Source: Patescibacteria group bacterium (GTDB lineage Bacteria; Patescibacteriota; Minisyncoccia; Phycocordibacterales; PALSA-1337). Taken from it: a DNA stretch of 64,000 bases. A program made the translations under genes and the position numbers. Shown here one piece after another: positions 1 through 64,000 of the stretch (positions within the stretch are counted from its first letter, which is position 1; every line of letters starts with the position of its first letter). The stretch spans positions 66,276 through 130,275 of the forward strand of contig JAGXAG010000002.1 in assembly GCA_018971685.1 (NCBI GenBank), given 5' to 3'. The notes under the pieces are model-generated. The model searched no databases and was not told the DNA's origin. It saw only the letters and a program-made list of their open reading frames with translations.

Positions 1-90
1 CCGCCCCGGCGAAGTGTTTCCATCTTATCGCTTCGCTCGATGCGGGGAACACTTGTCGCCGGCTCGACGGTCGCCGCCCTGGCGACGTCT
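1..90. repeat. GC-rich palindromic repeat-family copy A, lying inside the topA reading frame
   Basis: Hairpins CCGGCGAAGTGTT / AACACTTGTCGCCGG and GTCGCC-GCCCT-GGCGAC. The core TCGCTTCGCTCG...AACACTT...CTCGACGGTCGCCGC recurs at 48843-48900 and 38070-38090. Confidence 0.5.
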
Positions 91-389
91 TTCTTTGTGA
101 GCAATTCCTTTAAATGCCAGGCAATGGCTTCACCTTCGCGGTCCGGGTCGGTGGCAAGTAATACTTCGTCGGCCTTGACGGCCTCTTTGCGGATCTCGTC
201 GATGACGGTTTGCTTCTTGGGCACGATCTCGTAACGGGGAATAAAGCCACCTTCGATGTCGACGGCTTTCTTGTTTGACTTGGGTAAGTCGCGCACATGT
301 CCGATAGAGGCGCGCACGACGAAATCGTGTCCGAGGTATTTCGAAATTGTTTTCGCCTTCGACGGCGATTCGACGACCAAAAGTTTCAT
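1..389 (-). CDS. topA: DNA topoisomerase I, N-terminal TOPRIM part (partial; the gene continues past the window start). The frame was found by hand and is not in the ORF track.
   Basis: Minus-strand translation from ATG (complement of 387-389) gives MKLLVVESPSKAKTISKYLGHDFVVRASIGHVRDLP...ATDPDREGEAIAWHLKELL, which carries the canonical TopA TOPRIM motifs. The last ~30 codons (nt 1-90) are GC-rich repeat sequence and do not align to TopA. Confidence 0.75.
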   Translation of the reverse strand, partial: MKLLVVESPSKAKTISKYLGHDFVVRASIGHVRDLPKSNKKAVDIEGGFIPRYEIVPKKQTVIDEIRKEAVKADEVLLATDPDREGEAIAWHLKELLTKKDVARAATVEPATSVPRIERSDKMETLRRG

Positions 390-450
390 TGCCACAGTAT
401 TGCACGAATGAATTGCCGAAGTCAAAAAAATCTGGTAAATTGACGATATT

Positions 451-523
451 CCGCCCATAGCTCAGCCGGTAGAGCACTCGCCTCTTAAGCGATTGGTCGT
501 TGGTTCAAATCCAACTGGGCGGA
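451..523 (+). tRNA. tRNA-Lys (anticodon CTT)
   Basis: Cloverleaf folded by hand: acceptor CCGCCCA/TGGGCGG, D-arm GCTC..GAGC, anticodon loop CTCTTAA, T-arm GTTGG-TTCAAAT-CCAAC, discriminator A. CCA is not encoded. Confidence 0.85.
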
Positions 524-533
524 CATGGGATGA

Positions 534-641
534 GTTTACAGTTTACAATGAAAAGTTATTAGTGGAATTAATAATTATTAATTGATAGTTAACTATAAGC
601 TTGTCACTTAAATTAATAACTTTTCATTGTAAACTGTAAAC
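534..641. repeat. Nested palindrome: perfect 28-bp inverted repeats at 534-561 and 614-641, flanking an 18-bp palindrome (566-583, AATTAATAATTATTAATT) and a 12-bp palindrome (585-596, ATAGTTAACTAT)
   Basis: The reverse complement of 534-561 (GTTTACAGTTTACAATGAAAAGTTATTA) equals 614-641 exactly. The element lies between tRNA-Lys and tRNA-Leu. Confidence 0.8.
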
Positions 642-650
642 TTGTAACAC

Positions 651-732
651 GCCGGGGTGGCGAAATTGGTAGACGCACTTGGCTTAGGACCAAGCGGAGT
701 GATCCATGGAGGTTCGAGTCCTCTCCCCGGCA
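651..732 (+). tRNA. tRNA-Leu (anticodon TAG), long variable arm
   Basis: Acceptor GCCGGGG/CCCCGGC, D-loop AAATTGGTAGA, anticodon stem CTTGG/CCAAG with loop CTTAGGA, T-loop TTCGAGT, discriminator A. Confidence 0.85.
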
Positions 733-810
733 CAAAAGTGCAAAAAACGAAAAATTGCCCCTTTCCGGAGATTCCGAATTTTTCAGACTTTTGTAAGGTT
801 CGAACTTCGT

Positions 811-2112
811 TCAGGAATCGGCACCCAAAAAGATAGGATAGTCTTGTATCCTCGTTGTTTCTTTCGGCTTTACGCTGTGGAACCAATAGAAATACAGCGC
901 GGCATTCATAGCCATAAAGGCCGCGCTCGCAAAGAACGGCAATTCGAGTTCACCCATGCTTATCCAAATCCCGGAGATTGCAGGCGATACCGCCGAAGGG
1001 ATCCGTCTGGCCACGCCCGATATGCCTGCTGTCGTTCCGCGAAGGTCGGCATCGACGATTCCCATCGTGTACGCCTGTCTGACAGGCATAGCCCCCATCG
1101 CGCCGGCCATTCGGAGTATCACGAAAACCGCGGCAAGGCCGAAGCCGGGCATGACCGGAATGAGCGCGGTACAAATAACGCCGAACACTCGCGAGGCTGT
1201 GATGACTTTGATATCGCCGAAACGCCTTGCCATGTGCGCCATCCAAAGCGACGAGAATGACGCGAGCACCGAACTCGCGCCAATGACTGGTCCAATTATC
1301 ACCGGCGACACGCTGAATCGCAAATAAAGAAGATACGGGAGGATGCCCCCGACGAAGCCTATCCCAAAACCGTTGACCATTCCCGCTACAGAGATCTTCC
1401 AGATCATGTGGACACTCTCCTTTCTGCTCATCAATTTCTTTTCTGAATTATGGACGCCCGCCTTATGCCTGTCGACGGTCTCCTTGATCGGCCACAGAAG
1501 AAAAAATGTAACAATTCCCACAATAGTGACTCCGAAGAACAGCGGCCGGTAGGAAATTATGAGGGGCGAAGCGTAGACGCTCCGTATCATTTCCGGCAGG
1601 CCGGCAAGCAACGTGCCGAGCGCCATCGCGAATGTCCCGACCGCGCTGTTGATGCTGAATACCATGTTCCGGTTATCAAGCGTTGTTTTTTCGGAGAGGA
1701 GCGCCACCTCCGCCGGGGCGAATGGTCCCGCCTGGCCGCCCGCTCCTCCGCCGCGTCCGAGCCCGCCGAGCGCGCTCACGGCGATCAGAACGAATGGCAC
1801 CGAGGTGAAACTGAAGACAATCCCGGAAAGCGCGAGAAGCACGGAATAGGCGAGCAGGAACGGCTTTCTGCCGTACCGGTCGCTCGCGATACCGGTCGTA
1901 AGCGTAAGCAACGCGCTCACAGCACTGCCGATTCCGAGCGTGAGCCCGATGAGCCATGGCGAAAAGCCGATCTGCGCGAGATAGATGGCGAATACTACCA
2001 GAATATATCCCTGCACCAGACTCCGGAGTCCTCGAACAACGACCAAGCGCCGAAGGTCTTTTGTGGGAAGCAGCTCACGAAACCGGCCCATGAGGTTTTT
2101 CATGATTCGCAT
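811..2112 (-). CDS. MFS transporter
   Basis: 433-aa ORF with ~12 hydrophobic segments and the MFS signature GIASDRYGRKP. A GC-rich Gly-rich segment (GGLGRGGGAGGQAG) sits in the central loop. Confidence 0.8.
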   Translation of the reverse strand: MRIMKNLMGRFRELLPTKDLRRLVVVRGLRSLVQGYILVVFAIYLAQIGFSPWLIGLTLGIGSAVSALLTLTTGIASDRYGRKPFLLAYSVLLALSGIVFSFTSVPFVLIAVSALGGLGRGGGAGGQAGPFAPAEVALLSEKTTLDNRNMVFSINSAVGTFAMALGTLLAGLPEMIRSVYASPLIISYRPLFFGVTIVGIVTFFLLWPIKETVDRHKAGVHNSEKKLMSRKESVHMIWKISVAGMVNGFGIGFVGGILPYLLYLRFSVSPVIIGPVIGASSVLASFSSLWMAHMARRFGDIKVITASRVFGVICTALIPVMPGFGLAAVFVILRMAGAMGAMPVRQAYTMGIVDADLRGTTAGISGVARRIPSAVSPAISGIWISMGELELPFFASAAFMAMNAALYFYWFHSVKPKETTRIQDYPIFLGADS

Positions 2113-2255
2113 GGATATTCCGACATTGGATTGATGATTATTATTTGCATATATCTGTCGACTGCTCTTTCTTAATTAATTAATTATACCAAAGAACGCG
2201 GGTTGACATACTTTTCTCTAAAGAATATGGAAACCATTAGCGCATAAGTACCATT

Positions 2256-2284
2256 TGTTGAATCGTCAATAAGCAAGGTACAAT
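2256..2284 (+). promoter_or_regulatory. Putative sigma70-type promoter (-35 TGTTGA/TTGTTG, -10 TACAAT at 2279-2284) directly upstream of the GTG start at 2291, implying a leaderless transcript
   Basis: Hexamers read from the sequence with 17-18 nt spacing. There is no RBS. Confidence 0.3.
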
Positions 2285-2290
2285 GACCGT

Positions 2291-2866
2291 GTGAAAATAG
2301 ACTCATCAGTCTTATTCCTAAAAGCATCACTCGAGAATTTTTGGACGATTGGTAGTGTGGTGCCAAGCTCGTCATATCTGGCAAAGAAGATGGCGATGCC
2401 CATAGCAAGCAAGCCGAAAATGGTCGTTGTTGAGCTCGGCGCCGGCACCGGCGCAGTGACGAGATGTTTGCTCAAAGTTTTGCCGAGTGACGCCAGATTG
2501 TTCTCTTTGGAATTGAATGCGACATTGGCTGACCGCTTGTCGAGAGATATCAGCGACAAGCGCCTAGAATTGATAGTCGAAAACGCTTGCAACCTGGAGA
2601 GTGTTCTAAAAGAAAGGGAAGTAAGCAAAGCTGATTACATAATTTCCGGATTGCCGCTCGGAAGCATTCAGGAAGATGGCAGGCAAGAAATATATCGAAA
2701 TATTCACGCCTGCCTCGAGCCCGGCGGCCTCTATATCCAGTTTCAATATTTTATGGCAAACTTTATCGAGATCAAGAAACATTTCAAGGTCTGCAAAGTC
2801 GCCTTCGAATGGCGCAACTTTCCGCCGGCGTTCATATACAGTTGCCGATTGCGCTCCGGACGATAA
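2291..2866 (+). CDS. Class I SAM-dependent methyltransferase, PmtA-like (phospholipid N-methyltransferase family)
   Basis: Motifs IGSVVPSS, VVELGAGTGAVT (SAM-binding glycine loop), IISGLPL and GGLYIQFQY match the PmtA-like family. The start codon is GTG. Confidence 0.65.
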   Translation: MKIDSSVLFLKASLENFWTIGSVVPSSSYLAKKMAMPIASKPKMVVVELGAGTGAVTRCLLKVLPSDARLFSLELNATLADRLSRDISDKRLELIVENACNLESVLKEREVSKADYIISGLPLGSIQEDGRQEIYRNIHACLEPGGLYIQFQYFMANFIEIKKHFKVCKVAFEWRNFPPAFIYSCRLRSGR

Positions 2867-2915
2867 AAATATAGAATCTGATAGGTCCTTGAATTGAAAC
2901 GCGAATTGAAAAAAC

Positions 2916-2989
2916 GGCCTAGTGGCGAAGTCGGTCAACGCGGCGGTCTGCAAAACCGCTATGCGCCGGTTCGATCCCGGCCTAGGCCT
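2916..2989 (+). tRNA. tRNA-Cys (anticodon GCA)
   Basis: Acceptor GGCCTAG/CTAGGCC, anticodon stem GCGGT/ACCGC with loop CTGCAAA, T-arm GCCGG-TTCGATC-CCGGC, discriminator T. Confidence 0.8.
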
Positions 2990-2994
2990 CATTT

Positions 2995-3085
2995 GCCCGG
3001 GTGGCGGAATTGGTAGACGCCACAGACTTAAAATCTGTTGATCCTTTGTTGGGTCGTGCCGGTTCGATTCCGGCCCCGGGCACCA
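2995..3085 (+). tRNA. tRNA-Leu (anticodon TAA), long variable arm, 3' CCA encoded
   Basis: Acceptor GCCCGGG/CCCGGGC, D-loop AATTGGTAGA, anticodon stem ACAGA/TCTGT with loop CTTAAAA, T-arm GCCGG-TTCGATT-CCGGC, discriminator A, then CCA (3083-3085). Confidence 0.85.
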
Positions 3086-3130
3086 TTGATCTGCACCTGA
3101 TCCGTACCCCGTTTAGTAGACATTAGTAAA

Positions 3131-3457
3131 ATGGCACTTACTCAATCAGATAAAATTAAATATAACAAAGAAGATGTGATTAGTCACCATGGCGTAGCTG
3201 CGGTGATTAAAAACATAGCTGGTGAGGTCTTGATGCAAGAGCATGTCAAATATGGCTTTTGGACTATACCTGTCGGAAAGGTCAAGAATGATCAGAGTGT
3301 CCTTGAAGGATTAAGACAGGAGATTCTAGAGGAATGTAATTTACATATTAAGGAAGCTAAAGAATTGATCGTCAAAGATTATTATTACGAAAGGAATGGG
3401 AACAGAGTTAAGGTCACTAGTCATTTGTTTGAGATAAAAAATATGAGGGTGAGATGA
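3131..3457 (+). CDS. Small NUDIX-fold protein with a degenerate Nudix box
   Basis: A VAAVIKNIAGEVLMQ beta-strand followed by GFWTIPVGKVKNDQSVLEGLRQEILEECNL. This matches GX5EX7REUXEEXGU except Q for the first E and a shifted R. Confidence 0.5.
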   Translation: MALTQSDKIKYNKEDVISHHGVAAVIKNIAGEVLMQEHVKYGFWTIPVGKVKNDQSVLEGLRQEILEECNLHIKEAKELIVKDYYYERNGNRVKVTSHLFEIKNMRVR

Positions 3458-3621
3458 AGAATCTCGAACCTGCCAAGCATAGACAGCAGATATTTATGTC
3501 TATCGATAGAATACGACAATTACCTTATCTATCTGATTTGACTTTGTTATATCTGCATCAGATCGGAATCGATAGACCAGCTAAGATTTAAATCGCGACA
3601 CGATTTTCATTCTCGCGAAAC

Positions 3622-3649
3622 TTCACAAAACGGTTTGGGTTGGTACAAT
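3622..3649 (+). promoter_or_regulatory. Putative promoter (-35 TTCACA 3622-3627, 16-nt spacer, -10 TACAAT 3644-3649) ending 6 nt before the ATG at 3656, implying a leaderless mRNA
   Basis: Read directly from the sequence. The upstream region 3480-3580 carries direct repeats of ATCGATAGA. Confidence 0.4.
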
Positions 3650-3655
3650 TTTGGT

Positions 3656-4501
3656 ATGAAGAAGCACGAGGACAAAGCCATAGCCATATTCGAGGGCAGC
3701 CAAATTCGCAGACATTGGGACGCGGACAAGGAGCTTTGGTATTTTTCGGTAGTAGATATAATAGCAGTGCTCACTGAGAGCGTTGACCCATTTGCTTATT
3801 GGAGAAAACTAAAGGAAAGGTTGTTCAAAGAGGGCGGAAACGAAACCGTGACAAAATGTCACGCTTTGAAAATGGTGGCTGCAGACGGAAAAATGAGGCT
3901 AACTGACGCCGCCGATACCGAAACCATGCTCCGTCTCATCCAATCGATTCCATCCCCAAACGCCGAACCGTTCAAACTTTGGCTGGCTCGCGTAGGTTAC
4001 GAGAGACTCGAAGAAACCGCTGATCCTGAATTAGCCATAAATCGCGCGCTGAAGACATATTTGCGCAAGGGTTACAGTCCGGAATGGGTTAATCAACGAT
4101 TGAAGAGCATAGAAATACGCAAGGCTCTGACCGATGAGTGGGAAAATAGGGGAATGAAGGAAGGTATTGAGTTTGCGATACTGACTGATGAAATCACCAA
4201 AGCCTGGTCGGGTCTTACCACAAGACAATATAAAAAACTGAAAGATCTGAAGAAAGAGAATCTTCGAGACAATATGACAAACATTGAATTAGTCCTGAAT
4301 ATGCTGGCAGAAACGGCGACTACGGAGATTTCCAAAAAGAAGGAGCCTAAAGATTTGGAAGAAAACAGGACGGTTGCCAGGGAGGGTGGCGGTATAGCCG
4401 GAAACGCCAGGAGACAAATAGAGGGAAAGACCGGTAAGAAAGCTATTTCTGATTATAATTTTAGAAAAGACCGGGAAAGGAAAAAGTTAAGGGGAAATTG
4501 A
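3656..4501 (+). CDS. dinD: DinD-like DNA-damage-inducible protein with an N-terminal Bro-N/KilA-N-like domain
   Basis: The N-terminus KAIAIFEGSQIRRHWDADKELWYFSVVDIIAVL matches Bro-N. The C-terminal half (KKLKDLKKENLRDNMTNIELVLNMLAETATTEISKKKEPKDL...AREGGGIAGNARRQIE) parallels E. coli DinD. The ORF-track start at 3635 is a TTG; the ATG at 3656 is preferred. Confidence 0.6.
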   Translation: MKKHEDKAIAIFEGSQIRRHWDADKELWYFSVVDIIAVLTESVDPFAYWRKLKERLFKEGGNETVTKCHALKMVAADGKMRLTDAADTETMLRLIQSIPSPNAEPFKLWLARVGYERLEETADPELAINRALKTYLRKGYSPEWVNQRLKSIEIRKALTDEWENRGMKEGIEFAILTDEITKAWSGLTTRQYKKLKDLKKENLRDNMTNIELVLNMLAETATTEISKKKEPKDLEENRTVAREGGGIAGNARRQIEGKTGKKAISDYNFRKDRERKKLRGN

Positions 4502-4804
4502 ATCCAGCCTCTGCCTATTTTTCTCCCCCTTATCAACCGCTACCTCGAAATATGGCACGCGCATCATGCGCGCATTGTCCATGACGAAATTCCGAAAATC
4601 AGTGAGTTGTCGGTGCATGAAGTCGAGCGCGGCCGCCTCTTGATCTTGCGGCAAAACAGTGAACATAATAACGGCAATCTTTCCACGACTTTTCAATACA
4701 ACATCGGTGATCGTGATCAAAGAGGTACGATTTGATTCTCGCGAAAAATATTCCGCCGCGAGCGTTTTTATCAATTCCTTTAGTTTCGATTCTTTGTAGT
4801 TCAT
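4487..4804 (-). CDS. rbfA: Ribosome-binding factor A
   Basis: 105 aa with the RbfA KH-like core (RTSLITITDVVLKSRGKIAVIMFTV), immediately downstream of infB. Confidence 0.85.
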   Translation of the reverse strand: MNYKESKLKELIKTLAAEYFSRESNRTSLITITDVVLKSRGKIAVIMFTVLPQDQEAAALDFMHRQLTDFRNFVMDNARMMRVPYFEVAVDKGEKNRQRLDSISP

Positions 4805-4835
4805 TGTTATACCATTGATAACTAATCACTGTAAA

Positions 4836-6449
4836 CTACTTCTCCACCGTCCTTACCGCTTCTATCCTGTCTCCGACCGCAATTTCGACTTTTGCCTCAA
4901 CCATCACCCCGAATTCGTGTCCTTCGGCCACCTCGCTCGTTCTCAGTTTCTTTTCCTGGAGCTCGCGAATTTTGCCCCTGCCGATTTCCGCATCGCGGCG
5001 CATTATCCTGACCTCGTTGCCTGTCGAAATGATACCCGTTTCCACTTTGCCGCCCACGACTTGCCGGTCTTTCTCCTTGGAAAATATCGCCAGAATTTTG
5101 GCGCGGCCCGTCGATTCCTCAATGTATTCTTTCGGCACGCGCGCCAGTAGGGCGTTGCGCACGAATTCCGACAATTCGTATATGATCGAGAAATTTTTCA
5201 CTTGAATGGGGGAGCGCTCGATTATAGCCGCCGCTTTCTTGTCCGGTTCCGCGTTGAAGCCGACGATGACAATGTTTTCCGGATCGCCCAGCGCCGTCTT
5301 CGCGTCTTTTTCATTGATACCGCCGATACCCTCCGAAACAATTTTTATTTTCACTTTGTCATGCTCGATTTTGCCAAGCTCGAATTTCACGCCGTCCAAG
5401 CTACCGACAGTATCGGCTTTAAGGATTATAGGAAAATATATTATTTTGGGCGTTTCCGCCGCCTCGTCATCAGTAAAGGAATCCGAGGGACGCCTCGGAG
5501 GCCGCGAAGGCGGCCGAGAGCCAGCCGCGCCTAGAGCAGTCGGCGACGGCGTGTCCATCGGATCCTTTGCAGATGACGAGGCGGCGCTCCCCGTCAATCT
5601 CTCCGCATCCTTCTTGGATCCTACAGTTACGAATATATCACCGCAGGCCGGCACTTCATTCCAGCCTGTAATAACTACTGGCGTTGAAGCCGTCGCTTTC
5701 TCTATTTTATCACCCTTGAAATCCTCAATGAACCTGACCGGCGAATAAGCTGTGCCGGTCACCACGAATTTGCCGACTTCGAGCACGCCATCTTTCACTA
5801 TGAGCGTGGCGGAAATGCCTTTGCGCGGATCAAGCTCCGATTCGACAACCACACCCTCGGACGGTTTGTTCGGGTCGGCTTTCAGATCGGCCAATTCTGC
5901 AACCAGTATGACCATATCGAGAAGCTCTGAGACACCGGTTCCATTCAAGGCCGAAATGGCAACGCATGGTATATCGCCGCCCCAACCTTCGACATAGATC
6001 TCATTTTCGCCCAGGCTCTGCTTGGCGCGATTTATATCGGCATTCGGCTTATCAATTTTGTTTATTGCGACCACGAATGGAATGCCGGCCGATTTTATCT
6101 CCTTGTATGCTTCTATCGTCTGCGGCTTAACCCCGTCTTCCGCTGATACCACCAATATGGCGATATCGGCCGCTTTGGCGCCGCGTTCGCGGATACCGCA
6201 AAAGGCTTCGTGTCCGGGCGTGTCCAGAAATGTGACGGTATGCTTTTTTTCAGTGCCGGTATTATTGTCTTTGGAAATATGTTCAACCTGGTATGCTCCG
6301 ACATGCTGAGTGATGCCGCCCGCTTCGCCGGCCACAATGTTCGACTTCCTGATGTGGTCGAGCAGGGTTGACTTGCCATGGTCGATGTGACCCATGACGA
6401 CGACTATAGGAGGCCGCTTAACGCGGCCCTTTTCGTGATTATTGGACAT
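4836..6449 (-). CDS. infB: Translation initiation factor IF-2 (short form without the N-terminal domain)
   Basis: G1 GHIDHGKST, G3 DTPGHEAF, G4 NKIDK, a beta-barrel domain II and the C-terminal domains. A Pro/Ser/Arg-rich low-complexity linker (aa ~290-340) is encoded by a GC-rich repeat-like segment. Confidence 0.9.
   Translation of the reverse strand: MSNNHEKGRVKRPPIVVVMGHIDHGKSTLLDHIRKSNIVAGEAGGITQHVGAYQVEHISKDNNTGTEKKHTVTFLDTPGHEAFCGIRERGAKAADIAILVVSAEDGVKPQTIEAYKEIKSAGIPFVVAINKIDKPNADINRAKQSLGENEIYVEGWGGDIPCVAISALNGTGVSELLDMVILVAELADLKADPNKPSEGVVVESELDPRKGISATLIVKDGVLEVGKFVVTGTAYSPVRFIEDFKGDKIEKATASTPVVITGWNEVPACGDIFVTVGSKKDAERLTGSAASSSAKDPMDTPSPTALGAAGSRPPSRPPRRPSDSFTDDEAAETPKIIYFPIILKADTVGSLDGVKFELGKIEHDKVKIKIVSEGIGGINEKDAKTALGDPENIVIVGFNAEPDKKAAAIIERSPIQVKNFSIIYELSEFVRNALLARVPKEYIEESTGRAKILAIFSKEKDRQVVGGKVETGIISTGNEVRIMRRDAEIGRGKIRELQEKKLRTSEVAEGHEFGVMVEAKVEIAVGDRIEAVRTVEK
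5485..5570. repeat. GC-rich palindromic repeat-family segment inside the infB linker
   Basis: Nested hairpin CTCGG-AGG-[CCGC-GAAG-GCGG]-CCGAG. It shares CTCGGAGGCCG with the pyrD copy and GTCGGCGACGG with copy A. Confidence 0.45.
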
Positions 6450-6511
6450 TGTTACTACGATACCACGCGAGTAGGGTAGTTGACAAATAATGTGATCTAC
6501 AGCACCGTTTT

Positions 6512-6739
6512 TTATTTGAAATCGTTTTTGTTCATTCCTGATTGACGAATGATTGAAGCGAATGTGCCTTGCGGTACCTCTTTCCTGTCGGCCGGAATAA
6601 TAACGGTAGCTGATTCACCGCCAGGTTGCGAGATCTTGTGATATTTGATATGGCTGCCTCTTTGGGATACGAAAACAAAACCGTTGGCAGTCAAGACTTT
6701 GATTATATGTTTGGAAGAATATAGCCTAGGCATAAACAA
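6512..6739 (-). CDS. hicA: Type II toxin HicA
   Basis: 75 aa; KVLTANGFVFVSQRGSHIKYHK ... GTFASIIRQSGM matches the HicA/YcfA family. Confidence 0.8.
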   Translation of the reverse strand: MFMPRLYSSKHIIKVLTANGFVFVSQRGSHIKYHKISQPGGESATVIIPADRKEVPQGTFASIIRQSGMNKNDFK

Positions 6740-6944
6740 CAGTGTTCGTCACAATGGTTGGACGAACGACTTTGCGTATGCTCATTTTCGGTATACCGTC
6801 CATGTAGAGCTCAATAGCTTCGATCAGGTTTTTTAACGCTTCTCGTTTAGTCTTACCAAAACTGGAAACATCCATATTTAAAGCTTGAGAGACATAATAT
6901 TTTCCTTCTTTCCAGACCAAATTTTTTAGAGATAGTTTTTTCAT
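6726..6944 (-). CDS. hicB: Type II antitoxin HicB
   Basis: 72 aa UPF0150-like protein (EGKYYVSQALNMDVSSFGKTKREALKNLIEAIELYMD). It overlaps hicA by 14 nt. Confidence 0.75.
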   Translation of the reverse strand: MKKLSLKNLVWKEGKYYVSQALNMDVSSFGKTKREALKNLIEAIELYMDGIPKMSIRKVVRPTIVTNTVVYA

Positions 6945-6983
6945 GATTCAATCCATGACCCAATCATAGCGCGGTCTGGATTA

Positions 6984-8180
6984 TTGTCAAGAATAGATTA
7001 TAATCAAGACAAGCAAATCATGGAAACCGCGCTCATAATTCTGGTAATAATAGCGATTGCCGGCAACATACTTATGGCGATCGCCTTTTTCAAGGGCAAG
7101 AACGGCAGAAACAGCAATGGAGATGACGCCCGCGACGCCGGCGGATTAAAACTGATATTGGAGCAAGTCAATGAACTGTCGCGGACCGTCGACAGGAAAG
7201 TCGGCGACTTGAGCAAAACCGTCGATTCTAAAGTCAGCGACCTGACCAAAACCGTTGACACCAAAATCCACGAGACCAGCCGCACCGTGCAAGAGTCCAT
7301 GAGAACCCACTTGGCCGAATCTTCCAAGCTGGTCGGCGTAGTAAAGGAAATCACCCAAGGCCTGACCAAGCTCGAAGAGACCAACAAACAGGTCGTGTCG
7401 TTCGCCGATCAATTGCAGAATCTCCAAGACATACTCAAAAATCCCAAACAGCGCGGCATCTTGGGAGAATTTTATCTCGAGACTTTGCTAAAGAATGTCA
7501 TGCCGCCGGGCAGTTACGCCATGCAGTACGAATTGCCGGCCAAGAATGAAAACGGCGGCAAGGTTATCGCCGACGCGGCCGTATTCGTGAAAGACAAAAT
7601 CATTCCCATCGATTCCAAATTCTCGCTAGAAAATTACAATCGCCTGGTAGAGGAGAAGAATCCGGTCGAGCGCGACCGTCTCGAGAAGCTGTTCAAAGCC
7701 GACCTGAAGACCCGCATAGACGAAACTGCAAAATACATCCAGCCGGAAAACGGCACGATGGACTTCGCCTTCATGTTTATTCCGCACGAAGCCATATATT
7801 ACGACCTGCTGGTCGCTGAAGTCGGCGGCGCCAAGATAAACACGCGCGACCTGGTGGAGTACGCCTTCAAAGACAAAAGGGTGCTGATAGTATCGCCTAC
7901 TTCATTCCTGGCCTTTTTGCAGACAGTTTTGCAAGGCCTGAAGGCATTGCAGATCGAGGAAACCGCCAAGGATATAGTGAAAAGGGTCAATGAATTGGGC
8001 AAGCATCTGAAATCGTTCGAAGAATTTTACCAGAAGATGGGTACGCACTTGGGCACCGTAGTCAACCAGTACAATCTGGCCGGCAAGGAATTCAAGAAGA
8101 TAGATAAGGATGTAATGCGCATTACGGGCACTAGTCCGGAATTGGAAGCGCCACTTCTGGAGAAGCCCGATATTGCGTAA
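6984..8180 (+). CDS. rmuC: DNA recombination protein RmuC
   Basis: N-terminal TM helix, a coiled-coil region, then the RmuC nuclease-like C-terminus (KQRGILGEFYLETLL, FAFMFIPHEAIYYDLL). Confidence 0.85.
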   Translation: MSRIDYNQDKQIMETALIILVIIAIAGNILMAIAFFKGKNGRNSNGDDARDAGGLKLILEQVNELSRTVDRKVGDLSKTVDSKVSDLTKTVDTKIHETSRTVQESMRTHLAESSKLVGVVKEITQGLTKLEETNKQVVSFADQLQNLQDILKNPKQRGILGEFYLETLLKNVMPPGSYAMQYELPAKNENGGKVIADAAVFVKDKIIPIDSKFSLENYNRLVEEKNPVERDRLEKLFKADLKTRIDETAKYIQPENGTMDFAFMFIPHEAIYYDLLVAEVGGAKINTRDLVEYAFKDKRVLIVSPTSFLAFLQTVLQGLKALQIEETAKDIVKRVNELGKHLKSFEEFYQKMGTHLGTVVNQYNLAGKEFKKIDKDVMRITGTSPELEAPLLEKPDIA

Positions 8181-8209
8181 ACAGCAATTCCGTGTATAAT
8201 GATAAAACT

Positions 8210-8527
8210 ATGGAATTTGCCATAATTCAAACCGGCGGCAAGCAATATAATGTCTCCAGAGGGGACACTATTTCGATTGAAAAACTGCCGGGCGACTACA
8301 AAGAGGGCGATTCGATCGTCTTTGACAAGGTTTTATTGGTTGATGACGGCAAAGACGCCACTTTGGGCACTCCTTATATTCCAAAAGCGCAAGTAAAAGG
8401 CACCATCGTCAAAATTGGCCGCGCGGCGAAAATCATCGTCACACACTACAAGCAAAAGAGCAGATATTGGAAGAGGAACGGCCATCGACAGCATTTCTAC
8501 AAGATTAAAATCGACGCGTTGAAATAA
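8210..8527 (+). CDS. rplU: 50S ribosomal protein L21
   Basis: MEFAIIQTGGKQYNVSRGDTISIEKL matches L21. The track start at 8192 is GTG and a TATAAT box (8195-8200) lies inside that extension, so the ATG at 8210 is preferred. Confidence 0.85.
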   Translation: MEFAIIQTGGKQYNVSRGDTISIEKLPGDYKEGDSIVFDKVLLVDDGKDATLGTPYIPKAQVKGTIVKIGRAAKIIVTHYKQKSRYWKRNGHRQHFYKIKIDALK

Positions 8528-8573
8528 TGGTGGATGAAAAACTCCGCTCGAATCTGTATGTAGTTATGGTTTG

Positions 8574-9215
8574 TTATTCGCGGTGTTTCAATGCCGACTT
8601 TATGGTTTCGCCGTCCGCATACTCCAATTCCGCGCCAGTGGAAAGGCCGCGGCCAAGGACGGTAACATTCAGCCGCTTGCCATTGGTCAGATTATCGCCG
8701 GCGATTTTGCCGATAGCCTCTTTGATGATAGCGGCGGTGTGTTCGCCGTCGGCCGTAGCGCTTAGAGACAAAATAACTTCTTTCAATTCCGGCGATTGTG
8801 AGACTCTTTCAAGCAGAGCTTTCAGGCGAATTCTTTTTTCCGGTTCCTTGTCGAGAATGGGAACCGTGCCGCCGACGACGAAGTAAAGTCCGCGGTAGGC
8901 GCCGCTTTTTTCGATCGATTCCAGGTCGGAATCGCGCGAGACTATCATAAGCACCGAGCAATCCCTTGAGGTATCGGTACAGATATTGCACCGTGGTCCA
9001 GAATCAGTATGCTGAAGTCGAACTTCGGTAATGAAAAGTCGATGGCAGCTACTGCATTCATGGGCGCTCTTTTTCACCGTTTCGATCAGCTGAATGAATT
9101 CTTTTATAAAAGCCTGCGGCTTGCCGATCAGATAATAAGCAAAACGGCGCGCCTGCCGCGGCCCTATTCCCGGAAAATGAGCGAATATTTCTTCGAGTCG
9201 CCTCATAGAATCCAT
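8574..9215 (-). CDS. recR: Recombination protein RecR
   Basis: HhH motif FPGIGPRQARRFAYYL, a C4 zinc finger (CSSCHRL...CNIC) and a Toprim domain (LMIVSRDSDLES). Confidence 0.85.
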   Translation of the reverse strand: MDSMRRLEEIFAHFPGIGPRQARRFAYYLIGKPQAFIKEFIQLIETVKKSAHECSSCHRLFITEVRLQHTDSGPRCNICTDTSRDCSVLMIVSRDSDLESIEKSGAYRGLYFVVGGTVPILDKEPEKRIRLKALLERVSQSPELKEVILSLSATADGEHTAAIIKEAIGKIAGDNLTNGKRLNVTVLGRGLSTGAELEYADGETIKSALKHRE

Positions 9216-9285
9216 ACGGAAACATCATAACACAGGTCTGATATGCGTAATAATGAGATCTGACCTCAGTAAATCGCGGTAAACA

Positions 9286-10668
9286 TCACTGTGCCGCCTC
9301 GAAATCGCCGAATTCGCCCTTGTCGATAGACATGAAAGTCGTTTTCTTGGAATCAAAGAACAATTTTACTGATCCGGTCGGGCCATTACGGTGCTTTTCG
9401 ATCAAGATTTCCGCCTCTTCTTTTTTGCCGCCCATGTCCTGATCGGCTTCGCGGTGAATAAACATGACCACATCGGCGTCTTGCTCGATCGAACCGGAAT
9501 CGCGCAAGTCGGAAAGCCGCGGCTTGCCGCCGCGCTGTTCCACAGCGCGCGACAGTTGAGAGAGTGCCAGCACGGGCACCTCCAATTCGCGTGCCAAATT
9601 CTTCAGAGAGCGGGATATTTCCGTGACCTGTTGGACCATATTGTCGGAACTGCGCGTCTGAGTCGGCAACATCAATTGCAGATAGTCGACGACAATGAGT
9701 CCGAGCCCTTTGTCATTCTTGAGACGCCTGGCGACGGCGCGCATCTTCAGGATGTTATTGCCCGGCGCGTCGTCGATGAAAATCGGCGCCTGCGACAAGC
9801 GCGAGATCGCTTCGCCGATAGCCTTGAAATCGTTCTCGACCGAAAGGTTGTGGCCAGTGCGTATTTTCCATGAATCGACTTGCGATTCGGCGGCAAGCAT
9901 GCGGTCGACCAGTTGTTGCGAGCTCATTTCGAGCGAAAATATGGCAACCGGCACCTTGTGATTGACCGACGCCTTGCGCGCAATGTCCAGAGCGAGTGAA
10001 GTCTTTCCTACCGAAGGCCGCGCCGCCAATATAATCAAGTCAGATTTTTGGAAACCGGACAATTTGTTGTCCAGTTCCATAAACCCGGTGGGTACGCCGC
10101 GCAACTCATTCTTGGTTTTATGGAGATGATCAAGGCGTTCCCACGCTTCATCAAGGGTGTCTTTTAATGCTATGAATTTGCGCGAGCCTGTTTTATTGGT
10201 TACCTCGTAGAGAGCCTTTTCGGCCTTTTCCAGAATGTCGTGTAATTCCAACTCTTCGTCGTAACCGAGCGAGTTGATCGATTCGGCGGCGCGGATAAGG
10301 TCACGCATTACATGCTTGGTCTCTACGATCTCTGCATAATTGTGTGCATTTGCCGAAGACGGGACTATATTTATCAATTCGGTCAAATACGCCATACCTC
10401 CGGCGTCTTCAAGCAAGCCTTTTTCTTTTAGGCGCGCCGAGACTGATAAGAGGTCGATGGGTATAGCTTTGCCGTGAAGCTCAAAAAGCACTGTCCATAC
10501 GGCGCGATTTTGGTTGGAATAGAAAGACCGCTCGCTGACAATATCGACGATTTCATGCATGGTTTCCGGGTTCATCAGCGCGGAACCGAGCAGAGCCTTT
10601 TCGGCGTCAATGGAGTTGGGCGGAATCTTCAGGTCCTTGGCTTTCAGGAATGGAGAAACGGGTGACAT
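9286..10668 (-). CDS. dnaB: Replicative DNA helicase DnaB
   Basis: An N-terminal DnaB domain, Walker A ARPSVGKTSLAL, and the DnaB signature SQLSRAVEQR...SDLRDSGSIEQDAD. Confidence 0.9.
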   Translation of the reverse strand: MSPVSPFLKAKDLKIPPNSIDAEKALLGSALMNPETMHEIVDIVSERSFYSNQNRAVWTVLFELHGKAIPIDLLSVSARLKEKGLLEDAGGMAYLTELINIVPSSANAHNYAEIVETKHVMRDLIRAAESINSLGYDEELELHDILEKAEKALYEVTNKTGSRKFIALKDTLDEAWERLDHLHKTKNELRGVPTGFMELDNKLSGFQKSDLIILAARPSVGKTSLALDIARKASVNHKVPVAIFSLEMSSQQLVDRMLAAESQVDSWKIRTGHNLSVENDFKAIGEAISRLSQAPIFIDDAPGNNILKMRAVARRLKNDKGLGLIVVDYLQLMLPTQTRSSDNMVQQVTEISRSLKNLARELEVPVLALSQLSRAVEQRGGKPRLSDLRDSGSIEQDADVVMFIHREADQDMGGKKEEAEILIEKHRNGPTGSVKLFFDSKKTTFMSIDKGEFGDFEAAQ

Positions 10669-10847
10669 GGAGACATTATAGCAAAAAATAAAACGCGATA
10701 CATAAAATATGAAAAAGTGGATAGGATGTGAATTACAAAAGTCATCATTTCGTTATCACTTTATCATTAAAAAGTTATCAGTTTGTAATCAAACTGTAAT
10801 CGCCGGTCGGTATAATTTACTTATTATAAGTGTAATCGCAAAGAATC

Positions 10848-11099
10848 ATGTCATTAGACCAAAAAGATATAGAAATTATCGAGCGCATCATGTACAAGTG
10901 CGGCGACGACCTGTCGATAGCTCTCGGTCGCAGTTTCGAACATTTGGAAGAGCGTATCGATGGCGCCGAGACCCGCATTTATTCACGACTGTCTGATTTT
11001 GAGAATGAAGTGGAAGCCAACAGGCAAGAAACATCAGATGGATTATCAGACATCAGGGCCGAATTGATTGAATTTGCCAGGTCAAAAGAAAACTTATAG
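10848..11099 (+). CDS. Hypothetical small coiled-coil protein
   Basis: 83-aa acidic ORF with no recognisable family, in an AT-rich intergenic context downstream of dnaB. Confidence 0.35.
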   Translation: MSLDQKDIEIIERIMYKCGDDLSIALGRSFEHLEERIDGAETRIYSRLSDFENEVEANRQETSDGLSDIRAELIEFARSKENL

Positions 11100-12473
11100 T
11101 TTTGCTCGGACTTGCACGCCGTTGGAAGTATCCTTGACTTCGTATCCGCCGTTTTCAATCTCGACGCGTAATTTGTCAGCCTTGCTCCAATCTTTCGCCG
11201 CGCGCGCCTTTTCGCGCTCGAGAACAAGCGCCTGGATCTCAAACGGCACTTTGCTGCTTTTATCTTCGATTCCTAAATTCAGGCCAAAAACACGATCAAA
11301 ATCTAGAATGGTTGCGCGTTTGTCGGCGGGCGACTGGGTATCATCCTTTAATAATTCCCAGACTAGTGCCAAGGCCTTTGGCATGTCCAAATCATCGCTT
11401 ATATAAGCGCCAAAACGCTCTTTATAGCTGTTTATGACAGTGCCGCCGCGCGGATAGTCATTCATGGTATTTTTCAAGCGATTCAGAGCATTCAGGGCGG
11501 CTTCCAACGCATCGAAAGAGAAGTGTACCGGCGAACGGTAATGCGCCATCAATAACCAATAGCGATATGCTAGGGGGGTAAGCGATCTTTCGGCCAAATC
11601 TTCTAGCTTAATGATATTACCTTTCGACTTGGACATTTTCTCTTCTTTGATAGTCATAAACCCGCCATGGATCCAATAATTAGCAAATTTTTTTCCGGTA
11701 GCAGATTCTGACTGGGCGATCTCATTGGTGTGATGGGGAAATATCAAATCAGAGCCGCCGGTGTGGATATCTATAGTGTCGCCAAGCTCTGTGATGGCCA
11801 TCGCTGAACATTCGATATGCCAGCCCGGCCTGCCTTCGCCGAATGGCGATTGCCATGAATTATCACCGTCTTCCGGCGTTTTAAGCTTCCACAAAGCGAA
11901 ATCTCTTGGATCTTCTTTATCATATTCGTCGTTGGCCACGCGACTTTTCGGTTCATGGTAACTAGCATGTGTCTTTTCATCTTTTGTCGATTGCGCTTTT
12001 AGTCCCGCCAATTTGCCGTAGTCTTTAACTTTGTCTATGCTCATATATATGCCGTCGGAAGTCTTGTAAGCAAAATCTTTTTCAATTAGTAATTGGACCA
12101 ACCCGATCATATCTTGAATACAATCAGTGGCTTTTATCAAGTGGTGCGGTGTCAATATATTCAATGATTTTAATCCGGCCAAAAATAATTTTTCATATTT
12201 TTCCGTTACTGTTTTCAGCGGGACATTTTGTTCGCGGCTTTTCTTTATCGTTTTATCATCCACATCGGTTACATTCATGACCTGATCGACTTTGTAATCG
12301 AAATATTCAAGCATGCGCCGCAAAAGATCGTTCATGACAAAAGTGCGGTAATTGCCTATATGCGGAGTGTCGTAAACCGTCGGACCGCAATTATACATGC
12401 TGACTTGGCCGGCTTTGATCGGTTTGAAAACTTCTTTTTTTTTCGAGAGAGTGTTGTAAAGTTTTATTTCCAT
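11094..12473 (-). CDS. cysS: Cysteine--tRNA ligase
   Basis: MEIKLYNTLSKKKEVFKP, HIGH motif PHIGN, KMSKS motif KMSKSKGN and the CysRS C-terminal domain. The ATG at complement 12471-12473 is preferred over the upstream starts. Confidence 0.85.
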   Translation of the reverse strand: MEIKLYNTLSKKKEVFKPIKAGQVSMYNCGPTVYDTPHIGNYRTFVMNDLLRRMLEYFDYKVDQVMNVTDVDDKTIKKSREQNVPLKTVTEKYEKLFLAGLKSLNILTPHHLIKATDCIQDMIGLVQLLIEKDFAYKTSDGIYMSIDKVKDYGKLAGLKAQSTKDEKTHASYHEPKSRVANDEYDKEDPRDFALWKLKTPEDGDNSWQSPFGEGRPGWHIECSAMAITELGDTIDIHTGGSDLIFPHHTNEIAQSESATGKKFANYWIHGGFMTIKEEKMSKSKGNIIKLEDLAERSLTPLAYRYWLLMAHYRSPVHFSFDALEAALNALNRLKNTMNDYPRGGTVINSYKERFGAYISDDLDMPKALALVWELLKDDTQSPADKRATILDFDRVFGLNLGIEDKSSKVPFEIQALVLEREKARAAKDWSKADKLRVEIENGGYEVKDTSNGVQVRAKL

Positions 12474-12533
12474 GGATTTCATGCGAGTTTGCAAGAACGA
12501 GACCAAACATGTGCACGACACCGTCGCTATAGA

Positions 12534-13454
12534 TCACAACCAACCTTTTCGTTTGATAACTGACCAGAGGCCGATGGTTATGAGTATCATCACCGCAAAC
12601 ATGGAATACCATCCGACCGGCGAATGAATGAACGGCACATTTGCGGCTGGAATGGTGAACAGTGCGGCAATAAAAGCGATCGGCTGGAAAATAAATATGA
12701 CAAGAGTGAGCACTTTGATTATTTGATTTTGTTTTGTATTCAAGAGTGAGTCATTCGTCTCGCGCAAGTCCGCCAATAATTCTCGGCAATTTCCGATAAG
12801 CTCATTTATACGGTTAAATCCGTCGCGCAAGTCACGCATATAAGGCATGAATTCGTAGTCGAATATCACGCCCTGATAAGCCAACAGATCGTTCCAAATA
12901 TCTCGGTGTGCCCGAGCTGTTTGCCTGAAATCTATGAGTTCGCGGCTGAGATCTGAAAGAATTCTAACCATTTTCTGCTCGTCACCTTTGAATATCCTGG
13001 TCTCGGCGGATACCAAAGCGTCGCGTATGTTGTCTAAATCATTGAACATGCCGGTGTATATCCTCTTCACCATATAATAGAATAGTTGCCCGGCATGCTC
13101 GACTTTTTCATCTTTGCCCAAAATAGAATTGGCTTCAAATATCTTGGCAAAATACTCGAGTTGTTCAATAGCGTTAAATCGCGAAGTTATCAAGAAATTT
13201 TTACCGATTACAAAATCTATTTCTCGGTCTACGACTTCATGTGAATTGCCGTTCTTTTCGCGTACAGGCAAGGTCAACACGACCAAGGCATAATTTTCGT
13301 AAAAGTCTATCTTGGCGAGCGAAGATGAGCTTTTCAATTCTTCTCCGACTAGCGGATGTAGGTCATACCGCCTTATCAATCCGGCTATTTCATTGTCATC
13401 TGGCGACTCCGCATCTATCCATACAATGCCTCGGTAAGTATGAGTTTTTGTCAT
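12534..13454 (-). CDS. corA: CorA-family Mg/Co transporter-like protein with a variant pore motif (AAN in place of GMN)
   Basis: A cytoplasmic alpha/beta domain plus two C-terminal TM helices. IFQPIAFIAALFTIPAANVPF aligns with CorA [21 protein letters not shown]. Confidence 0.55.
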   Translation of the reverse strand: MTKTHTYRGIVWIDAESPDDNEIAGLIRRYDLHPLVGEELKSSSSLAKIDFYENYALVVLTLPVREKNGNSHEVVDREIDFVIGKNFLITSRFNAIEQLEYFAKIFEANSILGKDEKVEHAGQLFYYMVKRIYTGMFNDLDNIRDALVSAETRIFKGDEQKMVRILSDLSRELIDFRQTARAHRDIWNDLLAYQGVIFDYEFMPYMRDLRDGFNRINELIGNCRELLADLRETNDSLLNTKQNQIIKVLTLVIFIFQPIAFIAALFTIPAANVPFIHSPVGWYSMFAVMILITIGLWSVIKRKGWL

Positions 13455-13533
13455 AATAACAGTATTGTAACATATAACATATTTTATCGCCGCCTTGCCG
13501 TGTCATATGCGAATATGCAATAATAAACTGCAA

Positions 13534-14745
13534 ATGAATAAACAAAATAAAACAACCGTCATATTGATTGGTGCAATCGCCGTTGTTATCGCTTTTATGA
13601 TCGGGATGTCTGTGGGACAAGGGCAATCACCGGCATCCATTGCCGGCTCGAATATTACCGATCTGACACAGGTTACTGCCGATCAATTCGCGCCTTATTG
13701 GAAGGCTTGGCAGATCCTAGACCAGAAGTATGTGGCAGCCGCCAGTACTACGGTGCAACAAAAAATCTGGGGTTCGATAGAAGGCCTAGCTTCTTCATTC
13801 GGCGACCCTTATACCGTTTTTTTTCCGCCGACCGAGAATAAAGTCTTCCAAGAAGATATTTCAGGCGACTTCGAGGGTGTAGGTATGGAAATAGGCATAA
13901 AAGATAAACAGTTACAGGTGATCGCGCCTATCAAGGGGAGCCCGGCTGACAAAGCCGGCGTTAAGGCTGGCGATCTGATATTGAAAATCGATGACAAGGT
14001 CACAACCAACATGTCCACCGACGAAGCGGTAAAATTGATTCGTGGTCCGAAGGGGAGTGTGGTCAAGATCACTTTCTTAAGCGTTGGTGTTTCGAAACCG
14101 GTCGTAAAATCCATTACTCGCGACACGATCAATATTCCGACCATAGACACCAGTGAAAAGCCCGGCGGCATATATGTCATACGCCTATATAGTTTTACTG
14201 CGCAATCACCAGACCTTTTCCGCAACGCCTTGCGTTCATTCGTACTTTCCGGCGACCACAAGCTTATCCTCGATCTGCGCGGTAATCCAGGAGGCTATCT
14301 TGAAGCGGCCTGGGACATGGCTTCATGGTTCTTGCCGGCAGGGAAGACGGTGGTGACGGAAGATTTCGGCAAAAACGGTTCGCCTAAGGTCTATAAGAGT
14401 AAAGGTTACAATGTCTTCAATAAAAATTTGGATATGCTCATATTAGTTGATAACGGTTCGGCTTCCGCTTCGGAAATTCTGGCAGGCGCCTTAGAAGAGA
14501 ACGGCGTTGCAAAGCTTGTTGGAGAAAAGACCTTCGGCAAAGGTTCGGTTCAAGAATTGATACCGATCACTTCCGATACATCTTTGAAAGTTACAATTGC
14601 CCGCTGGTTAACGCCTTCCGGACACAATCTCTCAGAGAATGGTCTTGATCCGGACTATCCGGTGGAAATAACCGATCAAAATACCAAAAATGGCAACGAT
14701 CCGGTGATGAACAAGGCGGTTGAATTACTCACAGCGGAAAAATAA
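13534..14745 (+). CDS. ctpA: Carboxyl-terminal processing protease (S41 family)
   Basis: An N-terminal TM anchor, a PDZ domain (IKGSPADKAGVKAGDLILKIDD), and the S41 catalytic region (DLRGNPGG, GSASASEI, GEKTFGKGSVQ). The ATG at 13534 is preferred over the TTG at 13495. Confidence 0.8.
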   Translation: MNKQNKTTVILIGAIAVVIAFMIGMSVGQGQSPASIAGSNITDLTQVTADQFAPYWKAWQILDQKYVAAASTTVQQKIWGSIEGLASSFGDPYTVFFPPTENKVFQEDISGDFEGVGMEIGIKDKQLQVIAPIKGSPADKAGVKAGDLILKIDDKVTTNMSTDEAVKLIRGPKGSVVKITFLSVGVSKPVVKSITRDTINIPTIDTSEKPGGIYVIRLYSFTAQSPDLFRNALRSFVLSGDHKLILDLRGNPGGYLEAAWDMASWFLPAGKTVVTEDFGKNGSPKVYKSKGYNVFNKNLDMLILVDNGSASASEILAGALEENGVAKLVGEKTFGKGSVQELIPITSDTSLKVTIARWLTPSGHNLSENGLDPDYPVEITDQNTKNGNDPVMNKAVELLTAEK

Positions 14746-14759
14746 CGAACAAATAATCA

Positions 14760-15209
14760 ATGAAAATTATTTTATTAAAAGACATTCCGAAATTGGGTCG
14801 TCGATTCGATATCAAAGAAGTCAATTCTGGCCACGCGATCAATTTCCTTATTCCGAAAGGGATGGCACTCGAAGCTACGCCGGCCGTAATCAAGAAGGTA
14901 GAGCTTGAGAAAGCCAGAGCAGAAGGGGAGAGAAAAATGCGGGAAGAACTGCTTGTAAAGAATATTGAAGGACTGGACGGTCTGACTTTGAATGTTTCCG
15001 GCAAAACAAACGAAAAAGGTCACTTATTCGCGGCTATTCATGCAGATACAATTGCCGAAGAATTGGAGAAGCAAGCTCGTATACAAGTCAACCCGTCGTT
15101 CATAGTATTGGATCACCCCATCAAAGAGACGGGCGAACATGCTGTTAAAGTAAGAGCGCACGACAAGACGGTTAAGTTCGCACTTGTCGTAAAAGGGGAT
15201 AGCGAATAA
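14760..15209 (+). CDS. rplI: 50S ribosomal protein L9
   Basis: MKIILLKDIPKLGRRFDIKEVNSGHAINFLIP matches the L9 N-domain. Confidence 0.85.
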   Translation: MKIILLKDIPKLGRRFDIKEVNSGHAINFLIPKGMALEATPAVIKKVELEKARAEGERKMREELLVKNIEGLDGLTLNVSGKTNEKGHLFAAIHADTIAEELEKQARIQVNPSFIVLDHPIKETGEHAVKVRAHDKTVKFALVVKGDSE

Positions 15210-15214
15210 TGTCT

Positions 15215-15487
15215 CTACAACACACTAGCGATCTTTTTCCTATCGATATCGTTATTGAAAGAAATTTTTCTCTTTGTGCCGAATTGAACGGTACCGCCGC
15301 GCAAAGCAAAGAGGGTATAGTCTTTACCCATACCCACATTTTTGCCAGGAAGCACATTTGTACCGCGTTGCCGAACGATTATTTGGCCAACGGAAACTGC
15401 CTGACCGTGATTTATCTTCACACCCAGGTATTTGGGATTCGAATCGCGACCGTTTTTCGTTGATCCTTCAGCTTTCCTGTGTGCCAT
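15215..15487 (-). CDS. rpmA: 50S ribosomal protein L27
   Basis: [24 protein letters not shown] matches L27. Confidence 0.9.
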
Positions 15488-15604
15488 TTAAGTTAAATTA
15501 AAAATAAGAAATAAAAATTAAAAACCCTATGAAATACAGCTTAACACAGGGCGATTTTTCATGCAAGGGGTGAAATACGGCCTAAAATAAGGATATTTTG
15601 CTTG

Positions 15605-15675
15605 CGTAAAATGGCTCTACAGAGCCATTTTACGGCCATCAGACTCTTGACTTCATAGACCAAAGGTGCTAAACT
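15605..15675 (+). promoter_or_regulatory. A 13+4+13 perfect palindrome (CGTAAAATGGCTC-TACA-GAGCCATTTTACG, 15605-15634) immediately upstream of a putative promoter (-35 TTGACT 15647-15652, -10 TAAACT 15670-15675)
   Basis: Read directly from the sequence. The palindrome centre lies ~63 nt upstream of the predicted TSS, a class-I activator-like position. A second small hairpin AAAATA-AGGA-TATTTT is at 15586-15601. Confidence 0.35.
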
Positions 15676-15731
15676 AAAGCTACAAAATGAGCTAGAGTGA
15701 GCACCATGCTTACGAGGCTCGTTTTTTAATT

Positions 15732-16208
15732 ATGATTGAATTGACAACCGGTGTGGTGTTCCTGATGTCATCTTTATACGGTGCCGGCGGAGCAAACGCG
15801 CAGATCGCCAGCACGGCGAGTGTCGCAAATGTCCGGACAGCGGCCGTTGAACAGGCGACTACCACGGAACAAGTACGATTGACTGACCAGCAAGATATTG
15901 AAAACTATGTTAAAAGGGCATATGCCGATCATCCGATCCTAGTCGAAATAGCATGGTGCGAATCACGCTTCAAGCAATTCAACGACGACGGTACGGTTGT
16001 TCGCGGCAAGGTCAACAATCAAGATGTCGGCGTAATGCAAATTAACGAACACTTCAACGGCGATGAAGCCAAGAAGCTCGGTTACGATATTTATGATGTG
16101 AAGGGCAATGTCGCTTTCGGCGAATACCTTTACGGCAGGTACGGAACCGATCCGTGGAATTCATCCGAGAAGTGTTGGGGTCAGACAAATGATATAGCGA
16201 AGAAGTAA
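15732..16208 (+). CDS. Secreted lysozyme-like / SLT-domain (lytic transglycosylase-like) protein
   Basis: A signal-anchor N-terminus, AWCESRF (catalytic Glu context), VGVMQINE and a YD..GN..FGEYLY pattern typical of SLT family 1. Confidence 0.5.
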   Translation: MIELTTGVVFLMSSLYGAGGANAQIASTASVANVRTAAVEQATTTEQVRLTDQQDIENYVKRAYADHPILVEIAWCESRFKQFNDDGTVVRGKVNNQDVGVMQINEHFNGDEAKKLGYDIYDVKGNVAFGEYLYGRYGTDPWNSSEKCWGQTNDIAKK

Positions 16209-16260
16209 AAATCAGCGATTAAATTGTTAGCGACTAGTATCTAGGTGGATTATTAGAATC

Positions 16261-16288
16261 AAAAGACTCCCCGAAAGGGGAGTCTTTT
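16261..16288. terminator. Bidirectional rho-independent terminator (AAAAGACTCCCC-GAAA-GGGGAGTCTTTT) between convergent genes
   Basis: A perfect 12-bp stem with a GAAA tetraloop, flanked by an A-run and a T-run. Confidence 0.65.
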
Positions 16289-16341
16289 ACTATTATATAT
16301 TCGAAGACATGGTATGTCGCACAATATATGTTGGGTACACA

Positions 16342-16680
16342 TTAATTAGCCAGTGTCGATGTTGCAAGCGGCGGCAACTTCGGCGCTTGGTCGGGCGTGA
16401 TCGCCGGGCCGCCGCCTTGCATGCGCTTCAAGGTATCAAAGAACGGATTCCATACATATGGCCGTAAGAAGTTGTTCCAAGTCCATGTGACGGGTGTTTT
16501 CAAATAATTATTCCAACCGGTTGATACTAGTTCGCCGGCATAGACAAGATTGTCGTGCACTACCGGCGAAGCCACGATGTTGCGCAGGTTGAAGCCGAAG
16601 TAACCGAGAATGATAAGCAGAGCAACGACAAAGAGAACCGTTCTCGCCAGTCCTCCCCTATTCATACTGTTATTTTTCAT
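16342..16680 (-). CDS. Hypothetical membrane-anchored protein
   Basis: 112 aa with an N-terminal TM helix and a Trp-rich ectodomain. It lies downstream of the M23 peptidase gene and may be co-transcribed. Confidence 0.4.
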   Translation of the reverse strand: MKNNSMNRGGLARTVLFVVALLIILGYFGFNLRNIVASPVVHDNLVYAGELVSTGWNNYLKTPVTWTWNNFLRPYVWNPFFDTLKRMQGGGPAITPDQAPKLPPLATSTLAN

Positions 16681-16748
16681 GTTTTTGCTTATTCACTGAC
16701 AACTGATCCACTAATGGCTAATCCCTAACTCCTGGTGGCTAGATTATA

Positions 16749-18083
16749 TCACTGCGCCGGCACAGGCGGTAGGTAAGAAAGTGGATTAAGATAAGCGTTA
16801 AAGCTGGCAAGCGGAATAATAGCGCCGTGGCAGTGTATGCTGGTGTCGAAAGTCGTGATCCGCACACCTTGTGTTGCGTATACACCAAAATGCAAGTGCG
16901 GGCCGGTAGTATAGCCGGTATTGCCGCTGTAGCCGATTATCTGTCCGGTCGTCACCACATCGCCCTTTTTGACCGATTGCACCGACAAGTGCGCGTAGAG
17001 CGTTGACAGGCCGTTCTTATGATCGATCATTATCCATTTGCCGAACGAATAACAGCCTGGGACGATGTCCGTGTTTTCCACACCGATCACCACACCCGAA
17101 AGCGATGCCATGACAGGCGTGCCTATCGAAGCGCGAAAATCAACCCCATTGTGCCCCATGCCGCCGTAAATCTGACTGTTGGCTGTAGCGAACGGCGTAT
17201 TGCCGAAATATTGCGTAATGAATATATTATCGAGCGGCCATGACAATATGGCTGTTCCAGTTGAAGGCAGTTTCGAAGTGTCAACGGTATATTTCAACTG
17301 TGATTCGTATTGGAGTACTTCCCTTTCGTAAGCATCCCGCATGGCCTGCTTCTCCGCCACGATATTTTTATATTGAGTTTCAGATTGCTTGGTTTCTTTC
17401 AGCAATTGATTTTTCTCCGACTGCGTGCCCAGGACTACTTGTCTCTGGTCTTTCAATTGGCTATTCAAATCGACCAGATCAGCCTTGGCTTTTTCCGAGG
17501 CTACCTTATTTGTTTCCAGATCAGTTTTGGCGGCCAGCAAGTCATTTATACGATTGACCAAGCTACTTTGAACTGTACCGAGCTGGTCCAGAGAATTCCA
17601 GGCCGAAGCCACCGAATCGCTGCCGAGAATTATCTCGACTACTGACGAATCGCTTTTTTGGTTGATCAATGCAAGCGAATTGGCAATGATGCGCCTGTCG
17701 TCGCTTATGGCGCCTTCCTTGTCGGAAATTTGCGACGATAACTGTTCGATCTCGTAAGTTTTGGCGGCGATTTTATTCTCGGTCACGCTGATATCGGCCT
17801 GCAATTTCTTTTGCGTTAGATCGAGCGACTTTACCGCTGCAGCGAGCGTGTCAGCTTGTCCGCTAAGGTCGTCAATCTGCCGTTGGTAGCCGGCAATTTC
17901 CTTTTCCAGCGCTTGAATGTCGGTATTGCGCTGGTTGATCTTAGATTGGAGGTCATTAGTAGTCTGCGCGTACGCAAACCTAGAGGATAAAAAACTGATG
18001 GGTAATATAATATATACAAATATGCGAATGATACGAATATTACAAATGCTCATGACATGATGTGGGACGAAGAATGATTTCAC
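16749..18083 (-). CDS. M23 family metallopeptidase with an N-terminal coiled-coil (EnvC/NlpD-like murein hydrolase)
   Basis: Signal sequence, a long coiled-coil, and a LytM domain (HNGVDF...IMIDH...GYSGNTGYTTGPHLHFGVY). Confidence 0.8.
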   Translation of the reverse strand: MKSFFVPHHVMSICNIRIIRIFVYIILPISFLSSRFAYAQTTNDLQSKINQRNTDIQALEKEIAGYQRQIDDLSGQADTLAAAVKSLDLTQKKLQADISVTENKIAAKTYEIEQLSSQISDKEGAISDDRRIIANSLALINQKSDSSVVEIILGSDSVASAWNSLDQLGTVQSSLVNRINDLLAAKTDLETNKVASEKAKADLVDLNSQLKDQRQVVLGTQSEKNQLLKETKQSETQYKNIVAEKQAMRDAYEREVLQYESQLKYTVDTSKLPSTGTAILSWPLDNIFITQYFGNTPFATANSQIYGGMGHNGVDFRASIGTPVMASLSGVVIGVENTDIVPGCYSFGKWIMIDHKNGLSTLYAHLSVQSVKKGDVVTTGQIIGYSGNTGYTTGPHLHFGVYATQGVRITTFDTSIHCHGAIIPLASFNAYLNPLSYLPPVPAQ

Positions 18084-18085
18084 GA

Positions 18086-19513
18086 TTACTGATTGGATAA
18101 ATTTTCAATAGCTTTGTGGATGCGTGACAATGATTCATTTTTGCCGAGGATAAAGGCGCAGACGAAAGGATCGGGTGATTTTTCTTGTCCGGTAAAAGCG
18201 ACACGCACGGGCCACAGGACATCGCCTTTGCCGTTGGCTTCTGCATAGCTCCACAAAGCGCTTTTAATGTTATCTGTGGTGAATTTATTTTCATCGACGG
18301 CGCTCAACAGTTTCGAAATTTCATTTAAGTGCCTTAAAGCGGTTTTCGGATCGGGATTTTTTTTCCAGAGAAGAGTCTCCTTGGCATAATCCGGCAAGTC
18401 CCTTACAAATGACAGTTCTCCGCCGGTTTCGAATAACATCGGAATTTCGCCGAAAGCGTGTATCTTATCCCTTATGAGTGGCATTATTTTAATGTTATTC
18501 CCGTTACCTCTAATGTCATTTCCGCGAAAGCGAGAATCCGGTAATTGCTCGCCGGTATTTGATACCCGCAGCCATTCAGGCATAAATTTACTCGCTTTAC
18601 CGATAAATTCTTCGTCATTTAATCTCATCAGGTACTGTCTATTGAACCACCTCAGTTTGTCTTGATTGAATACGGCACCGGCTTTTTGCACTTTTTCCAG
18701 ACTGAAAACTTCGGTTAATTCTTGCAGGTTGAATATTTCTCTGTCATCACCGGCATTCCAACCGAGAGAAGCGAGAAAATTGACAAAGGCTTCGGGAAGA
18801 TATCCGTTTCTTTGGTAATATTCAACAGAAACTATTTCGCCGTGTTTTCTTTTCGAAATTTTTTCTTTTTGTTCCGAAAGAATAAGCGGTATGTGAGCAT
18901 ATGACGGTCGTGGCGCTTCGCTTACGGCTTCCCATATGAGGATTTGCCGGGGCGTATTGGAAAGATGTTCTTCCCCCCTTATGATATGGGTTATGCCGGA
19001 ATTGATGTCGTCGATGACATTCGAAAAATGAAATATTGGTTCATCCAGGCTCTTTGCTATGACAAAATCTCCGAGTTCGGTGGTATTAAATTTAACCTCA
19101 CCTTTTATCAGGTCTTCGAATATTATGTCTTTATTATCATTCTTGAAACGAATAACCTCGCTCCTCTGCCCCTCTTCTCTAGGCTCTTCTTTTGATACAA
19201 ACGCTTTGCCGTTGGCAATAAGCTTTTCCAGATATTTTCTGTGAACTGGAAAATTCTCCGATTGTTTGTGAATTTGGTTGAACTTGATTCCAAGCCAATC
19301 GAACGCTTTTACGATACCTTCGGCGTATTCCGGCTTGTTTCTTTCAGCATCGGTGTCTTCTATGCGCAGAATGATCTTGCCACCGTTCTTCTTCGTAAAA
19401 AGATAGTTGAAAAGAGCTGTTCTGGCTCCTCCCACATGCAAAAATCCCGTCGGTGATGGCGCGAATCTGGTAACTATTTTTGTTCCGGAATAGATTTTGG
19501 CTTGTGAATCCAT
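18086..19513 (-). CDS. gltX: Glutamate--tRNA ligase
   Basis: RFAPSPTGFLHVGGARTALFNYLF (HIGH region) and the KISKRK (KMSKS-like) motif. Confidence 0.9.
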   Translation of the reverse strand: MDSQAKIYSGTKIVTRFAPSPTGFLHVGGARTALFNYLFTKKNGGKIILRIEDTDAERNKPEYAEGIVKAFDWLGIKFNQIHKQSENFPVHRKYLEKLIANGKAFVSKEEPREEGQRSEVIRFKNDNKDIIFEDLIKGEVKFNTTELGDFVIAKSLDEPIFHFSNVIDDINSGITHIIRGEEHLSNTPRQILIWEAVSEAPRPSYAHIPLILSEQKEKISKRKHGEIVSVEYYQRNGYLPEAFVNFLASLGWNAGDDREIFNLQELTEVFSLEKVQKAGAVFNQDKLRWFNRQYLMRLNDEEFIGKASKFMPEWLRVSNTGEQLPDSRFRGNDIRGNGNNIKIMPLIRDKIHAFGEIPMLFETGGELSFVRDLPDYAKETLLWKKNPDPKTALRHLNEISKLLSAVDENKFTTDNIKSALWSYAEANGKGDVLWPVRVAFTGQEKSPDPFVCAFILGKNESLSRIHKAIENLSNQ

Positions 19514-19660
19514 GGCTCAATTGTATCACGGAAATCTTTTATAATCCCGTAAAAAATTGTGCCCACAGGTTTGGTACCGATGGACTTTGCGGCTACCCAG
19601 AATCGCCGCATCCTGAAAGAACGAAGGTAACCACTCATACTGGGTGTGATGGGTTACTGA

Positions 19661-19686
19661 AAAACCGGCCACAAAAGCCGGTTTTT
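19661..19686. terminator. Rho-independent terminator (CCGGC-CACAAAA-GCCGG followed by T5 and preceded by A4)
   Basis: A hairpin plus a U-tract downstream of the stop of the 19710-20207 minus-strand gene. Confidence 0.5.
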
Positions 19687-19709
19687 CATTCTCTGGACTT
19701 GAGCGGATA

Positions 19710-20207
19710 TTAACCCTTGACTCCGACATTGGCCGTGACGGTGGCGTGGAAAATCTTCATGATAACATTGCCATTCGCGTCTTTGATCGGTTGGTCGGCC
19801 GTAGCGCTGAATTTGCCACTACCGTTGTCTGTGTACATAACTGCATAGTAAGTGCCACCATCAATGGTCGGCTGAGTCAGAATAACTTTGACGGGAGCAA
19901 TGCCGGCATCAGCATGGGCCGAACCAATAATTGCGCCCGGTTGGCCATTATTGTCTTTTTGAATAACGATCCAAGTTGGTTGTGCCGCCTGCACGGACGA
20001 AATGTAGACGACATTGCCGGGGAATTGGTCGCTCACTATAACGCCGTTGGCGGTTTGCATAGTGGTCGTAGCTACAGTTGTCGGCTCTGTCGTCGGCGCC
20101 TCTGTCTTCTTGCCGCCAAATACAAATATGCCGATGACGATAAGGGCGACAATGACAATAACAGTAATCACCCACTGCCATGTCTTGACACCTGATTCTG
20201 GTTGCAT
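19710..20207 (-). CDS. Hypothetical membrane-anchored extracytoplasmic protein
   Basis: 165 aa with an N-terminal TM helix, a Thr-rich linker and a beta-rich domain. No family recognised. Confidence 0.45.
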   Translation of the reverse strand: MQPESGVKTWQWVITVIVIVALIVIGIFVFGGKKTEAPTTEPTTVATTTMQTANGVIVSDQFPGNVVYISSVQAAQPTWIVIQKDNNGQPGAIIGSAHADAGIAPVKVILTQPTIDGGTYYAVMYTDNGSGKFSATADQPIKDANGNVIMKIFHATVTANVGVKG

Positions 20208-20348
20208 GTTGTTAAAATATTGTTAATTAAAGCTTTTAATTTCGACTTTGGTTATGAGACTATTATAGCACATATTGTCTTTGGCAATGCAATATTGACA
20301 ATCTGTTAACAAATCTGTGCATATCGAAGTAATTTTTCTATGAACTGA

Positions 20349-21482
20349 TTACTTTTCGTGTTCCAACGCTATATCCAGCAACGCGTCCGCGATGATATTG
20401 GCGCTGTCCAATCTTGCGAACGCCCTCGCGCGTTCTTTCATCGTATATGTTATTGCCGGCGAATCATAAATGCGATTAATTTCCTCGATCAAAATATGCG
20501 CGCTCAGATTGTCTTGTTCGATAATCGAAGCTGCACCAGTCCTGGAGTAAGCAAAAGCGTTCATAGTCTGGTCATGGCTTATCGAATCAGGCAGCGGGAT
20601 AATGATTGACGGTATGCCCCAAGATGCTATTTCAAATATAGTCGAGCCAGCTCTCGACACCACTATATTTGCAGTGCCGGCAGACATTCGAAGCGCAAGT
20701 TCATTCAGATAATCAAATGGGTGGTATCTATTCGCATTTTTATGGCCTTTCAATATGACTGATGTTGTCTGTTTTATTTCTTCCAAATTTGCTTTGCCGG
20801 TCTGATGTATGATTTGAAATTTATTGAGCAGCTCAGGTAATGCCTCCAAAATAGCGTCGTTGATGGCTTGAGCGCCTTGCGAACCGCCCAGGATGAGCAC
20901 TACCGGCGTATTTTCTTCAAGTCCCAGGAATTCCCTGGCGCCGTTAGAAAGCGGCACAGCAACCTCTTTTCTGATAGGATTGCCGGTATAAGCGATCTTC
21001 TCCTTATCGACCTTGAAATATTGCGCCGCGTCGGGATATGACAAAGCAATTTTGCGCGCGAATTTTCCGGCCCAAGCATTCACTTTGCCTGGTTTTGAAT
21101 CGGATTCGTGAATAACTACCGGAATCCCGAGTGTTTTTGCGGCGAATAAAGTCGGAAAGCTTGCATAGCCGCCTTTACCGAATATGACATCCGGAAAAAG
21201 CGAATATATCTTCAGTAGCGCGGTAAGGCACCCGGCGACGGTTTTCATGCCATCGGTTATGTTCAGGACAGAAAAATAACGCCGTATCTTTCCTGCCGGA
21301 ATATTGATGTACTCCAATTCATTGTCGAACAATGCCCTGGGATTGTATTTACTCGGCGCGGCGTAATAGAGCAATGGCCGCAGGATTTTACGTTCTTTAG
21401 CTTTCTCCATAACAGCCTGTGCCACCGCGACGATTGGGTAAAAATGTCCGCCCGTGCCCCCGCCGGTAAATAGGATTTTCAT
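20349..21482 (-). CDS. murG: Undecaprenyldiphospho-muramoylpentapeptide beta-N-acetylglucosaminyltransferase MurG
   Basis: MKILFTGGGTGGHFYP, GGSQGA and overall GT28 architecture. Confidence 0.85.
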   Translation of the reverse strand: MKILFTGGGTGGHFYPIVAVAQAVMEKAKERKILRPLLYYAAPSKYNPRALFDNELEYINIPAGKIRRYFSVLNITDGMKTVAGCLTALLKIYSLFPDVIFGKGGYASFPTLFAAKTLGIPVVIHESDSKPGKVNAWAGKFARKIALSYPDAAQYFKVDKEKIAYTGNPIRKEVAVPLSNGAREFLGLEENTPVVLILGGSQGAQAINDAILEALPELLNKFQIIHQTGKANLEEIKQTTSVILKGHKNANRYHPFDYLNELALRMSAGTANIVVSRAGSTIFEIASWGIPSIIIPLPDSISHDQTMNAFAYSRTGAASIIEQDNLSAHILIEEINRIYDSPAITYTMKERARAFARLDSANIIADALLDIALEHEK

Positions 21483-21532
21483 GCAATCATTATATATTAC
21501 CCGGTCAAGGTTGACAAAATATCAGTCCGCAT

Positions 21533-22633
21533 TCAATTACTAGAATATTTTGAGACATTTGCGACAATACCGGCGGCGGCGAGTGTAATGATAAGGGCTG
21601 TGCCGCCGTGAGAAATAAACAGGAGTGGTACTCCGGAGAGCGGGACAAGACCGAGCATGGCGCCCATGTTTAGAAATGATTCCGTGACTATAAGTACACC
21701 GATACCTACAGCCAGCATTCCGCCGAAGGTATCAGGTGCGCGTGCGCCTATACGAAACGAAGCAATCGAGAAGAACAGATACAATGCCAGCAAGAAAATA
21801 CCGCCGACAAAGCCGAATTCTTCGGCCGCGACCGCGAAGATCGAATCGTCGGTCGGTTGAGGCAAGTAACCGAATTTCTGTATGCTCTGTCCGAAGCCGC
21901 GACCAACAAATCGACCAGATCCGATCGCGATCAGCGACTGGTTTATCTGATACCCCGCGCCTTGCGTATCACTGCCGCGGTCAAAAAACACTTTGACTCT
22001 CTCTAGTGCGTATGGCCGAAATACGATAACGCCCGCTACCAAAATGACAAGTAACGCACCGGCCAGAAACATATGCTTCATCGGCAGTCCGGCTATCAAG
22101 AACATCACCAATCCCGTGAAGCTGATGATAACCAGCGTATCAGTGTCGGACTGGATCAGCAGCAATATGCTCAACACCGCCACGAGTACGACGAAAGGTA
22201 CGAGTCCGAATTTTAGAGTTTTAACCTTTTCTTTGACATGTTGTAGCCACGCAGCCACATATATGATGAAAGCAATCTTCAAGAATTCCGACGGCTGAAA
22301 AGTCAAAAAGCCGAGATTGATCCACCGTGACGCGCCGCCGTGATACAGCGAAAGCTTCGGTATGAACAGCAACAAATTCAATACAATCGCCAATGACAAT
22401 ACAAAAAAAGCTGTCTTGCGCCAAAATGAATACTTGACGCGCGACAAAATGAAAAAAGCGGCCGCGCCAATTAGCAAGCTGACAGCTTGTTTCATTGCGA
22501 TCGTGCCGAAACTAGCGCCATTCTGCGCCAATAGGCCGAGCGAAGCTGACAAGAATATTACGAAGCCGGCCAGTGTCAGTACGGCGACGGAGGCCAGAAA
22601 AAACCGATCAATTTTGAGCGAGTTTGAAGCCAT
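21533..22633 (-). CDS. ftsW: SEDS-family peptidoglycan glycosyltransferase (FtsW/RodA), called FtsW from its adjacency to murG
   Basis: A 10-TM protein with SEDS conserved blocks, immediately upstream of murG. Confidence 0.8.
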   Translation of the reverse strand: MASNSLKIDRFFLASVAVLTLAGFVIFLSASLGLLAQNGASFGTIAMKQAVSLLIGAAAFFILSRVKYSFWRKTAFFVLSLAIVLNLLLFIPKLSLYHGGASRWINLGFLTFQPSEFLKIAFIIYVAAWLQHVKEKVKTLKFGLVPFVVLVAVLSILLLIQSDTDTLVIISFTGLVMFLIAGLPMKHMFLAGALLVILVAGVIVFRPYALERVKVFFDRGSDTQGAGYQINQSLIAIGSGRFVGRGFGQSIQKFGYLPQPTDDSIFAVAAEEFGFVGGIFLLALYLFFSIASFRIGARAPDTFGGMLAVGIGVLIVTESFLNMGAMLGLVPLSGVPLLFISHGGTALIITLAAAGIVANVSKYSSN

Positions 22634-23138
22634 TTATATCTTTTTTCACCTGTTCGAATTCCGGCAGCTCGTCTATTTTAGAAACGCCGAGATAAGCCAA
22701 TAATTCCAGAGTCGGCTTGTACAAAAAGCTTCGCTGGTCTTCGGGGTTTTCGACTCTTTCGGCCAATCCTCGGATCAAGAGAGCGCGCAAGATAAATTGC
22801 GAATTGACGCCGCGAATGTAGTCTATCTCGACGCGGCTGATCGGGCCTTGGTATAAGATTATTGACAAGGTCTCGAGCCCGGCTTTGCCTAAGTCGCGCG
22901 AGAGTTCGTCTTTGGCCAGCTGTTCTATGAGCGACGACAGTTCTTTGGAAGTACCGAGCACAACTTCATCGTCGGTTTCTACCAGCGAAAGTCCCCTGCC
23001 CTTCAGTTGGCTTTTCAGTTCAGCAAGGCCGTTTTTGGCGGCTTCAACATTGACGCCTAGCAGTTGCGCCAATTTCTTCACGGCGACCGGTTCGGCTTTC
23101 CAAAACAACACGGCTTCGATCTTTTGCACAAGTTCCAT
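22608..23138 (-). CDS. scpB: Segregation and condensation protein B
   Basis: Tandem winged-helix ScpB (KIEAVLFWKAEPVAV ... ISRVEIDYIRGVNSQFILRAL). Confidence 0.8.
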   Translation of the reverse strand: MELVQKIEAVLFWKAEPVAVKKLAQLLGVNVEAAKNGLAELKSQLKGRGLSLVETDDEVVLGTSKELSSLIEQLAKDELSRDLGKAGLETLSIILYQGPISRVEIDYIRGVNSQFILRALLIRGLAERVENPEDQRSFLYKPTLELLAYLGVSKIDELPEFEQVKKDINGFKLAQN

Positions 23139-23186
23139 TCAGTTATTATAACAAAAATATTAACCTATGGTACCGCGCCGCCGATA

Positions 23187-23909
23187 TCAATAAGTAGGCA
23201 CGCTGACTTCTTTGGTTTCCATTTGGATGTCATCAAAAGCTTTTTCTTGAGTAACACGCAAAATGCCGTTTTTTACCAATTCAAGCATGGCCAAAAAACT
23301 GACGATGATATTGACGCGATCGCCTTTGTGCTCGCCGGCAAAGTCCTTGAAGCTCATGCGGAGACGTTTATTGATGCGTTCGGAGAGCGTGTCTACCATT
23401 TCCTCGAGACTGATGACTTTCTTTACTACGGTTTGCGGCAAAGTTTCTTTCTTCGGCAAACGATCGAGCAAATCTTTGAGCGTATGCAAAGCTTTTTCCA
23501 AGGTAAATTCCTGGTTTGGCACGAATACTGGCTCCATCGACCGAGATTGCGACTGTTGAAAGATGATCTCGGCGCCGAACATCCGTTCTATGTGTTTGCC
23601 GGCTTCTTTGATGCGCTTGAATATTTTGAGCCTTGTCTCCAGATCATGGATGTCGCTTTGTTCTTCTTGGGTCAGATTCAATTCTGGTAACAATGACTTT
23701 GACTTGATAAGCAATAGGGTAGATGCAACCAGAATGAAATGCGCGGATTCGCCCATCGGCAAGTTTTCATATTGCTTTATGTGCGCGATGAAATCGTCGG
23801 TGACTTTTGCAAGCGAAATGTCGTTGATGAAAAGTTTGCGCTTTTCGATTAGCTCGAGCAATAAATCAAGGGGACCTTCGAAGCTTATGGTTTTTACCGT
23901 GAATGGCAT
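23187..23909 (-). CDS. scpA: Segregation and condensation protein A
   Basis: FEGPLDLLLELIEKRKLFINDISLAKVTDDF matches the ScpA N-terminus. It sits upstream of scpB. Confidence 0.8.
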   Translation of the reverse strand: MPFTVKTISFEGPLDLLLELIEKRKLFINDISLAKVTDDFIAHIKQYENLPMGESAHFILVASTLLLIKSKSLLPELNLTQEEQSDIHDLETRLKIFKRIKEAGKHIERMFGAEIIFQQSQSRSMEPVFVPNQEFTLEKALHTLKDLLDRLPKKETLPQTVVKKVISLEEMVDTLSERINKRLRMSFKDFAGEHKGDRVNIIVSFLAMLELVKNGILRVTQEKAFDDIQMETKEVSVPTY

Positions 23910-23911
23910 AT

Positions 23912-24889
23912 TTAATTCACCTGCACACCAATCGCTTTTTTCGCCAAAGATAACTTCGCATCCGCTTTTATCTTCGCTTTATCCGCTCCGTCGGCTAATA
24001 CTTTCAGCACGGCATTTTCGTCTTTCGCCAATTCAGCGCGCTTTTCTCGGAGAGGTTTGATAAACACACCAATATCTTCAATCAGAGCCTCTTTCAAAAC
24101 TTTGTATTTACCTTTATTTGCTTCATAAAGCGGCTTCAATTCGGACTCCGATTTGAATAATTTGTGAATGGCATAAACATTCTTCGGAATCTCCGAGTCT
24201 GAATCCGTCACAATGCTCATAACCGCTTTCTCAATATCTGCGCGACTAGCGAATAATTCTATGGTATTGCCGTAGCTTTTTGACATTTTTCTGCCATCAA
24301 TTCCTGGTACGGTAGCCACATCTTCCATGATAAGAGGTTCGGGCAATTTGAAGACACCGCCTTGGTCGCATTCGTTACCATTGCAAAATGTGTTGTTGAA
24401 TTTTTGCGCAATATCGCGTGCATACTCGACATGTTGCTTTTGATCCTGGCCGACGGGTACAACATCGGCATCATATAGTAATATGTCGGCGGCCATGAGT
24501 ACCGGATAATTGAATGTGCCTACATTTATCTCTTTATTCTTGGCTACGGCATCTTTGTAAGCATGGGCTCTCTGCAAATATGGCACGGTCACAATAGTGT
24601 CAAAAATCCATGCGAGCTCAGTATGAGCCGATATATCAGATTGTTTGAAAAGCGTAGCCTTATTTGGGTCTAGTCCGATCGCGAGGTAATCGATCGCCAG
24701 ATCGAGAGTATTTCTTTTCATCTCCTCGGCGTTTTGGATCAAATTCAAGGCATGATAGTCGGCGATGAAGAAGTAACATTCATAGTCGCCGGAATTAAGT
24801 AGCTGTACGAACTGTCTCATGGCGCCAAAATAATTGCCGATATGCGGCCTGCCAGTTGGTTTTACTCCGGAAAGTAAGATTTTTTTCAT
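23912..24889 (-). CDS. trpS: Tryptophan--tRNA ligase
   Basis: KPTGRPHIGNYFGA (HIGH) and KMSKSYGN (KMSKS). Confidence 0.9.
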   Translation of the reverse strand: MKKILLSGVKPTGRPHIGNYFGAMRQFVQLLNSGDYECYFFIADYHALNLIQNAEEMKRNTLDLAIDYLAIGLDPNKATLFKQSDISAHTELAWIFDTIVTVPYLQRAHAYKDAVAKNKEINVGTFNYPVLMAADILLYDADVVPVGQDQKQHVEYARDIAQKFNNTFCNGNECDQGGVFKLPEPLIMEDVATVPGIDGRKMSKSYGNTIELFASRADIEKAVMSIVTDSDSEIPKNVYAIHKLFKSESELKPLYEANKGKYKVLKEALIEDIGVFIKPLREKRAELAKDENAVLKVLADGADKAKIKADAKLSLAKKAIGVQVN

Positions 24890-24901
24890 AATACAATTAT
24901 A

Positions 24902-25828
24902 TCACAACCCTTCCCCTTTCAACCTTTCAATCAATTCTTGCGCCTGCCTGCTCAACTTCTTGGGCATATTCACATGTGTGACAATAAGGAGATCGCCGCG
25001 TTTATTGCCGTATGGCACGCCCTTGCCTTTCAGGCGAAGAATTTCGCCGTGGGTAGTGCCTTGGGGGATCTTGAGTTCAATGTTGCCGTCGAGAGTCTCT
25101 ATCTCGATAGTGCCGCCCAGAAGCGCCGTGGACAATCTCACATTCAGATTCATGACTAGATGGAATCCTTCCTTCCTGATACTCGGGTGCTCTTTTACCC
25201 AGATTCTGACTACTAGGTCGCCGGGTATTCCATTTTGGTCGTTCGAAGGCTCGCCTTTGCCTGCGATTCGCAGACCTTGGCCGTTCTCTATGCCGGGCGG
25301 GATCTTGACCAGCAGCCTTTCCTTCCTACCCCCGACGACGACCTCTTTTTCAACGCCGAATACAGATTCCTTGAATGAAATTTCCATGTCCACGGTTATG
25401 TTCTTGCCTCTTCTGGCATGTTTCCTGCCGCCGAAAAATTCGCCGAATATGTCGCCCAAGTCGAATTCCACGCCCTGGCCGCCGGTAAAATTAGAGAAAT
25501 CAAAATGAAATCCTTGTCCGTTCGTGCCTTGGGTTGAGAATCCTTGGAAACCGTGGCCGAAATCAAATCCGCCGAATCCTTGTCCGGCGGCGCCGGCATT
25601 CGGGTTGAATCCATGACCAGCAGAGCCGAACATGTCATACTGCTTGCGCTTGTTGTCATCCGACAGCACCGAATACGCCTCGCTCGCCTCCTTGAAGCGC
25701 TTTTCTGCCTCCGGATTGCCCTTGTTCTTGTCCGGATGATTCTCGTGCGCCAACTTCCTGAACGCCTTTTTGACATCGTCCTTGGAGGCGCTTTTGTCCA
25801 CCCCCAGAATTTTGTAGTAGTCTTTCAT
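24902..25828 (-). CDS. dnaJ: J-domain co-chaperone, DnaJ/CbpA type without a zinc-finger domain
   Basis: J-domain with HPD (DYYKILGV...HPDKN), a G/F-rich region and two C-terminal beta-sandwich domains. No CxxCxGxG repeats are present. Confidence 0.8.
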   Translation of the reverse strand: MKDYYKILGVDKSASKDDVKKAFRKLAHENHPDKNKGNPEAEKRFKEASEAYSVLSDDNKRKQYDMFGSAGHGFNPNAGAAGQGFGGFDFGHGFQGFSTQGTNGQGFHFDFSNFTGGQGVEFDLGDIFGEFFGGRKHARRGKNITVDMEISFKESVFGVEKEVVVGGRKERLLVKIPPGIENGQGLRIAGKGEPSNDQNGIPGDLVVRIWVKEHPSIRKEGFHLVMNLNVRLSTALLGGTIEIETLDGNIELKIPQGTTHGEILRLKGKGVPYGNKRGDLLIVTHVNMPKKLSRQAQELIERLKGEGL

Positions 25829-25904
25829 ATTAATTCTTTCTTAAGTTTTATGGTGACCGTTCCTTTCACCCTACCATAAGCACGCTTTCTTACTTCTTCT
25901 CCTT

Positions 25905-25955
25905 GAACTCTGCCCCTCACCCTCGCTTTGCTCGGGTTCGGGGCCTGGAGTTTTT
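25905..25955. repeat. GC-rich repeat-family fragment in the dnaK-dnaJ spacer
   Basis: CCTCGCTTTGCTCGGGTTCGGGG resembles copy A TATCGCTTCGCTCGATGCGGGG. The flanks are AT-rich. Confidence 0.4.
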
Positions 25956-25962
25956 TGTTAAT

Positions 25963-27876
<1,914 letters not shown>

Positions 27877-27928
27877 AATATTGACAATTATTTACTGATA
27901 TGCTATTAAATATGCAGACAAAACAGGT

Positions 27929-28474
27929 ATGAACACACAACTTGGAGAACTTCTGAAACACGCTCGACAGTTAATCGGCAAGACGATCAAACAGATTTCC
28001 GATGAGACCGGTGTTGACAGAACGGTCTTGTGCAGAATGGAAAACAATCATCGAAAATGTCCTCGCAAGAAAGTCATGGCCATTGCATTGGCGTATGGAC
28101 TTACGAAGGAGCAAATTCTATCTGCCGGTCTTTCAGTAGACAGCGCGGTCATGACTGAAAACATCGCTGGCCTTTTCTTTTTACCTCCAATTTCAATCCA
28201 CCGCCACCAACTTGCTCGGACTAGTGTGTCCATGAATGATCATCACAGACCGGTTTGGATACATGCTCCTAAGGATTTCAATGACCCGATGATTTGCCTG
28301 ATTTCTCTCCGCTTTTTCTCGGACACTAATAATAAAGTGATCACTGCTTTCTTTGATCACCGATTCTTCGCGCGAGTTTGGCTTGACTCTGACCTTGATA
28401 TACATCGCGCGGTTTATCGAAAAGCGGGCGCGCGAGTCGGTTGGCTGTTTATGAGAAATTCCATGGAGAAATAG
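27929..28474 (+). CDS. XRE-family helix-turn-helix protein; only the N-terminal ~70 aa are convincing
   Basis: LGELLKHARQLIGKTIKQISDETGVDRTVLCRMENN is a classic HTH_3 (XRE) motif. The C-terminal half overlaps the antisense DUF167 gene and looks non-proteinaceous. Confidence 0.4.
   Translation: MNTQLGELLKHARQLIGKTIKQISDETGVDRTVLCRMENNHRKCPRKKVMAIALAYGLTKEQILSAGLSVDSAVMTENIAGLFFLPPISIHRHQLARTSVSMNDHHRPVWIHAPKDFNDPMICLISLRFFSDTNNKVITAFFDHRFFARVWLDSDLDIHRAVYRKAGARVGWLFMRNSMEK
28193..28405 (-). CDS. DUF167 / YggU-family (UPF0235) small protein
   Basis: MYIKVRVKPNSREESV...ISVREKAERNQANHRVIEIL...VMIIHGHTSPSKLVAV parallels E. coli YggU block by block. Confidence 0.55.
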   Translation of the reverse strand: MYIKVRVKPNSREESVIKESSDHFIISVREKAERNQANHRVIEILRSMYPNRSVMIIHGHTSPSKLVAVD

Positions 28475-28728
28475 GGCGAGACGAAAGATTTACGATTTAT
28501 GAGATGCGATTCGATGGGCGCGCGGCCTGCGAGCGTGGCGCATTGCAGGCATGTGAAAGATTCGCGCGCAGAGACAGAGCCTCGGATAAGCGCGATCGGC
28601 TCGGCGGAAACAATCCGTCCTTTGACTTCCCCATTGATATAAGAGACCGCGAAAATCACCCGGAATTGGTGGCCGAAGTCGTCATAAATGATTTTCTCGA
28701 TAAATTGCGGGCGATAAGGGGTTAACAT
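28414..28728 (-). CDS. Hypothetical protein, weakly RelE/ParE-like
   Basis: 104-aa ORF 9 nt upstream of the DUF167 gene. FRVIFAVSYINGEVKGRIV loosely resembles the RelE core. Confidence 0.3.
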   Translation of the reverse strand: MLTPYRPQFIEKIIYDDFGHQFRVIFAVSYINGEVKGRIVSAEPIALIRGSVSARESFTCLQCATLAGRAPIESHLINRKSFVSPYFSMEFLINSQPTRAPAFR

Positions 28729-28743
28729 GTGATTATTTTACGA

Positions 28744-29187
28744 CTACAGTTTCTTTTTTGGTTCACTGTTTTTCTCCATATAATCTACGAAAGCTTTTCC
28801 GAAAGTGCGGAATATTTCGGGAGCTTTTTGCGCATATTCCATGACTCGTTCAGGATTTGTCTTGTCGTAGTCGTGGACCAATAGGTTGCGGAATCTTGCC
28901 ATGTCCGCTTGTGCCTTGGCAAATTTTTCATTCACAATGCCGTATTCTCCAAGCGCTAGAATAACTTGTTCGTAAGTTGACGGGGTGTCGTGCGAGCCTT
29001 CCGCCAATAAATGCGAGCCAATGTCGATTATTATTTCTATGCTGATCTGTAAAAGATGCTCCAGCCCGTTATACAGCGGCCGATCTTTGCGAAGCTCGCT
29101 TTCTCTGTTTTTCATCAAATCATCGATAAAGTCGCTGTTTTGTTTTAATCTGAAAAGCTTGTCTTTGACTGTGTCGGCGTTGAACAT
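28744..29187 (-). CDS. hepT: HEPN-domain toxin HepT (DUF86)
   Basis: 147 aa with the HEPN R-x4-HxY motif (RFRNLLVHDYD) and a DUF86-like helical core. Confidence 0.7.
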   Translation of the reverse strand: MFNADTVKDKLFRLKQNSDFIDDLMKNRESELRKDRPLYNGLEHLLQISIEIIIDIGSHLLAEGSHDTPSTYEQVILALGEYGIVNEKFAKAQADMARFRNLLVHDYDKTNPERVMEYAQKAPEIFRTFGKAFVDYMEKNSEPKKKL

Positions 29188-29192
29188 GGTTT

Positions 29193-29609
29193 TTATTGAT
29201 GCGCGAATAAGTGTTTCAGAGCATTGCGTTGGTTCCGCCTTATTATTGAAGTATCTTCGTATTCACGCATTGCGCGGAATGCAATCATATTCGTCAGCAC
29301 TTTATCGTCATTGAATAACAAGACACCGTCATTGAACATCGCCGTATATCTTATGAAAGGATTAGCCATGGTGTCGAGATTAACCACATCGACTTTGTCT
29401 ATGCCGTATGTCTTCTCTAAACTTTCTCTAATATACTCGACTCGACTCTCTTGAACTTCTCTGGGCATATTCATCGGGAAAATTACAGCTAAATCTATGT
29501 CGCTTAAAGGTCCGGCGGTGCCGCGCGCAAGAGAACCGAAGAGGTATCCGGCAATAGCGCTATTTTTACGCATAATGTCGACAATTTGTTGTTTCTGCTC
29601 GTTAGTCAC
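29193..29609 (-). CDS. mntA: Minimal nucleotidyltransferase antitoxin MntA
   Basis: GSLARGTAGPLSDIDLAV (GS-x10-DxD nucleotidyltransferase motif), 5 nt upstream of hepT. Confidence 0.75.
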   Translation of the reverse strand: MTNEQKQQIVDIMRKNSAIAGYLFGSLARGTAGPLSDIDLAVIFPMNMPREVQESRVEYIRESLEKTYGIDKVDVVNLDTMANPFIRYTAMFNDGVLLFNDDKVLTNMIAFRAMREYEDTSIIRRNQRNALKHLFAHQ

Positions 29610-29674
29610 AAGCTAATAATAACACTTCCACCTTCAAATTCAAGGCTCGAGTGGCGCATGTCCGATCTTCATAT

Positions 29675-30265
29675 TTACAGATTGAATTCCCCAACTTTTA
29701 CTTTGGCCGGGCGCAAGAGCTTCCCATTCAAGGAATAGCCTTTTTGCGCCACCTCCATCACGCAATGGTCCAGTTTTTTATCATCGACCGGAATGGAGCC
29801 GACCGATTCGTGCTCGCCGTGGTCAAATCCGGAGCCGATGGCCGGGTCTATTTCTTTCAACCCCGCCTCGCCAAGCGCTTTCTTGAGCTGGTTGAAGATC
29901 GACTCAACGCCCACGCGCCAATTCTTGTCGACTTTTTCCCATGAATCCTTATGGCTTTTGGCCGTCTCGTAGTGTTCCAGTACGGGAATGATTTCGTGTA
30001 TCAATTGTTCGTTGGCGAACTTGGAAAACTCGATACGGTCCGCTTCGTCGCGTTTGCGGGCATTCACGAGATCCGCCTTGGCGCGTTGCCAGCCGGTCAG
30101 ATATTCTTGTTTTTCCGTCTCGCAAACTTTCAATTTCTCGCGGAGCTTCTTGATGGTTTCGGCCGCGTTCTCTTCGGCGATTACGGAATCATCGAGGTTT
30201 TCATCCGATTCGATTTTTATCCGGTCGTCTTTCATGTGTTTTATTATAAAATAACCAAGATACAA
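29675..30265 (-). CDS. grpE: Nucleotide exchange factor GrpE
   Basis: Coiled-coil N-terminus with GWQRAKADLVNARKR, and a C-terminal beta-domain. Confidence 0.85.
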   Translation of the reverse strand: MYLGYFIIKHMKDDRIKIESDENLDDSVIAEENAAETIKKLREKLKVCETEKQEYLTGWQRAKADLVNARKRDEADRIEFSKFANEQLIHEIIPVLEHYETAKSHKDSWEKVDKNWRVGVESIFNQLKKALGEAGLKEIDPAIGSGFDHGEHESVGSIPVDDKKLDHCVMEVAQKGYSLNGKLLRPAKVKVGEFNL

Positions 30266-30330
30266 TAATCAAACAAATTTCAAATTCCACTAACCAAAGT
30301 TGAAAATTTGTCTGCTTATTGGTTATTCGT

Positions 30331-30738
30331 CTAGCGTTTTGACCACTGTGGACTCTTTCTGGCTTTTTTCAAGCCGAACTTTCTGCGTTCCTTGGCCCTC
30401 GGATCTCTCTTCAGGAAACCGAGCTTCTTGACCTTGCCGCGCAATTCCGCGTCATAAATTATCAACGCCCTGGCAATGCCATGCCTCATGGCGTCCGCTT
30501 GCGCGGCAATACCGCCGCCTTCAAGTTTCACTGATATCCGAAATTTTTCGACCGGCTTGGCTTTCTCGATCGCTTCCATGGCGGTCATTTGCATTTCCTT
30601 GACCGGGAAGTAAGTCTCCAGTGATTTTTGGTTTATTTCATAAGCCGTCTTCGATTCCGGGAATAGGCGTACGCGGGCAATGGCCGTTTTGCGCCGGCCC
30701 ACCGCTTCATAATATTTGGCTGATGTTTTGCTTGGCAT
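30331..30738 (-). CDS. rpsI: 30S ribosomal protein S9
   Basis: The C-terminal ...KKARKSPQWSKR and overall S9 pattern. Confidence 0.9.
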   Translation of the reverse strand: MPSKTSAKYYEAVGRRKTAIARVRLFPESKTAYEINQKSLETYFPVKEMQMTAMEAIEKAKPVEKFRISVKLEGGGIAAQADAMRHGIARALIIYDAELRGKVKKLGFLKRDPRAKERRKFGLKKARKSPQWSKR

Positions 30739-30755
30739 TTTGTGTCGATGGTGCG

Positions 30756-31100
30756 TTATTCTTTGATAATCAATCTCTTCATCCTCTCATTACGCAATTT
30801 ATTATTCGGTAACATCTTTCGGATTGCCCGAGAATAGACTTCGCTCATGCCGCGCCGCACGATCAATTCCGCCAAAGTCTCTTTGTCCAATCCGCCGCGG
30901 TGGCCAGTATAAGTCACATAAATTTCGCTTTTTTTCTTCTTGGCAGTCATTTCTGTTTTGCCGGCGTTTATGATCTCGACATTGATATCCGCAACTTTAT
31001 TCTTGGCAAAACTCGTGGAATTTTTGCCGAGCAGCGCCTTGGCCGCTTCGCTCGCGATCCTGCCGATCTTTTTACCTTGTGCGTCAATGGTGTATTTCAT
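30756..31100 (-). CDS. rplM: 50S ribosomal protein L13
   Basis: MKYTIDAQGKKIGRIASEAAKAL matches the L13 N-terminus. Confidence 0.85.
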   Translation of the reverse strand: MKYTIDAQGKKIGRIASEAAKALLGKNSTSFAKNKVADINVEIINAGKTEMTAKKKKSEIYVTYTGHRGGLDKETLAELIVRRGMSEVYSRAIRKMLPNNKLRNERMKRLIIKE

Positions 31101-31118
31101 ATTCGTATATTCATATCT

Positions 31119-31469
31119 TTAAACAAATTCAATTATTGCCATTGGAGCGTTATCCAAATCCCTGTTCGGCAATTTGATGATGCGTATATAGCCGCCGGCA
31201 CGCTTCTCGTATTTCGGCGCTACGGTATCGAACAATTTCTTGATCTCCGGTGCCCCTTGCAATCTTGATAACAGCAATCGCCGCGACGCCACCGTATTTG
31301 ATTTCGCTTTGGTCACCATTTTCTCCACGAACGGACGCAATTCTTTGGCTTTCGCCAAAGTCGTCTTTATCCGGTTATCGCGTATCAGGTTGCGCGCCAA
31401 AGATCGCAGTAGAGCATGGCGTTGGTTCTTTTCTCGGCCGAATTTCCGTGTGTTATTTGAGTGTCTCAT
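31119..31469 (-). CDS. rplQ: 50S ribosomal protein L17
   Basis: MRHSNNTRKFGREKNQRHALLRSLARNLI. Confidence 0.9.
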   Translation of the reverse strand: MRHSNNTRKFGREKNQRHALLRSLARNLIRDNRIKTTLAKAKELRPFVEKMVTKAKSNTVASRRLLLSRLQGAPEIKKLFDTVAPKYEKRAGGYIRIIKLPNRDLDNAPMAIIEFV

Positions 31470-31530
31470 TTTTTGTAATTTATCACCACCGCGAATGCTG
31501 GACCACGGATTTTGTGATAATAATAAATGT

Positions 31531-32502
31531 TTATTGCCTCAGCGATATCCCATATTGTGCCAATAATTTCTTTATTTCCTGCATACCTTTTGCTCCCAAT
31601 CCATCCACATCCATAAGATCAGCCTCCTTTTTACGCGCCAAGCCGCCTAATGTGCGGATATTGGCATTGGCAAGCGCTTTTGTTGTCCGTGAAGACAACC
31701 CGAAAGTATCGATGCGTGTTTTCATCAGTTCCGCATCCAATTCTGCCTTTTTGGACTTATCGGTATCGCCAACTTCCTCATCTTCCTTCTTAATAATATT
31801 TTCTTCACTTATTTCCTTGAAACCTACAATGGCTTTCAGTTGCTCTATCATGAGCGTTATGGACTTTTCTATGGCTTCGCGCGGGCTCAAAGTACCGTCG
31901 GTTTCTACCATAATACGCAAGCGATTGAAATCGGTCCTGTCGCCCACACGCATATTTTCCACCTCGTAGTTTGCTCTGCGGATTGGCGTGAAAGCTGCAT
32001 CCAAGGCGATTGCGCCTATTTCGACACGATCTTTCGGTGATGCTTCTTTTTGAACAAAACCTAAACCTTTTTCCACAGTCATTTCCAGGTTAATTTCGGC
32101 GTTTTTGTCCGTAAGTGACGCTATGTGCAATTCTGGATTGAGCACTTCCGCCTGGCCGGGCGCATCAATATCCTTGGCGGAAACTTGCCTGACACCTTTG
32201 ATTTTGAGTGACAGTGTTTGCGGCTCATCGGTGTTGAGCCGGATGCGTAATTTCTTCAAATTCAAAAGTATAGTAATGACATCTTCCTTGATTCCGTTGA
32301 TGGCTGAAAATTCGTGATCTACACCGGCTATCTTGACATGCGTAACAGCCGCGCCCGGTAAGGACGACAATATTATTCGGCGTAAAGAATTACCCAATGT
32401 GTGGCCGTAACCGGGATAAAGACCGTCTATCTCATAAACTCCAGAAAGACTATCTTCACGGATGACCTTGGGTTGAGACGGTAAAACGATTTCGTGATTC
32501 AT
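31531..32502 (-). CDS. rpoA: DNA-directed RNA polymerase alpha subunit
   Basis: GHTLGNSLRRILLSSLPGAAV in the N-terminal domain and a C-terminal domain with an HhH. Confidence 0.9.
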   Translation of the reverse strand: MNHEIVLPSQPKVIREDSLSGVYEIDGLYPGYGHTLGNSLRRIILSSLPGAAVTHVKIAGVDHEFSAINGIKEDVITILLNLKKLRIRLNTDEPQTLSLKIKGVRQVSAKDIDAPGQAEVLNPELHIASLTDKNAEINLEMTVEKGLGFVQKEASPKDRVEIGAIALDAAFTPIRRANYEVENMRVGDRTDFNRLRIMVETDGTLSPREAIEKSITLMIEQLKAIVGFKEISEENIIKKEDEEVGDTDKSKKAELDAELMKTRIDTFGLSSRTTKALANANIRTLGGLARKKEADLMDVDGLGAKGMQEIKKLLAQYGISLRQ

Positions 32503-32560
32503 GTGATTTGTTTTAATTATAAAAATAGGCTTTTAATATTGCACAAAAAATAATACTTGT

Positions 32561-33175
32561 CTAGCGTGTGTAGAACTCTAGCACCGATCTAATGTCAAAA
32601 AGCAGCTCGGATTGATCGGCCACGCCCGGTTCACCGACAATTTCAACTTCTTTCTTTTCGAGATCGACCTTCAGCCACGATGGCCATTGGGTATTCTTCA
32701 ACTCTTCCTCGAGTTTGGAAAAGACAGCTTTGTTCATACTGCCGGCGCGAATAGTTATTTTGTCCCCAACCTTAACTTTAAAAGACGGTATCGACACAGA
32801 TATGCCATTAATTCTGAAATGTCCATGTGCAGCCAATTGCCTAGCCGCGGCTCTAGTTGGAGCGAAACCAGCCCTTAGAATAGTGTTGTCCAAACGACCC
32901 TCTAGTGCGCCCAACAGATTCTTGGCATTATCTCCTTTTGTAACTAAAGCCTTTTTCACATAATTGCCGAATTGGCCGCTGGATACGCCGTAATTGAAAC
33001 GCGCTTTTTGCATTTCTAGCATCTGCCTGCCATATTCGCTTTTGCCGCCGCGGCGACCGCGCTTTTTGTTCTTATTTTTTTTCTGCGAACGGAAAGCAAA
33101 CTTTTGTGTCTGTGTTTTTCGGAAAATCGGTGCTCCGAGATATCTTGCCTTTTTGTATCTTGGTCCTATTTGCAT
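32561..33175 (-). CDS. rpsD: 30S ribosomal protein S4
   Basis: MQIGPRYKKARYLG and an S4 domain. Confidence 0.9.
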   Translation of the reverse strand: MQIGPRYKKARYLGAPIFRKTQTQKFAFRSQKKNKNKKRGRRGGKSEYGRQMLEMQKARFNYGVSSGQFGNYVKKALVTKGDNAKNLLGALEGRLDNTILRAGFAPTRAAARQLAAHGHFRINGISVSIPSFKVKVGDKITIRAGSMNKAVFSKLEEELKNTQWPSWLKVDLEKKEVEIVGEPGVADQSELLFDIRSVLEFYTR

Positions 33176-33238
33176 GGTTTTTAATAAATTAATCTATAAA
33201 GAATATGCTACGCATTATAAAAATATCACTCATCAATG

Positions 33239-33670
33239 TTAAACACGCCGCGGCTTCTTCGGTGTCGGGCCATTGTGCGGTACCGGAGTTTCATCTTTTA
33301 TGGAATTGACTATAAATCCTTTGCCTATAAATCCTCGCACAGCGGATTCGCGACCAGAACCGACACCTTTTATAACCACATCGATTTCTTTCAGTCCTAG
33401 AACTTGAGCTTTGACTGCCAAATTTTCGCCAACCTTCGCCGCGGCAAACGGCGTGCCTTTTTTGGCGCCTCTAAATCCTGCCGCGCCGCTCGAACCCCAT
33501 GCCAGAGCGTTGCCGTTCTTATCGGCAAGCAGTAATTTGGTATTGTTGTAAGTCGATTGCACGAATAAAATGCCGGCTTCAATCCTCTTTTTTACCGAAC
33601 CGGAAGCAGCCTTCGGCTTTGTTTCCGAATTTTCACCCGCGCTGTTCATGACTAACCTCTTTTTTCCCAT
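33239..33670 (-). CDS. rpsK: 30S ribosomal protein S11
   Basis: The S11 core (GSGRESAVRGF, AGFRGAKKGTPFAA). Confidence 0.9.
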   Translation of the reverse strand: MGKKRLVMNSAGENSETKPKAASGSVKKRIEAGILFVQSTYNNTKLLLADKNGNALAWGSSGAAGFRGAKKGTPFAAAKVGENLAVKAQVLGLKEIDVVIKGVGSGRESAVRGFIGKGFIVNSIKDETPVPHNGPTPKKPRRV

Positions 33671-33698
33671 GGTTTTTATTGTTTTGCTTGCTATTTAA

Positions 33699-34079
33699 TT
33701 ATGTTTTTTCCTCTTTCCTCTTGCCTGAACCCATTGTCTTTCTAACATTACCTCTGACTGTCCTCGAATTGGTCTTGGTCCTTTGTCCCCTGGTTGGCAA
33801 ATGCCTGGCATGTCTGACGCCGCGATACGCCTTGATATCTTTCAATCTCTTGATGTTTCCACCAACCTCCCTCTTAAGGTCGCCTTCGATCTTGTAACTT
33901 TCCACAAGCTTGCGAACCTCATTTTCTTTCTCGACCGACAACTGTCCCGGTTTGATCCCCGGATTGACTTTGGTCTTCAATAAAATGTGTTTTGCCCTCG
34001 ATCGGCCAACACCGTAAATAGCTGTCAGCGCGATTTCCATTCTTTTATTTTCAGGCAATGTTATTCCCAGTATTCTCAT
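33699..34079 (-). CDS. rpsM: 30S ribosomal protein S13
   Basis: MRILGITLPENKRMEIALTAIYGVGRSRA. Confidence 0.9.
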   Translation of the reverse strand: MRILGITLPENKRMEIALTAIYGVGRSRAKHILLKTKVNPGIKPGQLSVEKENEVRKLVESYKIEGDLKREVGGNIKRLKDIKAYRGVRHARHLPTRGQRTKTNSRTVRGNVRKTMGSGKRKEEKT

Positions 34080-34113
34080 TGTTGTTTTTATTCGTAAATC
34101 TTAAATCAGATCT

Positions 34114-34230
34114 TTATCCCTGTCTCTGCTTATGCCTAGGATTGGCTTTGCATATTACATACAAATATCCGCCCCTGCGGACCATTTTGCATTTGGCGCA
34201 TATCTTTTTTACCGAAGCTTTGACCTTCAT
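34114..34230 (-). CDS. rpmJ: 50S ribosomal protein L36 (not in the ORF track; translated by hand)
   Basis: The minus strand encodes [38 protein letters not shown], with the L36 C-x2-C ... C-x4-H zinc ribbon. Confidence 0.85.
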
Positions 34231-34254
34231 TTAAAATGTTGCTTAAATTTACAC

Positions 34255-34491
34255 TTATATTCTGCGCGTAATTCTGGCTTTACCGCCATATTGGTCCTGT
34301 TCCAATTCCACATGATCGCCAACGAGCACTCTAATACGATGCATCCTCATTTTGCCGGCCAAGTAAGCCAGCACGGTTTCCTTGGAGCCATCTTCTTTGC
34401 TCTGATCAAATTCGACTCGAAACAAAGTATCCGGCAACGCTTCCGTCACGGTACCGGTCGACAGCTTTTTTGATTGGGGCGCAATATTCAT
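34255..34491 (-). CDS. infA: Translation initiation factor IF-1
   Basis: GTVTEALPDTLFRVEFD...YLAGKMRMHRIRVLVGDHVELE (S1-like OB fold). The ATG at complement 34489-34491 is preferred over the upstream track start. Confidence 0.85.
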   Translation of the reverse strand: MNIAPQSKKLSTGTVTEALPDTLFRVEFDQSKEDGSKETVLAYLAGKMRMHRIRVLVGDHVELEQDQYGGKARITRRI

Positions 34492-34593
34492 GCTTTGTGC
34501 GCGTTTGCTATCATAGCAAAATACCATATAATTTGTCAATTATCTGACCTTAGTCAGCAACGACGCTACATCAATCTACTTCAATATTTTTAA

Positions 34594-35532
34594 TTATACA
34601 AGACTCTTCTCCTTCCTGAAAATCAATAGCCGAAATACGGTTATGGGTTTGCTTCCATGCATATCGATGCTCTTTGTTAACTTAAAACCGGCCTTATTCG
34701 CTGCTTCGACGATATCTCCTAAGGGTCGAAAAATGTCATAGATAGTCCCTTCCTCGTAAACAGTTTTCGGCGTTTCCATACTCAGCGATTTGTGTGGCCG
34801 CTCCGAATTGTAGAAGTCGAAGTAGGCGGCGAGATTCAATCTTGCATCCTCAATATTTTCATACGACTTGATGTACACGTCCTCATACTTCACTGATCTC
34901 CACAACCTTTCCGTAAAGATGTTGTCCATGCACCGGCCTCTGCCGTCCATGGATATCTTCACGCCGTTTCCAGCGAGCAATCCGGTGAAATCATCGCCGG
35001 TGAATTGGCTGCCCTGGTCCGTGTTGGAGATTTCCGGCGCACCATACGTTTCAATCGCCGTTCTCATTGCCCCGACGCAGAAGTCAGATTCCATGGTATG
35101 CGACAGCGCCCAGCCGACGACATATCTGCTCCACCAGTCGAGGATGGCATACAGGTAACAGAAGCCATGAGCCAGTCGAATGTAGGTGATGTCACTGCCC
35201 CAGATGTGGTTCGGGTGCTCGGGACCGATATGCCGCAGAAGGTACGGGTAGAGTTTGTGGTTTGGGTTTTTAACGCTTGTTTTCTTCGTTTTTGGGTAGA
35301 TCGCCTCCAAACCCATGAGGCTCATCAGCCGGCGCACATGGTCGCGGCCAATCGTAACGTCGTATTTCTTTCCAAGATCATGCCGGATGCGGCGGGAGCC
35401 GTAGAAGGGGCGCTTGGTAAAGATTTCGTCGATTGCCTTCATAATTGCGATGTCGGCTTCGTTCACCCTTGGCTCGTAGTAGAAGCTGGCCCTGGAGATT
35501 CCGAGAAGCCCTGTCTGCCTGGTGATGCTCAT
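34594..35532 (-). CDS. IS3-family transposase OrfB (integrase core, DDE)
   Basis: HIWGSDITYI ... DQGSQFT ... ERLWRSVKYE, the rve-domain catalytic triad context. Confidence 0.85.
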   Translation of the reverse strand: MSITRQTGLLGISRASFYYEPRVNEADIAIMKAIDEIFTKRPFYGSRRIRHDLGKKYDVTIGRDHVRRLMSLMGLEAIYPKTKKTSVKNPNHKLYPYLLRHIGPEHPNHIWGSDITYIRLAHGFCYLYAILDWWSRYVVGWALSHTMESDFCVGAMRTAIETYGAPEISNTDQGSQFTGDDFTGLLAGNGVKISMDGRGRCMDNIFTERLWRSVKYEDVYIKSYENIEDARLNLAAYFDFYNSERPHKSLSMETPKTVYEEGTIYDIFRPLGDIVEAANKAGFKLTKSIDMHGSKPITVFRLLIFRKEKSLV

Positions 35533-35569
35533 ATTTGATTGTGAAGGAACGACTAAATTCAGACGCGTC

Positions 35570-35854
35570 TCATGTTCCCAGTCTCTGCATATTTTTTTTC
35601 ATCCATTCCAGCTCCGTGTCGCGTTGGCCGATTACCTTGTAAAGCTCCTCGATGAGCTTGTCCCTGTCCTCGAATTCCTTCTTCATCTTGCCACTGAAGA
35701 GCGAGGACGCACCTTCGAGGAGTCGACGCTTCCAGAATCCGATCTGGGTCGTGTGCACCCCGTAGGTGCCGGCGATTTCTGTGGGCGACTTCATGCCCTT
35801 TAAGGCCTCAAGTGCGACCTTGGCTTTGTAATCTGGTGAGAATTGTTTTTTCAT
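35570..35854 (-). CDS. IS3-family transposase OrfA (HTH)
   Basis: MKKQFSPDYKAKVALEALKGMKSPTEIAGTYGVHTTQIGFWKRRL plus a leucine-zipper-like C-terminus. Confidence 0.8.
   Translation of the reverse strand: MKKQFSPDYKAKVALEALKGMKSPTEIAGTYGVHTTQIGFWKRRLLEGASSLFSGKMKKEFEDRDKLIEELYKVIGQRDTELEWMKKNMQRLGT
35592..35599 (-). promoter_or_regulatory. Programmed -1 ribosomal frameshift slippery site (A8 on the coding strand) that would fuse OrfA to OrfB
   Basis: A T8 run on the plus strand, 7 codons before the orfA stop, with orfB open in the -1 frame. Confidence 0.5.
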
Positions 35855-36081
35855 GGTGGTATTTTACCACCTCTGATCTCAGAGAGCTGTCTAAATTTCC
35901 CAGACCACTATATTTTCCGCGAGCCATTTTCCTTCCAAGATGATGGCAGGTATGCCATATCTCCTGTAAGTGATCGCCCGCGATGTTTTTAGCTTTTTCA
36001 TCGGTTGCATCTGGCCGTCTAGATTCGGCCTATCCCATAAGGGACAATGAATTGCTTGGCTGATAAATTTCGACCTTTGCG

Positions 36082-36113
36082 GCAAGCTTTCCAGGGCAAC
36101 AAAAAAGCCCTGT
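36082..36113 (-). terminator. Rho-independent terminator downstream of gap
   Basis: On the minus strand, the hairpin CCTGTTGAACACAGG is followed by GCTTTTTTG. Confidence 0.45.
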
Positions 36114-36157
36114 GTTCAACAGGACTTTGATGTTAAATGATTAGATTTTCAGCCTTT

Positions 36158-37189
36158 TTATATGAGTCTTCCTGCAGCGATCACATGGCGCACAAGGGTA
36201 TGGGTATACCCCATTTCGTTATCATACCACCCCAGCACTTTGACCAAGTTGCCGTCGACAACTCTCGTCATCTCCAGGTCGGCAATGGAGGCGTGGCGAT
36301 TGCCGACGATGTCGTGAGAGACCAAGGGCTCTTCGGTGACAGTGAATATGCCGTTCCACCTGGGCTCGGCGGCCGCTTTCTTGAGAATGGAATTAACCTC
36401 CTCCACGGTGGTGTTGCGCTTGGCGATGAATGTCACATCCGCTATGGAACCCGTAACAACCGGAACCCTGATGGAAATGCCGTCGAACTTCCCACTCAGC
36501 TGGGTGGCGACTTTGGTCACGGCGATGGCGGCGCCCGTGGAGGAAGGCACCATATTCATGGCCGCGGCGCGGCCTTCACGCAGATCCTTCTTGGAAGGAC
36601 CATCAACCAAGGCCTGGGAGGCCGTATAGGCGTGAACAGTATTCAGAATGGCCTTCTCTATGCCTATAGTCTCATCCATGATGGCGATGATCGGGCTTGA
36701 TGCGTTTGTCGTACAAGAAGCGTTGGAAGAAACCTTGCATGATTCGAGCTTGTCTTCATTCATAGCCATGAGAATAGTCTCCCCTTTTAGGGCCGCATCC
36801 GGCGCATCATTGATCGGAGCCGATATGACTACCCTCTTGGCTCCGGCATCGAGATGCACCTGAGATTTTTCGGCGGAAGTGAATAGTCCTGTCGATTCCA
36901 CGACGACATCAATGTCCAATTTCTTCCACGGCAGTTTGGTCGGATCCTTCTCGCTCAAGAATAACACTTCCTGGCCATCTACGACCATTGAATTGTTTTT
37001 TTCATTCACGGAAACCTCGAACGGACTCACGCCGTATGCCGTGTCATATTTCAAGAGATAAGCGAAATTGTCGATCTTGCCCAAGTCATTGACCGCCACC
37101 ACTTCCAATTCTTGCCTCTCTCTGGCCACTTTCAGGAAAGCCCTGCCTATCCTGCCGAAACCGTTGATTGCTACGCGTATTTTTTTCAT
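36158..37189 (-). CDS. gap: Glyceraldehyde-3-phosphate dehydrogenase
   Basis: MKKIRVAINGFGRIGR (Rossmann fold) and the catalytic SNASCTTN. Confidence 0.9.
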   Translation of the reverse strand: MKKIRVAINGFGRIGRAFLKVARERQELEVVAVNDLGKIDNFAYLLKYDTAYGVSPFEVSVNEKNNSMVVDGQEVLFLSEKDPTKLPWKKLDIDVVVESTGLFTSAEKSQVHLDAGAKRVVISAPINDAPDAALKGETILMAMNEDKLESCKVSSNASCTTNASSPIIAIMDETIGIEKAILNTVHAYTASQALVDGPSKKDLREGRAAAMNMVPSSTGAAIAVTKVATQLSGKFDGISIRVPVVTGSIADVTFIAKRNTTVEEVNSILKKAAAEPRWNGIFTVTEEPLVSHDIVGNRHASIADLEMTRVVDGNLVKVLGWYDNEMGYTHTLVRHVIAAGRLI

Positions 37190-37284
37190 GATATTTGAAA
37201 ATAAATTGTTAAAACTTTCCCTTGTTTTTTAATTGCATCTATTATATCATAATATATGGTATGAACATGAACTACTGGATTAAG

Positions 37285-37363
37285 AAAAACGCCTTGCGTC
37301 CGGTTGCTCGTTGTAGCTCCGGATGCAGGCTTGGGCGAGGATTCCAACAGGGGATCCTTGCCC
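37285..37363 (-). terminator. Structured GC-rich 3' region of pyrD: a 10-bp hairpin (37333-37363) plus a short hairpin CGCAAGGCG followed by T5 (37285-37298)
   Basis: Hairpins and a U-tract read on the minus strand between the pyrD stop and the gap promoter. Confidence 0.35.
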
Positions 37364-37401
37364 ATTTTTAATCAAATTATATTTGAATCCTGACAAAATA
37401 T

Positions 37402-38532
37402 TCATAACATATTGATGTCAGACTTCTGTAAAATATTTTTTATCAATCCAGGACCGCCAAAAATCATCCCCGTAATGAGCTGCAGCAAATCCGCTCCGGC
37501 CTTGAATTTTGCCGCGGCATCTTCTGGCGACATAACGCCGCCGGCTCCTATAATAGTGAACCGCTTGCCGTAAGTTTGCCGCGTCTTCCGGATCAATTCG
37601 TCGGACAACTTGGCGCACGGCTTGCCGGAAAGGCCGCCTTGATATTCCGGCGGCGCTTCCCCGCCGACATCGAGCGAGCCGTAATCTTTATTCAGGTTGC
37701 CGATAACGACGCCGTTGAGCCCGTACATGTCGATGATATCGAGCAAGGCCTTGAATTGGTCCCAGGCCAAATTTATCGGCATTTTGACATAGACGGGTTT
37801 GTTGCAAGGTATTTGCTTCAGTCGAGCCAACAATTTATCGAGTAGTTCCGGCGTGGCGAACGCCTCGCCACCAAAGGCGTTCGGGCACGAAATGTTGATG
37901 GTGTAATAGTCGCCGACATTTTCCTCGTTTAGTCGCCTGAATGAATAGGCGTAATCTTCGACGCCGGTTTCAACTGTCGCGGATTTTTCGTCGTTCGTGC
38001 GCGCTATCGATATTCCCACTACAAACCCAGCCTCCCCCTTCCCGCCGCAACGAAATGTCTCGCATCCGGCTTCGCTTCGTTCGACACCTGTCGCCCGCTC
38101 GGAGGCCGAGGCGGCTGTCGCATGGACTGCTTTTAAACGCTCGATTATCACATCAACGCCATCGTTCTTAAGACCTTTATTGACAACGATGCTGCGTGAC
38201 TTGGGCAACCTCTGTAGGCGCGGCTTGGGATTGCCGGCACACGGCCGCGCAGTCACCGATCCAACTTCTTCGCCGCCAAATCCGACGCATGGCAATATTC
38301 CGCACAAACGCGCATTGTAATCAAAACCGGCGGCCAGCAATACGGGTGTACGATATTTTATCCCGTCCACGGTTTTACCGATGTCTCGGCCGTTATATCC
38401 GTAAATCATATTGGTTGCGGCGCGCGTGATCTCGTGATCACCCAAAAATTCCCCGAAATTGATGAATCGGTCGTGGACAAATTCAGGGTCAAAACGGAAA
38501 AGTATCGGCTTCAACAATTTTCGGTACAACAT
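37402..38532 (-). CDS. pyrD: Dihydroorotate dehydrogenase (quinone), class 2, with a ~30-aa in-frame insertion
   Basis: An N-terminal membrane-association helix, GFGGEEVGSVTARPCAGNPKPRLQRL, NISCPN, and GGLSGKP...IIGAGGV. The segment ATAASASERATGVERSEAGCETFRCGGKGEAG sits between conserved blocks LKAVH and FVVGISIARTND. Confidence 0.85.
   Translation of the reverse strand: MLYRKLLKPILFRFDPEFVHDRFINFGEFLGDHEITRAATNMIYGYNGRDIGKTVDGIKYRTPVLLAAGFDYNARLCGILPCVGFGGEEVGSVTARPCAGNPKPRLQRLPKSRSIVVNKGLKNDGVDVIIERLKAVHATAASASERATGVERSEAGCETFRCGGKGEAGFVVGISIARTNDEKSATVETGVEDYAYSFRRLNEENVGDYYTINISCPNAFGGEAFATPELLDKLLARLKQIPCNKPVYVKMPINLAWDQFKALLDIIDMYGLNGVVIGNLNKDYGSLDVGGEAPPEYQGGLSGKPCAKLSDELIRKTRQTYGKRFTIIGAGGVMSPEDAAAKFKAGADLLQLITGMIFGGPGLIKNILQKSDINML
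38040..38130. repeat. GC-rich palindromic repeat-family copy inserted in frame in pyrD
   Basis: CCGGCTTCGCTTCGTTCGACACCTGTCGCCCGCTCGGAGGCCGAGGCGG shares TCGCTTCG(CTCG)TTCGACAC with the groES-groEL spacer copy and has a CTCGG-AGG-CCGAG hairpin. Confidence 0.5.
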
Positions 38533-38563
38533 GATGGTTAAACGCGCGACAAAACCGCCAAAA

Positions 38564-39196
38564 CTAACCTTGACGGTTATGTTCTAGAACCGCCCAGCCG
38601 TTATCGAAAACTTTCAAAGGCTTTTTGAAGATGATCGTGGCAATGTGGTAGACCGTGTAAGTGATGAAGAATGCCGCCGCCACATCGATGGAATAGTGCA
38701 AGTGTCCCATAAGCACCACCGCCCCAAAGAAGATTGAAGCGCCGATGAAGATCGCGCGCAGACGGATATCTTTCCAGAAACAAAGCGCCATCATGAACGG
38801 CATCGATGTGTGGCCGGAGAAGAACAAGTCCCCGCCGGCGCTGAAAAATCCCAAGAAATTGTATGTGATCGCCACATGCTCAGGGAACGGCCCGATATGA
38901 GTCAGTGTCACAAATACCGCGCGCGTAACCAGAAGCAATCCCAGCGCTTCCAATGCGAACGGCACTTTTTGCGGATTGCGGACCAAGACTATGATGAAAA
39001 ACAGCCACAGCATGATCGGCCCGAAGACGAAAGCGCCGTCGACATCATAGACGGGTATGTTGCTAAGCACTATGTCCGCCACCGGCGAGCTGGCTCGATC
39101 GATCGCGTAAATACTGCCGAAATAATTGGCGGTGATGCCAATGGCAAAAACAATGAGTGATATGGCGACTATCCAGAATATCTTCCGATTGCGCAT
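38564..39196 (-). CDS. PAP2-superfamily membrane phosphatase / sphingomyelin-synthase-like protein
   Basis: 6 TM segments with FSGHTS and GHLHYSIDV, which are PAP2 motifs 2 and 3. Confidence 0.55.
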   Translation of the reverse strand: MRNRKIFWIVAISLIVFAIGITANYFGSIYAIDRASSPVADIVLSNIPVYDVDGAFVFGPIMLWLFFIIVLVRNPQKVPFALEALGLLLVTRAVFVTLTHIGPFPEHVAITYNFLGFFSAGGDLFFSGHTSMPFMMALCFWKDIRLRAIFIGASIFFGAVVLMGHLHYSIDVAAAFFITYTVYHIATIIFKKPLKVFDNGWAVLEHNRQG

Positions 39197-39225
39197 GTCC
39201 GTTTTATGATATCATATATTGCGTC

Positions 39226-39825
39226 ATGCAGGAATGGCTGATACAACTGGTTACGGTGCATCCTTATGTGGTGTACGGCGTGATTATTCTGCTCGCAATT
39301 GTCGAAGGACCTGTAATATCAATGATTGGCGGCGTGTTGGTGCGCCTTGGGTATTTCGATTTTATACCCATGTATGCGGTGCTTATGGTCAGTGATGCCG
39401 TGGCAGATATGGGTTGGTACTGGATCGGCCTACGGTATGGACATGCGTTTATCAAGCGTTTCGGAAAGTATTTCAGTATCACGGAACAAGGGGTGGAAAA
39501 AGTCACTAAAATCTTCCATAGATACAAACATCACATATTGATATTCTCCAAGATAACAAATGGCTTCGGATTGGCGCTTGTCACCCTTATGACCGCTGGC
39601 ATGGTACGAATACCGTTTTGGAAATATGTCGGCTTGAACATGATTGGTCAATTCGTATGGACCGGCGTATTGATGGCCATTGGTTATTATTTGGGACATT
39701 TGTATGTTCAGATAAATACATGGTTCGGTAGGATAGGAATAGTTATGCTGTTCGTGCTTATATTAATAGGATTGGCAAGATATAGAAGCTACTTAAGAAA
39801 AAGAGTGGAGACCAGTGAATCGTGA
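39226..39825 (+). CDS. DedA / VTT-domain membrane protein
   Basis: ILLAIVEGPVISMIGGVL ... SDAVADMGWYWIGLRYG matches the DedA signature. The ATG at 39226 is preferred over the upstream extension. Confidence 0.7.
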   Translation: MQEWLIQLVTVHPYVVYGVIILLAIVEGPVISMIGGVLVRLGYFDFIPMYAVLMVSDAVADMGWYWIGLRYGHAFIKRFGKYFSITEQGVEKVTKIFHRYKHHILIFSKITNGFGLALVTLMTAGMVRIPFWKYVGLNMIGQFVWTGVLMAIGYYLGHLYVQINTWFGRIGIVMLFVLILIGLARYRSYLRKRVETSES

Positions 39826-41009
39826 TGAATAATAATCCCGACAAATCTATAAGAGTGGCAATGGTATGCGACATGATTCCAGGACAATCAGGCGGTTCGT
39901 TCGTATCTACAATAAGGTTTGCCGAGCTATTGAACAAGCGCGGACATAAAGCGATAATATTAGCCGCTAAAGATACAAGACAAGCGCCCGTAACTAAATT
40001 TTTGAATATTCCAATATACCAATTCCCTTCATTGCCAACCCCCGGATCGGAAAGGCTTTATTTCGCCTCTTTTCCAAAAGCTCGAGAACTGGAGAGTATA
40101 TTCCTAAGAGAAAATATAAATGTCGTACACACTATGTTTCCTTCTTATTCATGCTATTTAGCGGCCAAAGTGGCAAAGAGGATGGGAATACCAGTGATTT
40201 CGCATTTCCATACTCAACCGGAAAATATATTAGTATTTTTGCCGAAAATATTACGAGGTAGTTTCTTCGAAAATTTAGCGATGCGTTATTTAACTTATTT
40301 TGCGAGACGAGCTCGTGTTGTCATATCTCCTTCGGAGTTAGGGAAAAGGATTTTGACTAATTTTGACCAGTCGTTAGTAGTCGAAGTCATAAGCAACGGC
40401 ATAGATCTGTCGAGATTTAAAAAAACACCGTATGACGAGTTTGTCACCAATTTTAACCTTTCCAAAAACAGAAAATTCATATTGTTTGTCGGGCGTTTAA
40501 TGATTGAGAAAAATGTAGAGGTCCTGATCCGTGCTATTCCAAAAATCGTCGACGCGGTGCCCACTACTCATCTATTGGTAGTAGGAACAGGTCCATTAAA
40601 AAAAGATCTGGAGAAATTATGCGTTGATCTTGGAATATCCGGGCATGTAAGTTTCTTGGGGAAAATATCAGACAAAGATTTGTTAATGGCGTATAATCTC
40701 TGCGACCTATATGCTTATCCGTCTATGGTCGAATTAGAAGGCATGGTAGTCTTAGAAGCCATGGCATGCGGCAAACCTATACTTATCGCAGACTCCACCA
40801 CAAGTGCTTCCAGATTCTTTGTAAAAGGAAACGGATTTTTGTTCCATCCAAATGATACTGCAGATCTGGCAAATAAAGCGATATCTATATTAAATGATGA
40901 TAATCTTAAAGATAAAATGTCCATAGAAAGCACAAGAGAGGTGCAACTGTTTGATATAAACAAGAGTATAGATAAACTGGAGAAAGTATATAAATCCGTC
41001 ATCTCATAA
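39825..41009 (+). CDS. Glycosyltransferase family 4 (GT-B, RfaB-like)
   Basis: VGRLMIEKNVEVLIRA ... EGMVVLEAMACGKPILIAD, the E-x7-E GT4 motif. Confidence 0.8.
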   Translation: MNNNPDKSIRVAMVCDMIPGQSGGSFVSTIRFAELLNKRGHKAIILAAKDTRQAPVTKFLNIPIYQFPSLPTPGSERLYFASFPKARELESIFLRENINVVHTMFPSYSCYLAAKVAKRMGIPVISHFHTQPENILVFLPKILRGSFFENLAMRYLTYFARRARVVISPSELGKRILTNFDQSLVVEVISNGIDLSRFKKTPYDEFVTNFNLSKNRKFILFVGRLMIEKNVEVLIRAIPKIVDAVPTTHLLVVGTGPLKKDLEKLCVDLGISGHVSFLGKISDKDLLMAYNLCDLYAYPSMVELEGMVVLEAMACGKPILIADSTTSASRFFVKGNGFLFHPNDTADLANKAISILNDDNLKDKMSIESTREVQLFDINKSIDKLEKVYKSVIS

Positions 41010-41026
41010 TCAATGCATATAAACAC

Positions 41027-41737
41027 ATGAAAATCTCCGTCGTCATACCGGCACACAACGAGGAACGCGTCATCGGCGATGTCATCCGTGCTTTATTGAA
41101 GCAAGACCATTCGGATTTTGAGATCATTGTAGTCGACAACGCCAGCAGTGACCGCACGAGCGAAATTGCAAGAGAGTTTCCGATAAAAGTCGTGCATGAG
41201 CCGAAGAAGGGTCTCCTGCATGCGCGCGAGCGCGGACGCATTGAAGCGGCCGGTGAAATAATCGCCAATATTGACGCCGATTGCCTGCCGGAGCCGGATT
41301 GGCTCTCCATAGGCGCAAGCCATTTCATCGAAAATACTACAGCTGCGGTGACCGGTCCTTATGATTATCATGATGCCGAATTTTTGTTCCGCCATTCATC
41401 ATTGCTCACCCAAAAATATATTTACAGACTTGTTAGCGAAACTGTTCAATTACCATTCGTAAGAAAAGGTGCCATGCTTATAGGCGGTAACAACTTTATT
41501 CGTACATCGGTTTTGGAAAAATCCGGAGGGTACAATACCGCACTGACTTTCTACGGCGAAGATACGGATACCGCAAAACGGGTGTCAAAGCACGGCAAAA
41601 TAGTCTTCAATCCCAAACTGATCATGAAAACCTCCGCGCGCAGATTTAAAAACGACGGGGTTTTGGCGACTGAAGGCAAGTACATATTCCATTTTTTGAA
41701 ACAAACTTTCAAGAAGCCGAACTCCGTCTCGAATTGA
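41027..41737 (+). CDS. Glycosyltransferase family 2
   Basis: ISVVIPAHNEE ... IIVVDNASSD ... IDADC (DxD) GT-A signature. Confidence 0.8.
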   Translation: MKISVVIPAHNEERVIGDVIRALLKQDHSDFEIIVVDNASSDRTSEIAREFPIKVVHEPKKGLLHARERGRIEAAGEIIANIDADCLPEPDWLSIGASHFIENTTAAVTGPYDYHDAEFLFRHSSLLTQKYIYRLVSETVQLPFVRKGAMLIGGNNFIRTSVLEKSGGYNTALTFYGEDTDTAKRVSKHGKIVFNPKLIMKTSARRFKNDGVLATEGKYIFHFLKQTFKKPNSVSN

Positions 41738-41755
41738 TATTGGTTTGACACCAGA

Positions 41756-42823
41756 TCAAAAACCATTCGTACCCTCGATCAATTCGGGTTTGGTCGGTGA
41801 ATTGCTTTGCTTGGGGGGTGCGAGTGTGCTGTTTACAGCGGGAATGGTATTGGTGTTAGCGCTTATATTGGATGACGAACCGGCTGAAGCTGATGATGAA
41901 GCATTGGCGGTAGTAGTAGCGGTATTGGAGTTGCTGGACAAAGCCTGATTCAATTCATTCTGCAAATTATTCAGGTTTTGCTGAGTCTGACCAACAACCT
42001 GCTTTTGTTGCGTAATCTGCACATCGATCGTCGAGGTGCTCGCCGTATTATTGCCGGGCGATGAATTAGTCACAGGGTTCGATGTTCCATTCACGGAATT
42101 GTTGACGGGACTGCTCGGCCGACTTGCTCCCGTCGAAGTATTGGCTGAAACATTTGTTTGGATATTAGTCGCCGTATCGGTCGAAGTGCCGGTCGGAGCG
42201 ATATTGTCGAGCGTATTGACTGCGGCGTTTGTCTGCTGAACAGCCTGACTGACGGCGGCATGGTAATCGTCGATTTGCTGCTGCGTCAATCCGGAATTGT
42301 TAGGTGTCAAATTATTCACAGTCGACTGCAATTGGTCGACATATTGATGAATCTGATCGGCATAATTACGCAATTGCGTGATCGTCTTCGGATCATAATA
42401 TAACGGCTGAGAGTCTACCAGTTTCCGCCACGAATCGAGCGTATCGTTAATCTTGGCCTGAACGGCGTCGATTTTGGCTTTGACCGCCGCATTAATGTTG
42501 TCGGCGGCTTGATTTTGGAAATCGGAACTGACGGCCGTAACCGCGTCCAAAGACTGATTGAACGCTTTGGCGGCCGATAGCGAGTTGAGCTTGTCGGTTT
42601 CGGCTTGCAGTTTCGACCTGGCGGCCAAAAGATCGGCCGAGATTTGCGCGGGTGTCCGCGGCGCCGGTGCTTTGAATTTTATAGCGGCGTCGGAGACCAA
42701 GAGTTGCGCAGCATTGTCTTTATCCCTCTGCGAAATATACAAATAGGCGCCGCCCAGGATAATCGCCAAACCCAAAAATATGAACAGGTTTGAAAGCGCC
42801 GTTTCCTTCGCCGTGTTTGACAT
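41756..42823 (-). CDS. Hypothetical membrane-anchored protein with a coiled-coil and a Ser/Thr/Asn-rich low-complexity C-terminus
   Basis: N-terminal TM helix, a Q/A-rich helical region, then a long S/T/N-rich tail. No family recognised. Confidence 0.45.
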   Translation of the reverse strand: MSNTAKETALSNLFIFLGLAIILGGAYLYISQRDKDNAAQLLVSDAAIKFKAPAPRTPAQISADLLAARSKLQAETDKLNSLSAAKAFNQSLDAVTAVSSDFQNQAADNINAAVKAKIDAVQAKINDTLDSWRKLVDSQPLYYDPKTITQLRNYADQIHQYVDQLQSTVNNLTPNNSGLTQQQIDDYHAAVSQAVQQTNAAVNTLDNIAPTGTSTDTATNIQTNVSANTSTGASRPSSPVNNSVNGTSNPVTNSSPGNNTASTSTIDVQITQQKQVVGQTQQNLNNLQNELNQALSSNSNTATTTANASSSASAGSSSNISANTNTIPAVNSTLAPPKQSNSPTKPELIEGTNGF

Positions 42824-42856
42824 ACTTTCATTTTACCACACAAACTTGACCTTGGC

Positions 42857-43213
42857 TCACGCCGGACGAAAAAATTGCATCGGGTTTTTTATCATATTAA
42901 ATATTTTAAAATTATTTGACGCCCGCTTCAAAACCAATACCGCACCTATAGCCATAAACACGGTAGCGGCCTGGACAATATGCCTGGTATGGAAAAATGC
43001 CTGCCCCAGATAACTAAAATACCCGAATAGCGCCTGCTGATTGCTGGTATTTATTATAATGTCGCCAATAGATACCGTAAAATATAATACGGTTGCAAAA
43101 CCGACAAAAAGCGTGCCTTCGATAACGACCGGATTGAAAATCATTCGCATGTAGTAAATAAAACGCACGCGACGCATTACAGTTTCCTTCAGTTGTATTG
43201 ATTGGTCGGGCAT
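42857..43213 (-). CDS. Hypothetical polytopic membrane protein, possibly an anti-sigma factor partner from its position
   Basis: 118 aa with 3 predicted TM helices, immediately downstream of the ECF-like sigma gene. Confidence 0.35.
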   Translation of the reverse strand: MPDQSIQLKETVMRRVRFIYYMRMIFNPVVIEGTLFVGFATVLYFTVSIGDIIINTSNQQALFGYFSYLGQAFFHTRHIVQAATVFMAIGAVLVLKRASNNFKIFNMIKNPMQFFRPA

Positions 43214-43218
43214 GAAAA

Positions 43219-43282
43219 AATAAATCGTAAATTATAAACAATGAATTATAAACAAATCATAAATCGTAAATCGTAAATCTAT
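43219..43282. repeat. AT-rich short tandem repeats (AAATCGT three times, ATTATAAACAA twice) in the sigma/membrane-protein spacer
   Basis: Read directly from the sequence at 43222-28, 43261-67, 43268-74, 43231-41 and 43245-55. Confidence 0.5.
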
Positions 43283-43298
43283 AAAATGATACCAAAAA

Positions 43299-43928
43299 TC
43301 AAACCCTAACAACAGCCGGCACGGCATTCTGGTCAAAGTCCATGGCCGAAGCGATCTTGCGCAATTCCCTTTTGGCGCGATGGATTCGCGCGCGAATAGC
43401 TCCATTGGAAGCATGTTCTGCCGTAGCAATAGCCTTTTCCGGCAAACCTTCCAAGAAATGCATCACAACTGCTCGCCTCAACAATTCAGGCAATTTTGAG
43501 ACAAGGCTCATGACATATTCGCGCGTAAGTTTGCTGTCAAATCCCGATAGATCTTGTTCGTCCGCAACGACTTCCAGCAGCTCAGGTTCTTGCTCGAAAT
43601 ACACCGATGGCCGCATTTTATTGCGAGAATAAATGGTTTTACATTGATTCAACAAAATGGCATATCCCCACGAATTTAGCGATGCGCCTCGGCGTTTTTT
43701 GAATTTGTCGGCGGCAGCATACATCCGTACAAAAGTCTCCTGCACAGCGTCGTAAGCGTCGTCTTCGTTCCCGAGTATTGAAAGCGCCTTCCGTACGAAT
43801 GCTCTCTCGTACCTGTCCACTAATTCCGCGAAAGCGTTTGGATTCGCGGTTGAGGCGGAGAGGAGCTCTTCGTCGGAGAGCGCCTTCAGTTTGGCTTGTA
43901 ATGTTTCGGGATTAATTTTGGTTGGCAT
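43299..43928 (-). CDS. RNA polymerase sigma-70 family factor, ECF-like (regions 2 and 4)
   Basis: Region 2 (FVRKALSILGNEDDAYDAVQETFVRMY) and a region 4 HTH (LPEKAIATAEHASNGAIRARIHRAKREL). Confidence 0.75.
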   Translation of the reverse strand: MPTKINPETLQAKLKALSDEELLSASTANPNAFAELVDRYERAFVRKALSILGNEDDAYDAVQETFVRMYAAADKFKKRRGASLNSWGYAILLNQCKTIYSRNKMRPSVYFEQEPELLEVVADEQDLSGFDSKLTREYVMSLVSKLPELLRRAVVMHFLEGLPEKAIATAEHASNGAIRARIHRAKRELRKIASAMDFDQNAVPAVVRV

Positions 43929-44105
43929 GGCTTTTCTTGCTTATTTTTTCAGACGCATTCGTTATGCTCTCCTTATATTACCGGTCACTTGTTATAACTA
44001 CTTGCAACGGCATAATGTTATTTCTGATTTTTTAGCAACTTGCTTTGTTTATACGCTATTTGAATAAGACGCGGTGCATGTTAAAATCATAATGAGTAAC
44101 AGATC

Positions 44106-45089
44106 ATGCATATCATGGCCGACCAGCTAAAAAAATTCCCTGACCAATTGATGTTTGAACCTGCCATTGACAACGCAGACAAACTTACACCTGCCAAATA
44201 TTTTGTCGCCGCCGGCATGGGAGGTTCGCACTTGGCGGCTTCGCTCATCAAAGACATTGAGCATATGGATAATTTGACGATTCATTCAGATTACGGATTG
44301 CCGCACATCGACGAATACAAAAGAAAAGAGACTCTGTTTGTCGCGGTGTCCCATTCTGGCAATACCGAAGAAACTATCGGTTTTGCCAATGCGGCGCTAA
44401 AAGAAGACTTAAAGCTAGCAATAATAACCGGCGGCGGAAAGTTAAAGGAATTGGCACATGATAACAAATTGCCGTTTATCGCTCTGCCGGACAATGGCCT
44501 GCCGCCGCGTTTGTCTACAGGTTACATGGCGGCCGCATTGCTGACTTTGTTTGGCATGAATGAAAAGCTGGCCGAAATGAAGTTTGCGGCAAAATCGTTA
44601 TCTGAAAAATACCACACGATAGCGACGGAAGGGCAAAAAACAGCGGCTTTGCTGTTTGATCATATCCCTTTGGTCTACTCTTCGGAGAAAAATTTCTCTT
44701 TGGCATATTATTGGAAAATCGCCATGGACGAAACCGCTAAGGTTCCGGCCTTCGCCAACAAATTTCCGGAACTAGACCATAATGAATTGGCAGGATTCAC
44801 TTTGCCAAATTCCGGCAAACCGTATTGTCTAGTTACGATTCATGACGCGGAAGACGACGGTGAGCAAATTGAAAAAAGAATGCGACTTACCTCTAAACTA
44901 ATAGAGGAGCACGGAGCAAAAACCGTTGATATCAGACTCGAAGGCAAAAACCGGTTGGAAAAATTCTGGCGATCCGTCTATCTGGCCGTTTGTACCAGTT
45001 TCGCATTGGCAGGATTGACCGGCGTGGATCCGCTCGGCACTGAATTTATAGAGAGTTTCAAAAGTGAATTGGGCCGGCAACCTATTTGA
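44106..45089 (+). CDS. Bifunctional phosphoglucose/phosphomannose isomerase (archaeal-type PGI/PMI, SIS domain)
   Basis: Tandem SIS signatures AAGMGGSHLAA and VAVSHSGNTEET, with the overall PGI/PMI family pattern. Confidence 0.6.
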   Translation: MHIMADQLKKFPDQLMFEPAIDNADKLTPAKYFVAAGMGGSHLAASLIKDIEHMDNLTIHSDYGLPHIDEYKRKETLFVAVSHSGNTEETIGFANAALKEDLKLAIITGGGKLKELAHDNKLPFIALPDNGLPPRLSTGYMAAALLTLFGMNEKLAEMKFAAKSLSEKYHTIATEGQKTAALLFDHIPLVYSSEKNFSLAYYWKIAMDETAKVPAFANKFPELDHNELAGFTLPNSGKPYCLVTIHDAEDDGEQIEKRMRLTSKLIEEHGAKTVDIRLEGKNRLEKFWRSVYLAVCTSFALAGLTGVDPLGTEFIESFKSELGRQPI

Positions 45090-45144
45090 GGACAGCCAGA
45101 ATGTGTTCATCCGTAATCTTACAGACAATTTTTTGTTTCTGAGA

Positions 45145-46017
45145 CTATTGCGCCGTGGTCGAAGCCGGAGCTGAGGCACCGAGATTCTTATCGCTCTGTA
45201 TAATAAGCTTGATTATAGTCTGGACATCTTTGCGGACTGCTTGAAGGTCTTTGATTGCCGCTTGGATCTTGGAACGGGCATCTTTCAAAGCCGAGGTGTT
45301 AGATTGGGTAATCGTTGTATTACCTTGGTCTGGCGTCAAGGCTGCAACTTCCGTTTGGGCGGCGGCGGCCTGTGTCGAAGCATCAGAAAGTCTGGCAAGC
45401 ATGTCGGAAAGATTGGCTGCAATGGTTGTGTTGCCTGACAGGCCCGCATCGGCGGAGACGCGTGATTGGATCTTGCCCTGAATAATCTGCAAACTGTTTA
45501 CTAATGTGTTGACGCGATCTGCGGCAGAGAGGATCGATACCTGCGGCATAATCAGCATATAAATACGGTAATCAGGCGCAATGGTCTGTAGGTCCGCACG
45601 CAAGCTGGTCGTGGAATTGTCTGACTGAATCTTGGCTTCTAAATTTGTCATACTGGTAATGTCTGTCTGAATGGTAGCTGCCAGCGAAGCTTTTTCGCTG
45701 TCGGAAAGATTCTTCATTGACTGAATGCGGACGAGTAGTTTATTGAGCGCGTCAATCCGATTTTGTATCTCTTTACCGCCGTTGTTTTGGCCGTTTTGAA
45801 TGCGTCTAGTTAAAGCGGCTTGGCGCTGTTCTTGGTTCAAAGCTCGGCGAGTTGTGCTCGCATTTGCCGTTATCGTGGCATCATGCCAGCCAACCGCGGC
45901 TCCACCGGCTGCATTTGCGCCAACCTGAGCGAATGCCGACGAAACAAAAACAAACGATGCTGTGGCAGCGATCGAAACGGCCGAGATAATTGATTTATTT
46001 TTCATAGTGGTATTCAT
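45145..46017 (-). CDS. Hypothetical secreted coiled-coil protein
   Basis: Signal peptide (AFAQVGA) and repetitive helical content rich in Q/A/S/T. No family recognised. Confidence 0.45.
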   Translation of the reverse strand: MNTTMKNKSIISAVSIAATASFVFVSSAFAQVGANAAGGAAVGWHDATITANASTTRRALNQEQRQAALTRRIQNGQNNGGKEIQNRIDALNKLLVRIQSMKNLSDSEKASLAATIQTDITSMTNLEAKIQSDNSTTSLRADLQTIAPDYRIYMLIMPQVSILSAADRVNTLVNSLQIIQGKIQSRVSADAGLSGNTTIAANLSDMLARLSDASTQAAAAQTEVAALTPDQGNTTITQSNTSALKDARSKIQAAIKDLQAVRKDVQTIIKLIIQSDKNLGASAPASTTAQ

Positions 46018-46041
46018 GTAATGATTTGGTACGATTGATAA

Positions 46042-46338
46042 TTATTGCGTAACCGAAGAATTGGCGGCATCGGTATTGAGATTATTCATCTGAGTGTTGA
46101 CTGAATTCATATCGCTCTGCAATGCAGCATCTGAATTGTCAGAGGGTGATGTTGTAAGGCCGGTATCGGTACTAGTACCTTGAGGAGTAGCGGCCGCGAC
46201 TGCACCGCCTGATTGGGTTTGGTCAGATGAAGCGGCTGGAACCGTTTGGGTAGATGACGAGCCGGAGTACCATACCACGCCTATGATAATTAGAATGATT
46301 ACTATAACCGCTGTCCATATTTTAGCTGTTTTTGACAT
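46042..46338 (-). CDS. Hypothetical small membrane-anchored protein
   Basis: 98 aa with an N-terminal TM helix and an S/T/D/N-rich tail. Confidence 0.4.
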   Translation of the reverse strand: MSKTAKIWTAVIVIILIIIGVVWYSGSSSTQTVPAASSDQTQSGGAVAAATPQGTSTDTGLTTSPSDNSDAALQSDMNSVNTQMNNLNTDAANSSVTQ

Positions 46339-46383
46339 ATAATTTATTTATGGTTAATAAAATTCGAACACCTTTGCGATAAA

Positions 46384-47076
46384 TTACTTCCCTTGCGCCG
46401 GGGCCGCTTTGGTTTCGTCGGTACCGGCTGGACCGGTGACGAATGCAAATGATTTGACCATGTTTGTGAAGTCGGATTCGGTAGCAACGACGATTGCCTT
46501 GTTGTTATTGTTGGCCTGAGTAGCCTGCGAACTGGTCAAATTCTTGGACGCGGGCGAAAGCGCGATCGAAGCGAACGAGAACATGTAGCAGATATCTCCT
46601 TTCTGGAGCGAGTACATGCGGTTGTAATATTCGCGACCTTGGACAGTGTTTGACATTGAGATCGTCTTCAATGAAAGGCCGCCCACCGCAAGCGTGCTTC
46701 TGTCCTGGACCGTGGTGACCGGAGGGAATTCACAAGGGCTGGAAAGCACTTGAATATTGGCTTGCAGAGTCGCGACCGTCGAAACCTGGTTCTTATCGAT
46801 CGGAATTATAAAGTTGATGCCAGAATTGGTCTCCTCCTTTTCCCAAGCACTAGGGTATTTGACCGAGAAGCCGAGCTCGGCATTCTGGTATTCAGAGAGC
46901 GTGTTCGAAACCTTGACAGTCTCTGATACCGGCGCCGATGAAGTGCCGTTTGCCGTAGAATCAAACTCTGCCGGAGTGTTTTGGTTCGACGAACCTCCGG
47001 CCCAGATGATGGCGACAATAACCACCACTGCAATGACCGCCACGATTATGGCTGTCGATTTTTTGCCTGAATTCAT
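46384..47076 (-). CDS. Hypothetical membrane-anchored extracytoplasmic protein
   Basis: 230 aa with an N-terminal TM helix and a mixed alpha/beta ectodomain. No confident family. Confidence 0.45.
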   Translation of the reverse strand: MNSGKKSTAIIVAVIAVVVIVAIIWAGGSSNQNTPAEFDSTANGTSSAPVSETVKVSNTLSEYQNAELGFSVKYPSAWEKEETNSGINFIIPIDKNQVSTVATLQANIQVLSSPCEFPPVTTVQDRSTLAVGGLSLKTISMSNTVQGREYYNRMYSLQKGDICYMFSFASIALSPASKNLTSSQATQANNNNKAIVVATESDFTNMVKSFAFVTGPAGTDETKAAPAQGK

Positions 47077-47142
47077 TAGTTTTTGCTTATTTATTAATTG
47101 TTATTAAGCGAACAACATTATTCTACCATCTTTTACAAAATA

Positions 47143-48807
<1,665 letters not shown>

Positions 48808-48811
48808 TTAC

Positions 48812-48902
48812 ATCCGCGGCTCCCTCCTCGGCGCGACTAAGTGTCTCACATTCGCTTCGCTCGTTCGACACTTCTTGCCGCCTCGACGGTCGCCGCTGGA
48901 GT
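48812..48902. repeat. GC-rich repeat-family copy filling the groES-groEL spacer
   Basis: TTCGCTTCGCTCGTTCGACACTTCTTGCCGCCTCGACGGTCGCCGCTGG is ~85% identical over ~55 nt to window 28-84 (inside topA) and shares the TCGCTTCG..TTCGACAC core with the pyrD copy. Confidence 0.55.
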
Positions 48903-49220
48903 CTATCTTATAATAGCTAATATTTCACTTTCCCTGACTATGTAATATTCCTCCTCTCCGACCTTTATTTTATCTCCCCACTGGAAAAGCACTTCGCTGC
49001 CGACTTTGACCGATACAGGCGTCAGTTTACCGTCCTCTACTTTGCCCGGCCCGACCGCTACTACTTCGCCCTTTTTGCTGCCTTTGTCTTCATTGGCAGT
49101 AACCGGAATGATGATGCCGGTCGAAGTTTTGCGCTCCTTTGATTCGGTGTCTTCTTTTATTAAGACCCTATCCGAAAGCGGTTGTAATTTGATTTTCGTC
49201 TCTTTTGTCTCTTTTGACAT
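48903..49220 (-). CDS. groS: Co-chaperonin GroES (Cpn10)
   Basis: KLQPLSDRVLIKEDTESKERKTSTGIIIP ... GEVVAVGPGK. Confidence 0.9.
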   Translation of the reverse strand: MSKETKETKIKLQPLSDRVLIKEDTESKERKTSTGIIIPVTANEDKGSKKGEVVAVGPGKVEDGKLTPVSVKVGSEVLFQWGDKIKVGEEEYYIVRESEILAIIR

Positions 49221-49272
49221 GTTTTTTGCTTTTTGCCTTGAATTAATTGCTGATAATATTTAGGTGTGCACT

Positions 49273-49300
49273 ATTATAATCTATAATTTTTCGTTGGCAA
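49273..49300 (-). promoter_or_regulatory. Putative groES promoter (minus strand: -35 TTGCCA, 16-nt spacer, -10 TATAAT). No CIRCE element is evident.
   Basis: The reverse complement of 49273-49300 reads TTGCCAacgaaaaattatagatTATAAT. Confidence 0.4.
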
Positions 49301-49382
49301 GTCAGACATTTGGCTGCTTCGGCATTTTCAAATTGTAACCTATTTGCATCACAAAATCATCTGTGCTATATTAGCATCGTCA

Positions 49383-49604
49383 ATGAAATCAGTCCTCCCC
49401 TACCTGGAAATCATCCTTTCCGTTATAATGATTGGAGCAATCCTGTTACAGAGAACCGGCGCGCAGGTGGGCGGCGCGTTCGGCGGCAGCGACAACTGGA
49501 GTACTGCGTATCACACCAGGAGAGGAGTCGAAAAGTGGCTGTTCGTTATAACCATCGTGTGCGCGATATTGTTCGCGGCGGCGGCGTTGGTAAATCTGAT
49601 ATGA
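49383..49604 (+). CDS. secG: Preprotein translocase subunit SecG
   Basis: IGAILLQRTGAQVGGAFGGSDNWSTAYHTRRGVEKWLFVITIVCAILF matches the SecG pattern (LLQ..KG.G.G..FGG) between two TM helices. The ATG at 49383 is preferred. Confidence 0.65.
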   Translation: MKSVLPYLEIILSVIMIGAILLQRTGAQVGGAFGGSDNWSTAYHTRRGVEKWLFVITIVCAILFAAAALVNLI

Positions 49605-49715
49605 CCGAATACATTATTTGTTTTACAAATTCCTAATTTTTAATTAACCTAATTTCTAAGAAATACCCAGGTCCCAATCTCCAATTTGATCATCGGTCAT
49701 TAGTCATTGTTTAGA

Positions 49716-49742
49716 TCAATTAGGCTAATTAGGTCAATTAGA
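49716..49742. repeat. Three exactly abutting 9-bp direct repeats (TCAATTAGG / CTAATTAGG / TCAATTAGA). Further ATTAG motifs upstream (49700-49710) continue the ~9-bp phase.
   Basis: Read directly from the sequence, ending 17 nt before the GTG start of the ABC substrate-binding protein gene. Confidence 0.6.
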
Positions 49743-49759
49743 AATTCAGAAACCTCAAA

Positions 49760-51565
49760 GTGCCAGAATCCACCCAAAAAGAGTTCCGCTTCAAACGCGG
49801 TTCAAGAGCGCTCGGATACATAAAAAAGTTCTCCGCCACCGAGAAAGTCGTTTTCGGCGTGTTTGTAATTCTAGCTTTGGTGACTGCGCTCTCCATGGCC
49901 GTTCGCGCCGCCGACAACTTCATGGTACTGATACCTGCCTACGGTGGCACTCTGCGCGAAGGGGTCGTCGGCTTGCCCAGGACGATCAATCCCGTGCTGG
50001 CTGTAACCGATGTTGACAGGGATCTGACGGCGCTTGTTTATTCCGGATTGATGAAATACCAAAATGGCAACCTTGTTCCGGATATCGCCAAGTCTTATGA
50101 CATCTCTAAAGACGGCTTGACATACGATTTCAAACTGAGAGACGATGTTTATTTTCAAGACGGCAAACCACTAAACGCAGACGACATTGAATTCACGGTG
50201 CAAAAAATACAAGATCCAAACTTGAAAAGCCCTAGACGCGCCGATTGGACCAATGTCATCGTTAAAAAGATAAGCGATTATGAAATACAATTCATCTTGA
50301 AACAAGCCTATTCCCCGTTTCTTGCCAACACGACCATCGGCATATTGCCCAAGCATGTTTGGGGTAATATAAGCGACGACCAATTCATTTTCAGCCAATA
50401 TAATACCGATCCGATCGGATCCGGACCTTATAAAATCGCCGGCATGGCGCGCGATCAAGGCGGCATTCCCACTGAATACGATCTGGAGACATGGAAGTCG
50501 TACTACGGCAAGGAGCCATACATTCCTTCGCTCGTCTTTGATTTTTATTCCGACGCCGATAAGATCGTCACGGATCTCGGCGCCGGCAAAATAGACTCAG
50601 CCGCCGCCATCGCACCAGAAACGGCCGCTAATCTGGCAAGCGATTTGGCACAGCCGTATACGGTGTTGTCGGCGCCAATGCCGCGAATTTTCGGAGTGTT
50701 TTTCAACCAAAACCAAGCACCGGTTTTGGCCGATGCGACGGTCAGACAAGCTTTGGATATGGCTGTTGACAGAGACGCTATTATCGCCAGAGTGCTCGAT
50801 GGTTACGGCATACCCGCCGACGGGCCTTTGCCGGCCGGATTTCTAGAAAACGCAACCGATACTCGATCCGCCCCCTTGAATAGCGACATAGCCACCAGTG
50901 CACCCGCCGCGACCACTTCGGCCGAATCTTTACGGAAGATATCCGATGCGCAATCGCTATTGCAAAATAAAGGCTGGGCCATGGACAGTAATGGCTTCTT
51001 AGCCAAGAAATCAGGCAAAACGACCAACGAGCTTGCCTTTGACATATACACCGCCGATTCACCGGACCTGAAATCCACAGCCGAAATGGTCAGGGACGCT
51101 TGGACCAAACTTGGCGCCAAAGTCAGCGTCAAAGTCTTTGAGACCGGCGATCTGTATCAGAATGTCATCCGCACCCGCAAGTACGACGCCCTTCTTTTCG
51201 GCGAGCAGATCGGCAAGGACGGCGATCTCTATGCCTTCTGGCATTCTTCGCAAAGAAATTCGCCGGGCTTGAATGTGGCCATGTACGCCAACAGCAAAGT
51301 CGACAAGGTATTGGAGGATTTGCGCTCGTCGACCGATCCGGCGACCCGCGTCGGCGACTATGCCAAACTGGAACAAATGATCAGTGCCGACACGCCAGCG
51401 GTATTCCTTTATTCGCCGGATTTCATTTATGCCGTACCGAAAACGCTGAGCGGCATAACCTTGGATTCGATCACAACGCCGACGGACAGATGGAACTCAG
51501 TTTCCAACTGGTACTTGGATACGGAAAAAGTATGGAAGATGTTCGCCAACAATCGGATCGAGTAA
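49760..51565 (+). CDS. ABC transporter substrate-binding protein, family 5 (oligopeptide/nickel type), membrane-anchored
   Basis: N-terminal TM anchor and SBP_bac_5 collinearity (DKDGLTYDFKLRDDVYFQDGKPLNADD, GSGPYKI). GTG start. Confidence 0.8.
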   Translation: MPESTQKEFRFKRGSRALGYIKKFSATEKVVFGVFVILALVTALSMAVRAADNFMVLIPAYGGTLREGVVGLPRTINPVLAVTDVDRDLTALVYSGLMKYQNGNLVPDIAKSYDISKDGLTYDFKLRDDVYFQDGKPLNADDIEFTVQKIQDPNLKSPRRADWTNVIVKKISDYEIQFILKQAYSPFLANTTIGILPKHVWGNISDDQFIFSQYNTDPIGSGPYKIAGMARDQGGIPTEYDLETWKSYYGKEPYIPSLVFDFYSDADKIVTDLGAGKIDSAAAIAPETAANLASDLAQPYTVLSAPMPRIFGVFFNQNQAPVLADATVRQALDMAVDRDAIIARVLDGYGIPADGPLPAGFLENATDTRSAPLNSDIATSAPAATTSAESLRKISDAQSLLQNKGWAMDSNGFLAKKSGKTTNELAFDIYTADSPDLKSTAEMVRDAWTKLGAKVSVKVFETGDLYQNVIRTRKYDALLFGEQIGKDGDLYAFWHSSQRNSPGLNVAMYANSKVDKVLEDLRSSTDPATRVGDYAKLEQMISADTPAVFLYSPDFIYAVPKTLSGITLDSITTPTDRWNSVSNWYLDTEKVWKMFANNRIE

Positions 51566-51622
51566 ATCGGAAATAGTAGATGAGAAACAAATTACAAATA
51601 ACAATTTGAAAAATAAAAGGTA

Positions 51623-53668
51623 ATGAACAATCAATCAAACAATTACAATAGACGCCGCCCGGCTCAATTCCGGCCACGGCGACCGTTCGTACGCCAGGTC
51701 CAGACCAGGATTTTGCGACAGGAAACACCGTCTGCAAATGCTCAAAGCGCGTCTACGACGAATAAAATACCAGATCCATTTTCGGCGCAACACACCCACC
51801 GGATCGTGATGGGCCGCGGCGCCAGCAAAGTTTTTGCCAAGAGATTCGAAGATAAAACGGGTGGCGAAGGCTTGAGGCCGCGCAAGCATGTCGCCGGCGC
51901 CCGAATGAGCATAATGCGCAAAGCCCCTCGAATGGCCAGGCGCCCGGCGCCGCGGCATTTGGTATCGAAGCGCGAAGACGATATCATCCCGCCGCTCGCG
52001 GACGGCGCCATCAGGATAATACCATTGGGCGGCGTCGAGGAAGTCGGCCGCAACATGACCGCCATCGAACATAAAGGCGACATCATCATCGTAGACATGG
52101 GCTTCCAATTCAAGGAAGAAGGCACGCCGGGCATCGATTACATCCTACCCAATACCAAATATCTGGAGGAACGGACAAACATGATCCGCGGCGTTTTCAT
52201 CACTCACGGACACCTCGACCATATCGGCGGCATTCCTTATATCATGCCTCGGATCGGCAATCCGCCCATTTACTCCAGGCAATTCGGAGCGATCATGATC
52301 CAAAAGCGCCAAGCTGAATTTCCGAATGTGCCGCCTTTGGACATGAAAGTGCTGGACAAGAATGAAACCGTGGCGATAAGCCCAAATATGAAAGTCGAGA
52401 CTTTCGCTATTTCGCACACCATTCCGGACTCGATGGGGCTCATCATCCACACATCGGTCGGAGACATCGCATTCATCGAAGATGTTCGCGTCGACAATAT
52501 AAACGGCGCTGTTACCGAAGAAGAAGAGAAACAGTACGAAAGATTCAAAGGCAAGAAGATGCTCTTGCTCACCATGGATTCGACTTCGATCGAAAAGCAC
52601 GGTTTCTCGCTCTCCGAGAGCACGGTCACGGAGAACATCGAAAAGATCATCAAAGTGTCTTCCGGCAGGATCATCATAGGCACTTTCGCATCGCAAGTGG
52701 AACGTATCGTGAATATCGTCAAGATCGCCGAAAAATACAACAAGAAGATCGCCGTCGAGGGCCGCAGCATGAAAACAAACATCGAAATCATCCAGCAACT
52801 GAAACTCGCCAAAATCTCGAACATAATTCCGGTCGAAGATATCGAAAATTATCCGCCCGACAGGATCATAATGTTGGTAACCGGCGCGCAGGGCGAAGAA
52901 TTCGCGGCCTTGATGCGCATTGCCAACAAGTCGCACAAATATATCCGCTTGCGCCCGACAGACACGATCGTTCTGTCGTCGTCGATCATTCCGACGAATT
53001 ACATGTCTGTCGTCAAGCTCAAAGACAACCTGTACCGCTCGGAGGCAAAAGTCATTACTTATCTCGATTCGGACATTCACGCTTCTGGGCACGGCAACCG
53101 CGGCGAATTGAAATGGATCCACGAACATATCGACTACAAGTTTTTTATGCCGGTGCACGGCAACCATTACATGTTGCGCCAGCATGCGGAATTGGCACAG
53201 TCGCTCGGCAAACCGAGAGAAAACATCGTGGTTCCGGACAACGGGTCGCTCATCGAAATCGACCCTGAAGGCAACAAGGTCACGGTACGCAAAGAAAAAG
53301 CGCCTTCTGGCCTGGTGATGGTTGACGGCTTTTCGGTCGGCAATGTGCAGGATGTCGTTATTCGCGATCGCCAAGCGCTGGCGCAAGACGGCATATTCAT
53401 CGTCTTCGGCATCATTAACGCCTCGACGGGCAAGCTCAAGAAGTCGCCGGATATCATTTCGCGCGGATTCGTCTATCTGCGCGAGTCGCAAGAACTGCTG
53501 TACGAAGTGCGCCAAATCATCAAAGAGACGGTCGAGCGCGCCGCGCGCGGCATGAATCCGATCAATATTGATTTTATCAAAGACAGTGTCTCCGACGCAG
53601 TCTCCAAATACCTCCTGCAAAAAACCGCCAAACGCCCGATGGTCATTCCGGTCATTTTGACGATTTGA
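51623..53668 (+). CDS. rnj: Ribonuclease J (beta-CASP metallo-beta-lactamase) with a ~125-aa basic Arg/Pro-rich N-terminal extension
   Basis: IIPLGGVEEVGRNMTAIEH, HxHxDH motif FITHGHLDHIGG, beta-CASP and C-terminal domains. The N-terminal extension is encoded by GC-rich patches with repeat-family-like sub-motifs. Confidence 0.85.
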   Translation: MNNQSNNYNRRRPAQFRPRRPFVRQVQTRILRQETPSANAQSASTTNKIPDPFSAQHTHRIVMGRGASKVFAKRFEDKTGGEGLRPRKHVAGARMSIMRKAPRMARRPAPRHLVSKREDDIIPPLADGAIRIIPLGGVEEVGRNMTAIEHKGDIIIVDMGFQFKEEGTPGIDYILPNTKYLEERTNMIRGVFITHGHLDHIGGIPYIMPRIGNPPIYSRQFGAIMIQKRQAEFPNVPPLDMKVLDKNETVAISPNMKVETFAISHTIPDSMGLIIHTSVGDIAFIEDVRVDNINGAVTEEEEKQYERFKGKKMLLLTMDSTSIEKHGFSLSESTVTENIEKIIKVSSGRIIIGTFASQVERIVNIVKIAEKYNKKIAVEGRSMKTNIEIIQQLKLAKISNIIPVEDIENYPPDRIIMLVTGAQGEEFAALMRIANKSHKYIRLRPTDTIVLSSSIIPTNYMSVVKLKDNLYRSEAKVITYLDSDIHASGHGNRGELKWIHEHIDYKFFMPVHGNHYMLRQHAELAQSLGKPRENIVVPDNGSLIEIDPEGNKVTVRKEKAPSGLVMVDGFSVGNVQDVVIRDRQALAQDGIFIVFGIINASTGKLKKSPDIISRGFVYLRESQELLYEVRQIIKETVERAARGMNPINIDFIKDSVSDAVSKYLLQKTAKRPMVIPVILTI

Positions 53669-53738
53669 TATTTTCTGAAATTATGTCCAGTGAAAGACCG
53701 TCCCGATGCATATCGGAACGGTCTTTGCCGTGTGAACC

Positions 53739-54443
53739 ATGATTCGTGTATTATTAGTTTTAATGAAAATCGCCGACCAATTGACCAAACTGAACCACCA
53801 CGCGTACTGTATTGCCGGCAATGATCTGGCAGCCGAGGAGATTGTCAACGCCTTGGCGAAACTGCACGGCATAGAGGCAAAAAGCAACCCCGATTTTGCC
53901 GTCGAAACATACGAGACTTTCACCATTTCCGACGCGCGCAGACTGAAAGATTCCTCTAACATAAAACCCGTCGATTCATCCGGTAAAAAAATCTTCATTC
54001 TGACCTTGGACAGCATTACGACCGAGGCGCAAAACGCGCTCTTGAAATTGCTCGAGGAGCCCGCCGAATACGCGCACTTCTTCCTGATCGTGCCTTCGGC
54101 GTATTTATTACTGCCCACAGTCAAGTCCCGCCTTTTTTTCCTTGAATGGGAACGCGGCAACCTTAATGCCGTTTCGAAAAAAGAGGCCGAGGCGTTCTTG
54201 AAGCTCGGTCTTTCCAAGAAACTGGAGTTCATTAAAAAACTGACCGATGACATTTCCAAAGAGAGAAAAACCAAACGCGCCGCCGTCGATTTCCTCAACG
54301 CCGTCGAAGCTGTCGTTTACAAAGAAAAAGGAGTCAAAACGGGCCGGAAGACGCTCGAATCAATTCAGTTGGCCAGAAAATATTTAAACGACAGGGCACC
54401 TTCGGTGAAGATGCTTCTGGAGCTTGTGACGCTGTCGTTATAA
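53739..54443 (+). CDS. holB: DNA polymerase III delta-prime subunit-like (clamp-loader AAA+ with a degenerate P-loop)
   Basis: NALLKLLEEP and LPTVKSRL (SRC-like) motifs at a size typical of HolB. Confidence 0.55.
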   Translation: MIRVLLVLMKIADQLTKLNHHAYCIAGNDLAAEEIVNALAKLHGIEAKSNPDFAVETYETFTISDARRLKDSSNIKPVDSSGKKIFILTLDSITTEAQNALLKLLEEPAEYAHFFLIVPSAYLLLPTVKSRLFFLEWERGNLNAVSKKEAEAFLKLGLSKKLEFIKKLTDDISKERKTKRAAVDFLNAVEAVVYKEKGVKTGRKTLESIQLARKYLNDRAPSVKMLLELVTLSL

Positions 54444-54453
54444 AGAAAATAAA

Positions 54454-54540
54454 TTGACCGCCAGAGACTCAGCAAACGCTGTTTGTTCTCTAGCGGTCGA
54501 GCGGGCCGTCGGACTTAATTCAAATGAGTTTTGGCGGTCT
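54454..54540. ncRNA. Candidate structured element or small RNA: the outer stem GACCGCCA...TGGCGGTC encloses imperfect hairpins
   Basis: 8-bp closing helix (54454-61 / 54533-40) with internal GACCGCCAGAGAC / GTTCTCTAGCGGTC pairing. No sRNA family motif was recognised. Confidence 0.2.
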
Positions 54541-54682
54541 TCATAGTCTATAGCAATGATCCACTTGGCAGCCGGTACTTTCGTACCTATCAAACTCCAA
54601 GACTTTTCCAAGATCATCTGACCACCAGAATACCAGAACACACTTTTTTGTCAAGCACAAATGCGGTTTTCCAATCATTAAA

Positions 54683-54707
54683 AAGGAAAAAGTGGCTTTA
54701 TTAAGCC
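54683..54707 (-). terminator. Rho-independent terminator downstream of mreB (GTGGCTT-TATTA-AAGCCAC, then a U-tract on the minus strand)
   Basis: A perfect 7-bp stem at 54690-54707 with an A5 run on the plus strand at 54685-89. Confidence 0.5.
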
Positions 54708-54798
54708 ACTATATGGAAAACAAGATAAAATCAATCCGAGTAAAATTCAAGGCAAAACTGGGAATAAAACCAAAATCTGGCGACAGGGGTGGTGAAAA

Positions 54799-55815
54799 TC
54801 ACCGGCGCTTGGAAATCACCGCCTTTTTGTAGGTGTCGAGGTGTTCGAGCGCGATGCCGGTACCCTTGGCGACACAGAGAAGCGGTTCGTCAGCAACTTG
54901 CGCCTTGACGCCCGTGCGGCGGAAGACCAATTCCGCCATATTGCGCAACAAGGAAGAGCCGCCCGTCAGAATAATCCCTTGATCAATAATGTCCGCCGCC
55001 AATTCCGGCGGCGTCTCTTGCAAAACATCCTTTATCGCCGTGATCATGTCGCGCAACTCTTTTGAAATCGCCTTGACGATTTCATTCGTTTTAACCTCCA
55101 CCGACCGCGGCAAACCGGTGATAAAATCACGACCTTTCACCAGCATCGCCAATTCTTGATCCAGAGGGATCGCCGAGCCGATCTTCGTCTTGATGTCTTC
55201 CGCCATATGGTCCCCGATCGCCAGATTGAACGACTTTTTCACGAAGTCCGCAATCGCCGCGTCAAGCTTATTACCGGCGCATTTGACCGAAGTCGAGGCC
55301 ACAATACCGCCCAGAGAAATCACCGCCACATCCGTCGTGCCGCCGCCGATATCGACGATCATATGCCCGCGCGCTTCGTGGATGGGAATGCCTGCGCCGA
55401 TCGCCGCCAAAATAGGCTCCTTGACGACATAGGCATTCTTGGCGCCGGCGCGCACGGCGGCTTCGATGACCGCGCGGCGTTCCGTCGAAGTTATGCCGGC
55501 CGGCACCGACACCATCACATCCGGCTTGAAAAAATTCCACCGGCCCATCGCTTTGTCGATAAAGTGCCGAAGCATCGCTTCGGTCACGCGATAGTCGGCA
55601 ATAACGCCGTCCCTCATGGGCCTGTAAGCAACGATCGTGTCCGGTGTGCGGCCGACCATTTCTTTGGCCTCGTCGCCGACCGAAAGCACTTTTTTGTCCG
55701 TTTCGGAAACCGCCACCACCGACGGTTCGTTCATGACGATGCCCTTGCCGGGCACGAAAACGACGGTATTGGCGGTACCGAGATCGATGCCCAATTTCGG
55801 AGAAAATACGCTCAT
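54799..55815 (-). CDS. mreB: Rod shape-determining protein MreB
   Basis: IDLGTANTVVFV, DIGGGTTDVAVI and the actin-fold phosphate/adenosine motifs. Confidence 0.9.
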   Translation of the reverse strand: MSVFSPKLGIDLGTANTVVFVPGKGIVMNEPSVVAVSETDKKVLSVGDEAKEMVGRTPDTIVAYRPMRDGVIADYRVTEAMLRHFIDKAMGRWNFFKPDVMVSVPAGITSTERRAVIEAAVRAGAKNAYVVKEPILAAIGAGIPIHEARGHMIVDIGGGTTDVAVISLGGIVASTSVKCAGNKLDAAIADFVKKSFNLAIGDHMAEDIKTKIGSAIPLDQELAMLVKGRDFITGLPRSVEVKTNEIVKAISKELRDMITAIKDVLQETPPELAADIIDQGIILTGGSSLLRNMAELVFRRTGVKAQVADEPLLCVAKGTGIALEHLDTYKKAVISKRR

Positions 55816-55852
55816 GTCCGTATGTTTGAATATAGCACAAAGATAACCGTTG

Positions 55853-57154
55853 TCACTTCCTCTCGATATTCGCTCCGATGGCTTTCAATTTTTCTTCTAA
55901 TCTTTCATACCCCCTGTCTAAGAGCCGCACATTATTCACGGTAAACTTTCCCTTTCCGACGAGCGCCGCGAGCACTATCGCGAAGCCCGCGCGGATATCG
56001 TGTACGCGCAATTCTTGGCCGCTGGGCAACTCGCTGAGCGCCGTCGGGCCTTTTATCACAATCTCGCGCGGATTTACAACTGCGATGTCGGCACCAGCCT
56101 GTTTCAAATCTTCAACATACTTGAATCGTCCATCATAAATCGTCTCGAGTACTGAACTTTTACCGGCAGCTTGCGTCAGAAATACCGTCATCGGTGCCTG
56201 TAAATCGGTCGGAAAACCTGGATATTCGTGAGTCCGCAGATCATTCACGGCCTTGAATGAAACTCCTTTTTCGGTTACGCTCCTTACCAACAGGTTGGAC
56301 TTGTCTATTTCGATGGATACGCCGGCATTATGCAATACATTTATTGCCGCTTCCATATGTTTCGGCTCACAACCTTCGATTTTCAACTCCTCGGCGCACA
56401 ACGCTCCCAGAATAAGAAAACTGCCGGATTCGATCCTGTCCGGAATGGTTACATAAGGCTTGATAGATTTTAACAGCTTGCCGGCAGTGCCTTCTATCTC
56501 AATAGTTGTTGTGCCGGCGCCTTTTATGTTCGCACCGCACGAATTCAACCATTCGGCAATACTGGCGATTTCCGGCTCCATGGCGCAATTTTTTAGCACC
56601 GTCCTGCCTTTCGCCAAAACCGCCGCCATCATCAATGTCTCGGTACCGCCGACCGTCTGCTTGTCAAAAAACATTTCCGCGCCCTTCAAGCCTTTTTCAG
56701 CCTGAATGTCGTACAGGCCGTTCTCCGCGACCGTGGCTCTCATGCTCCTGTATCCGTCCAAAAACAAATCGATCGGCCGCGCCCCTATCACGCAACCGCC
56801 CGGCGCCGGAAACGAAACTCTGCCGAATCTCGCCAATAAAGGCCCGGTCAGAACCACTGACGCCCGCATGCTTCCGGCCAATTCCGCGTCGATGTCCGTG
56901 TTGTTGATTTTGCTCGCGTCGATTGTTAAAGTTTCCGATTTTTCGACCCTTGCTCCCAGCTTGCTCAATATTTCACTCATCGTTTTGATATCCTCGGTCT
57001 CGGGCACATTGGTCAATTCCACCGCGCCGTCGAAAAGCGCGGCCGCGGCCATCGCTTTCAAGGCCGCGTTCTTCGCCCCCTGAATTTTGACCGATCCTTT
57101 CAGTTTTTTTTCGCCCTCGAGGCCTTCAATGATGAATTTGTCTTTTTTATCCAT
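55853..57154 (-). CDS. murA: UDP-N-acetylglucosamine 1-carboxyvinyltransferase
   Basis: MDKKDKFIIEGLEGEKKLKGSVKIQGAKNAALKAM aligns to the MurA N-terminus. The internal ATG at complement 57152-57154 is preferred over the 42-codon upstream extension. Confidence 0.85.
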   Translation of the reverse strand: MDKKDKFIIEGLEGEKKLKGSVKIQGAKNAALKAMAAAALFDGAVELTNVPETEDIKTMSEILSKLGARVEKSETLTIDASKINNTDIDAELAGSMRASVVLTGPLLARFGRVSFPAPGGCVIGARPIDLFLDGYRSMRATVAENGLYDIQAEKGLKGAEMFFDKQTVGGTETLMMAAVLAKGRTVLKNCAMEPEIASIAEWLNSCGANIKGAGTTTIEIEGTAGKLLKSIKPYVTIPDRIESGSFLILGALCAEELKIEGCEPKHMEAAINVLHNAGVSIEIDKSNLLVRSVTEKGVSFKAVNDLRTHEYPGFPTDLQAPMTVFLTQAAGKSSVLETIYDGRFKYVEDLKQAGADIAVVNPREIVIKGPTALSELPSGQELRVHDIRAGFAIVLAALVGKGKFTVNNVRLLDRGYERLEEKLKAIGANIERK

Positions 57155-57215
57155 AAGTACGGCAATTGTAGCTTGATTCTCGATAATTCTCAACGGATGT
57201 TGTATAAATAGAGCA

Positions 57216-59138
57216 ATGAACTTAATAACAGTCATCCCGATCACTCGTTCAAAAGTGGCCACGAACCTATCGTATTTCACCGCCGCCGAAATACCATTAG
57301 GCGCGCTTGTATCGGTGCCATTGAGATCGAAAACTGTTCACGCCATCGTAACTGAAATAAGACCAGCCGAAGATTTGAAAAGCGAAATCAGGAACGCGCC
57401 GTTCCAGTTCCGCAAATTAGGCAAAGTCAAAGCGGCGGCCTTTTTCCCCGCCTCGTTCATCCGCTCTTGCAACGAGCTTGCCGACTACTACGCAACCACC
57501 ACGGGCGCCGTCATGCGCGGGCTCGTTTCCAATAACATACTTGAAAATTCGGGCAAGATCGCGCCCCCTTTGCCGGCACAGGCCGAGATGTTCGGGGGCT
57601 TGGAGACAGGCCGCGCCACGGCAGACAGAGACCGCGTGTTCGTTGTACAGGGCGATGAGAGCGATCGTATGAGCTCATGGAGAAGCCTTATCCGCCAAGA
57701 ATTCGCGCGCAAGAAATCTGTAGCCGCATACGCACCCACTACCGAAGACGCCAAGAATATTTTTTCCATTTTGGAAAAAGGCATAGAAGAATACATTTTC
57801 CTATTGCATTCCGGCCTGACAAAAAAACAAGTCTTGGACACATGGACCAGAATTGCCGAGACCAAACACCCAACACTTGTAGTAGCCACCGGCTCATTCT
57901 CGGTATTGCCAAGAAACGATATCGAAACGATCATAATCGAACGGGAAAACGGCCGCGGTTGGATATCAGAAAGAGCTCCGTATATGGATATGCGCCGCGC
58001 GCTAGAAACCGTCGCCAGAAACGAAAAGAAAAACATATATATGGCCGATGATCTGCTCGGAGTCGAGACTTTGCATCGCCTCGATGAAGAAAAAGCTGTG
58101 GCCGGTTCCCCTTTCAAATGGAGATCGATCTCGAATGCTCGAGACAGCTTGGTCGATATGCGCGCCAATAAATCCGCCGGAAATGATTTCCGCGTGATAT
58201 CTCCGGAACTCGAAGATCTGGTGAGAAAAGGCCGGGAAGAAAATGTCCACTTATTTATTTTGTCCACCCGGCGCGGTCTTGCTCCGGTTACGGTTTGCGA
58301 TGATTGCGAAACCGTCGTGTCTTGCAAGAATTGTTCCGCGCCGGTGGTGCTGCATACCTCGGCCAAAACTGGCAAAAATTTCTTTTTGTGTCACAAATGC
58401 GGCGAAAAACGCGACACTGAGGAGAGCTGTACTGTCTGCGGCGGCTGGCGATTGACGCCGATCGGCATAGGCGTCGAGAGAGTCACCGCAGAACTCAAGG
58501 CAAAATTCCCACATATGGAAACATTCAGTATCGATGCCGATTCGGTCAAGAATAAAAAACACGCCGAGGAAATCATGGAAAGGTGGCGGGCCCGTCCGGG
58601 ATCGATTTTGGTCGGCACCGAAACGGCGCTGCTTCATTTGTCGGAAAAGGTGGAATATTCGGCAGTAGCTTCGCTTGATTCACTGTTTGCTCTGCCTGAT
58701 TTTCGCATCCAGGAAAGGATTATGTACATGCTTATCCGTTTGCGGTCTCGTACAGAGCGGATGGTCTTGGTTCAGTCGCGCCGATCAGAAGAAAAGGTCT
58801 TTGAATACGGCCTCAAGGGAAATCTTTCAGACTTTTATCGCGGCACGCTTTCGGAACGAAAGTCTTTCGACTATCCGCCGTTCCGCACTCTTATAAAAAT
58901 AACGATCGAAGGCAAGAAAGATCCGATCGCAAAACTGATGTCGGACATACGGGAAACACTCGAGCCGTTCGAAGTCGAGGTTTTTCCGGCTTTTACGGCA
59001 ACGGTGCGCGGCAATTCCATCATTCATGGATTGATTAGGATCGAGACAGACCTTTGGCCTAAACCGGAACTGATCGCAAAATTGCGTTCTTTACCTCCGG
59101 AAGTAAGCGTGAAAGTGGATCCGGAAAGTTTACTCTAG
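57216..59138 (+). CDS. priA: Primosomal protein N' (PriA) homologue with degenerate helicase Walker A/B motifs
   Basis: N-terminal 3'-DNA-binding/winged-helix domain, the Cys-rich zinc-binding region (CDDCETVVSCKNCSAPVVLH...CHKCGEK...CTVCGG) and the C-terminal domain. The expected GxTGSGKT reads GDESDRMS and DEEH reads EREN. Confidence 0.75.
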   Translation: MNLITVIPITRSKVATNLSYFTAAEIPLGALVSVPLRSKTVHAIVTEIRPAEDLKSEIRNAPFQFRKLGKVKAAAFFPASFIRSCNELADYYATTTGAVMRGLVSNNILENSGKIAPPLPAQAEMFGGLETGRATADRDRVFVVQGDESDRMSSWRSLIRQEFARKKSVAAYAPTTEDAKNIFSILEKGIEEYIFLLHSGLTKKQVLDTWTRIAETKHPTLVVATGSFSVLPRNDIETIIIERENGRGWISERAPYMDMRRALETVARNEKKNIYMADDLLGVETLHRLDEEKAVAGSPFKWRSISNARDSLVDMRANKSAGNDFRVISPELEDLVRKGREENVHLFILSTRRGLAPVTVCDDCETVVSCKNCSAPVVLHTSAKTGKNFFLCHKCGEKRDTEESCTVCGGWRLTPIGIGVERVTAELKAKFPHMETFSIDADSVKNKKHAEEIMERWRARPGSILVGTETALLHLSEKVEYSAVASLDSLFALPDFRIQERIMYMLIRLRSRTERMVLVQSRRSEEKVFEYGLKGNLSDFYRGTLSERKSFDYPPFRTLIKITIEGKKDPIAKLMSDIRETLEPFEVEVFPAFTATVRGNSIIHGLIRIETDLWPKPELIAKLRSLPPEVSVKVDPESLL

Positions 59139-59175
59139 TTTTCAAGATCAATAAATTGTGTTATTGTCCAAAGAC

Positions 59176-59709
59176 ATGGAGATCGCACAGCGCGACAATC
59201 CGATTCTGCGCGGCAAAGCCAAGGCAATACCTTTGGATGATATCGGCTCTCCAAAAATTCAGGGCGTAATTGAAAAAATGAAGCTGGCCGTACATTCGCA
59301 AAAAGACGGCATAGCGATCGCGGCGCCGCAGATCGGCGAACTTTTGCAAATATTCGTGGTAAACGGCGAACTTATGAAAGCGGCTGATAAAAACTTCAAA
59401 GGCGGCGGCGCGGATTTGGTCTTCATCAACCCAAAAATCGTAAAGTTGTCTAAAGACAGGAGAGAGATGGAAGAGGGTTGTCTGTCGGTGCGCTGGCTTT
59501 ACGGCAAAGTCAAGCGCTCGACGCGGGCGTCTCTGGCGGCTTATGACGAAAAAGGAAACAAGATCAATCGCGGCGCATCGGGGCTTTTGGCGCAGATATT
59601 CCAGCATGAATGCGACCATTTGGAAGGCATTTTATTCACGGACAAGGCGAAAAAGGTTTGGGAAATGGCGCCGGAGGAAATTGAAGGGCTGAAAAACAGC
59701 GTCACATGA
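59176..59709 (+). CDS. def: Peptide deformylase
   Basis: GIAIAAPQIG, EGCLSV and QHECDHLEG motifs. The ATG at 59176 is preferred over the GTG at 59158. Confidence 0.85.
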   Translation: MEIAQRDNPILRGKAKAIPLDDIGSPKIQGVIEKMKLAVHSQKDGIAIAAPQIGELLQIFVVNGELMKAADKNFKGGGADLVFINPKIVKLSKDRREMEEGCLSVRWLYGKVKRSTRASLAAYDEKGNKINRGASGLLAQIFQHECDHLEGILFTDKAKKVWEMAPEEIEGLKNSVT

Positions 59710-60668
59710 AAGATGCGATTTGTTTTTCGAAAACCGTGTATTACGATGAAATGAGCAATGAAAATATAAAATTTGCGTTTTTCGGATCTTCGAGATTTTC
59801 TGTAATTGTGCTCGATGAATTGGAAATGGCCGGATTTGTACCAGAATGCGTAGTCACCGTGCCAGACAAGCCGACCGGAAGGAAAATGAAAATTACGCCG
59901 ACGGAAGTGAAAAAATGGGCGCAAAAGAGGAACATAAAAATTTATGCTCCGGAAAGATTGAGCATCGCAAAAGACGGCAGCCGACCCAATGGCAAAGCGG
60001 CGCAAAATGCGGCCGGTGAATTTTCCGAAGAATTGGCAAAAGAAAATTGCGAGGTTTTCATCGTGGCGTCTTACGGAAAAATCATCCCAAGCAACATCAT
60101 AAAAATTCCGCCCAGAAGGACGCTGAATGTGCATCCTTCCCTTTTGCCGAAATACCGCGGCGCGTCGCCTTTGCAATCGGTAATAATCGCTGATGACAAA
60201 AATACCGGCGTAACCGTTATTGAAATCGACGAGCAAATGGACCATGGACCGATCGTGGCACAAGAGAAAATATCGATAAATGAATGGCTACCATACGAAG
60301 AATTCGAAGAGAAAATGGCGCGCGCCGGCGGGGTATTGCTGTCAAGAATATTGCCCGACTGGATCGCCGGCAATATTGCCGCGGTCGAGCAAGATCATTT
60401 CGCGGCCACTTATACGAAAAAGATAGCCAAAGAAGACGGATTGATCGACTTGAACGGCGATCCTTATCTCAATTTCAGGAAAATCCAAGCTTACCATGAA
60501 TGGCCTCAAACCTATTTCTTCGCGGAAAAAGGCGACAGAAAGATCCGCGTCAAAGTGGCGCGCGCTTCATTCAAGGACGGAAAACTGTTTATCGAGGCGG
60601 TAGTGCCTGAAGGCCGGAAAGAGATGCCTTATTGTAGTTTTCGCCAATCGTTTGGATCCGGTTATTGA
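59706..60668 (+). CDS. fmt: Methionyl-tRNA formyltransferase
   Basis: NVHPSLLPKYRGASPLQ (SLLP motif), the formyl-transferase N-domain and a C-terminal domain. The ATGA overlap with the def stop suggests translational coupling; the true start may be the internal M at 59751. Confidence 0.85.
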   Translation: MKDAICFSKTVYYDEMSNENIKFAFFGSSRFSVIVLDELEMAGFVPECVVTVPDKPTGRKMKITPTEVKKWAQKRNIKIYAPERLSIAKDGSRPNGKAAQNAAGEFSEELAKENCEVFIVASYGKIIPSNIIKIPPRRTLNVHPSLLPKYRGASPLQSVIIADDKNTGVTVIEIDEQMDHGPIVAQEKISINEWLPYEEFEEKMARAGGVLLSRILPDWIAGNIAAVEQDHFAATYTKKIAKEDGLIDLNGDPYLNFRKIQAYHEWPQTYFFAEKGDRKIRVKVARASFKDGKLFIEAVVPEGRKEMPYCSFRQSFGSGY

Positions 60669-60856
60669 GATAATAAATGACAACCCAGAAACACAACACG
60701 CCCATAAAGGCTATACAGATCCATTGATTGACCGGCTCTTTTATCGCCGCTAAGCTGAAGAAAGACTCTTTTGGCATTGAATTACGGAAAAATAAAAAAC
60801 AGATGTTAAAAAGTGAAGTTATTCAATAAAATCTTACACTCATACATTTTAACTTT

Positions 60857-61225
60857 TTATCTCCACGGCCACAAGCCTTTCACCATGGATTTGACCCTGG
60901 CACCACCGCGGCGGATGAGGGAGATGCGTTTCTCTTTTTTTGCTTTCAATTCGCGTAATATTTCGTCGCGCGCGTCGTCTATGGCGGCGTAAAGATCCGC
61001 TTTGTTGGAAACGGCATAAAGGTTTTTGCCTGAACCGACGATGTGTATTTCCGCCTTGAATATGTCGCCTTTCTGATGATGTTCAGTCGTTTTGGCGAGT
61101 TCCATGTCGCACCGTATCGATGGATCTCGGCCGAGCATGGCGGTTATTTTCTTTAGTCTTTTATTGGCATAATCCGATATTGCCGGAGACAAAGCGATAT
61201 TTGTGCTCTTTATGTTTGTGTTCAT
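60857..61225 (-). CDS. hpf: Ribosome hibernation promoting factor / RaiA family
   Basis: MNTNIKSTNIALSPAISDYANKRLKKI ... DLYAAIDDARDEILRELKAKKEK matches HPF/YfiA. Confidence 0.8.
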   Translation of the reverse strand: MNTNIKSTNIALSPAISDYANKRLKKITAMLGRDPSIRCDMELAKTTEHHQKGDIFKAEIHIVGSGKNLYAVSNKADLYAAIDDARDEILRELKAKKEKRISLIRRGGARVKSMVKGLWPWR

Positions 61226-61267
61226 GGTTTTATATTAAATTATAATTCGTAAATATTCCTAAATCTG

Positions 61268-61834
61268 TCATTTTCCATACTTTCCCACCAGCTCTCCGTC
61301 CGCCAAAATATGTCCAGCCATCACTTTATACACTTCGTCTTTTGTCGCACCTTCCGATAGCGATAACATTATATCAAGAGCGTAAACTTTGAAATAGTAC
61401 CGGTGAATGCCACTTGGCGGACACGGTCCGACATAAGTCAGATTGTCACCGCTGCCTTTGCCGTGAATGCCCGCCGGCTCTTCGTCCTCGCCTATGGCAG
61501 CTGTTTTCGGGTTAATATTGAAGACAATCCAGTGGTCCCAAGTACCCATGGGCGCATCGGGATCTTCCATAATAAGTGTTAGAGACTTGGCACTATCAGG
61601 CACGCCGGTAATAGACAGCGGTGGGCTGATGTTTTTGCCTTTGCAAGTATACACTTCCGGAATCGATCCGCCGTTATGGAAAGCGGCGCTGGTTATTTTT
61701 AATGCGGTAGACATTGTTCTTATAACACTGACATTGTCTGAGTTACTTAAATATACGAGCCATGTGCACGCCGCGATGCACAAAATAAAAACTCCGGACA
61801 CAATCGCGGCAGTTTTTGCGGTTTGAATGCTCAT
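61268..61834 (-). CDS. YbhB/YbcL-family PEBP (Raf kinase inhibitor-like) protein, membrane-anchored
   Basis: EDPDAP, GTWDHWIVFNI and YVGPCPPSGIHRYYFKVYALD are PEBP signatures. N-terminal TM helix. Confidence 0.75.
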   Translation of the reverse strand: MSIQTAKTAAIVSGVFILCIAACTWLVYLSNSDNVSVIRTMSTALKITSAAFHNGGSIPEVYTCKGKNISPPLSITGVPDSAKSLTLIMEDPDAPMGTWDHWIVFNINPKTAAIGEDEEPAGIHGKGSGDNLTYVGPCPPSGIHRYYFKVYALDIMLSLSEGATKDEVYKVMAGHILADGELVGKYGK

Positions 61835-61881
61835 GCATATTATGATACATTAGTTTGCATAGTCCATTGAGGAAATAATAT

Positions 61882-61953
61882 TCCGGAGTAGCTCAGCGGT
61901 AGAGCAGTCGCCTGTTAAGCGATTGGTCGCTGGTTCGAATCCAGCCTCCGGAG
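61882..61953 (+). tRNA. tRNA-Asn (anticodon GTT)
   Basis: Acceptor TCCGGAG/CTCCGGA, anticodon stem GTCGC/GCGAT with loop CTGTTAA, T-arm GCTGG-TTCGAAT-CCAGC, discriminator G. Confidence 0.85.
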
Positions 61954-63582
61954 CCCTAGTGACGAAACAGGCACAGAAAGCCTGTTTTGTTTTGTCAGCA
62001 TTGGCTTTTCGGAGGTTCGAGCGCGCTCGATTTCTCTTTCGATGGCATCGCGCGCTTTTATGAGGCTCAAAAAGAAAGAACTGTACGTAATCGTCAGTTT
62101 TTTGCCGGAAATGATGAGGTTCGAGCCGAGGCATGCCAATATCGCTCTTTTGATGTTTTCGTCCCCGTTTTCAAACCAAATATGGGCGTAGCAGGCAAAG
62201 TCAAAGGTTGCCTCGGAAAGCTCGGCCCATTGTTCTACAGCTTTGTTTTTGACCTTCAATTCGTCCTCTAGGATGCCTTTGCGTTTGAGCAGGTCTGATT
62301 TCAACGTCTGGTATTCCTGGTCGCTTATAAGACTTCGATCTTTATTCCCAGGTGCGGTGAAGTTGAGGGTTAATGACTGAAGCTGTTGGGTTACTTCCTC
62401 GCACTCTTTGTGCTTGGTCTTGAGCGCTATGGAATCGCTCTCAGCCTCATTCTTGCGTATCTCGTGAATATGTTTGACCGCCCAGTCGCGGTATTCTTCG
62501 GAAATCTTTATGTCTTTTAGTATGCCTTTGATCTGTAGGTGTAGATTCTTAACCTCAAGGTGCCTCTCGGTGCACGGCGTGTCATATTTCTTTTTCGTGC
62601 AATTGTAGTAAATGTAATGATGGACATTGCCATTCTTGCAATGTTTTTCCTTGGCCTGCGCCGTGATCCGGCAACCGCAGGTGCCGCACCTCATAAGGCC
62701 AGTAAAGGCGAATAGTCTTTCCTGTGACAGCTTGTGCGGACGAGGCTGGCTAGTCCGGCCCATGATCTTTTGGACCTTGTCGAATTCGTCTTTGGTGATC
62801 ATCGGCTCATGTGCTCCCTTATGCCAGTTACCGCTATGCAAAGGAAATTCAAACCAGCCGTAATAAAAGGGATTGCTTAAAAGCGCGTAGACGCCGGACC
62901 GGGACAGATGATGGCCGCCAATAGCACGGCGTGGCACGGTCTTCAGATTCAATTCTTTCCTTGAAATATTCCAGATCTGAACGATTGAATAGTTGCCGGT
63001 AAGGATAAGGTCAAAGAGTCTGCGAACCAACGGGAATCGCTCGGGATCTGTTTCAAGCGTCTTATAACCCTTCTCTTTGTTGGGAGTATTCAGATATCCG
63101 ATCGGCGCGCCGCTTGGCATCCAGCCGTCGCGGACCTTCTTTTGCAAACCTCTTTTTACGTTGACCGAAAGGTCCCGGATGAATTGATTAGCCATGCCCA
63201 GTTCGACCTGCATCATGAGCACATTGTCTGTCGGATAATATGTTCGGCCGAAGGTGACGATTTGAGAAATGGCACTCTGCTGTAGCATCCAGCTTATCTG
63301 ACCACCATCAACCGGATTGCGTGCCAAGCGGTCCAACTTCCAGCACAAGATTCCGTTCGCCTCACCCTTATAGATTCGTTCAAGCATGGAGTTGAAAACC
63401 TTTCTGCCCGGCTTCTTGGCCGACTGTGATTCTTCGAGAATATCCACGACTTTCAAGCCTTGGTCCTTGGCAATCTTCAAAAGCTCGTCTTTCTGGGCAT
63501 CAATAGACGCCGCCTGACGATCTTCCGCCTCGCTCGATTTTCGGGCGTAGAGGATGTATTTAGTTGCTTGTGTGTTATTCAT
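61915..63582 (-). CDS. Large serine recombinase (resolvase/invertase N-domain, recombinase domain, zinc ribbon), presumably an integrase
   Basis: YARKSSEAEDRQAASIDAQ (catalytic Ser region), a recombinase domain, and the Cys cluster CGTCGC...C. The last 12 codons (LRRLDSNQRPIA) are encoded antisense to the 3' half of tRNA-Asn. Confidence 0.85.
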   Translation of the reverse strand: MNNTQATKYILYARKSSEAEDRQAASIDAQKDELLKIAKDQGLKVVDILEESQSAKKPGRKVFNSMLERIYKGEANGILCWKLDRLARNPVDGGQISWMLQQSAISQIVTFGRTYYPTDNVLMMQVELGMANQFIRDLSVNVKRGLQKKVRDGWMPSGAPIGYLNTPNKEKGYKTLETDPERFPLVRRLFDLILTGNYSIVQIWNISRKELNLKTVPRRAIGGHHLSRSGVYALLSNPFYYGWFEFPLHSGNWHKGAHEPMITKDEFDKVQKIMGRTSQPRPHKLSQERLFAFTGLMRCGTCGCRITAQAKEKHCKNGNVHHYIYYNCTKKKYDTPCTERHLEVKNLHLQIKGILKDIKISEEYRDWAVKHIHEIRKNEAESDSIALKTKHKECEEVTQQLQSLTLNFTAPGNKDRSLISDQEYQTLKSDLLKRKGILEDELKVKNKAVEQWAELSEATFDFACYAHIWFENGDENIKRAILACLGSNLIISGKKLTITYSSFFLSLIKARDAIEREIERARTSEKPMLTKQNRLSVPVSSLGLRRLDSNQRPIA

Positions 63583-63717
63583 AAAATTTACCTTTACGTA
63601 TGGATTCTGTGCTACCCTTGACTATATACTATTATGGTGATATAATGGAGCGGTAGACAGTCAGGTTAGCCGTTCCGGCCTAACCCCTTCAAAACCAAAC
63701 CAAGAAAGGATTAGCAC

Positions 63718-64000
63718 ATGAAAAAGAGTATCCTGTTCGGATTGATGCTGGTTGGCATCGCCGTCCTTATGGCCGGTTGCGCTGCGGGACACAATCCCTC
63801 GGTTCACACGGCTAACGAAGTCGGCAACGTCGCCGGTTTCTGGCGTGGCCTTTGGCACGGCATGATCTGCCCAATCACGTTTATCATCTCGCTGTTTTCG
63901 GATAACGTAAGCATTTACGAAATCCACAACAATGGCGGATGGTATAACTTCGGCTTCCTGCTCGGTGCCGGCTCTGCCCTTGGCGGTAGCGGCGCGAGCG
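63718..64000 (+). CDS. Putative lipoprotein with a glycine-zipper tail (partial; runs off the window end)
   Basis: MKKSILFGLMLVGIAVLMAGC (lipobox LMAGC) ... GFLLGAGSALGGSGAS. Higher GC than its surroundings. Not in the ORF track because the stop lies outside the window. Confidence 0.4.
   Translation, partial: MKKSILFGLMLVGIAVLMAGCAAGHNPSVHTANEVGNVAGFWRGLWHGMICPITFIISLFSDNVSIYEIHNNGGWYNFGFLLGAGSALGGSGAS

Follow-up and report, generated by a model that had tools for sequence, protein, structure and literature searches.

Three loci in the stretch of Patescibacteria DNA analysed here (64,000 nt; hereafter the window) each probably hold one copy of a palindromic DNA repeat, non-autonomous and selfish, that resides within a clade of the Patescibacteria (CPR). 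The preliminary description had proposed that at least five loci of the window carry a family of dispersed, GC-rich hairpins, with in-frame copies inside essential genes, which resembles the Rickettsia palindromic elements (RPEs). Data from the window and from outside it support the existence of such a family, here called family 1. According to nhmmer and a covariance model (CM), three of the five loci belong to it: <1-88 in topA, 38021-38126 in pyrD and 48809-48912 in the groES-groEL spacer, all in a common orientation on the + strand. The infB locus does not belong to the family and the dnaK-dnaJ spacer is marginal.

Single-sequence nhmmer searches of the 64 kb window link the groES-groEL locus with pyrD (E-value 2.5e-4) and topA (8.6e-4), and pyrD with groES-groEL (7.5e-5). 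A repeat search of the window also joins these loci in one family. When the family HMM was used with nhmmer, the window copies were recovered at E-values of 4e-13 (topA), 7.6e-19 (pyrD) and 9.5e-25 (groES-groEL), and values for family 1 reach 1e-19 to 1e-30. The CM, which was built from 18 copies, scores groES-groEL at 107 bits, pyrD at 84.2 bits and the window-cut topA copy at 28.3 bits; the full topA copy scores 49.8 bits. Judged by these sequence comparisons, the topA, pyrD and groES-groEL loci constitute a real repeat family, beyond chance, and are the only demonstrable members among the five loci. The positions originally quoted for the core motifs proved exact in a motif search of the window, and the host genes were correctly identified, as confirmed by Pfam or orthologue alignment.

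The family-1 unit is 95-130 nt long and has a GC content of ~65%, in a genome of 47.5% GC. The entire unit forms a single long imperfect hairpin, whose outer part (CTCCCTCCTCGGCGCGACGAAGTGT ... ACACTTGTCGCCGCCTCGACGGTCG) is conserved and whose apical modules are interchangeable. Copies with a long inner stem terminate in TCAGGCGAAGTTTC ... GGAACTTCGCCTGA, and those with a short loop have CCGCCTC ... GAGGCGG, with compensatory variants. Terminal inverted repeats are inseparable from the stem, since the whole unit is a hairpin. In some genomes, family 1 occurs in mosaics that also contain a second, short hairpin and a hairpin of a third family. A conserved secondary structure of the consensus, as anticipated earlier, was recovered by fold analysis and is accompanied by covariation. 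The consensus fold contains 23 pairs, with 96.6% of cells paired. Double-change cells number 27, versus 7.9 +/- 2.0 in shuffles, and slid controls are far lower. From this pattern of substitutions, the hairpin is evidently maintained by compensatory changes.

The topA copy (1..88, + strand, long-inner-stem subtype; detected by nhmmer and CM) lies antisense and in frame in topA, which is encoded on the - strand with its start codon at 389 and continues past the window edge. About 25 nt of the element are lost at the window start; the full copy is found at L043 13431-13558, on a contig that is 99.98% identical. It encodes an insert of about DVARAATVEPATSVPRIERSDKMETLRRGGEKVATK, which is missing in 11 aligned TopA orthologues. 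The pyrD copy (38021..38126, + strand; nhmmer and CM) is older and decayed. It lies antisense and in frame in pyrD (37402..38532, - strand; PF01180 and orthologue alignment), is 66-75% identical to other members of family 1, and has a hairpin that no longer outscores shuffled sequences (z about 0). In the alignment, this loop is without an insert in most PyrD orthologues (343-356 aa). In an AlphaFold2 model, the PyrD insert sits between helix 126-147 and strand 171-176, and residues 149-167 have pLDDT values below 50; part of the insert is thus modelled as disordered or with low confidence. The pyrD and topA alignments confirm the expectation that orthologues lack the element at exactly these sites.

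The third copy (48809..48912, + strand, short-loop subtype; nhmmer and CM) runs antisense to the groES-groEL operon (47143..49220, - strand), which comprises groES (48903..49220) and groEL (47143..48795), identified by their Pfam Cpn10 and Cpn60 domains. The element occupies the spacer entirely; groES stops at 48903 and groEL starts at 48795. It is 85-89% identical to copies in MAG CAYHFU01.

The hairpin in the dnaK-dnaJ spacer (25896..25967, + strand) is real, with a fold z of -3.6 to -4.7. It is the best non-member CM match at 15.8 bits, with an E-value of about 0.011 over the window by a rough calibration, and the alignment covers the outer stem only, the inner 49 positions being missing. 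nhmmer gave no match between this hairpin and family 1. It may at best represent an internally deleted relative of the family. The infB locus is instead a singleton, a near-perfect palindrome of 130 nt (5457..5586, no strand assigned) detected by inverted-repeat search, with outer arms of 24 nt that are 92% complementary. It folds with an RNA dG of -93.6 kcal/mol (z -8.5; DNA z -8.0), keeps the reading frame of infB (4836..6449, - strand; Pfam families and orthologue alignment) and encodes the hypervariable linker of IF2, whose length varies from 0 to about 80 aa among aligned orthologues. Neither HMM nor CM matched it to family 1, and the 11-mer CTCGGAGGCCG that infB has in common with the family is at chance level (we estimate about 2 expected); infB was therefore ruled out as a member. 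The linker ends of the closest IF2 orthologue, P0122 (..TESSSI.. / ..IEDDSTDE..), hint at the protein level at compatibility with an infB-type outer palindrome.

The suggestion that the RNase J N-terminus (51650-52000) and the MFS loop (1690-1790) are older copies did not hold up: neither segment gives a signal with HMM or CM, and neither forms a palindrome, with fold z values of -2.3, -0.8 and +1.2 for RNase J and +1.9 for MFS. GC-rich islands of 50 nt are frequent in the window (41 regions of >=70% GC). An nhmmer search of 295 kb of fetched loci with the infB palindrome, the dnaK-dnaJ hairpin, the RNase J N-terminus and the MFS loop retrieved no relatives. When the whole window was scanned for hairpins, the only finds besides infB were terminator-like structures and a palindrome at 533-642 that is AT-rich; in the same scan, the family-1 copies themselves were not extreme by fold energy.

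The proposed genome-wide search for copies and a consensus was extended to 185,579 species genomes and came out in favour of a family and not of chance k-mer sharing. Half of the matches in an exact-pattern scan (13 of 26) fall in three Patescibacteria MAGs, and the remainder are single matches of a chance type in GC-rich genomes. Groundwater metagenomes add 11 pattern matches. The resulting non-redundant set, drawn from MAG fragments, contains 23 family-1 copies; they come from the window genome and from four further MAGs or metagenome populations of Patescibacteria. Identity is 100% among four copies at unrelated loci, other genomes contain identical 98-nt copies, and copies of the long-stem subtype are 96-98% identical to each other. 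Such identical or near-identical copies at unrelated loci point to a recent multiplication of family 1. Between the window genome and CAYHFU, the element is 85-89% identical, whereas orthologous genes agree at only 42-47% of their third codon positions, which suggests either constraint or exchange between lineages. Searches of phage, plasmid and IMG/VR sequences for a vector gave no match. A word-indexed search of 5.8 billion protein sequences with concatenated sense and antisense insert peptides, which are too short for a search of this size, returned nothing at E <= 1e-3.

In-frame copies inside essential genes, as first described for topA and pyrD, extend to further hosts outside the window. 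Genic copies were found in PNPase, PyrG, SecA (3 copies), PyrD (2), IF2 (3, including L044 and L045) and TopA, with the host frame kept. In a further copy, in FtsK, the ORF is cut by a contig end and the frame 3' of the copy could not be read. Wherever the downstream sequence of a genic copy is readable, its frame is kept and the host frame contains no stops. Both orientations are represented, usually with one frame per orientation; in two copies (L041 and L037b) the frame shifts part-way. The insert peptides read ..SPSSARRSVS..TLVAASTVE.. in sense and ..TVEAATSV..ETLRRAEEGE.. in antisense orientation, and the tryptic peptides predicted from inserts include SVSHSQAR, ETLVAASTVETSPSNE and AEEGETSPEVADTGLDK. 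Intergenic copies occupy tight operon spacers in either orientation, such as rplJ-rplL, tRNA spacers and groES-groEL. An empty site is also seen in SecA (L027 compared with L035 site 1). The PyrD loop that carries the window copy contains a family-1 element in the related genome L041 as well, where it forms part of a composite, in-frame insert and is inverted relative to the window copy. In two other CPR lineages, unrelated long palindromes of 132-138 nt are located in the same PyrD loop.

These observations are best explained by a selfish, RPE-like mobile element. Family 1 would have multiplied and persisted within a clade of Patescibacteria (CPR), where many insertions would fall in genes because the genomes are small and densely coding. 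The survivors would be insertions that add complete codons, introduce no stop and use the one frame tolerated in their orientation, and that are confined to loops or linkers able to accommodate a flexible, Ser/Ala/Arg/Glu-rich segment of 30-45 aa. The PyrD loop and the IF2 linker would be hit repeatedly because they tolerate such a segment. Copies in spacers inside operons would merely be passengers of the mRNA, folded as a hairpin. The preserved reading frames suggest that the inserts are translated, and they are presumably neutral or slightly deleterious and not functional. Mobilisation may be due to a hairpin-recognising enzyme supplied in trans; no signature of terminal repeats plus target duplication was found. 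Inspection of 6 composite copies and 3 copies in SecA, whose exact boundaries are uncertain, showed no direct repeat indicative of a target-site duplication, and the sequence read here, consisting of MAG fragments, revealed neither a clear parent insertion sequence nor a mobilising enzyme. For the only transposase in the window, of the rve family (34594..35532), no link to the element was found, and it has no terminal repeats resembling family 1.

The compensatory changes and the conservation across lineages could also reflect a function of the hairpin at the host level. It might mainly be a cis-acting RNA element of the host, serving as a stabiliser, processing site, translational coupler or temperature sensor in chaperone operons, with dispersal being secondary. 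The groES-groEL and dnaK-dnaJ spacers alike contain hairpins, the element is conserved between lineages above neutral sites, compensatory changes keep the fold, and the groES-groEL copy folds strongly when read as mRNA, from the - strand (dG -44.1 kcal/mol, z -4.4). We nevertheless regard this explanation as unlikely. Copies are found in both orientations relative to transcription, and their locations include unrelated ORFs as well as spacers of tRNA and ribosomal-protein genes; wobble-type departures from pairing are near equal on both strands (9 versus 6 cells); and the pyrD copy in the window has lost its fold. In addition, the element loci in the window and 7 further loci had no match to Rfam at E <= 1, a search of the window for CIRCE (TTAGCACTC-N9-GAGTGCTAA) with up to 3 mismatches gave 0 matches, and no terminator T-run is present at the element. 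Still less probable is that the peptide is the selected unit, a flexible-linker module repeatedly acquired for its benefit to CPR proteins. Many copies are intergenic, the two orientations encode different peptides, and identity resides at the DNA level, non-coding copies included. The use of one reading frame in most genic copies per orientation and the recurrence of inserts at the same loops would fit a selected peptide, yet the model shows the PyrD insert as disordered, and its loop also houses unrelated palindromes.

Alternatively, the hairpins could act as intervening sequences and be cut out of the transcript, so that the inserts never appear in protein. CPR rRNA genes carry insertions of this kind, and very stable hairpins such as that in infB would obstruct ribosomes. 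Excision, however, predicts that ~2/3 of insertions break the frame, whereas all readable genic copies keep it and contain no stops, and we know of no bacterial ligation pathway for an RNase III-type excision from mRNA; we consider this scenario very improbable. The probability that there is no family at all, only GC-rich k-mers or low-complexity coding sequence that the loci share by chance, is negligible. The window is indeed rich in GC-rich islands, and the short motifs that join infB, RNase J and MFS do not exceed chance level; chance sharing holds for RNase J and MFS and for the motif link to infB. For the three core loci it is refuted by nhmmer E-values of about 1e-4 within the window and far lower ones with the family HMM, by the identical 98-nt copies in other genomes and by the enrichment of pattern matches in three MAGs.

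The selfish repeat proposed here is most similar to RPE-1 to RPE-10 (Ogata et al. 2000, 2002), as far as these are summarised in PMC10969869. Both are dispersed hairpin families of ~100-150 nt in a small, reduced genome, with many in-frame copies in unrelated housekeeping genes, a consistent frame and fold-compatible positions. Size, palindromic structure and in-frame genic insertion agree in family 1; a fold-compatible site was found for PyrD only (AlphaFold2 model), the IF2 site being a linker of 0-80 aa. RPEs reside in Alphaproteobacteria and family 1 in Patescibacteria/CPR, and the sequences appear unrelated. Unlike RPEs as portrayed in that summary, family 1 is GC-rich relative to its genome, its genic copies run in both orientations, and it also fills operon spacers. 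It further differs from that portrayal in being modular, with interchangeable apical stems and a mosaic arrangement with two further hairpins, and in that the same loops are hit repeatedly by family 1 and unrelated palindromes. Common descent is implausible, because the host belongs to the Patescibacteria and the element has about 65% GC. We thus file family 1 as analogous to RPEs and not as a member of them.

REPs are extragenic palindromes of 20-40 bp with a terminal GTAG or CGTC tag (PMC3733652). Like the REP/BIME elements of Enterobacteria and Pseudomonas, family 1 consists of GC-rich multicopy palindromes that occur in transcribed operon spacers and form palindrome mosaics (PMC3733652). 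In contrast to them, it is 95-130 nt long, often intragenic and has no GTAG/CGTC end tag. MITEs that overlap ORFs include QMITE1 of Coxiella (PMC5896051) as well as Correia, ERIC and Nezha (reviewed in PMC10969869). They resemble family 1 as short non-autonomous repeats with inverted ends, possible in-frame fusions and a presence in transcribed regions. Family 1, however, is self-complementary along its whole length and not just at its ends, and neither a target-site duplication nor a parent IS was found in the sequence read. The closest analogues of the infB palindrome are reported long, near-perfect inverted repeats in coding genes that are read through. In those cases the two arms each code for conserved regions of the protein, and the repeats do not form a dispersed family, whereas the infB palindrome lies in a hypervariable linker.

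Protein-coding palindromic repeats have previously been described as a peculiarity of Rickettsia. In the literature searched, we found no description of such elements for CPR/Patescibacteria, in agreement with the preliminary description, which knew of none for this kind of genome. CPR are a very distinct lineage, with genomes that are likewise small and densely coding. That an unrelated family shows the same behaviour in CPR suggests a general outcome: where a hairpin repeat spreads through a genome in which non-coding space is almost absent, essential genes may be expected to end up with in-frame copies that they tolerate. Some lineage-specific loops and linkers of CPR housekeeping proteins could be explained in this way, for instance the bimodal length of the PyrD loop and the IF2 linker of 0-80 aa.

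A broader reading, which we consider possible but doubtful, is that CPR carry diverse modular GC-rich coding palindromes that are actively maintained, move between lineages and act as a source of loops and linkers. The set would comprise family 1, the second hairpin family of CAYHFU, the infB palindrome and the 132-138 nt palindromes of the PyrD loop. The hairpin would be kept by compensatory change and conserved across lineages far above neutral sites, and hairpin-dependent movement between lineages would leave no trace of terminal repeats or target duplications. If true, such palindromes would be a general source of lineage-specific loops and linkers in essential CPR proteins.

On a practical level, family-1 copies could serve as markers for strain tracking, and they provide a natural experiment as to which protein sites tolerate insertions of 30-45 aa. 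Many copies are located at contig ends, which may explain breaks of MAG contigs at these elements.

The window, with a base composition of 47.5% GC, carries copies of a ~95-130 nt GC-rich palindromic repeat (family 1) at three loci: within topA (1 to ~88; gene start at 389, continuing off the window), within pyrD (38021-38126; gene 37402..38532) and in the spacer (48809-48912) between groES (48903..49220) and groEL (47143..48795). The preliminary description had proposed a dispersed repeat family at no fewer than five loci, also naming infB (4836..6449) and the spacer between dnaK (25963..27876) and dnaJ (24902..25828). Its gene identities are upheld, all on the minus strand, and the motifs it cited are found at the positions where it placed them. 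A repeat search of the window ties together 49-77, 38084-38112 and 48868-48896. In single-query nhmmer searches of the 64 kb, segments 1-100, 38030-38140 and 48800-48910 recover one another with E-values of 7.5e-5 to 8.6e-4, the topA-pyrD pair being weaker (E ~0.4), and all matches among the three have identical orientation. Self-matches were all that these searches gave for the segments in infB, dnaK-dnaJ, RNase J and MFS. The family is therefore confirmed for three loci, for which chance similarity is excluded. A three-sequence HMM found no additional copies in the window. The original finding is real and its interpretation essentially correct, with the membership list trimmed.

The family-1 unit, whose plus-strand consensus is CCGCCTCTCCCTCCTCGGCGCGACGAAGTGTCTCACATTCGCAAGCTCGTTCGACACTTGTCGCCGCCTCGACGGTCGAGGCGG, forms a single hairpin that is long and imperfect. 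Of the 23 pairs predicted by RNAalifold, 6 show compensatory changes. Across 18 full copies, 96.6% of cells are paired and 27 are double-change cells, compared with 7.9 +/- 2.0 in shuffles; every slid register scores far below the true one. The consensus and conserved fold that had been proposed as checks on the family both exist. The apex takes the form of a short loop (GTGTCTCACATTCGC..GCTCGTTCGACAC), of a long inner stem (GTGTTTCCC..GCTTCGCTCGCGTCGGGAAACAC), the type to which the window topA copy belongs, or of a third module in the external loci L016 and L037. The outermost stem varies by subtype yet stays complementary (CCGCCTC/GAGGCGG, CCGTTTC/GAAACGG, TCAGGCGAAGTTTC/GGAACTTCGCCTGA). Wobble-type departures are about equal between strands, so the fold is not tied to a single transcript orientation. 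In the patescibacterial MAG CAYHFU01 and in Hainich contigs, two further hairpins usually follow family 1, and together they form a mosaic of ~215-240 nt. The short second hairpin is GGCTAACGC..GCGTCAGCC. The other belongs to a family of ~85 nt (GCCGCGCCCGCAGGCGAGAACAGTCCTCCGCGAGGAGCTTGCGACGAGACGGAGGAGCTGTTGTCGCCGAGAGGGCGCGGG; 10 hits), usually downstream of family 1 after the short hairpin (L041 7210-7300; also L007, L008, L017, L025, L031, L033 and L037). It is absent from the window and, as read from the sequence, translated in frame in CAYHFU01 PyrD.

A PyrD protein identical to that of the window is encoded by the NCBI MAG GCA_028865255.1 and by two sequencing runs assembled in Logan, and a second MAG, GCA_028870795.1, is 99.98% identical across 13.5 kb. 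With the sequence recurring in these MAGs and runs, the element is not an assembly artefact. Bacterial and archaeal genomes, a single one for each species, were scanned with a degenerate 25-mer taken from the right arm; of the 26 hits, 13 lie within three MAGs (CAYHFU01 9, CAYHQT01 2, CAZIUH01 2). The remaining 13 are one each in GC-rich genomes and represent chance background. A stricter pattern retrieved 11 contigs from JGI/ENA metagenomes, most from Hainich groundwater well H43. An HMM from the scan sequences yielded 33 matches, reducing to 23 non-redundant family-1 copies, and IF2 genes contribute two further copies, one from CAYHQT01 and one from JGI metagenome 3300036760. No copies were found in phage, plasmid or IMG/VR sequence. 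The three carrier MAGs are titled 'Candidatus Saccharibacteria' and the nearest named orthologues of the window PyrD and IF2 are Paceibacterota, Parcubacteria or Taylorbacteria; because these labels conflict, we name the hosts only at the level of Patescibacteria (CPR). Numerous copies are located at a contig end or no more than ~100 nt from one (L009, L011, L017, L019, L025, L028, L030, L031, L036, L038, L040), which suggests that the short-read assemblies of the carrier MAGs are broken by the repeat.

Copies between genes occupy tight operon spacers in either orientation: between rplJ and rplL (L010), between tRNAs (L008), between other co-directional gene pairs (L012, L016, L017) and between groES and groEL in the window, where the element takes up everything between the groES stop codon and a point ~15 nt short of the groEL start. 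No terminator-like T-run is present, and the element matches neither CIRCE nor any Rfam family. Contig L010, from CAYHFU01, also carries an Rfam DUF3800-V RNA at 6823-6918 (minus strand, 76.9 bits).

Copies inside genes were identified as long ORFs running through the element. They occur in PNPase (L011), FtsK (L025, where the ORF ends at the contig end), SecA (one copy in L027; two in L035, one per orientation), PyrG (L028), PyrD (L041, a composite insert of ~67 aa), IF2 (L044, L045 and the orthologue protein P0123), and in pyrD and topA of the window. The usual reading is ..SPSSARRSVS..TLVAASTVE.. in the sense and ..TVEAATSV..ETLRRAEEGE.. in the antisense orientation. The L041 copy begins in a different frame and regains the usual one via a 1-nt loop difference; the antisense copy L037b changes frame near its end. 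The proposal that genic copies keep the host frame open is borne out by the conserved downstream domain, which is in frame wherever downstream sequence is readable; the open frame alone is weak evidence, since five of the six consensus frames are open. As expected for an insertion, most PyrD orthologues (343-356 aa) pass directly from IIERLK to FVxGISIARTN, and ~35 aa after WHLKELL are missing from all 11 TopA orthologues compared (54-71% identity). Likewise, L027 SecA is without the first insert of L035 SecA. PyrD loop lengths have a bimodal distribution: the median is 11 aa, and 12 of 100 loops reach 25 aa or more. The closest PyrD relative (CAYHFU01, 65% identity) has the element in the same loop in opposite orientation, and the two insertions are independent events at one permissive site. 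The AlphaFold2 model of the window PyrD places the insert after helix 126-147 and before strand 171-176, with residues 149-167 at pLDDT <50.

Among CPR orthologues the IF2 linker ranges from 0 to ~80 aa and cannot be aligned; in three other lineages it contains a family-1 copy, with a second hairpin adjoining the one in L044. In the window, infB 5457-5586 is a near-perfect 130-nt palindrome (RNA dG -93.6 kcal/mol, z against shuffles -8.5; DNA z -8.0), which in the infB frame encodes the linker GSAASSSAKD...SFTDDEAAE. It matches neither the family-1 HMM nor the covariance model (CM), and no relatives were found in the sequence searched. Being repeatedly occupied, the linker is a hot spot, and its occupant in the window is a different palindrome of the same kind, whose closest analogue is the coding palindromes of Nematomorpha mitochondria (PMC6649704). 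The dnaK-dnaJ hairpin (25896-25967) is the best non-member CM hit (15.8 bits, E ~0.011 by rough calibration). Its alignment covers the outer stem and skips the inner 49 positions, and it may plausibly be an internally deleted family-1 copy. The RNase J N-terminal extension and the MFS loop, which had been suggested to be older, diverged copies, are detected by neither HMM nor CM, show no palindrome and are rejected as members. The former (51623-52010) is a GC-rich, ~130-aa extension ahead of the metallo-beta-lactamase domain that is not repeat-derived.

Copies from four unrelated loci (a tRNA spacer, FtsK and two other sites) show 100% identity across 98 nt, and the long-stem copies of PyrG, SecA (two) and L009 share 96-98% identity, so the repeat has multiplied recently in the genomes concerned. 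Those in the window are of greater age: the groESL copy shares 85-89% identity with CAYHFU copies, and the pyrD copy is 66-75% identical to other copies and folds no better than shuffles. Orthologous genes of the window and CAYHFU genomes share 68-72% DNA identity and 42-47% at third codon positions, so the element is much better conserved than neutral sites. On these sequence comparisons, family 1 is under constraint or has been passed from one lineage to another.

The evidence best supports a palindromic repeat that is selfish and non-autonomous and whose insertions are filtered by selection. Those in spacers, or in tolerant loops in one benign frame, would survive and others would be lost, and the hairpin would be the feature recognised by a putative mobilising enzyme. 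Maintained complementarity and cross-lineage conservation fit such recognition, and correction between the arms would explain both equally well. A primary RNA-level function of the hairpin for the host is unlikely, given copies in both orientations, the unrelated contexts and the decayed pyrD copy, although secondary effects on operon mRNAs may occur. It is also unlikely that the segments are removed from the mRNA, as the downstream frame would then be expected to break in about two thirds of cases, whereas it is preserved wherever it can be read. In the sequence read, neither a target-site duplication nor a parent IS was found for family 1. The window contains an rve-family (DDE) transposase (34594-35532, minus strand) adjoining infA in the gene list of L002, with a 94-aa ORF directly upstream; no terminal repeats were recognised there, nor ends matching the palindromic element. 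A similar HTH_Tnp_2 and rve pair follows infB-rbfA in L045.

The closest analogue of the selfish repeat is the Rickettsia palindromic elements (RPE), which, as summarised in PMC10969869 from Ogata 2000 and 2002, form families of ~150 bp, lie in frame in many housekeeping genes at fold-compatible sites, and have no known mobiliser. Family 1 behaves in the same way as far as that summary describes them, and the likeness to RPE already drawn holds for its in-frame copies in housekeeping genes and its fold-compatible PyrD site. It differs from RPE in host phylum, base composition, modular build and the use of both orientations. As homology in sequence is implausible, we file family 1 as the same kind of element and not as RPE. 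On size, tag and extragenic location it does not qualify as REP (PMC3733652), and of the MITE hallmarks neither a target-site duplication nor a parent IS was recognised. Elements of this sort in CPR, Patescibacteria, Parcubacteria or Saccharibacteria are not described in the full-text literature searched, which covers some journals and not others. Family 1 thus extends to CPR a phenomenon thought to be Rickettsia-specific, in a form testable with existing groundwater omics data.

Coding palindromes appear to be recurrent in these genomes beyond one family. In two other CPR lineages, PyrD genes with an extended loop contain long palindromes unrelated in sequence to family 1, at L046 3403-3534 (132 nt, dG -71 kcal/mol, z -7.5) and L047 3403-3540 (138 nt, dG -81 kcal/mol, z -7.0). 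Both share the apical TTCAGCAGAA, encoding ..FQQK.. and ..LQQK.., and comparable peptides occur in several other PyrD orthologues. Within the window, the spacer separating tRNA-Lys (451-524) from tRNA-Leu (651-733) is filled by an AT-rich near-perfect palindrome (533-642), with 42-nt arms that are 86% complementary (RNA dG -47.6 kcal/mol, z -9.4); its sequence shows no relation to the GC-rich family. The pyrD-gap spacer (37290-37370) has two adjoining strong hairpins (z -6.8), each followed by a T-run on one strand, which look like a bidirectional terminator; one assembly (L001) annotates a 59-aa gene there.

Follow-up and report, generated by a model that had tools for sequence, protein, structure and literature searches.

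An in-frame palindromic insert in topA of a Patescibacteria bacterium, very probably of the Rickettsia palindromic element kind

Palindromic repeats that lie in frame within protein genes are known from Rickettsia, as described for the Rickettsia palindromic elements by Ogata et al. 2000 (summarised in PMC10969869). The repeat that we analysed in DNA of a Patescibacteria bacterium (hereafter the window, meaning the whole stretch of 64,000 nt) resembles these elements as a dispersed imperfect palindrome (~100-150 bp) with open frames of its own; it likewise occurs in frame in unrelated intact housekeeping genes and also in an intergenic position, the host genome is small and reduced, and the inserts are predicted to be situated in fold-compatible loops. 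It differs from them in its host (Patescibacteria/Paceibacterota, not Alphaproteobacteria), in being GC-rich in a genome of 48% GC and shorter (~107-111 nt), and in that one and the same pyrD loop holds the present family in either orientation and other families of palindromes as well. Because of the different phylum and base composition, homology to the RPE families (RPE-1 to RPE-10) is unlikely; by analogy, the element would belong to the Rickettsia palindromic element kind by behaviour, not to the Rickettsia families by descent.

Other palindromic repeats have also entered coding sequence. The Correia elements of Neisseria are bacterial MITEs with intragenic in-frame copies, and the mobile GC clusters of yeast mitochondria and the 'byp' elements are GC-rich palindromes that invade the coding sequence of an AT-richer genome. 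Both, however, are organellar, and the 'byp' elements are not in frame and the ribosome skips them; every intragenic copy of the present element, by contrast, is in frame. For the enterobacterial ERIC/RU MITEs (PMC2759123) and QMITE1 of Coxiella (PMC5896051), in-frame intragenic copies are the rarer case. The present element is similar to these bacterial MITEs in that it is small, has terminal inverted repeats, has no transposase gene, forms a hairpin and occasionally gives translational fusions to host ORFs; in contrast to these MITEs, which are mostly intergenic, five of its six copies are intragenic, and neither a target-site duplication nor a cognate IS was identified for it. The REP/RAYT-associated repetitive extragenic palindromes (20-40 nt, with a GTAG or CGTC tag; PMC3733652) are also GC-rich interspersed palindromic repeats, but identity with them was rejected from the length of the element (107-111 nt) and its intragenic copies, and no RAYT was noticed. 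Full-text literature searches that paired the names Patescibacteria, CPR or Parcubacteria with terms for palindromes, MITEs or in-frame insertion gave no description of the element.

The complete topA gene and its in-frame insert

The window begins within topA, for which the following features were assigned.

1..389, minus strand: 5' part of topA (codons 1-129 and 2 nt; translation, Pfam Toprim E=6e-24)
87..389, minus strand: canonical TOPRIM-coding part of topA, codons 1-101 (MKLLVVESP...WHLKELLTKKD; translation, Pfam)
1..86, plus strand (antisense to topA): element copy 1, 86 of the 111 nt of the topA insert (repeat finding, profile)

The ATG is located at 389-387, and the gene continues past the left edge of the window. 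The translation of the minus strand of 1-389, which was exactly as given in the preliminary description, has the N-terminus MKLLVVESPSKAKT...DPDREGEAIAWHLKELLTKKD and then reads VARAATVEPATSVPRIERSDKMETLRRG. The Pfam Toprim match covers residues 3-103, and codons 1-101 showed 73-84% identity to the N-termini of Patescibacteria TopA; the close relatives (at most 84% identical) were all from Patescibacteria/Paceibacterota. In these relatives, ELLTxKK is followed by a short linker (for example, LGGDISRKEIKRVTYHEITKEA, or ALGGDIPASKIKRITYHEVTKEAVE in the nearest genome locus, L002) and then by the block KR[IV]TYHE[IV]TKEA, which is absent at the corresponding position of the window, as the preliminary description had noted. 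The closest relatives (73-84% identity) lack the insert and read ...KKALGGDIPASKIKRITYHEVTK or ...KKLGGDISRKEIKRVTYHEITK, with LGGD alone at its position.

The missing flank was obtained by look-up of the window-encoded RecR and 191-aa methyltransferase proteins, which led to the NCBI contig JAGWOV010000004.1 (GCA_028870795.1, 54.7 kb; L105/L106), an independent assembly from the same population as the window. The two have 3 mismatches in 13,530 nt (2 SNPs were counted in the 430-aa MFS gene); the contig adds 7.7 kb on the left and, beyond the element, continues through a further 1.98 kb of topA that is free of stops, giving the complete gene.

L106 5727-8099: full topA gene, intact 790-codon ORF (independent assembly)

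The remaining 25 nt of the element copy (window -24..0) correspond to L106 7686-7710, and the insert was thus defined as residues 102-138 (37 aa, 111 nt, window -24..86). Across it, the recovered protein reads ...ELLTKKD, the insert VARAATVEPATSVPRIERSDKMETLRRGGEKVATKTT, and then IPASKIKRITYHEVTKEAVEDAL (longer excerpt, IPASKIKRITYHEVTKEAVEDALRHPRAIDENLKEAQEARRVLDRIVGYDLSGLIWKK), where IPASKIKRITYHEVTKEAVE directly after the insert is the form of the RVVFNEITK block in this lineage. The frame, previously described as open to the window edge, therefore stays open through the full 790-aa gene, and an insertion that derives from the element, after which the conserved block resumes, had been proposed from the window only and is seen in the full-length TopA. 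The ORF is intact with a hydrophilic insert of 37 residues because the length of the element copy is a multiple of three and its frame is free of stops.

Judged from its sequence, the host gene is a bacterial type IA DNA topoisomerase I with all the expected domains in one ORF (Toprim PF01751, Topoisom_bac PF01131, Zn_ribbon_Top1 PF01396 and Toprim_C_rpt PF13368; E=6e-137 for the full-length protein against E. coli TopA 4rul). In alignments with solved TopA structures, residues 2-101 and those from 138/143 on are matched, and the structures have 0-2 residues of their own in between; the insert is positioned in the loop from the helix after the acidic DPDREGE motif to the strand with KRITYHEVTK. 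The earlier placement of the insert at the TOPRIM boundary holds for the Pfam model, which ends there; the structural end of the fold, however, lies elsewhere, and the insert is in an internal loop. The intact ORFs suggest that the insert is translated and tolerated in TopA.

We considered the alternative that the topA-repeat junction is a chimeric product of assembly or that topA is truly disrupted (a pseudogene), since the window begins 25 nt inside the element, repeats often break assemblies, and a 2.4-kb Logan contig of the same genome ends nearby at window 666. This alternative is extremely improbable, because JAGWOV010000004.1 crosses the element without a stop and all the TopA domains are present. 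Further, the region with the topA element is carried by four contigs of 50-200 kb; three contigs of other assemblies match the window at 100%, the pyrD and groESL copies (see below) are crossed at 100% identity in other assemblies, and the window PyrD has an NCBI Patescibacteria match of 100% identity. No match to the topA-element junction was obtained by exact-pattern search in the collections of genome or metagenome contigs.

In a related Patescibacteria population from peat/wetland, topA is split into ORFs of 110 aa and 662 aa (L110 2140-2340 versus L111 373-560). The TopA fragments P0002 and P0004 were examined as a candidate filled/empty pair and rejected, as they are identical to residue 101 and diverge by a 1-nt deletion with no element; from the sequences, with a single-base deletion in the same linker, the split is a frameshift or an assembly error and not an element. 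Near topA, the window contains an AT-rich near-perfect palindrome of 110 nt (533-642) between tRNA-Lys (451-524) and tRNA-Leu (651-733), with 42-nt arms that are 86% complementary (DNA fold z=-8.4); it adjoins the Logan contig break at 666. A NUDIX-like ORF (108 aa, 3131..3457) is overlapped by a 45-aa ORF (3454..3591) that directly follows it, and the pair may be a frameshifted or split gene.

The repeat family in the window and in other genomes

The element is a dispersed, GC-rich (64-67%) imperfect palindrome of ~100-110 nt, and the family is known from six copies, three in the window, two in metagenome contig L090 and one in L107. In addition to the topA copy, the following features were assigned in the window, where the strand of an element copy is its orientation relative to the family profile.

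37402..38532, minus strand: pyrD, 376-aa ORF, class-2 dihydroorotate dehydrogenase (Pfam DHO_dh E=1e-51)
38026..38130 (~38010-38135), plus strand: element copy 3, in frame in pyrD, PyrD residues 135-169, AVHATAASASERATGVERSEAGCETFRCGGKGEAG (profile search)
48806..48902, plus strand: element copy 2, groES-groEL spacer (repeat finding, profile)

All three copies were detected in the 64 kb with nhmmer, in one shared orientation (plus strand). The pyrD copy is read in the same element frame as the topA copy, and copy 2 fills the spacer of 107 nt that separates groES (48903..49220, minus strand) from groEL (47143..48795, minus strand). Since the main profile was built from the window copies, BLASTN and leave-one-out searches were performed to avoid circularity. 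With window 1-90 as the query, BLASTN matched the groES-groEL copy (82% over 50 nt, E=7e-8), the two copies in L090 (84% over 67 nt, E=2e-15) and the copy in L107 (78% over 73 nt, E=2e-9); the leave-one-out profile, built from the pyrD and groESL copies only, recovered window 4-77 (E=3e-5). These searches bear out the preliminary description, in which a GC-rich repeat encodes the tail of TopA in the window, and dispose of the opposite case that it had named, a native divergent segment with no nucleotide similarity to the other copies.

The linker between ELLTxKK and KRVTYHEITK naturally varies from ~0 to 25 aa among Patescibacteria TopA, and the insert could in principle be a native, divergent form of this variable linker that resembles other loci by chance or low complexity. 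We regard this as next to impossible given the significant, non-circular nucleotide similarity to the pyrD, groES-groEL, secA and L107 pyrD copies; moreover, the copies differ in frame and orientation and one of them is non-coding, and the part of TopA past ELLTKKD that is encoded by window 1-86 has a GC content of 67% against 48% across the whole window. A shared functional protein motif behind the similarity of the copies is also unlikely, because they occur in different frames and orientations and one copy is intergenic.

The reading that we prefer, and consider very probable, takes window 1-86 to be the greater part of one 111-nt copy of a non-autonomous, MITE-like palindromic element of the Rickettsia palindromic element kind. 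Such an element would have spread by transposition with an enzyme supplied in trans (107-111 nt have no coding capacity for an enzyme), only the frame-preserving insertions in permissive loops would have survived selection, and the insert would be translated as a surface loop of the host protein. No transposase or autonomous element with matching termini was found, and the window contains no sequence with the termini of the secA copies described below. An IS3-family transposase (34594-35532, minus strand, with an upstream 94-aa ORF; HTH_21, rve, rve_3) is present in the window, with the gap gene on one side and the cluster of infA and ribosomal-protein genes on the other. This IS3-type rve transposase was considered as the partner and rejected, as its ends are unrelated to the element.

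To find copies elsewhere, a degenerate pattern of the element was scanned across JGI/ENA metagenome contigs. Among the 20 loci obtained, true copies were present in L090 only; the other 19 had weak profile scores, and those inspected (L084, L091 and L095) were chance matches. L090 is a 4.3-kb contig of 46% GC from a 0.1-um groundwater fraction, and its 967-aa secA holds two in-frame copies of 107 nt in opposite orientations with 3/107 mismatches, which encode SGEVPTVEAATSVSRRERSGRRETLRRAEEGETSPE and SGEVSPSSARRSVSLLPLRSRRETLVAASTVGTSPE. Both have perfect 12-nt terminal inverted repeats, TCAGGCGAAGTT / AACTTCGCCTGA, at the two ends; the terminal repeats of the window copies are degenerate. These fresh copies are both flanked by ACC|...|AA, with no direct repeat, and no target-site duplication was recognisable at either of them. 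The N-terminus of the same secA (L090 ~1381-1489) contains a third, degenerate insert of ~35 aa, GVVPRAVEARSVAESSRLEGGAISGTLVADERRAGRI, between FRRRL and ETLDDILPE; its match to the profile was weak (E=0.02), and a related element may have left it as an old copy.

Another Paceibacterota MAG (L107, GCA_964355985.1) encodes the nearest homologue of the window PyrD (P0122, 71% identity), and the pyrD loop of this homologue contains the same element family as the window.

L107 7100-7215: element copy in the pyrD loop of P0122, followed by a second palindrome; orientation to the gene opposite to that of the window pyrD copy

This opposite orientation would reflect either an independent insertion at one site or an inversion in situ. 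The element thus has copies at unrelated loci, coding genes included, in at least 3 genomes. A search of 1.24 Mb that flank topA in 80 other genomes gave no copy, an absence with which a lineage-restricted mobile family fits. Viral contigs gave 0 matches to the fresh left arm of the element, and a protein search with four concatenated element-encoded peptides returned nothing at E<=0.01.

Conservation of the hairpin and of the reading frame

The stem CCGGCGAAGTGTTTCC / GGGGAACACTTGTCGCCGG is evident in the sequence of the topA copy, and the loop of the element hairpin is CGCTTCGCTCG. In the alignment of the six copies, a hairpin of 30 pairs extends across the whole element; 91.5% of the hairpin cells are paired, against 78% in shuffled alignments and 30-56% when the partners were slid, and 13 of the pairs are changed on both sides. 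The hairpin has been preserved across the diverged copies through compensatory changes. The groES-groEL copy was predicted to fold as RNA into the full-length hairpin (-43.7 kcal/mol, z=-5.0). Watson-Crick pairs are retained at 29/30 positions in the secA copies and at 21-25/30 in the window copies, among which the topA copy is the most eroded; from this difference, the window copies appear to be older and decaying. Mobility is indicated by the secA copies that differ at 3/107 nt, by the topA genes of relatives that have no insert, and by the absence of copies at the 80 other topA loci; the degraded state of the window copies weighs against current mobility in this genome.

A conserved hairpin would also be expected if the repeat were primarily a functional nucleic-acid structure that overlaps coding sequence, such as a DNA site that binds a protein, or an mRNA hairpin that acts in stability, processing or pausing. 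In addition to the compensatory changes, this explanation may draw on the groES-groEL operon spacer, which is filled by one copy and where an RNA hairpin could matter, and on the window copies, all three of which share one orientation relative to transcription. However, four of the six copies are antisense and two are sense, and the strand-specific G.U pairs showed no bias toward the transcribed strand; with both orientations occurring and no such bias, there is no sign of selection at the RNA level. The same sites lack the element in relatives, the element matched no Rfam family (at gathering thresholds, the window gave five tRNAs only), and the compensatory changes are equally expected if mobility of a transposon needs its ends or hairpin. 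We thus consider a primarily structural function unlikely.

A further alternative is that the element is present in the gene but absent from the mature protein, owing to removal at the RNA level or to translational bypassing promoted by the hairpin. Bypassing is known for gene 60 of T4 and for the GC-rich 'byp' elements of Magnusiomyces mitochondria, and the strong conserved hairpin and the GC-rich palindrome in a more AT-rich genome would be in keeping with it. This is very unlikely in the present case, because all five intragenic copies have a length that is a multiple of three and a stop-free frame, neither of which is needed if the element is bypassed or excised. An open frame alone is weak evidence, as 4/6 reading frames of the consensus and of a fresh secA copy are stop-free. 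The frame is still kept in the old, degraded copies. Neither an intron nor a ribozyme was matched in Rfam, and ~110 nt is far under the size of a self-splicing intron. An intein or a group I/II intron was rejected likewise, given that the insert has 37 aa compared with at least ~130 aa for inteins and that no ribozyme family matched.

Host loops, other palindromic inserts and implications

The PyrD insert has a structural setting similar to that in TopA. Residues 6-135 and 171-368 of the window PyrD are matched by solved structures, which have ~5 residues in between; at this point the window PyrD has 35 extra residues, AVHATAASASERATGVERSEAGCETFRCGGKGEAG, encoded by the repeat. In an AlphaFold model of this PyrD (from a 120-sequence alignment; mean pLDDT 92.5, barrel >90), the insert was predicted as an extension of helix 126-148 followed by coil (pLDDT 58-81). 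The parallel beta sheets of TopA and PyrD (the TOPRIM sheet and the TIM barrel, respectively) have the insertion site at their N-terminal edge, in a helix-to-strand loop in each case, and from the known fold topology the face that bears the inserts would be opposite to the catalytic residues. By the same topology and by analogy with PyrD, the TopA insert is probably at the surface of the protein, where the TOPRIM sheet faces away from the acidic cluster that binds metal.

For the PyrD loop between IIERLK and FVxGISIA, 120 Paceibacterota homologues (P0122-P0240) gave a modal length of 7 aa, and in ~10% of them the loop is 33-74 aa with unrelated sequences; on this sequence comparison, the loop is an insertion hot spot. 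The insert of one of these homologues, P0188 (L108 8733-8867), contains a different near-perfect palindrome, and a 165-nt stretch with it folds at -80.9 kcal/mol. At least 2 palindrome families have thus occupied the PyrD loop, and the present family is found there in both orientations. The pyrD-gap spacer (37190-37401) is 212 nt long and contains a strong hairpin at ~37271-37380 (-55 kcal/mol); in the related L107, it is only 25 nt, and the expansion may be another intergenic insertion.

A different in-frame palindrome was observed in infB (4836..6449, minus strand) at window 5457-5586 (~130 nt, 68% GC), encoding the peptide ...SAASSSAKDPMDTPSPTALGAAGSRPPSRPPRRPSDSF...; no hairpin of the window is stronger than the one that it forms (DNA fold z=-8). 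This palindrome is positioned in the IF-2 linker from domain II to C1, where residues 285-339 are unaligned to solved IF-2 structures, and probably represents a second family of such inserts. The long PyrD loops, the P0188 palindrome and the infB palindrome together suggest that coding loops commonly contain palindromic insertions in the Paceibacterota lineage.

A broader reading may be built on the expansions of the PyrD loop, the at least two families there, the two or three copies in secA and the infB palindrome: several unrelated palindrome families would systematically colonise the same helix-to-strand loops of Paceibacterota housekeeping enzymes, by targeted integration or as exapted hairpins, as opposed to random insertion followed by selection. 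We find this reading rather doubtful. If it is true, mobile palindromes would be a main source of lineage-specific protein insertions in the CPR, and exapted hairpins could serve, for example, as signals for mRNA pausing or processing.

On the preferred reading of the topA insert, in-frame palindromic selfish DNA in essential genes, for which Rickettsia has been the classical case, would extend to the ultra-small, genome-reduced Patescibacteria, with TopA, PyrD, SecA and probably IF-2 as host proteins. Palindromic inserts of this kind would make proteins longer and more varied in length, can break gene calls as well as assemblies, and would put non-homologous columns into the marker-gene alignments used for CPR phylogeny. 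In enzymes that serve as drug targets or as scaffolds for engineering, they would also be natural markers of loops with a tolerance for 30-40 additional residues.

Follow-up and report, generated by a model that had tools for sequence, protein, structure and literature searches.

The closest known counterparts of the element described here are the Rickettsia palindromic elements (RPEs), which are summarised as repeats of 100-150 bp belonging to ten families and found in-frame within numerous genes that are unrelated to one another, at sites compatible with the fold of the host protein (PMC10969869, PMC1779305, citing Ogata et al. 2000, 2002). Classical MITEs are also described as being occasionally intragenic and as giving rise to in-frame fusions (PMC10969869). 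In-frame "protein-coding palindromes" have so far been regarded as essentially a peculiarity of Rickettsia, and we now report them from Patescibacteria (CPR).

Two further groups of palindromic repeats are relevant to the comparison. The REP/BIME elements with RAYT and the IS200/IS605-derived PATEs depend for their mobility or recognition on an imperfect hairpin in one DNA strand and lack both TIR and TSD. The mitochondrial GC clusters and the translational-bypass elements ("byps") of yeasts are GC-rich palindromic mobile clusters found in coding genes of an AT-richer genome; byps break the frame of their host gene, and the ribosome passes over them.

The insert in PyrD and its structural setting

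The main features discussed are located in one stretch of 64,000 nucleotides, called the window throughout, and their coordinates are collected in Table 1. The protein encoded by the host gene matches KGQ27_01450, an NCBI entry from a Patescibacteria MAG that is annotated as "hypothetical protein", with 100% identity. It was placed among the class-2 dihydroorotate dehydrogenases (DHODH), in which a helical N-terminal domain accompanies the PF01180 TIM barrel, on account of its PF01180 match and of its similarity to solved structures: the PDB chain 7ut5 was matched with an E value of 8e-40, and the predicted model gave TM scores of 0.78-0.89 against DHODH structures (Foldseek), with 0.87 on E. 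coli 1f76. The same protein is present on seven contigs. Moreover, the window DNA around pyrD is 100% identical over 4-7 kb to assembly GCA_028865255.1 and to the independent Logan assembly SRR32006840, and the insert is therefore no assembly artefact. No empty pyrD allele is known, the independent assemblies being identical, while the nearest other PyrD of the database reaches only ~72% identity.

Table 1. Position, strand and supporting evidence of the features of the window discussed in the text
Feature	Position in the window	Strand	Evidence
Class-2 (quinone-type) dihydroorotate dehydrogenase PyrD, 376 aa	37402..38532	minus	ORF and PF01180
In-frame insert ATAASASERATGVERSEAGCETFRCGGKGEAG in PyrD, residues 138-169; decayed family-A copy in sense orientation	38026..38121	minus	nhmmer, alignment gap, GC, pLDDT
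Small hairpin CTCGG-AGG-CCGAG	38098..38110	unassigned	sequence and family alignment
Central stem-loop of the element, plus strand AAATGTC...GACACCT	38053..38089	minus	sequence and family alignment
Family-A copy in-frame in topA, Toprim domain (Pfam E 1e-23)	1..95	minus	profile search; the ORF starts at 389 and leaves the window
Family-A copy filling the groES-groEL spacer	about 48810..48902	minus	profile search and folding

The insert is flanked by RLKAVH and FVVGISIA. The original prediction, made from the sequence without database searches, had claimed an in-frame insertion of ~30 amino acids at a site where E. coli PyrD is contiguous, and this agrees both with the open reading of the gene and with the BLASTP alignment to the E. 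coli protein, in which one clean gap of 30 residues falls exactly at the insert (KKAHYDG/VLGINIG). The 7ut5 and 1f76 chains likewise align to the protein in two blocks and skip the insert. The loop found at this site in E. coli PyrD and in most relatives has 5-7 residues. In the alignment with other PyrD sequences that had been proposed as a check, 7 residues is the commonest length from RLK to F (39 of the 120 closest homologues), against 35 residues in this PyrD. The alignment gives a net gain of ~28 residues, or 84 nt, the number of extra residues being put at about 28-32. The interval first proposed for the insertion, 38040-38130, covers the feature, with boundaries that are off by about 10-14 nt from those given in Table 1.

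The GC content is 0.68 in the insert, 0.51 in the rest of the gene and 0.476 in the window, as expected from the description of a GC-rich insert within an otherwise AT-moderate gene. The core of a repeat family, which had also been read at this site, was recovered with nhmmer by a profile built from three copies (E = 1e-24) and by a 19-copy cross-genome profile (E = 7e-18). The core patterns of the family, hereafter family A, gave 0 matches in shuffled controls, and the DNA of the insert thus belongs to a dispersed repeat.

The small hairpin to which attention had originally been drawn is present at the insert and is a minor feature, the main hairpin being the one that spans the whole element. 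At its position the family consensus reads CTCGA-CGG-TCGAG on the plus strand, and in the pyrD copy the closing pair is altered on both sides. The central stem of this copy is kept on the minus (mRNA) strand through G-U wobble pairs. The pyrD copy is the most decayed one: whereas the groESL copy has an MFE z score of -3.99, that of the pyrD copy is -0.03, no better than after shuffling.

An AlphaFold (AF2) model of PyrD, built on the 120-sequence alignment, has a mean pLDDT of 92.5 and a pTM of 0.91 and is of high confidence except at the insert, with pLDDT values of ~58-61 over residues 151-170. The native helix (residues 126-148) extends in the model into the first part of the insert, which is followed by coil and then by a strand (170-176). 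Mapping onto the structure, as had been suggested, therefore puts the insert in a helix-to-strand loop, where it is predicted to form a disordered surface segment; this position, the low pLDDT and the clean gap relative to E. coli are those of a permissive surface site. In the TIM-barrel topology the alpha-to-beta loops are on the face opposite the catalytic C-terminal ends of the strands. As the insert is modelled in such a loop, general barrel topology would place it on the face opposite the FMN and the active site.

A dispersed family of palindromic repeats

A repeat search tied the pyrD site to positions 49-77 and 48868-48896 of the window. Three family-A copies are present in these 64 kb, in pyrD, in topA and in the groES-groEL spacer, and all three have one orientation; the minus strand of the window was taken to define the "sense" strand of the family. 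The element is GC-rich and measures about 85-105 nt. In topA it follows immediately on the part that encodes the topoisomerase I Toprim domain and is read in-frame (..KDVARAATVEPATSVPRIERSDKMETLRRG..), using the same frame of the element as in pyrD. The groES-groEL copy begins directly past the groES stop codon and is the best-preserved hairpin of the window, with an MFE of -44.1. The GAGGAGGGAG block of this last copy is found ~25 nt upstream of the groEL ATG, which is too distant for an ordinary Shine-Dalgarno site.

An exact-pattern scan with ACACTTNNNGCNNNCTCGACGGTCG, covering one genome per species, returned 25 loci. Four Patescibacteria MAGs, which bear the label Ca. Saccharibacteria, account for 18 of them, and the full-length element is present in all 18. 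In the other seven, which belong to other phyla, the profile search found no full-length element; these seven therefore arose by chance and act as an internal control. One of the genomes, GCA_964355985.1, has exact-pattern copies on at least 11 contigs. The three copies in 64 kb, together with those in other genomes, establish family A as a dispersed repeat.

In other genomes eight of the copies fall within long ORFs, which continue across them with no stop codon. Six of the eight hosts are named by Pfam, namely FtsK (ftsK), PNPase (pnp), UvrB (uvrB), CTP synthase (pyrG), IF-2 (infB) and SecA (secA), and the seventh is the PyrD of locus L001; in-frame, stop-free insertions thus occur in these unrelated conserved genes, in PyrD of two genomes and in TopA. 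About four of the in-gene copies are in sense and six in antisense orientation relative to the host gene. The family consensus has one stop-free sense frame, giving LAASTVEAATSVER..ETLRR.EEGE-type peptides, and our reading of the consensus is that pyrD, topA and infB all use this open frame. On the antisense side two or three frames are open, with peptides of the form ..SPSSARRSVSH..STLVA.STVE.. All other copies lie between genes, where they occupy short spacers, often touching stop codons within operons, as in L10-L7/L12, the S10 operon and groESL, and after leuS and gatC. No split or interrupted gene was found among the copies examined.

The 18 aligned copies form one long hairpin of 24 pairs, 9 of which have compensatory double changes. 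The fraction of cells in a standard pair is 97.4%, against 88.3% in shuffles, and 37 cells are changed on both sides, against 10.1 in shuffles; in both cases the observed value was reached by 0 of 500 shuffles. As a control the 3' partner was slid by 1-3 columns, and 34-57% of cells were then paired. This hairpin is that of the family consensus, the pyrD copy itself being decayed. The interior blocks GACCGTCGAG, GGCGACAAGTGT / ACACTTCGTCGCC and GAGGAGGGAG are near-invariant, and the outermost stem varies between copies with its complementarity retained. On the sense strand there are 12 G-U pairs and 2 A-C mismatches among copies that are not independent, for which reason we give this excess little weight; it hints, weakly, at folding by one of the two strands in particular.

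No Rfam family covers the element, either in the window at the gathering threshold or, at E <= 1, in four loci whose copies are well preserved. In one of the Patescibacteria loci, Rfam strongly matched the RNA motif DUF3800-V on the minus strand (L014 6823-6918; 76.9 bits, E 3e-16). The window also contains a 42-nt AT-rich inverted repeat between tRNA-Lys and tRNA-Leu (533-574 / 601-642, 86% complementary, with a 26-nt spacer), and this repeat, at 533-642, is unrelated to the GC-rich family A.

Long PyrD loops in related genomes

Counted after query residue 134, the loop lengths of the PyrD homologues vary continuously, the shortest being 5 and the longest 74 residues. In this alignment the loop is extended by at least 5 residues in 41 of the 120 best homologues, and in about a dozen of them by 24-65; long internal inserts elsewhere in PyrD are rare, with two cases among the 120. 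Loops of intermediate length (11-23 residues) may be former insertions that have decayed or have been partly deleted.

The DNA of six long-loop homologues (L001-L006) was fetched. All six carry GC-enriched palindromes, which contradicts the outcome that had been named as fatal to the original prediction, i.e. that in related PyrD proteins the loop would be native and equally long, and its DNA free of any repeat signature. In L001 the loop holds a family-A element in the opposite orientation (E = 5e-21) together with a second palindrome, family B. The loops of L002-L006 hold other long near-perfect palindromes, with folding energies of -55 to -97 kcal/mol, that are GC-enriched relative to their own genes. 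The palindrome family of the L003 insert recurs in another genome (L004:2-71), and the inserts of L004 and L005 have a common core of 39 nt in opposite orientations. Since different families in different orientations occupy this one site of PyrD, a single ancestral insertion is ruled out. We favour a structural filter, by which only insertions in this loop of PyrD survive, the remaining alternative being a local target preference at the loop.

Family B, with the peptide AAPAGENSPPRGACDETEELLSPRGRG, was observed three times in two genes of GCA_964355985.1 (at L001 7205-7303, and at two sites of uvrB in L030). The pyrD and uvrB composites of one genome consist of family A, a small hairpin and family B, and are near-identical over ~204-205 nt, with sharp ends and unrelated flanks. 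That this A+B composite is seen twice suggests that composite units can spread.

A different palindrome, of 130 nt, is located in-frame in the IF-2 gene of the window, at 5457-5586 (infB 4836..6449, minus strand), with a folding energy of -74 kcal/mol and a GC content of 0.66, against 0.52 for the gene. It occupies the same inter-domain linker of IF-2 as the family-A element in the IF-2 of locus L024. No second copy of it was found in the window or in the fetched loci. The other strong GC-rich hairpins in long ORFs of the window were discarded as ordinary coding sequence.

Origin, movement and comparison with described elements

We consider it probable that the insert in PyrD is a non-autonomous selfish palindromic repeat which is tolerated by the enzyme and translated as a disordered surface loop. 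The palindromic repeat would spread within and between related Patescibacteria genomes, and the pyrD copy has landed in the one stop-free sense frame of the element. Its inserted length is a multiple of three bases, by virtue of which pyrD stays open, and about 28-32 hydrophilic residues would be translated. The insert would then persist because the site is permissive and the extra peptide can loop out as a disordered segment of the surface. Whichever way they are oriented, the in-gene copies lack stops and keep the frame, and no gene was seen to be interrupted, from which we infer that the insert is translated, and neither removed nor bypassed. Judging from the sequence, the mature PyrD enzyme probably contains it, and its effect is presumably neutral or nearly so. 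The label "mobile element" is used provisionally, solely on the basis of the dispersed copies.

As to the movement, our guess is a hairpin-dependent and strand-specific route through single-stranded DNA, with the enzyme supplied in trans. An interior that is conserved, ends that vary but remain paired, the absence of both TIR and TSD, and the asymmetry of the wobble pairs would, as a conjecture, speak for hairpin-dependent single-strand mobilisation over a cut-and-paste DDE MITE. No clear target-site duplication was found at the sharp boundaries of the pyrD/uvrB composites (one comparison, in one genome), and no classical or conserved terminal repeats were found among the copies. A tblastn search for a Y1/HUH transposase, which used IS200/IS608 TnpA queries and covered a small fraction of each genome, gave nothing convincing.

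An IS3-family IS is present in the window at 34594-35854 (minus strand), between infA and gap and ~1.5 kb from pyrD, and encodes an OrfA of 94 aa and an OrfB of 312 aa (HTH_21/rve/rve_3). This is the only IS of the window and was rejected as a partner of the element, to which it has no similarity and no matching ends, and with which it gave no profile match. The gene between two copies in L020 was similarly set aside, being that of an ordinary HTH protein.

A more far-reaching possibility is that the element is no passive DNA parasite but a structured nucleic acid with one functional strand, for example a hairpin replicon of a new type mobilised as RNA or ssDNA, with a conserved core GACCGTCGAG ... 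GAGGAGGGAG and freely covarying stems, and with a preference for transcribed DNA and for particular permissive loops. We think this improbable. If it were true, repeats would systematically drive the evolution of loops in the housekeeping proteins of Patescibacteria.

An RNA-level function would explain the covarying stems and the excess of G-U pairs just as well. The element might then be primarily a structured RNA (cis-regulatory, a small RNA, or an RNA-mobilised unit resembling a retroelement), its copies in genes being by-products or being processed or bypassed. Such an RNA would account for the strong covariation, for the high conservation of the unpaired blocks GACCGTCGAG and GAGGAGGGAG, for the 12 to 2 ratio of G-U over A-C on one strand, and for the transcribed context, either a gene or a short operon spacer, of all copies examined. 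However, the in-gene copies occur in both orientations, about six antisense and four sense, and one RNA strand is therefore not the common product of host transcription. Moreover, all of them are stop-free with the frame kept, which would be needless if they were removed or bypassed, there is no Rfam match even at E <= 1, and the covariation could also come from arm-to-arm correction in a DNA hairpin. A primary role as RNA thus seems to us very unlikely.

We are equally sceptical of co-option, by which the loop would give PyrD a new property, such as interaction with a partner or the membrane, or regulation, and would be kept by selection on the protein. The inserts of the relatives, in which this loop has been repeatedly expanded, are unrelated in sequence and orientation and conserve no common peptide, and the same peptide family is found in functionally unrelated enzymes. 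The insert in PyrD is fixed, being identical in independent assemblies, and its palindrome has decayed while the reading frame was kept, both of which would suit a co-opted loop, whereas the predicted disorder of the segment would not. A native lineage-specific extension of the PyrD loop, in line with the continuous range of 5 to 74 residues among relatives, or an assembly artefact is hardly credible, since the repeat that the DNA matches (E about 1e-18 to 1e-24) is dispersed and also occurs in spacers and in genes unrelated to pyrD, and since the DNA is identical in the NCBI MAG and in the independent Logan assembly.

Regarded as a tolerated selfish palindrome, the element can be set beside the described systems. 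An intein or a group I/II intron was rejected, because 96 nt, or 32 aa, is far too small and no Rfam ribozyme or intron was matched. Translational bypass was discarded as well: unlike in byps, all in-gene copies of family A are stop-free, open and in-frame, and no genes are split. With the MITEs (Correia, ERIC, RUP, Nezha) family A has in common that it is small and dispersed, non-autonomous and non-coding, and forms a hairpin. In contrast to a classical MITE its ends are the most variable part and its interior the most conserved, and this class was rejected in view of the variable outer stem, the lack of TSD at the pyrD/uvrB boundaries and the unrelated IS of the window. The weak strand asymmetry of the wobble pairs in family A would fit a mobility or recognition of the REP/BIME or PATE type; REPs are extragenic and shorter than family A.

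In the literature searched we found no published description of such elements in Patescibacteria/CPR, an absence that is no proof of novelty. These insertions explain odd GC-rich segments and "hypothetical protein" calls in CPR orthologues, of which PyrD is an example, and they matter for marker-gene alignments and phylogenies of the CPR, as IF-2, SecA and PNPase are among the hosts. They also show, as a map drawn by nature, at which loops conserved enzymes tolerate insertions.

Like the RPEs, family A consists of short dispersed palindromes that are found in intergenic and coding DNA, are in-frame in housekeeping genes and give a family-specific peptide. The Patescibacteria elements also resemble RPEs in occupying fold-compatible sites and in the presence of several families in one small reduced genome. 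The differences are that RPEs have Rickettsiales as hosts and measure 100-150 bp, whereas family A is found in Patescibacteria, measures about 85-105 nt, is GC-rich relative to its host and is inserted in both orientations. By analogy, the element would work like an RPE, and we do not file it in any of the sequence families RPE-1 to RPE-10 because the host phylum differs and the likeness is one of behaviour. The several families, the ten housekeeping genes and the repeated loop insertions suggest that selfish repeats give rise to such insertions more generally in genomes that are small and gene-dense. No new principle is involved; what is new here is the occurrence of RPE-like palindromes in Patescibacteria and, set against the RPEs, their recurrent and independent insertion in the same loop of orthologous enzymes from different genomes.

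Follow-up and report, generated by a model that had tools for sequence, protein, structure and literature searches.

We found that the window, a stretch of 64,000 nucleotides from a Patescibacteria group bacterium, ends inside what is very probably a small integrated element. Positions 61951–64000 appear to be the attL-side end of an element inserted by a large serine recombinase (LSR) at the extreme 3' end of a tRNA-Asn(GTT) gene, and the family to which it would belong seems to be widespread in Patescibacteria (Paceibacteria/Parcubacteria). From sequence comparisons across related genomes, we put the probability of this reading at about 85%. A first-pass annotation of the window had suggested the edge of an integrated element at this tRNA, with most of the element lying beyond the window, and both suggestions held. 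The junction between the recombinase gene (hereafter int) and the tRNA corresponds to the attL of a family in which both junctions could be mapped at ten loci, giving element lengths of 7.1–11.1 kb; for the window element, attL only was mapped.

An integrase gene that ends inside tRNA-Asn

The target gene, tRNA-Asn(GTT) at 61882–61953 (+), is intact according to ARAGORN (call at 61881–61956, +), Rfam (RF00005, 72.9 bits, with the tRNA body at 61882–61953) and its sequence, and it constitutes the B arm of attL. Its acceptor stem is 7 bp long (TCCGGAG/CTCCGGA), its discriminator is G73, and CCA is not encoded. The int open reading frame (61915–63582, −; 555 aa) enters this gene on the opposite strand and ends in LGLRRLDSNQRPIA followed by the stop or, quoted at greater length, in SSLGLRRLDSNQRPIA followed by the stop. 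The segment LRRLDSNQRPIA plus the stop occupies 39 nt (61915–61953), which in reverse complement reads as the tRNA from nt 35 through G73, and the TAA stop is the complement of TTA at 61915–61917 (anticodon bases 35–36 and A37). The ARAGORN, Rfam and sequence coordinates therefore agree exactly with the earlier statements that the last 12 codons and stop of int are antisense to the tRNA and that the stop lies opposite the anticodon loop. Residues 1–544 are encoded by the element and the core, and the last 11 residues (RRLDSNQRPIA) with the stop (61915–61950) are encoded by host tRNA antisense sequence.

That int encodes a bona fide LSR, as first proposed, is borne out by its Pfam domains, its PDB matches and the structural model of a homologue. 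Pfam identified Resolvase (PF00239; E 3e-22, residues 10–153), Recombinase (PF07508) and Zn_ribbon_recom (PF13408), the PDB matches were the SPbeta and A118 serine integrases, and the best PHROGs match was the phage integrase family phrog_95. A YARKSS...Q catalytic motif near the N-terminus was invariant in a 90-sequence alignment (Y13, R15, K16 and S17 in the numbering of homologue P0006). The AF2 model of P0006 showed a canonical LSR fold to about residue 520, with strands at 296–327 followed by long helices at 361–408 and 420–471, and then a low-confidence C-terminal extension. With a resolvase catalytic domain, a recombinase domain, a zinc ribbon with coiled coil and the att-site logic described below, int has, as judged from its sequence, the features of a serine integrase. 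An exact look-up of the int protein returned no record, and a viral contig collection scanned with int contained no relatives. We saw no compositional anomaly in int, which had a host-like GC content of 0.487 (window, 0.476).

Comparison across genomes indicates that the overlap between int and the tRNA is beyond chance, with the same junction present in 34 of 53 related genome loci. Each of these loci has the conserved element end (the hairpin described below, leading to GTCACTAGGGCTC) joined to the tRNA-Asn 3' half of its own host. The sequence TCGTCACTAGGGCTC is joined to tRNA-Asn 3' halves whose acceptor stems vary, each matching the 5' strand of its own host. Among the 120 best int protein homologues, at least 53 have an antisense T-loop tail ([DG]SN...) as their C-terminus, and at least 21 further homologues stop within 6 residues of the junction. 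In relatives, the tail after the junction can be as short as 2 residues or exceed 15, its length being set only by the host tRNA sequence.

Attachment sites and recombination core

The recombination core is GAGC at 61951–61954 (+; GCTC on the int strand), which comprises G71, A72 and G73 of the tRNA and the first trailer base. GCTC was the only sequence common to attL, attR and the hybrid junctions, and comparison of the relatives' attR junctions with the tRNA end likewise left only GCTC in common. The symmetric TAGT inner motifs of the P and P' arms place the centre on TC/GA, and the central dinucleotide of the core would be GA (61951–61952). The motif AACCT is found at +16..20 in B arms and at +21..25 in P arms. 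In serine integrases, attB carries the outer zinc-ribbon-domain (ZD) motif 5 bp further inward than attP does (PMC3783163), and the 5-bp offset of AACCT between B and P arms matches this shift, which suggests that AACCT is the ZD motif. Natural B' arms were not conserved among the mapped relatives.

The second junction was recognized in ten loci as a conserved native tail of 22–41 codons following the core GCTC, 7–11 kb away. Searches by tblastn with native tails recovered in-frame, stop-free remnants upstream of int and on the same strand in 14 loci, and GCTC preceded the remnants in all but two of these (variants ACTC and GCCC). One comparison gave an exact breakpoint: positions 1–2679 of L005 were 99.85% identical to L011 up to GCTC, after which identity fell to 83% and the cargo was different. 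A direct repeat of the tRNA 3' end had been proposed as the test of integration, and its absence as the refutation, but this criterion suits tyrosine integrases. With the serine recombinase described here, the two ends have no more than the 4-bp GAGC in common, so a missing long repeat would not refute integration.

The attR of the window element was not reached, and the identical contig L060 ends 1.9 kb past the window; native-tail searches in L001, L003 and L060 found no attR within reach. An exact search of JGI metagenomes with the window tRNA 3' end gave no matches. When the B' flank of L010 was used to look for an empty site, the search led only to L061, an occupied locus that is 99.99% identical to L010. 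A search with PBP homologues for an isogenic empty site was set aside, as the nearest non-self homologue was ~62% identical and no close relative was therefore at hand. Across the metagenome scans and the PBP search, neither an unoccupied tRNA-Asn site in close relatives nor a circular (attP) form was found. A convergent tRNA considered in the B' flank was supported by neither ARAGORN nor Rfam.

Separately, degenerate tRNA-like fragments were observed 100–250 nt beyond attR in L010, L017 and L041; these are not the junction.

Predicted exchange of the integrase C-terminus

At hybrid junctions the native tail runs on in frame from int, and at attR it is separate from int, an arrangement that places attP inside the 3' end of int, with the crossover in GAGC (tRNA nt 71–74). 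The native tail showed dN/dS of 0.06–0.3 (pS 0.5–0.7) in comparisons that take in codons past the att site as well as the separated tail copies at attR, and we interpret these values as the mark of a selected coding segment.

Comparison of the loci shows that the element side of the core (P') forms the 3' end of int and that the other arm (P) encodes the native tail in frame. Integration thus swaps the native tail of 22–41 aa, found 7–11 kb away at attR in the mapped relatives, for tRNA-antisense residues up to the first stop. In the window, the swapped-in residues are RRLDSNQRPIA, and the TAA that follows them lies opposite the anticodon loop. The predicted attP consists of the int body ending in CTAGGGCTC and then native-tail sequence, and the predicted empty attB consists of CCTCCGGAGC and then non-element sequence. 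Because the element puts G73 back exactly and the core bases G71-A72 are shared, the tRNA is left whole. The element probably cycles through a circular form that makes full-length Int. The particular tRNA-encoded residues are a by-product. In the AF2 model of P0006, the linker and native tail had pLDDT below 50, so the model lends no structural support to a role for the tail.

A terminator-like hairpin in the P' arm

The element-side P' arm (CCTAGTGAC...; 61955–61996, +) contains a 12-bp hairpin and a T-rich tract, all within the int coding region, where it encodes the residues ...KQNRLSVPVSS. The stems lie at 61961–61972 and 61980–61991, and the T-rich tract follows them, so that in the tRNA sense the arm resembles an intrinsic terminator. 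The hairpin had a minimum free energy (MFE) of −16.6 kcal/mol (z −3.09). In an alignment of 19 distinct sequences from the family, the paired share of cells was 90.4%, versus 44–61% in slid controls, and the same sequences contained 41 compensatory cells, a number reached by none of 500 shuffles. The hairpin is absent from the output of a simple consensus terminator scan. In addition to restoring the tRNA, the element brings a new, covarying terminator-like hairpin directly 3' of it.

The neighbouring lipoprotein gene and the module that follows

Int and the next gene diverge from an intergenic region (63583–63717) that contains a strong sigma-70-like promoter match at 63618–63646 (+) facing the latter gene (TTGACT-17-TATAAT, 11/12 matches, with TG; a consensus match only). 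That gene encodes a lipoprotein-like protein of 100 aa with a signal and the lipobox ...LMAGC; it occupies 63718–64000 (+) in the window and runs to window-equivalent 64020. Contig L060, which is 100% identical to window positions 53718–64000, carries the full gene at 10001–10303 (100% identical). The homologue P0121 was also 100% identical and matches PHROG 30702, to which no function is assigned there. The earlier description of this gene as higher in GC was correct in direction (GC 0.561 and GC3 0.68, compared with 0.476 for the window; top 5% of 300-nt windows), but the difference is only modest. Its description as cargo of the element found firmer footing in L060, where the conserved HTH_36 and 78-aa genes of the family follow directly on the int strand. 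The lipoprotein gene is therefore flanked on both sides by element genes, between int and this module, and lies inside the element.

The 78-aa ORF was 65–87% identical to 89–91-aa ORFs of L001 and L003, and the HTH_36 protein of the window element was 34–37% identical to its counterparts in relatives. Searches of Pfam, PHROGs and the PDB gave no matches for the 78-aa protein and only a sub-threshold HTH_36 match for the other. We suggest that the HTH_36 protein and the 78–91-aa protein could act in replication or regulation, and perhaps in directionality.

Some features of this region would fit an element that integrated by the same mechanism and is now immobile here, perhaps disrupted or rearranged, its truncated Int being non-functional. 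The gene order is unlike that of relatives, where HTH_36 overlaps the start of int, in that the lipoprotein gene lies between the two. Directly after the module, a new ORF begins just before L060 breaks off, possibly that of a transposase, and the gene call for int in this contig is only a 295-aa fragment. On the other side, the int ORF is intact over its 555 aa, with all LSR domains and a conserved YARKSS motif, the P' arm and its hairpin are canonical, and the 78-aa and HTH_36 ORFs are intact. We regard an immobilized relic as unlikely, though not negligibly so.

Cargo and element class

Cargo in relatives was mostly restriction-modification genes, with other defence genes, Fic/AAA, peptidase or unknown functions also represented, plus an HTH_36 protein. 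No virion or packaging genes were found among the cargo genes scanned (the delimited relatives L008, L010, L011, L017, L019 and L041, and also L001, L003 and L005), some ORFs being without a family match or outside the scan. Domains of capsid, tail, terminase, relaxase and T4SS proteins likewise did not turn up among these genes, in a scan that was not aimed at conjugation genes. On this comparison the element is probably not a phage, the relatives being islands of 7–11 kb whose cargo is restriction-modification or other defence genes. An origin as a prophage (temperate phage) or conjugative element with a serine integrase would be in keeping with the best PHROGs match, with the standing of LSRs as classic phage and ICE integrases, and with the far part of the window element being unseen. 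However, the small size of the ten delimited relatives, the missing domains among the cargo genes scanned and the lack of a relative in the viral contig collection make this improbable.

A chance read-through of a resident chromosomal (invertase/resolvase-like) LSR into the tRNA, with no mobile element, would account for the host-like GC of int and for the arbitrary nature of the 11 tRNA-encoded residues, as tail length in relatives follows the host tRNA sequence, but is very hard to reconcile with the same junction in 34 loci with differing host tRNA alleles, with attR junctions that carry in-frame tail remnants, with cargo that varies between loci sharing host synteny, and with int being 82–87% identical to relatives when flanking host proteins at the same loci are 46–72% identical. 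The far greater similarity of int than of the host flanks, together with the variation of cargo between loci, gives indirect support for mobility.

Comparison with known systems

A 2015 Islander survey stated that serine-family integrases are not known to target tRNA genes (PMC4383910), which makes a design shared by dozens of Patescibacteria elements unusual. Our literature search found no description of such a tRNA-targeting LSR family, nor of serine-integrase elements in Patescibacteria. The window locus and its ~50 relatives are a clear counter-example to the Islander statement (PMC4383910), with attL, attR and hybrid junctions resolved to the base pair. Islander tRNA islands and tycheposons are small, site-specific cargo islands at tRNA 3' ends that restore the tRNA and build up in tandem (PMC4383910; bioRxiv 10.1101/2020.12.28.424599), and an LSR was present in only 27 of 937 tycheposon-type elements (bioRxiv 10.1101/2020.12.28.424599). 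The int-family elements share the small size, the position at tRNA 3' ends, the restored tRNA and the tandem arrangement, and here the cargo is defence genes. Whereas the known islands have tyrosine integrases and a displaced tRNA fragment, the sole recombinase at the junction here is of the serine family, and attR has only GCTC in common with the tRNA end, where such an island would have a direct repeat of the tRNA 3' part.

The integrases of A118/LI, SPbeta (SprA), phiC31 and Bxb1 have the same domain architecture as int (resolvase, recombinase, zinc ribbon and long coiled coil) and a similar att logic, with a short core and imperfect inverted-repeat arms without long direct repeats. Well-studied LSRs use protein-coding or intergenic sites, whereas the int family uses a tRNA 3' end. 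Unlike in these phage and element systems, attP lies within the int ORF, the P' arm would double as the terminator of the target tRNA, attL is apparently a reusable target that leads to tandem arrays, and the B' half-site is not conserved.

Mx8 also has its attB at a tRNA gene. Its tyrosine IntP/attP system, the SSV-type archaeal integrases and the int family all have attP inside the integrase coding sequence, a resemblance of mechanism and not of family membership. In the Mx8 and SSV-type systems too, integration makes a recombinant int with a new 3' end (PMC6070905; PMC4383910). Their tyrosine enzymes differ from int in chemistry, and their identity segments are longer and include a tRNA fragment that is duplicated. 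The recombinase here is a serine enzyme with a 4-bp core, and what it exchanges is a short stretch past the folded domains with a putative role only. In mycobacteriophage integration-dependent immunity, reportedly the subject of work by Broussard et al. in 2013, attP is said to lie in a coding gene whose C-terminus is changed by integration, with altered behaviour. The concept is shared with the int family, in that integration alters the C-terminus of the gene bearing attP, but in mycobacteriophages it is the repressor gene that is altered, by a tyrosine integrase, and here it is the integrase gene itself.

Island finders keyed to tyrosine integrases or to displaced pieces of tRNA genes will overlook these elements, and gene callers mishandle an int ORF that overlaps a tRNA. 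The elements are a main vehicle of restriction-modification and other defence cargo in tiny CPR genomes, with a single hotspot where islands stack. For recombinase engineering, they would be a natural source of serine integrases that use the universally conserved 3' end of a tRNA gene as attB. They also raise the question of whether swapping a disordered C-terminal tail modulates a serine integrase. A broader proposal, which we offer tentatively and with more doubt than conviction, is that undescribed LSR clades (down to 25–30% identity) are dedicated to tRNA genes, mostly tRNA-Asn and, in distant clades, tRNA-His. Their int would be self-editing, its conserved and selected 22–41-aa tail lost on integration and restored on excision or by a second arrival; the tail swap could be a switch on Int stability, activity or directionality, and attL would stay a competent target, with defence islands stacking at a single tRNA in genome-reduced Patescibacteria.

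Tandem arrays

A tRNA-Asn was located 4.5–9.5 kb beyond int in L026, L031, L037 and L054. In L026, L031 and L054, a second, distant LSR adjoins that tRNA-Asn, and in L031 the ORF of this second LSR overlaps the tRNA. These arrangements show that new elements can insert again between a resident int and the tRNA, building tandem arrays in which the inner int genes are fused to a neighbour's tail. L005 and L006, contigs with int joined to a native tail, were considered as free attP forms and rejected. They have no terminal overlap, L005 equals L011 only to the core and then continues into another element, and comparable loci have tRNA-Asn and a second LSR further downstream, all of which points to tandem-array hybrids. 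Every examined contig in which int is joined to a native tail can be read as an inner part of a tandem array and not as a free circle.

The integrase gene ends inside tRNA-Asn

The right end of the window carries an intact 555-aa reading frame for a large serine recombinase (LSR; hereafter int; 63582–61915, − strand), which ends ...SSLGLRRLDSNQRPIA* within a tRNA-Asn(GTT) gene on the + strand (61881–61956 by ARAGORN; body at 61882–61953 by the Rfam tRNA model, 72.9 bits). Together the LRRLDSNQRPIA codons and the stop span 39 nt that are exactly antisense to the tRNA between nt 35 and the discriminator, and the TAA stop pairs with anticodon bases 35–36 and A37. The first-pass annotation, which described a recombinase abutting tRNA-Asn with its C-terminal codons antisense to the tRNA and its stop in the anticodon loop, was exact on these points. 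The acceptor stem is a perfect 7 bp, and the gene lacks an intron.

The recombinase class named there also held up. By all testable sequence-level features that define the class, int is an LSR: it has the Pfam domains Resolvase, Recombinase and Zn_ribbon_recom, an integrase family is its top PHROG match, and the solved structures matching it are the SPbeta and A118 serine integrases. Its composition is not odd (GC 0.487 vs 0.476 for the window), and the next gene, a lipoprotein-like reading frame from 63718, does have the higher GC claimed for it (0.561 vs 0.476, within the highest 5% of 300-nt windows). In L060, a public contig identical to the window end, the int gene call spans only 295 aa (8198–9085) of the intact frame (8198–9865), leaving the N-terminal catalytic half without annotation; an exact-protein look-up found no match for this reason.

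The overlap recurs across relatives

A scan of species-representative genomes yielded 53 int loci, mostly Patescibacteria MAGs. In all close relatives the 3' end of int reads, in int sense, as A-rich or hairpin sequence followed by TCGTCACTAGGGCTC, which leads directly into the reverse complement of a tRNA-Asn 3' half at 34 of the 53 loci. The acceptor and T-stem sequences of these 34 tRNAs vary from host to host, and the overlap can be taken as the signature of the family.

ARAGORN found 17 of the 34 tRNA genes intact; another is truncated where its contig stops, and 16 are interrupted just after anticodon TTA (position 36) by 250–650 nt. The insertion was a group I intron by Rfam in all three loci tested (52–92 bits; L003 11678–12130, L010 11645–11908 and L017 11669–11945), and such split genes were not detected by ARAGORN. 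Split tRNA-Asn genes also occur in L007, L012, L016, L018–L021, L023, L024, L032, L034, L045, L046 and L052, and the insert of L003 holds a reading frame with an HNH-like CxxCH motif. Two distant homologues (~41% identical) adjoin tRNA-His(GTG) instead (L047 11561–11635, L058 1608–1683), which suggests target switching between tRNA genes in the wider family; their sources are a Dojkabacteria MAG and a MAG labelled Saccharibacteria. The tRNA cluster Lys-CTT, Leu-TAG, Cys-GCA, Leu-TAA, at 451–3085 in the window and 59 kb from tRNA-Asn, directly adjoins tRNA-Asn in another locus (L028 4546–6077).

Element junctions and crossover

Relatives retain remnants of a native int C-terminus, encoded beyond the core. 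By tblastn these remnants are in-frame and stop-free over 22–41 codons at 14 loci, upstream of int and on the same strand. The host sequence in front of them, AT-rich or hairpin-forming and not conserved, ends in GCTC at 12 of the 14 (variants ACTC, GCCC). Both junctions, this far one (attR) and the int–tRNA one (attL), were found in ten loci, with element lengths of 7.1–11.1 kb. Together with the junction shared by 34 of the 53 loci, they support the proposal that the overlap marks the edge of an integrated element. The long tRNA repeat suggested as a test was wrong for a serine recombinase: attL, attR and the int–tail junctions share no sequence other than GCTC. In tRNA sense it is GAGC, comprising G71, A72 and G73 plus the trailer's first base. 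Independent evidence for this breakpoint is that loci L005 and L011 are 99.85% identical over 2,679 nt, GCTC included, after which identity is 83% and the cargo unrelated.

Because the TC of GCTC is the point of symmetry for the TAGT inner motifs of the two element arms, we infer that the central dinucleotide is GA (window 61951–61952). Of the outer motifs, AACCT is the best conserved; it occupies +16..20 in the tRNA (B) arm, within the T-loop and T-stem, and +21..25 in the element (P) arm. This offset equals the shift reported for serine integrases, in which the zinc-ribbon-domain motif lies 5 bp further inward in attB than in attP (Rutherford et al., PMC3783163), and by analogy AACCT would be that motif. 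The P' arm (L016–L040; window 61955–61975) carries GACGAAACC(T), whose AACCT-like motif at ~+14..18 from the centre fits neither the P-type nor the B-type position, and the host B' arms showed no conserved motif at all. The way the enzyme reads these two half-sites may be related to reuse of attL as a target.

We put the probability of the core mechanism, in which attP sits within the int 3' end and integration takes place at the 3' end of tRNA-Asn, at about 85%.

A swappable integrase tail

In a tandem hybrid, as it would in a circular form, the int frame crosses the core and reads on into the native tail; integrated beside the tRNA, it reads instead into tRNA antisense up to the first stop. 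Since attP lies inside the int 3' end, the tRNA-encoded residues (RRLDSNQRPIA in the window) are a by-product. Residues at this position range from LRR* to more than 15 in relatives.

The best 120 homologues (47–88% identical to int) are collinear up to the motif S-[LW]-G/x-L and then have three kinds of C-terminus. At least 53 have antisense T-loop tails (DSNQRPIA, DSNLRP.., DSNPRPIGY.., GSNLGHPP), at least 21 terminate within 6 residues of the motif, and about 10 end in the conserved native tail, as in D[MI]VRDIGTFWK...PTEAEMAEYR. Few of the 120 have a source name; those named are Brennerbacteria, Zambryskibacteria, Yonathbacteria and one Cloacimonetes. More distant homologues outside Patescibacteria (39–43% identical; L049, L050 and L059 in Flavobacteriia, L055 in Verrucomicrobiae) have native-like tails (...VRTSIIDS, ...DDVRTYLQ) and no tRNA nearby.

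Among closely related native tails, including detached attR copies, dN/dS was 0.06–0.3 (pS 0.5–0.7), with the same range for codons 11–41, beyond any plausible att half-site, which marks the tail as a real coding segment. An AlphaFold model of the full-length homologue P0006 (90-sequence alignment, mean pLDDT 83) has the canonical fold of serine integrases up to about residue 520. Its linker and tail (525–574) have pLDDT below 50, so the swap probably affects a disordered extension. A regulatory role of the swap for the integrase is speculative and rather unlikely.

A proposed terminator carried by the element

The B' and P' arms both begin GC after GA, so that the tRNA end is restored exactly. 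Six nucleotides past the core, within the int coding region, lies a 12-bp hairpin followed, in tRNA sense, by a T-rich tract (61961–61991; MFE −16.6 kcal/mol, z −3.1). The stem is kept in 19 distinct family sequences with at least 8 different inner sequences; pairing holds in 90.4% of cells vs 44–61% with the partner slid, and 41 cells are doubly changed, a number reached in 0 of 500 shuffles. The peptide encoded by the hairpin varies (KQNRLSVPV, RQNPTNCEV, QKWHHVPLL and others). In our reading, the hairpin is a terminator that the element brings to tRNA-Asn in place of the gene's own, which would have moved to attR; in several B' arms a hairpin is joined to a T-run. A simple terminator scan did not list the P' hairpin, probably because its T-tract is partly paired with the upstream A-tract.

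Element content

The L060 contig (GCA_028865255.1, JAGWKR010000009.1) is 100% identical to window 53718–64000 and reaches 1.87 kb further. Past the end of the lipoprotein gene (window-equivalent 64020) it encodes, on the int strand, a 337-aa HTH_36-like protein (34–37% identical to counterparts in L001, L003 and L006) and then a 78-aa frame (65–87% identical to the 89–91-aa frames of L001 and L003). These correspond to the module beside int in relatives, an 89–91-aa frame and a 236–330-aa protein, weakly matching HTH_36, whose frame overlaps the start of int. As the lipoprotein gene lies between int and this module, it is placed inside the element, consistent with its earlier description as cargo. 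Its 100-aa product has 1408 homologues (Patescibacteria, Acidimicrobiia, Anaerolineales), a paralogue in the same genome (P0129, KGQ27_01995) and a match to PHROG 30702, of unknown function. The contig ends ~300 nt past the 78-aa gene, within the first 28 codons of a new + strand frame, MAKQHRVAPDLKEQIINRIKNDGVTVSQ (11570–11866; window-equivalent 65287–65583), for which no Pfam match was found; assemblies may break there at a repeat, for instance an insertion sequence. In a Logan contig of the same organism the sequence stops within the D-arm of the tRNA, and attR of this element was reached in neither contig.

Cargo in relatives consists of MvaI/BcnI with a methylase (L017), BstXI with a methylase (L003 and L008, the latter also with an S24 peptidase), type I/IIG restriction–modification (L001, L011), two methylases (L041), Fic with an AAA_13/SMC-like ATPase (L019), Fic, EcoRI methylase and GmrSD (L005), and a papain-like protease (L010). 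A prophage identity was dropped, as no virion or conjugation domains were found among the cargo genes scanned and a viral contig scan with int returned no relative. The relatives are best described, from gene content, as small integrative defence islands.

Mobility and known systems

The host order tRNA-Asn, PEBP, HPF is common to the window and several relatives; relative to the window, int in these is 82–87% identical vs 46–72% for host proteins, the pattern expected of a horizontally moving gene. Among close relatives no unoccupied tRNA-Asn site was found. PEBP has its nearest non-self homologue at ~62% identity, which precludes an isogenic comparison. No circular molecule was found: a first metagenome scan gave no matches, and a second returned only an occupied copy identical to L010. 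Contigs joining int to a native tail were considered as free circles, and all are compatible with tandem-array hybrids. We therefore infer mobility rather than observe it; the grounds are the anatomy of the junctions, the variation in cargo and the contrasts in conservation.

Myxophage Mx8 and SSV-type integrases likewise have attP within int, and integration makes a new int 3' end (PMC6070905; PMC4383910), but those are tyrosine recombinases, whereas int is a serine recombinase. Tycheposons and other tRNA-gene islands are similarly small, cargo-bearing and in tandem at tRNAs, but are defined by a tyrosine integrase and a displaced tRNA fragment, neither of which is present here. According to a 2015 survey of such islands (PMC4383910), integrases of the serine family were not known to use tRNA genes as targets. 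Within incomplete literature coverage of serine recombinases or integrases in connection with tRNA, tRNA-Asn or Patescibacteria, we found no account of a family like this one, and large island databases may hold unremarked cases. The loci appear to form a tRNA-Asn-specific family of serine-integrase islands in Patescibacteria, with attP in int, a conserved swappable tail, an element-borne tRNA terminator and tandem accretion.

Stacking at the tRNA-Asn site

In four loci (L026, L031, L037, L054) int ends in non-tRNA sequence and tRNA-Asn lies 4.5–9.5 kb further. A second LSR, 25–29% identical, adjoins that tRNA in L026, L031 and L054, overlapping it in L031, and in L009 a 30%-identical LSR lies just outside attR. 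Elements thus stack in tandem, and newcomers appear to use attL as their target, entering where the resident int meets the tRNA. The site is shared by at least two LSR clades that have diverged deeply. Truncated copies resembling the tRNA-Asn 3' end lie 100–250 nt past attR in L017 (4330–4560), L010 (4210–4390) and L041 (3640–3950), with inverted T-loop-like repeats in the same host flanks. The L017 copy, GTCAAGTAATGGCTC|CGGAGACAGGATTCG, resembles a relic attB, and such copies may be traces of older integrations by other integrases.
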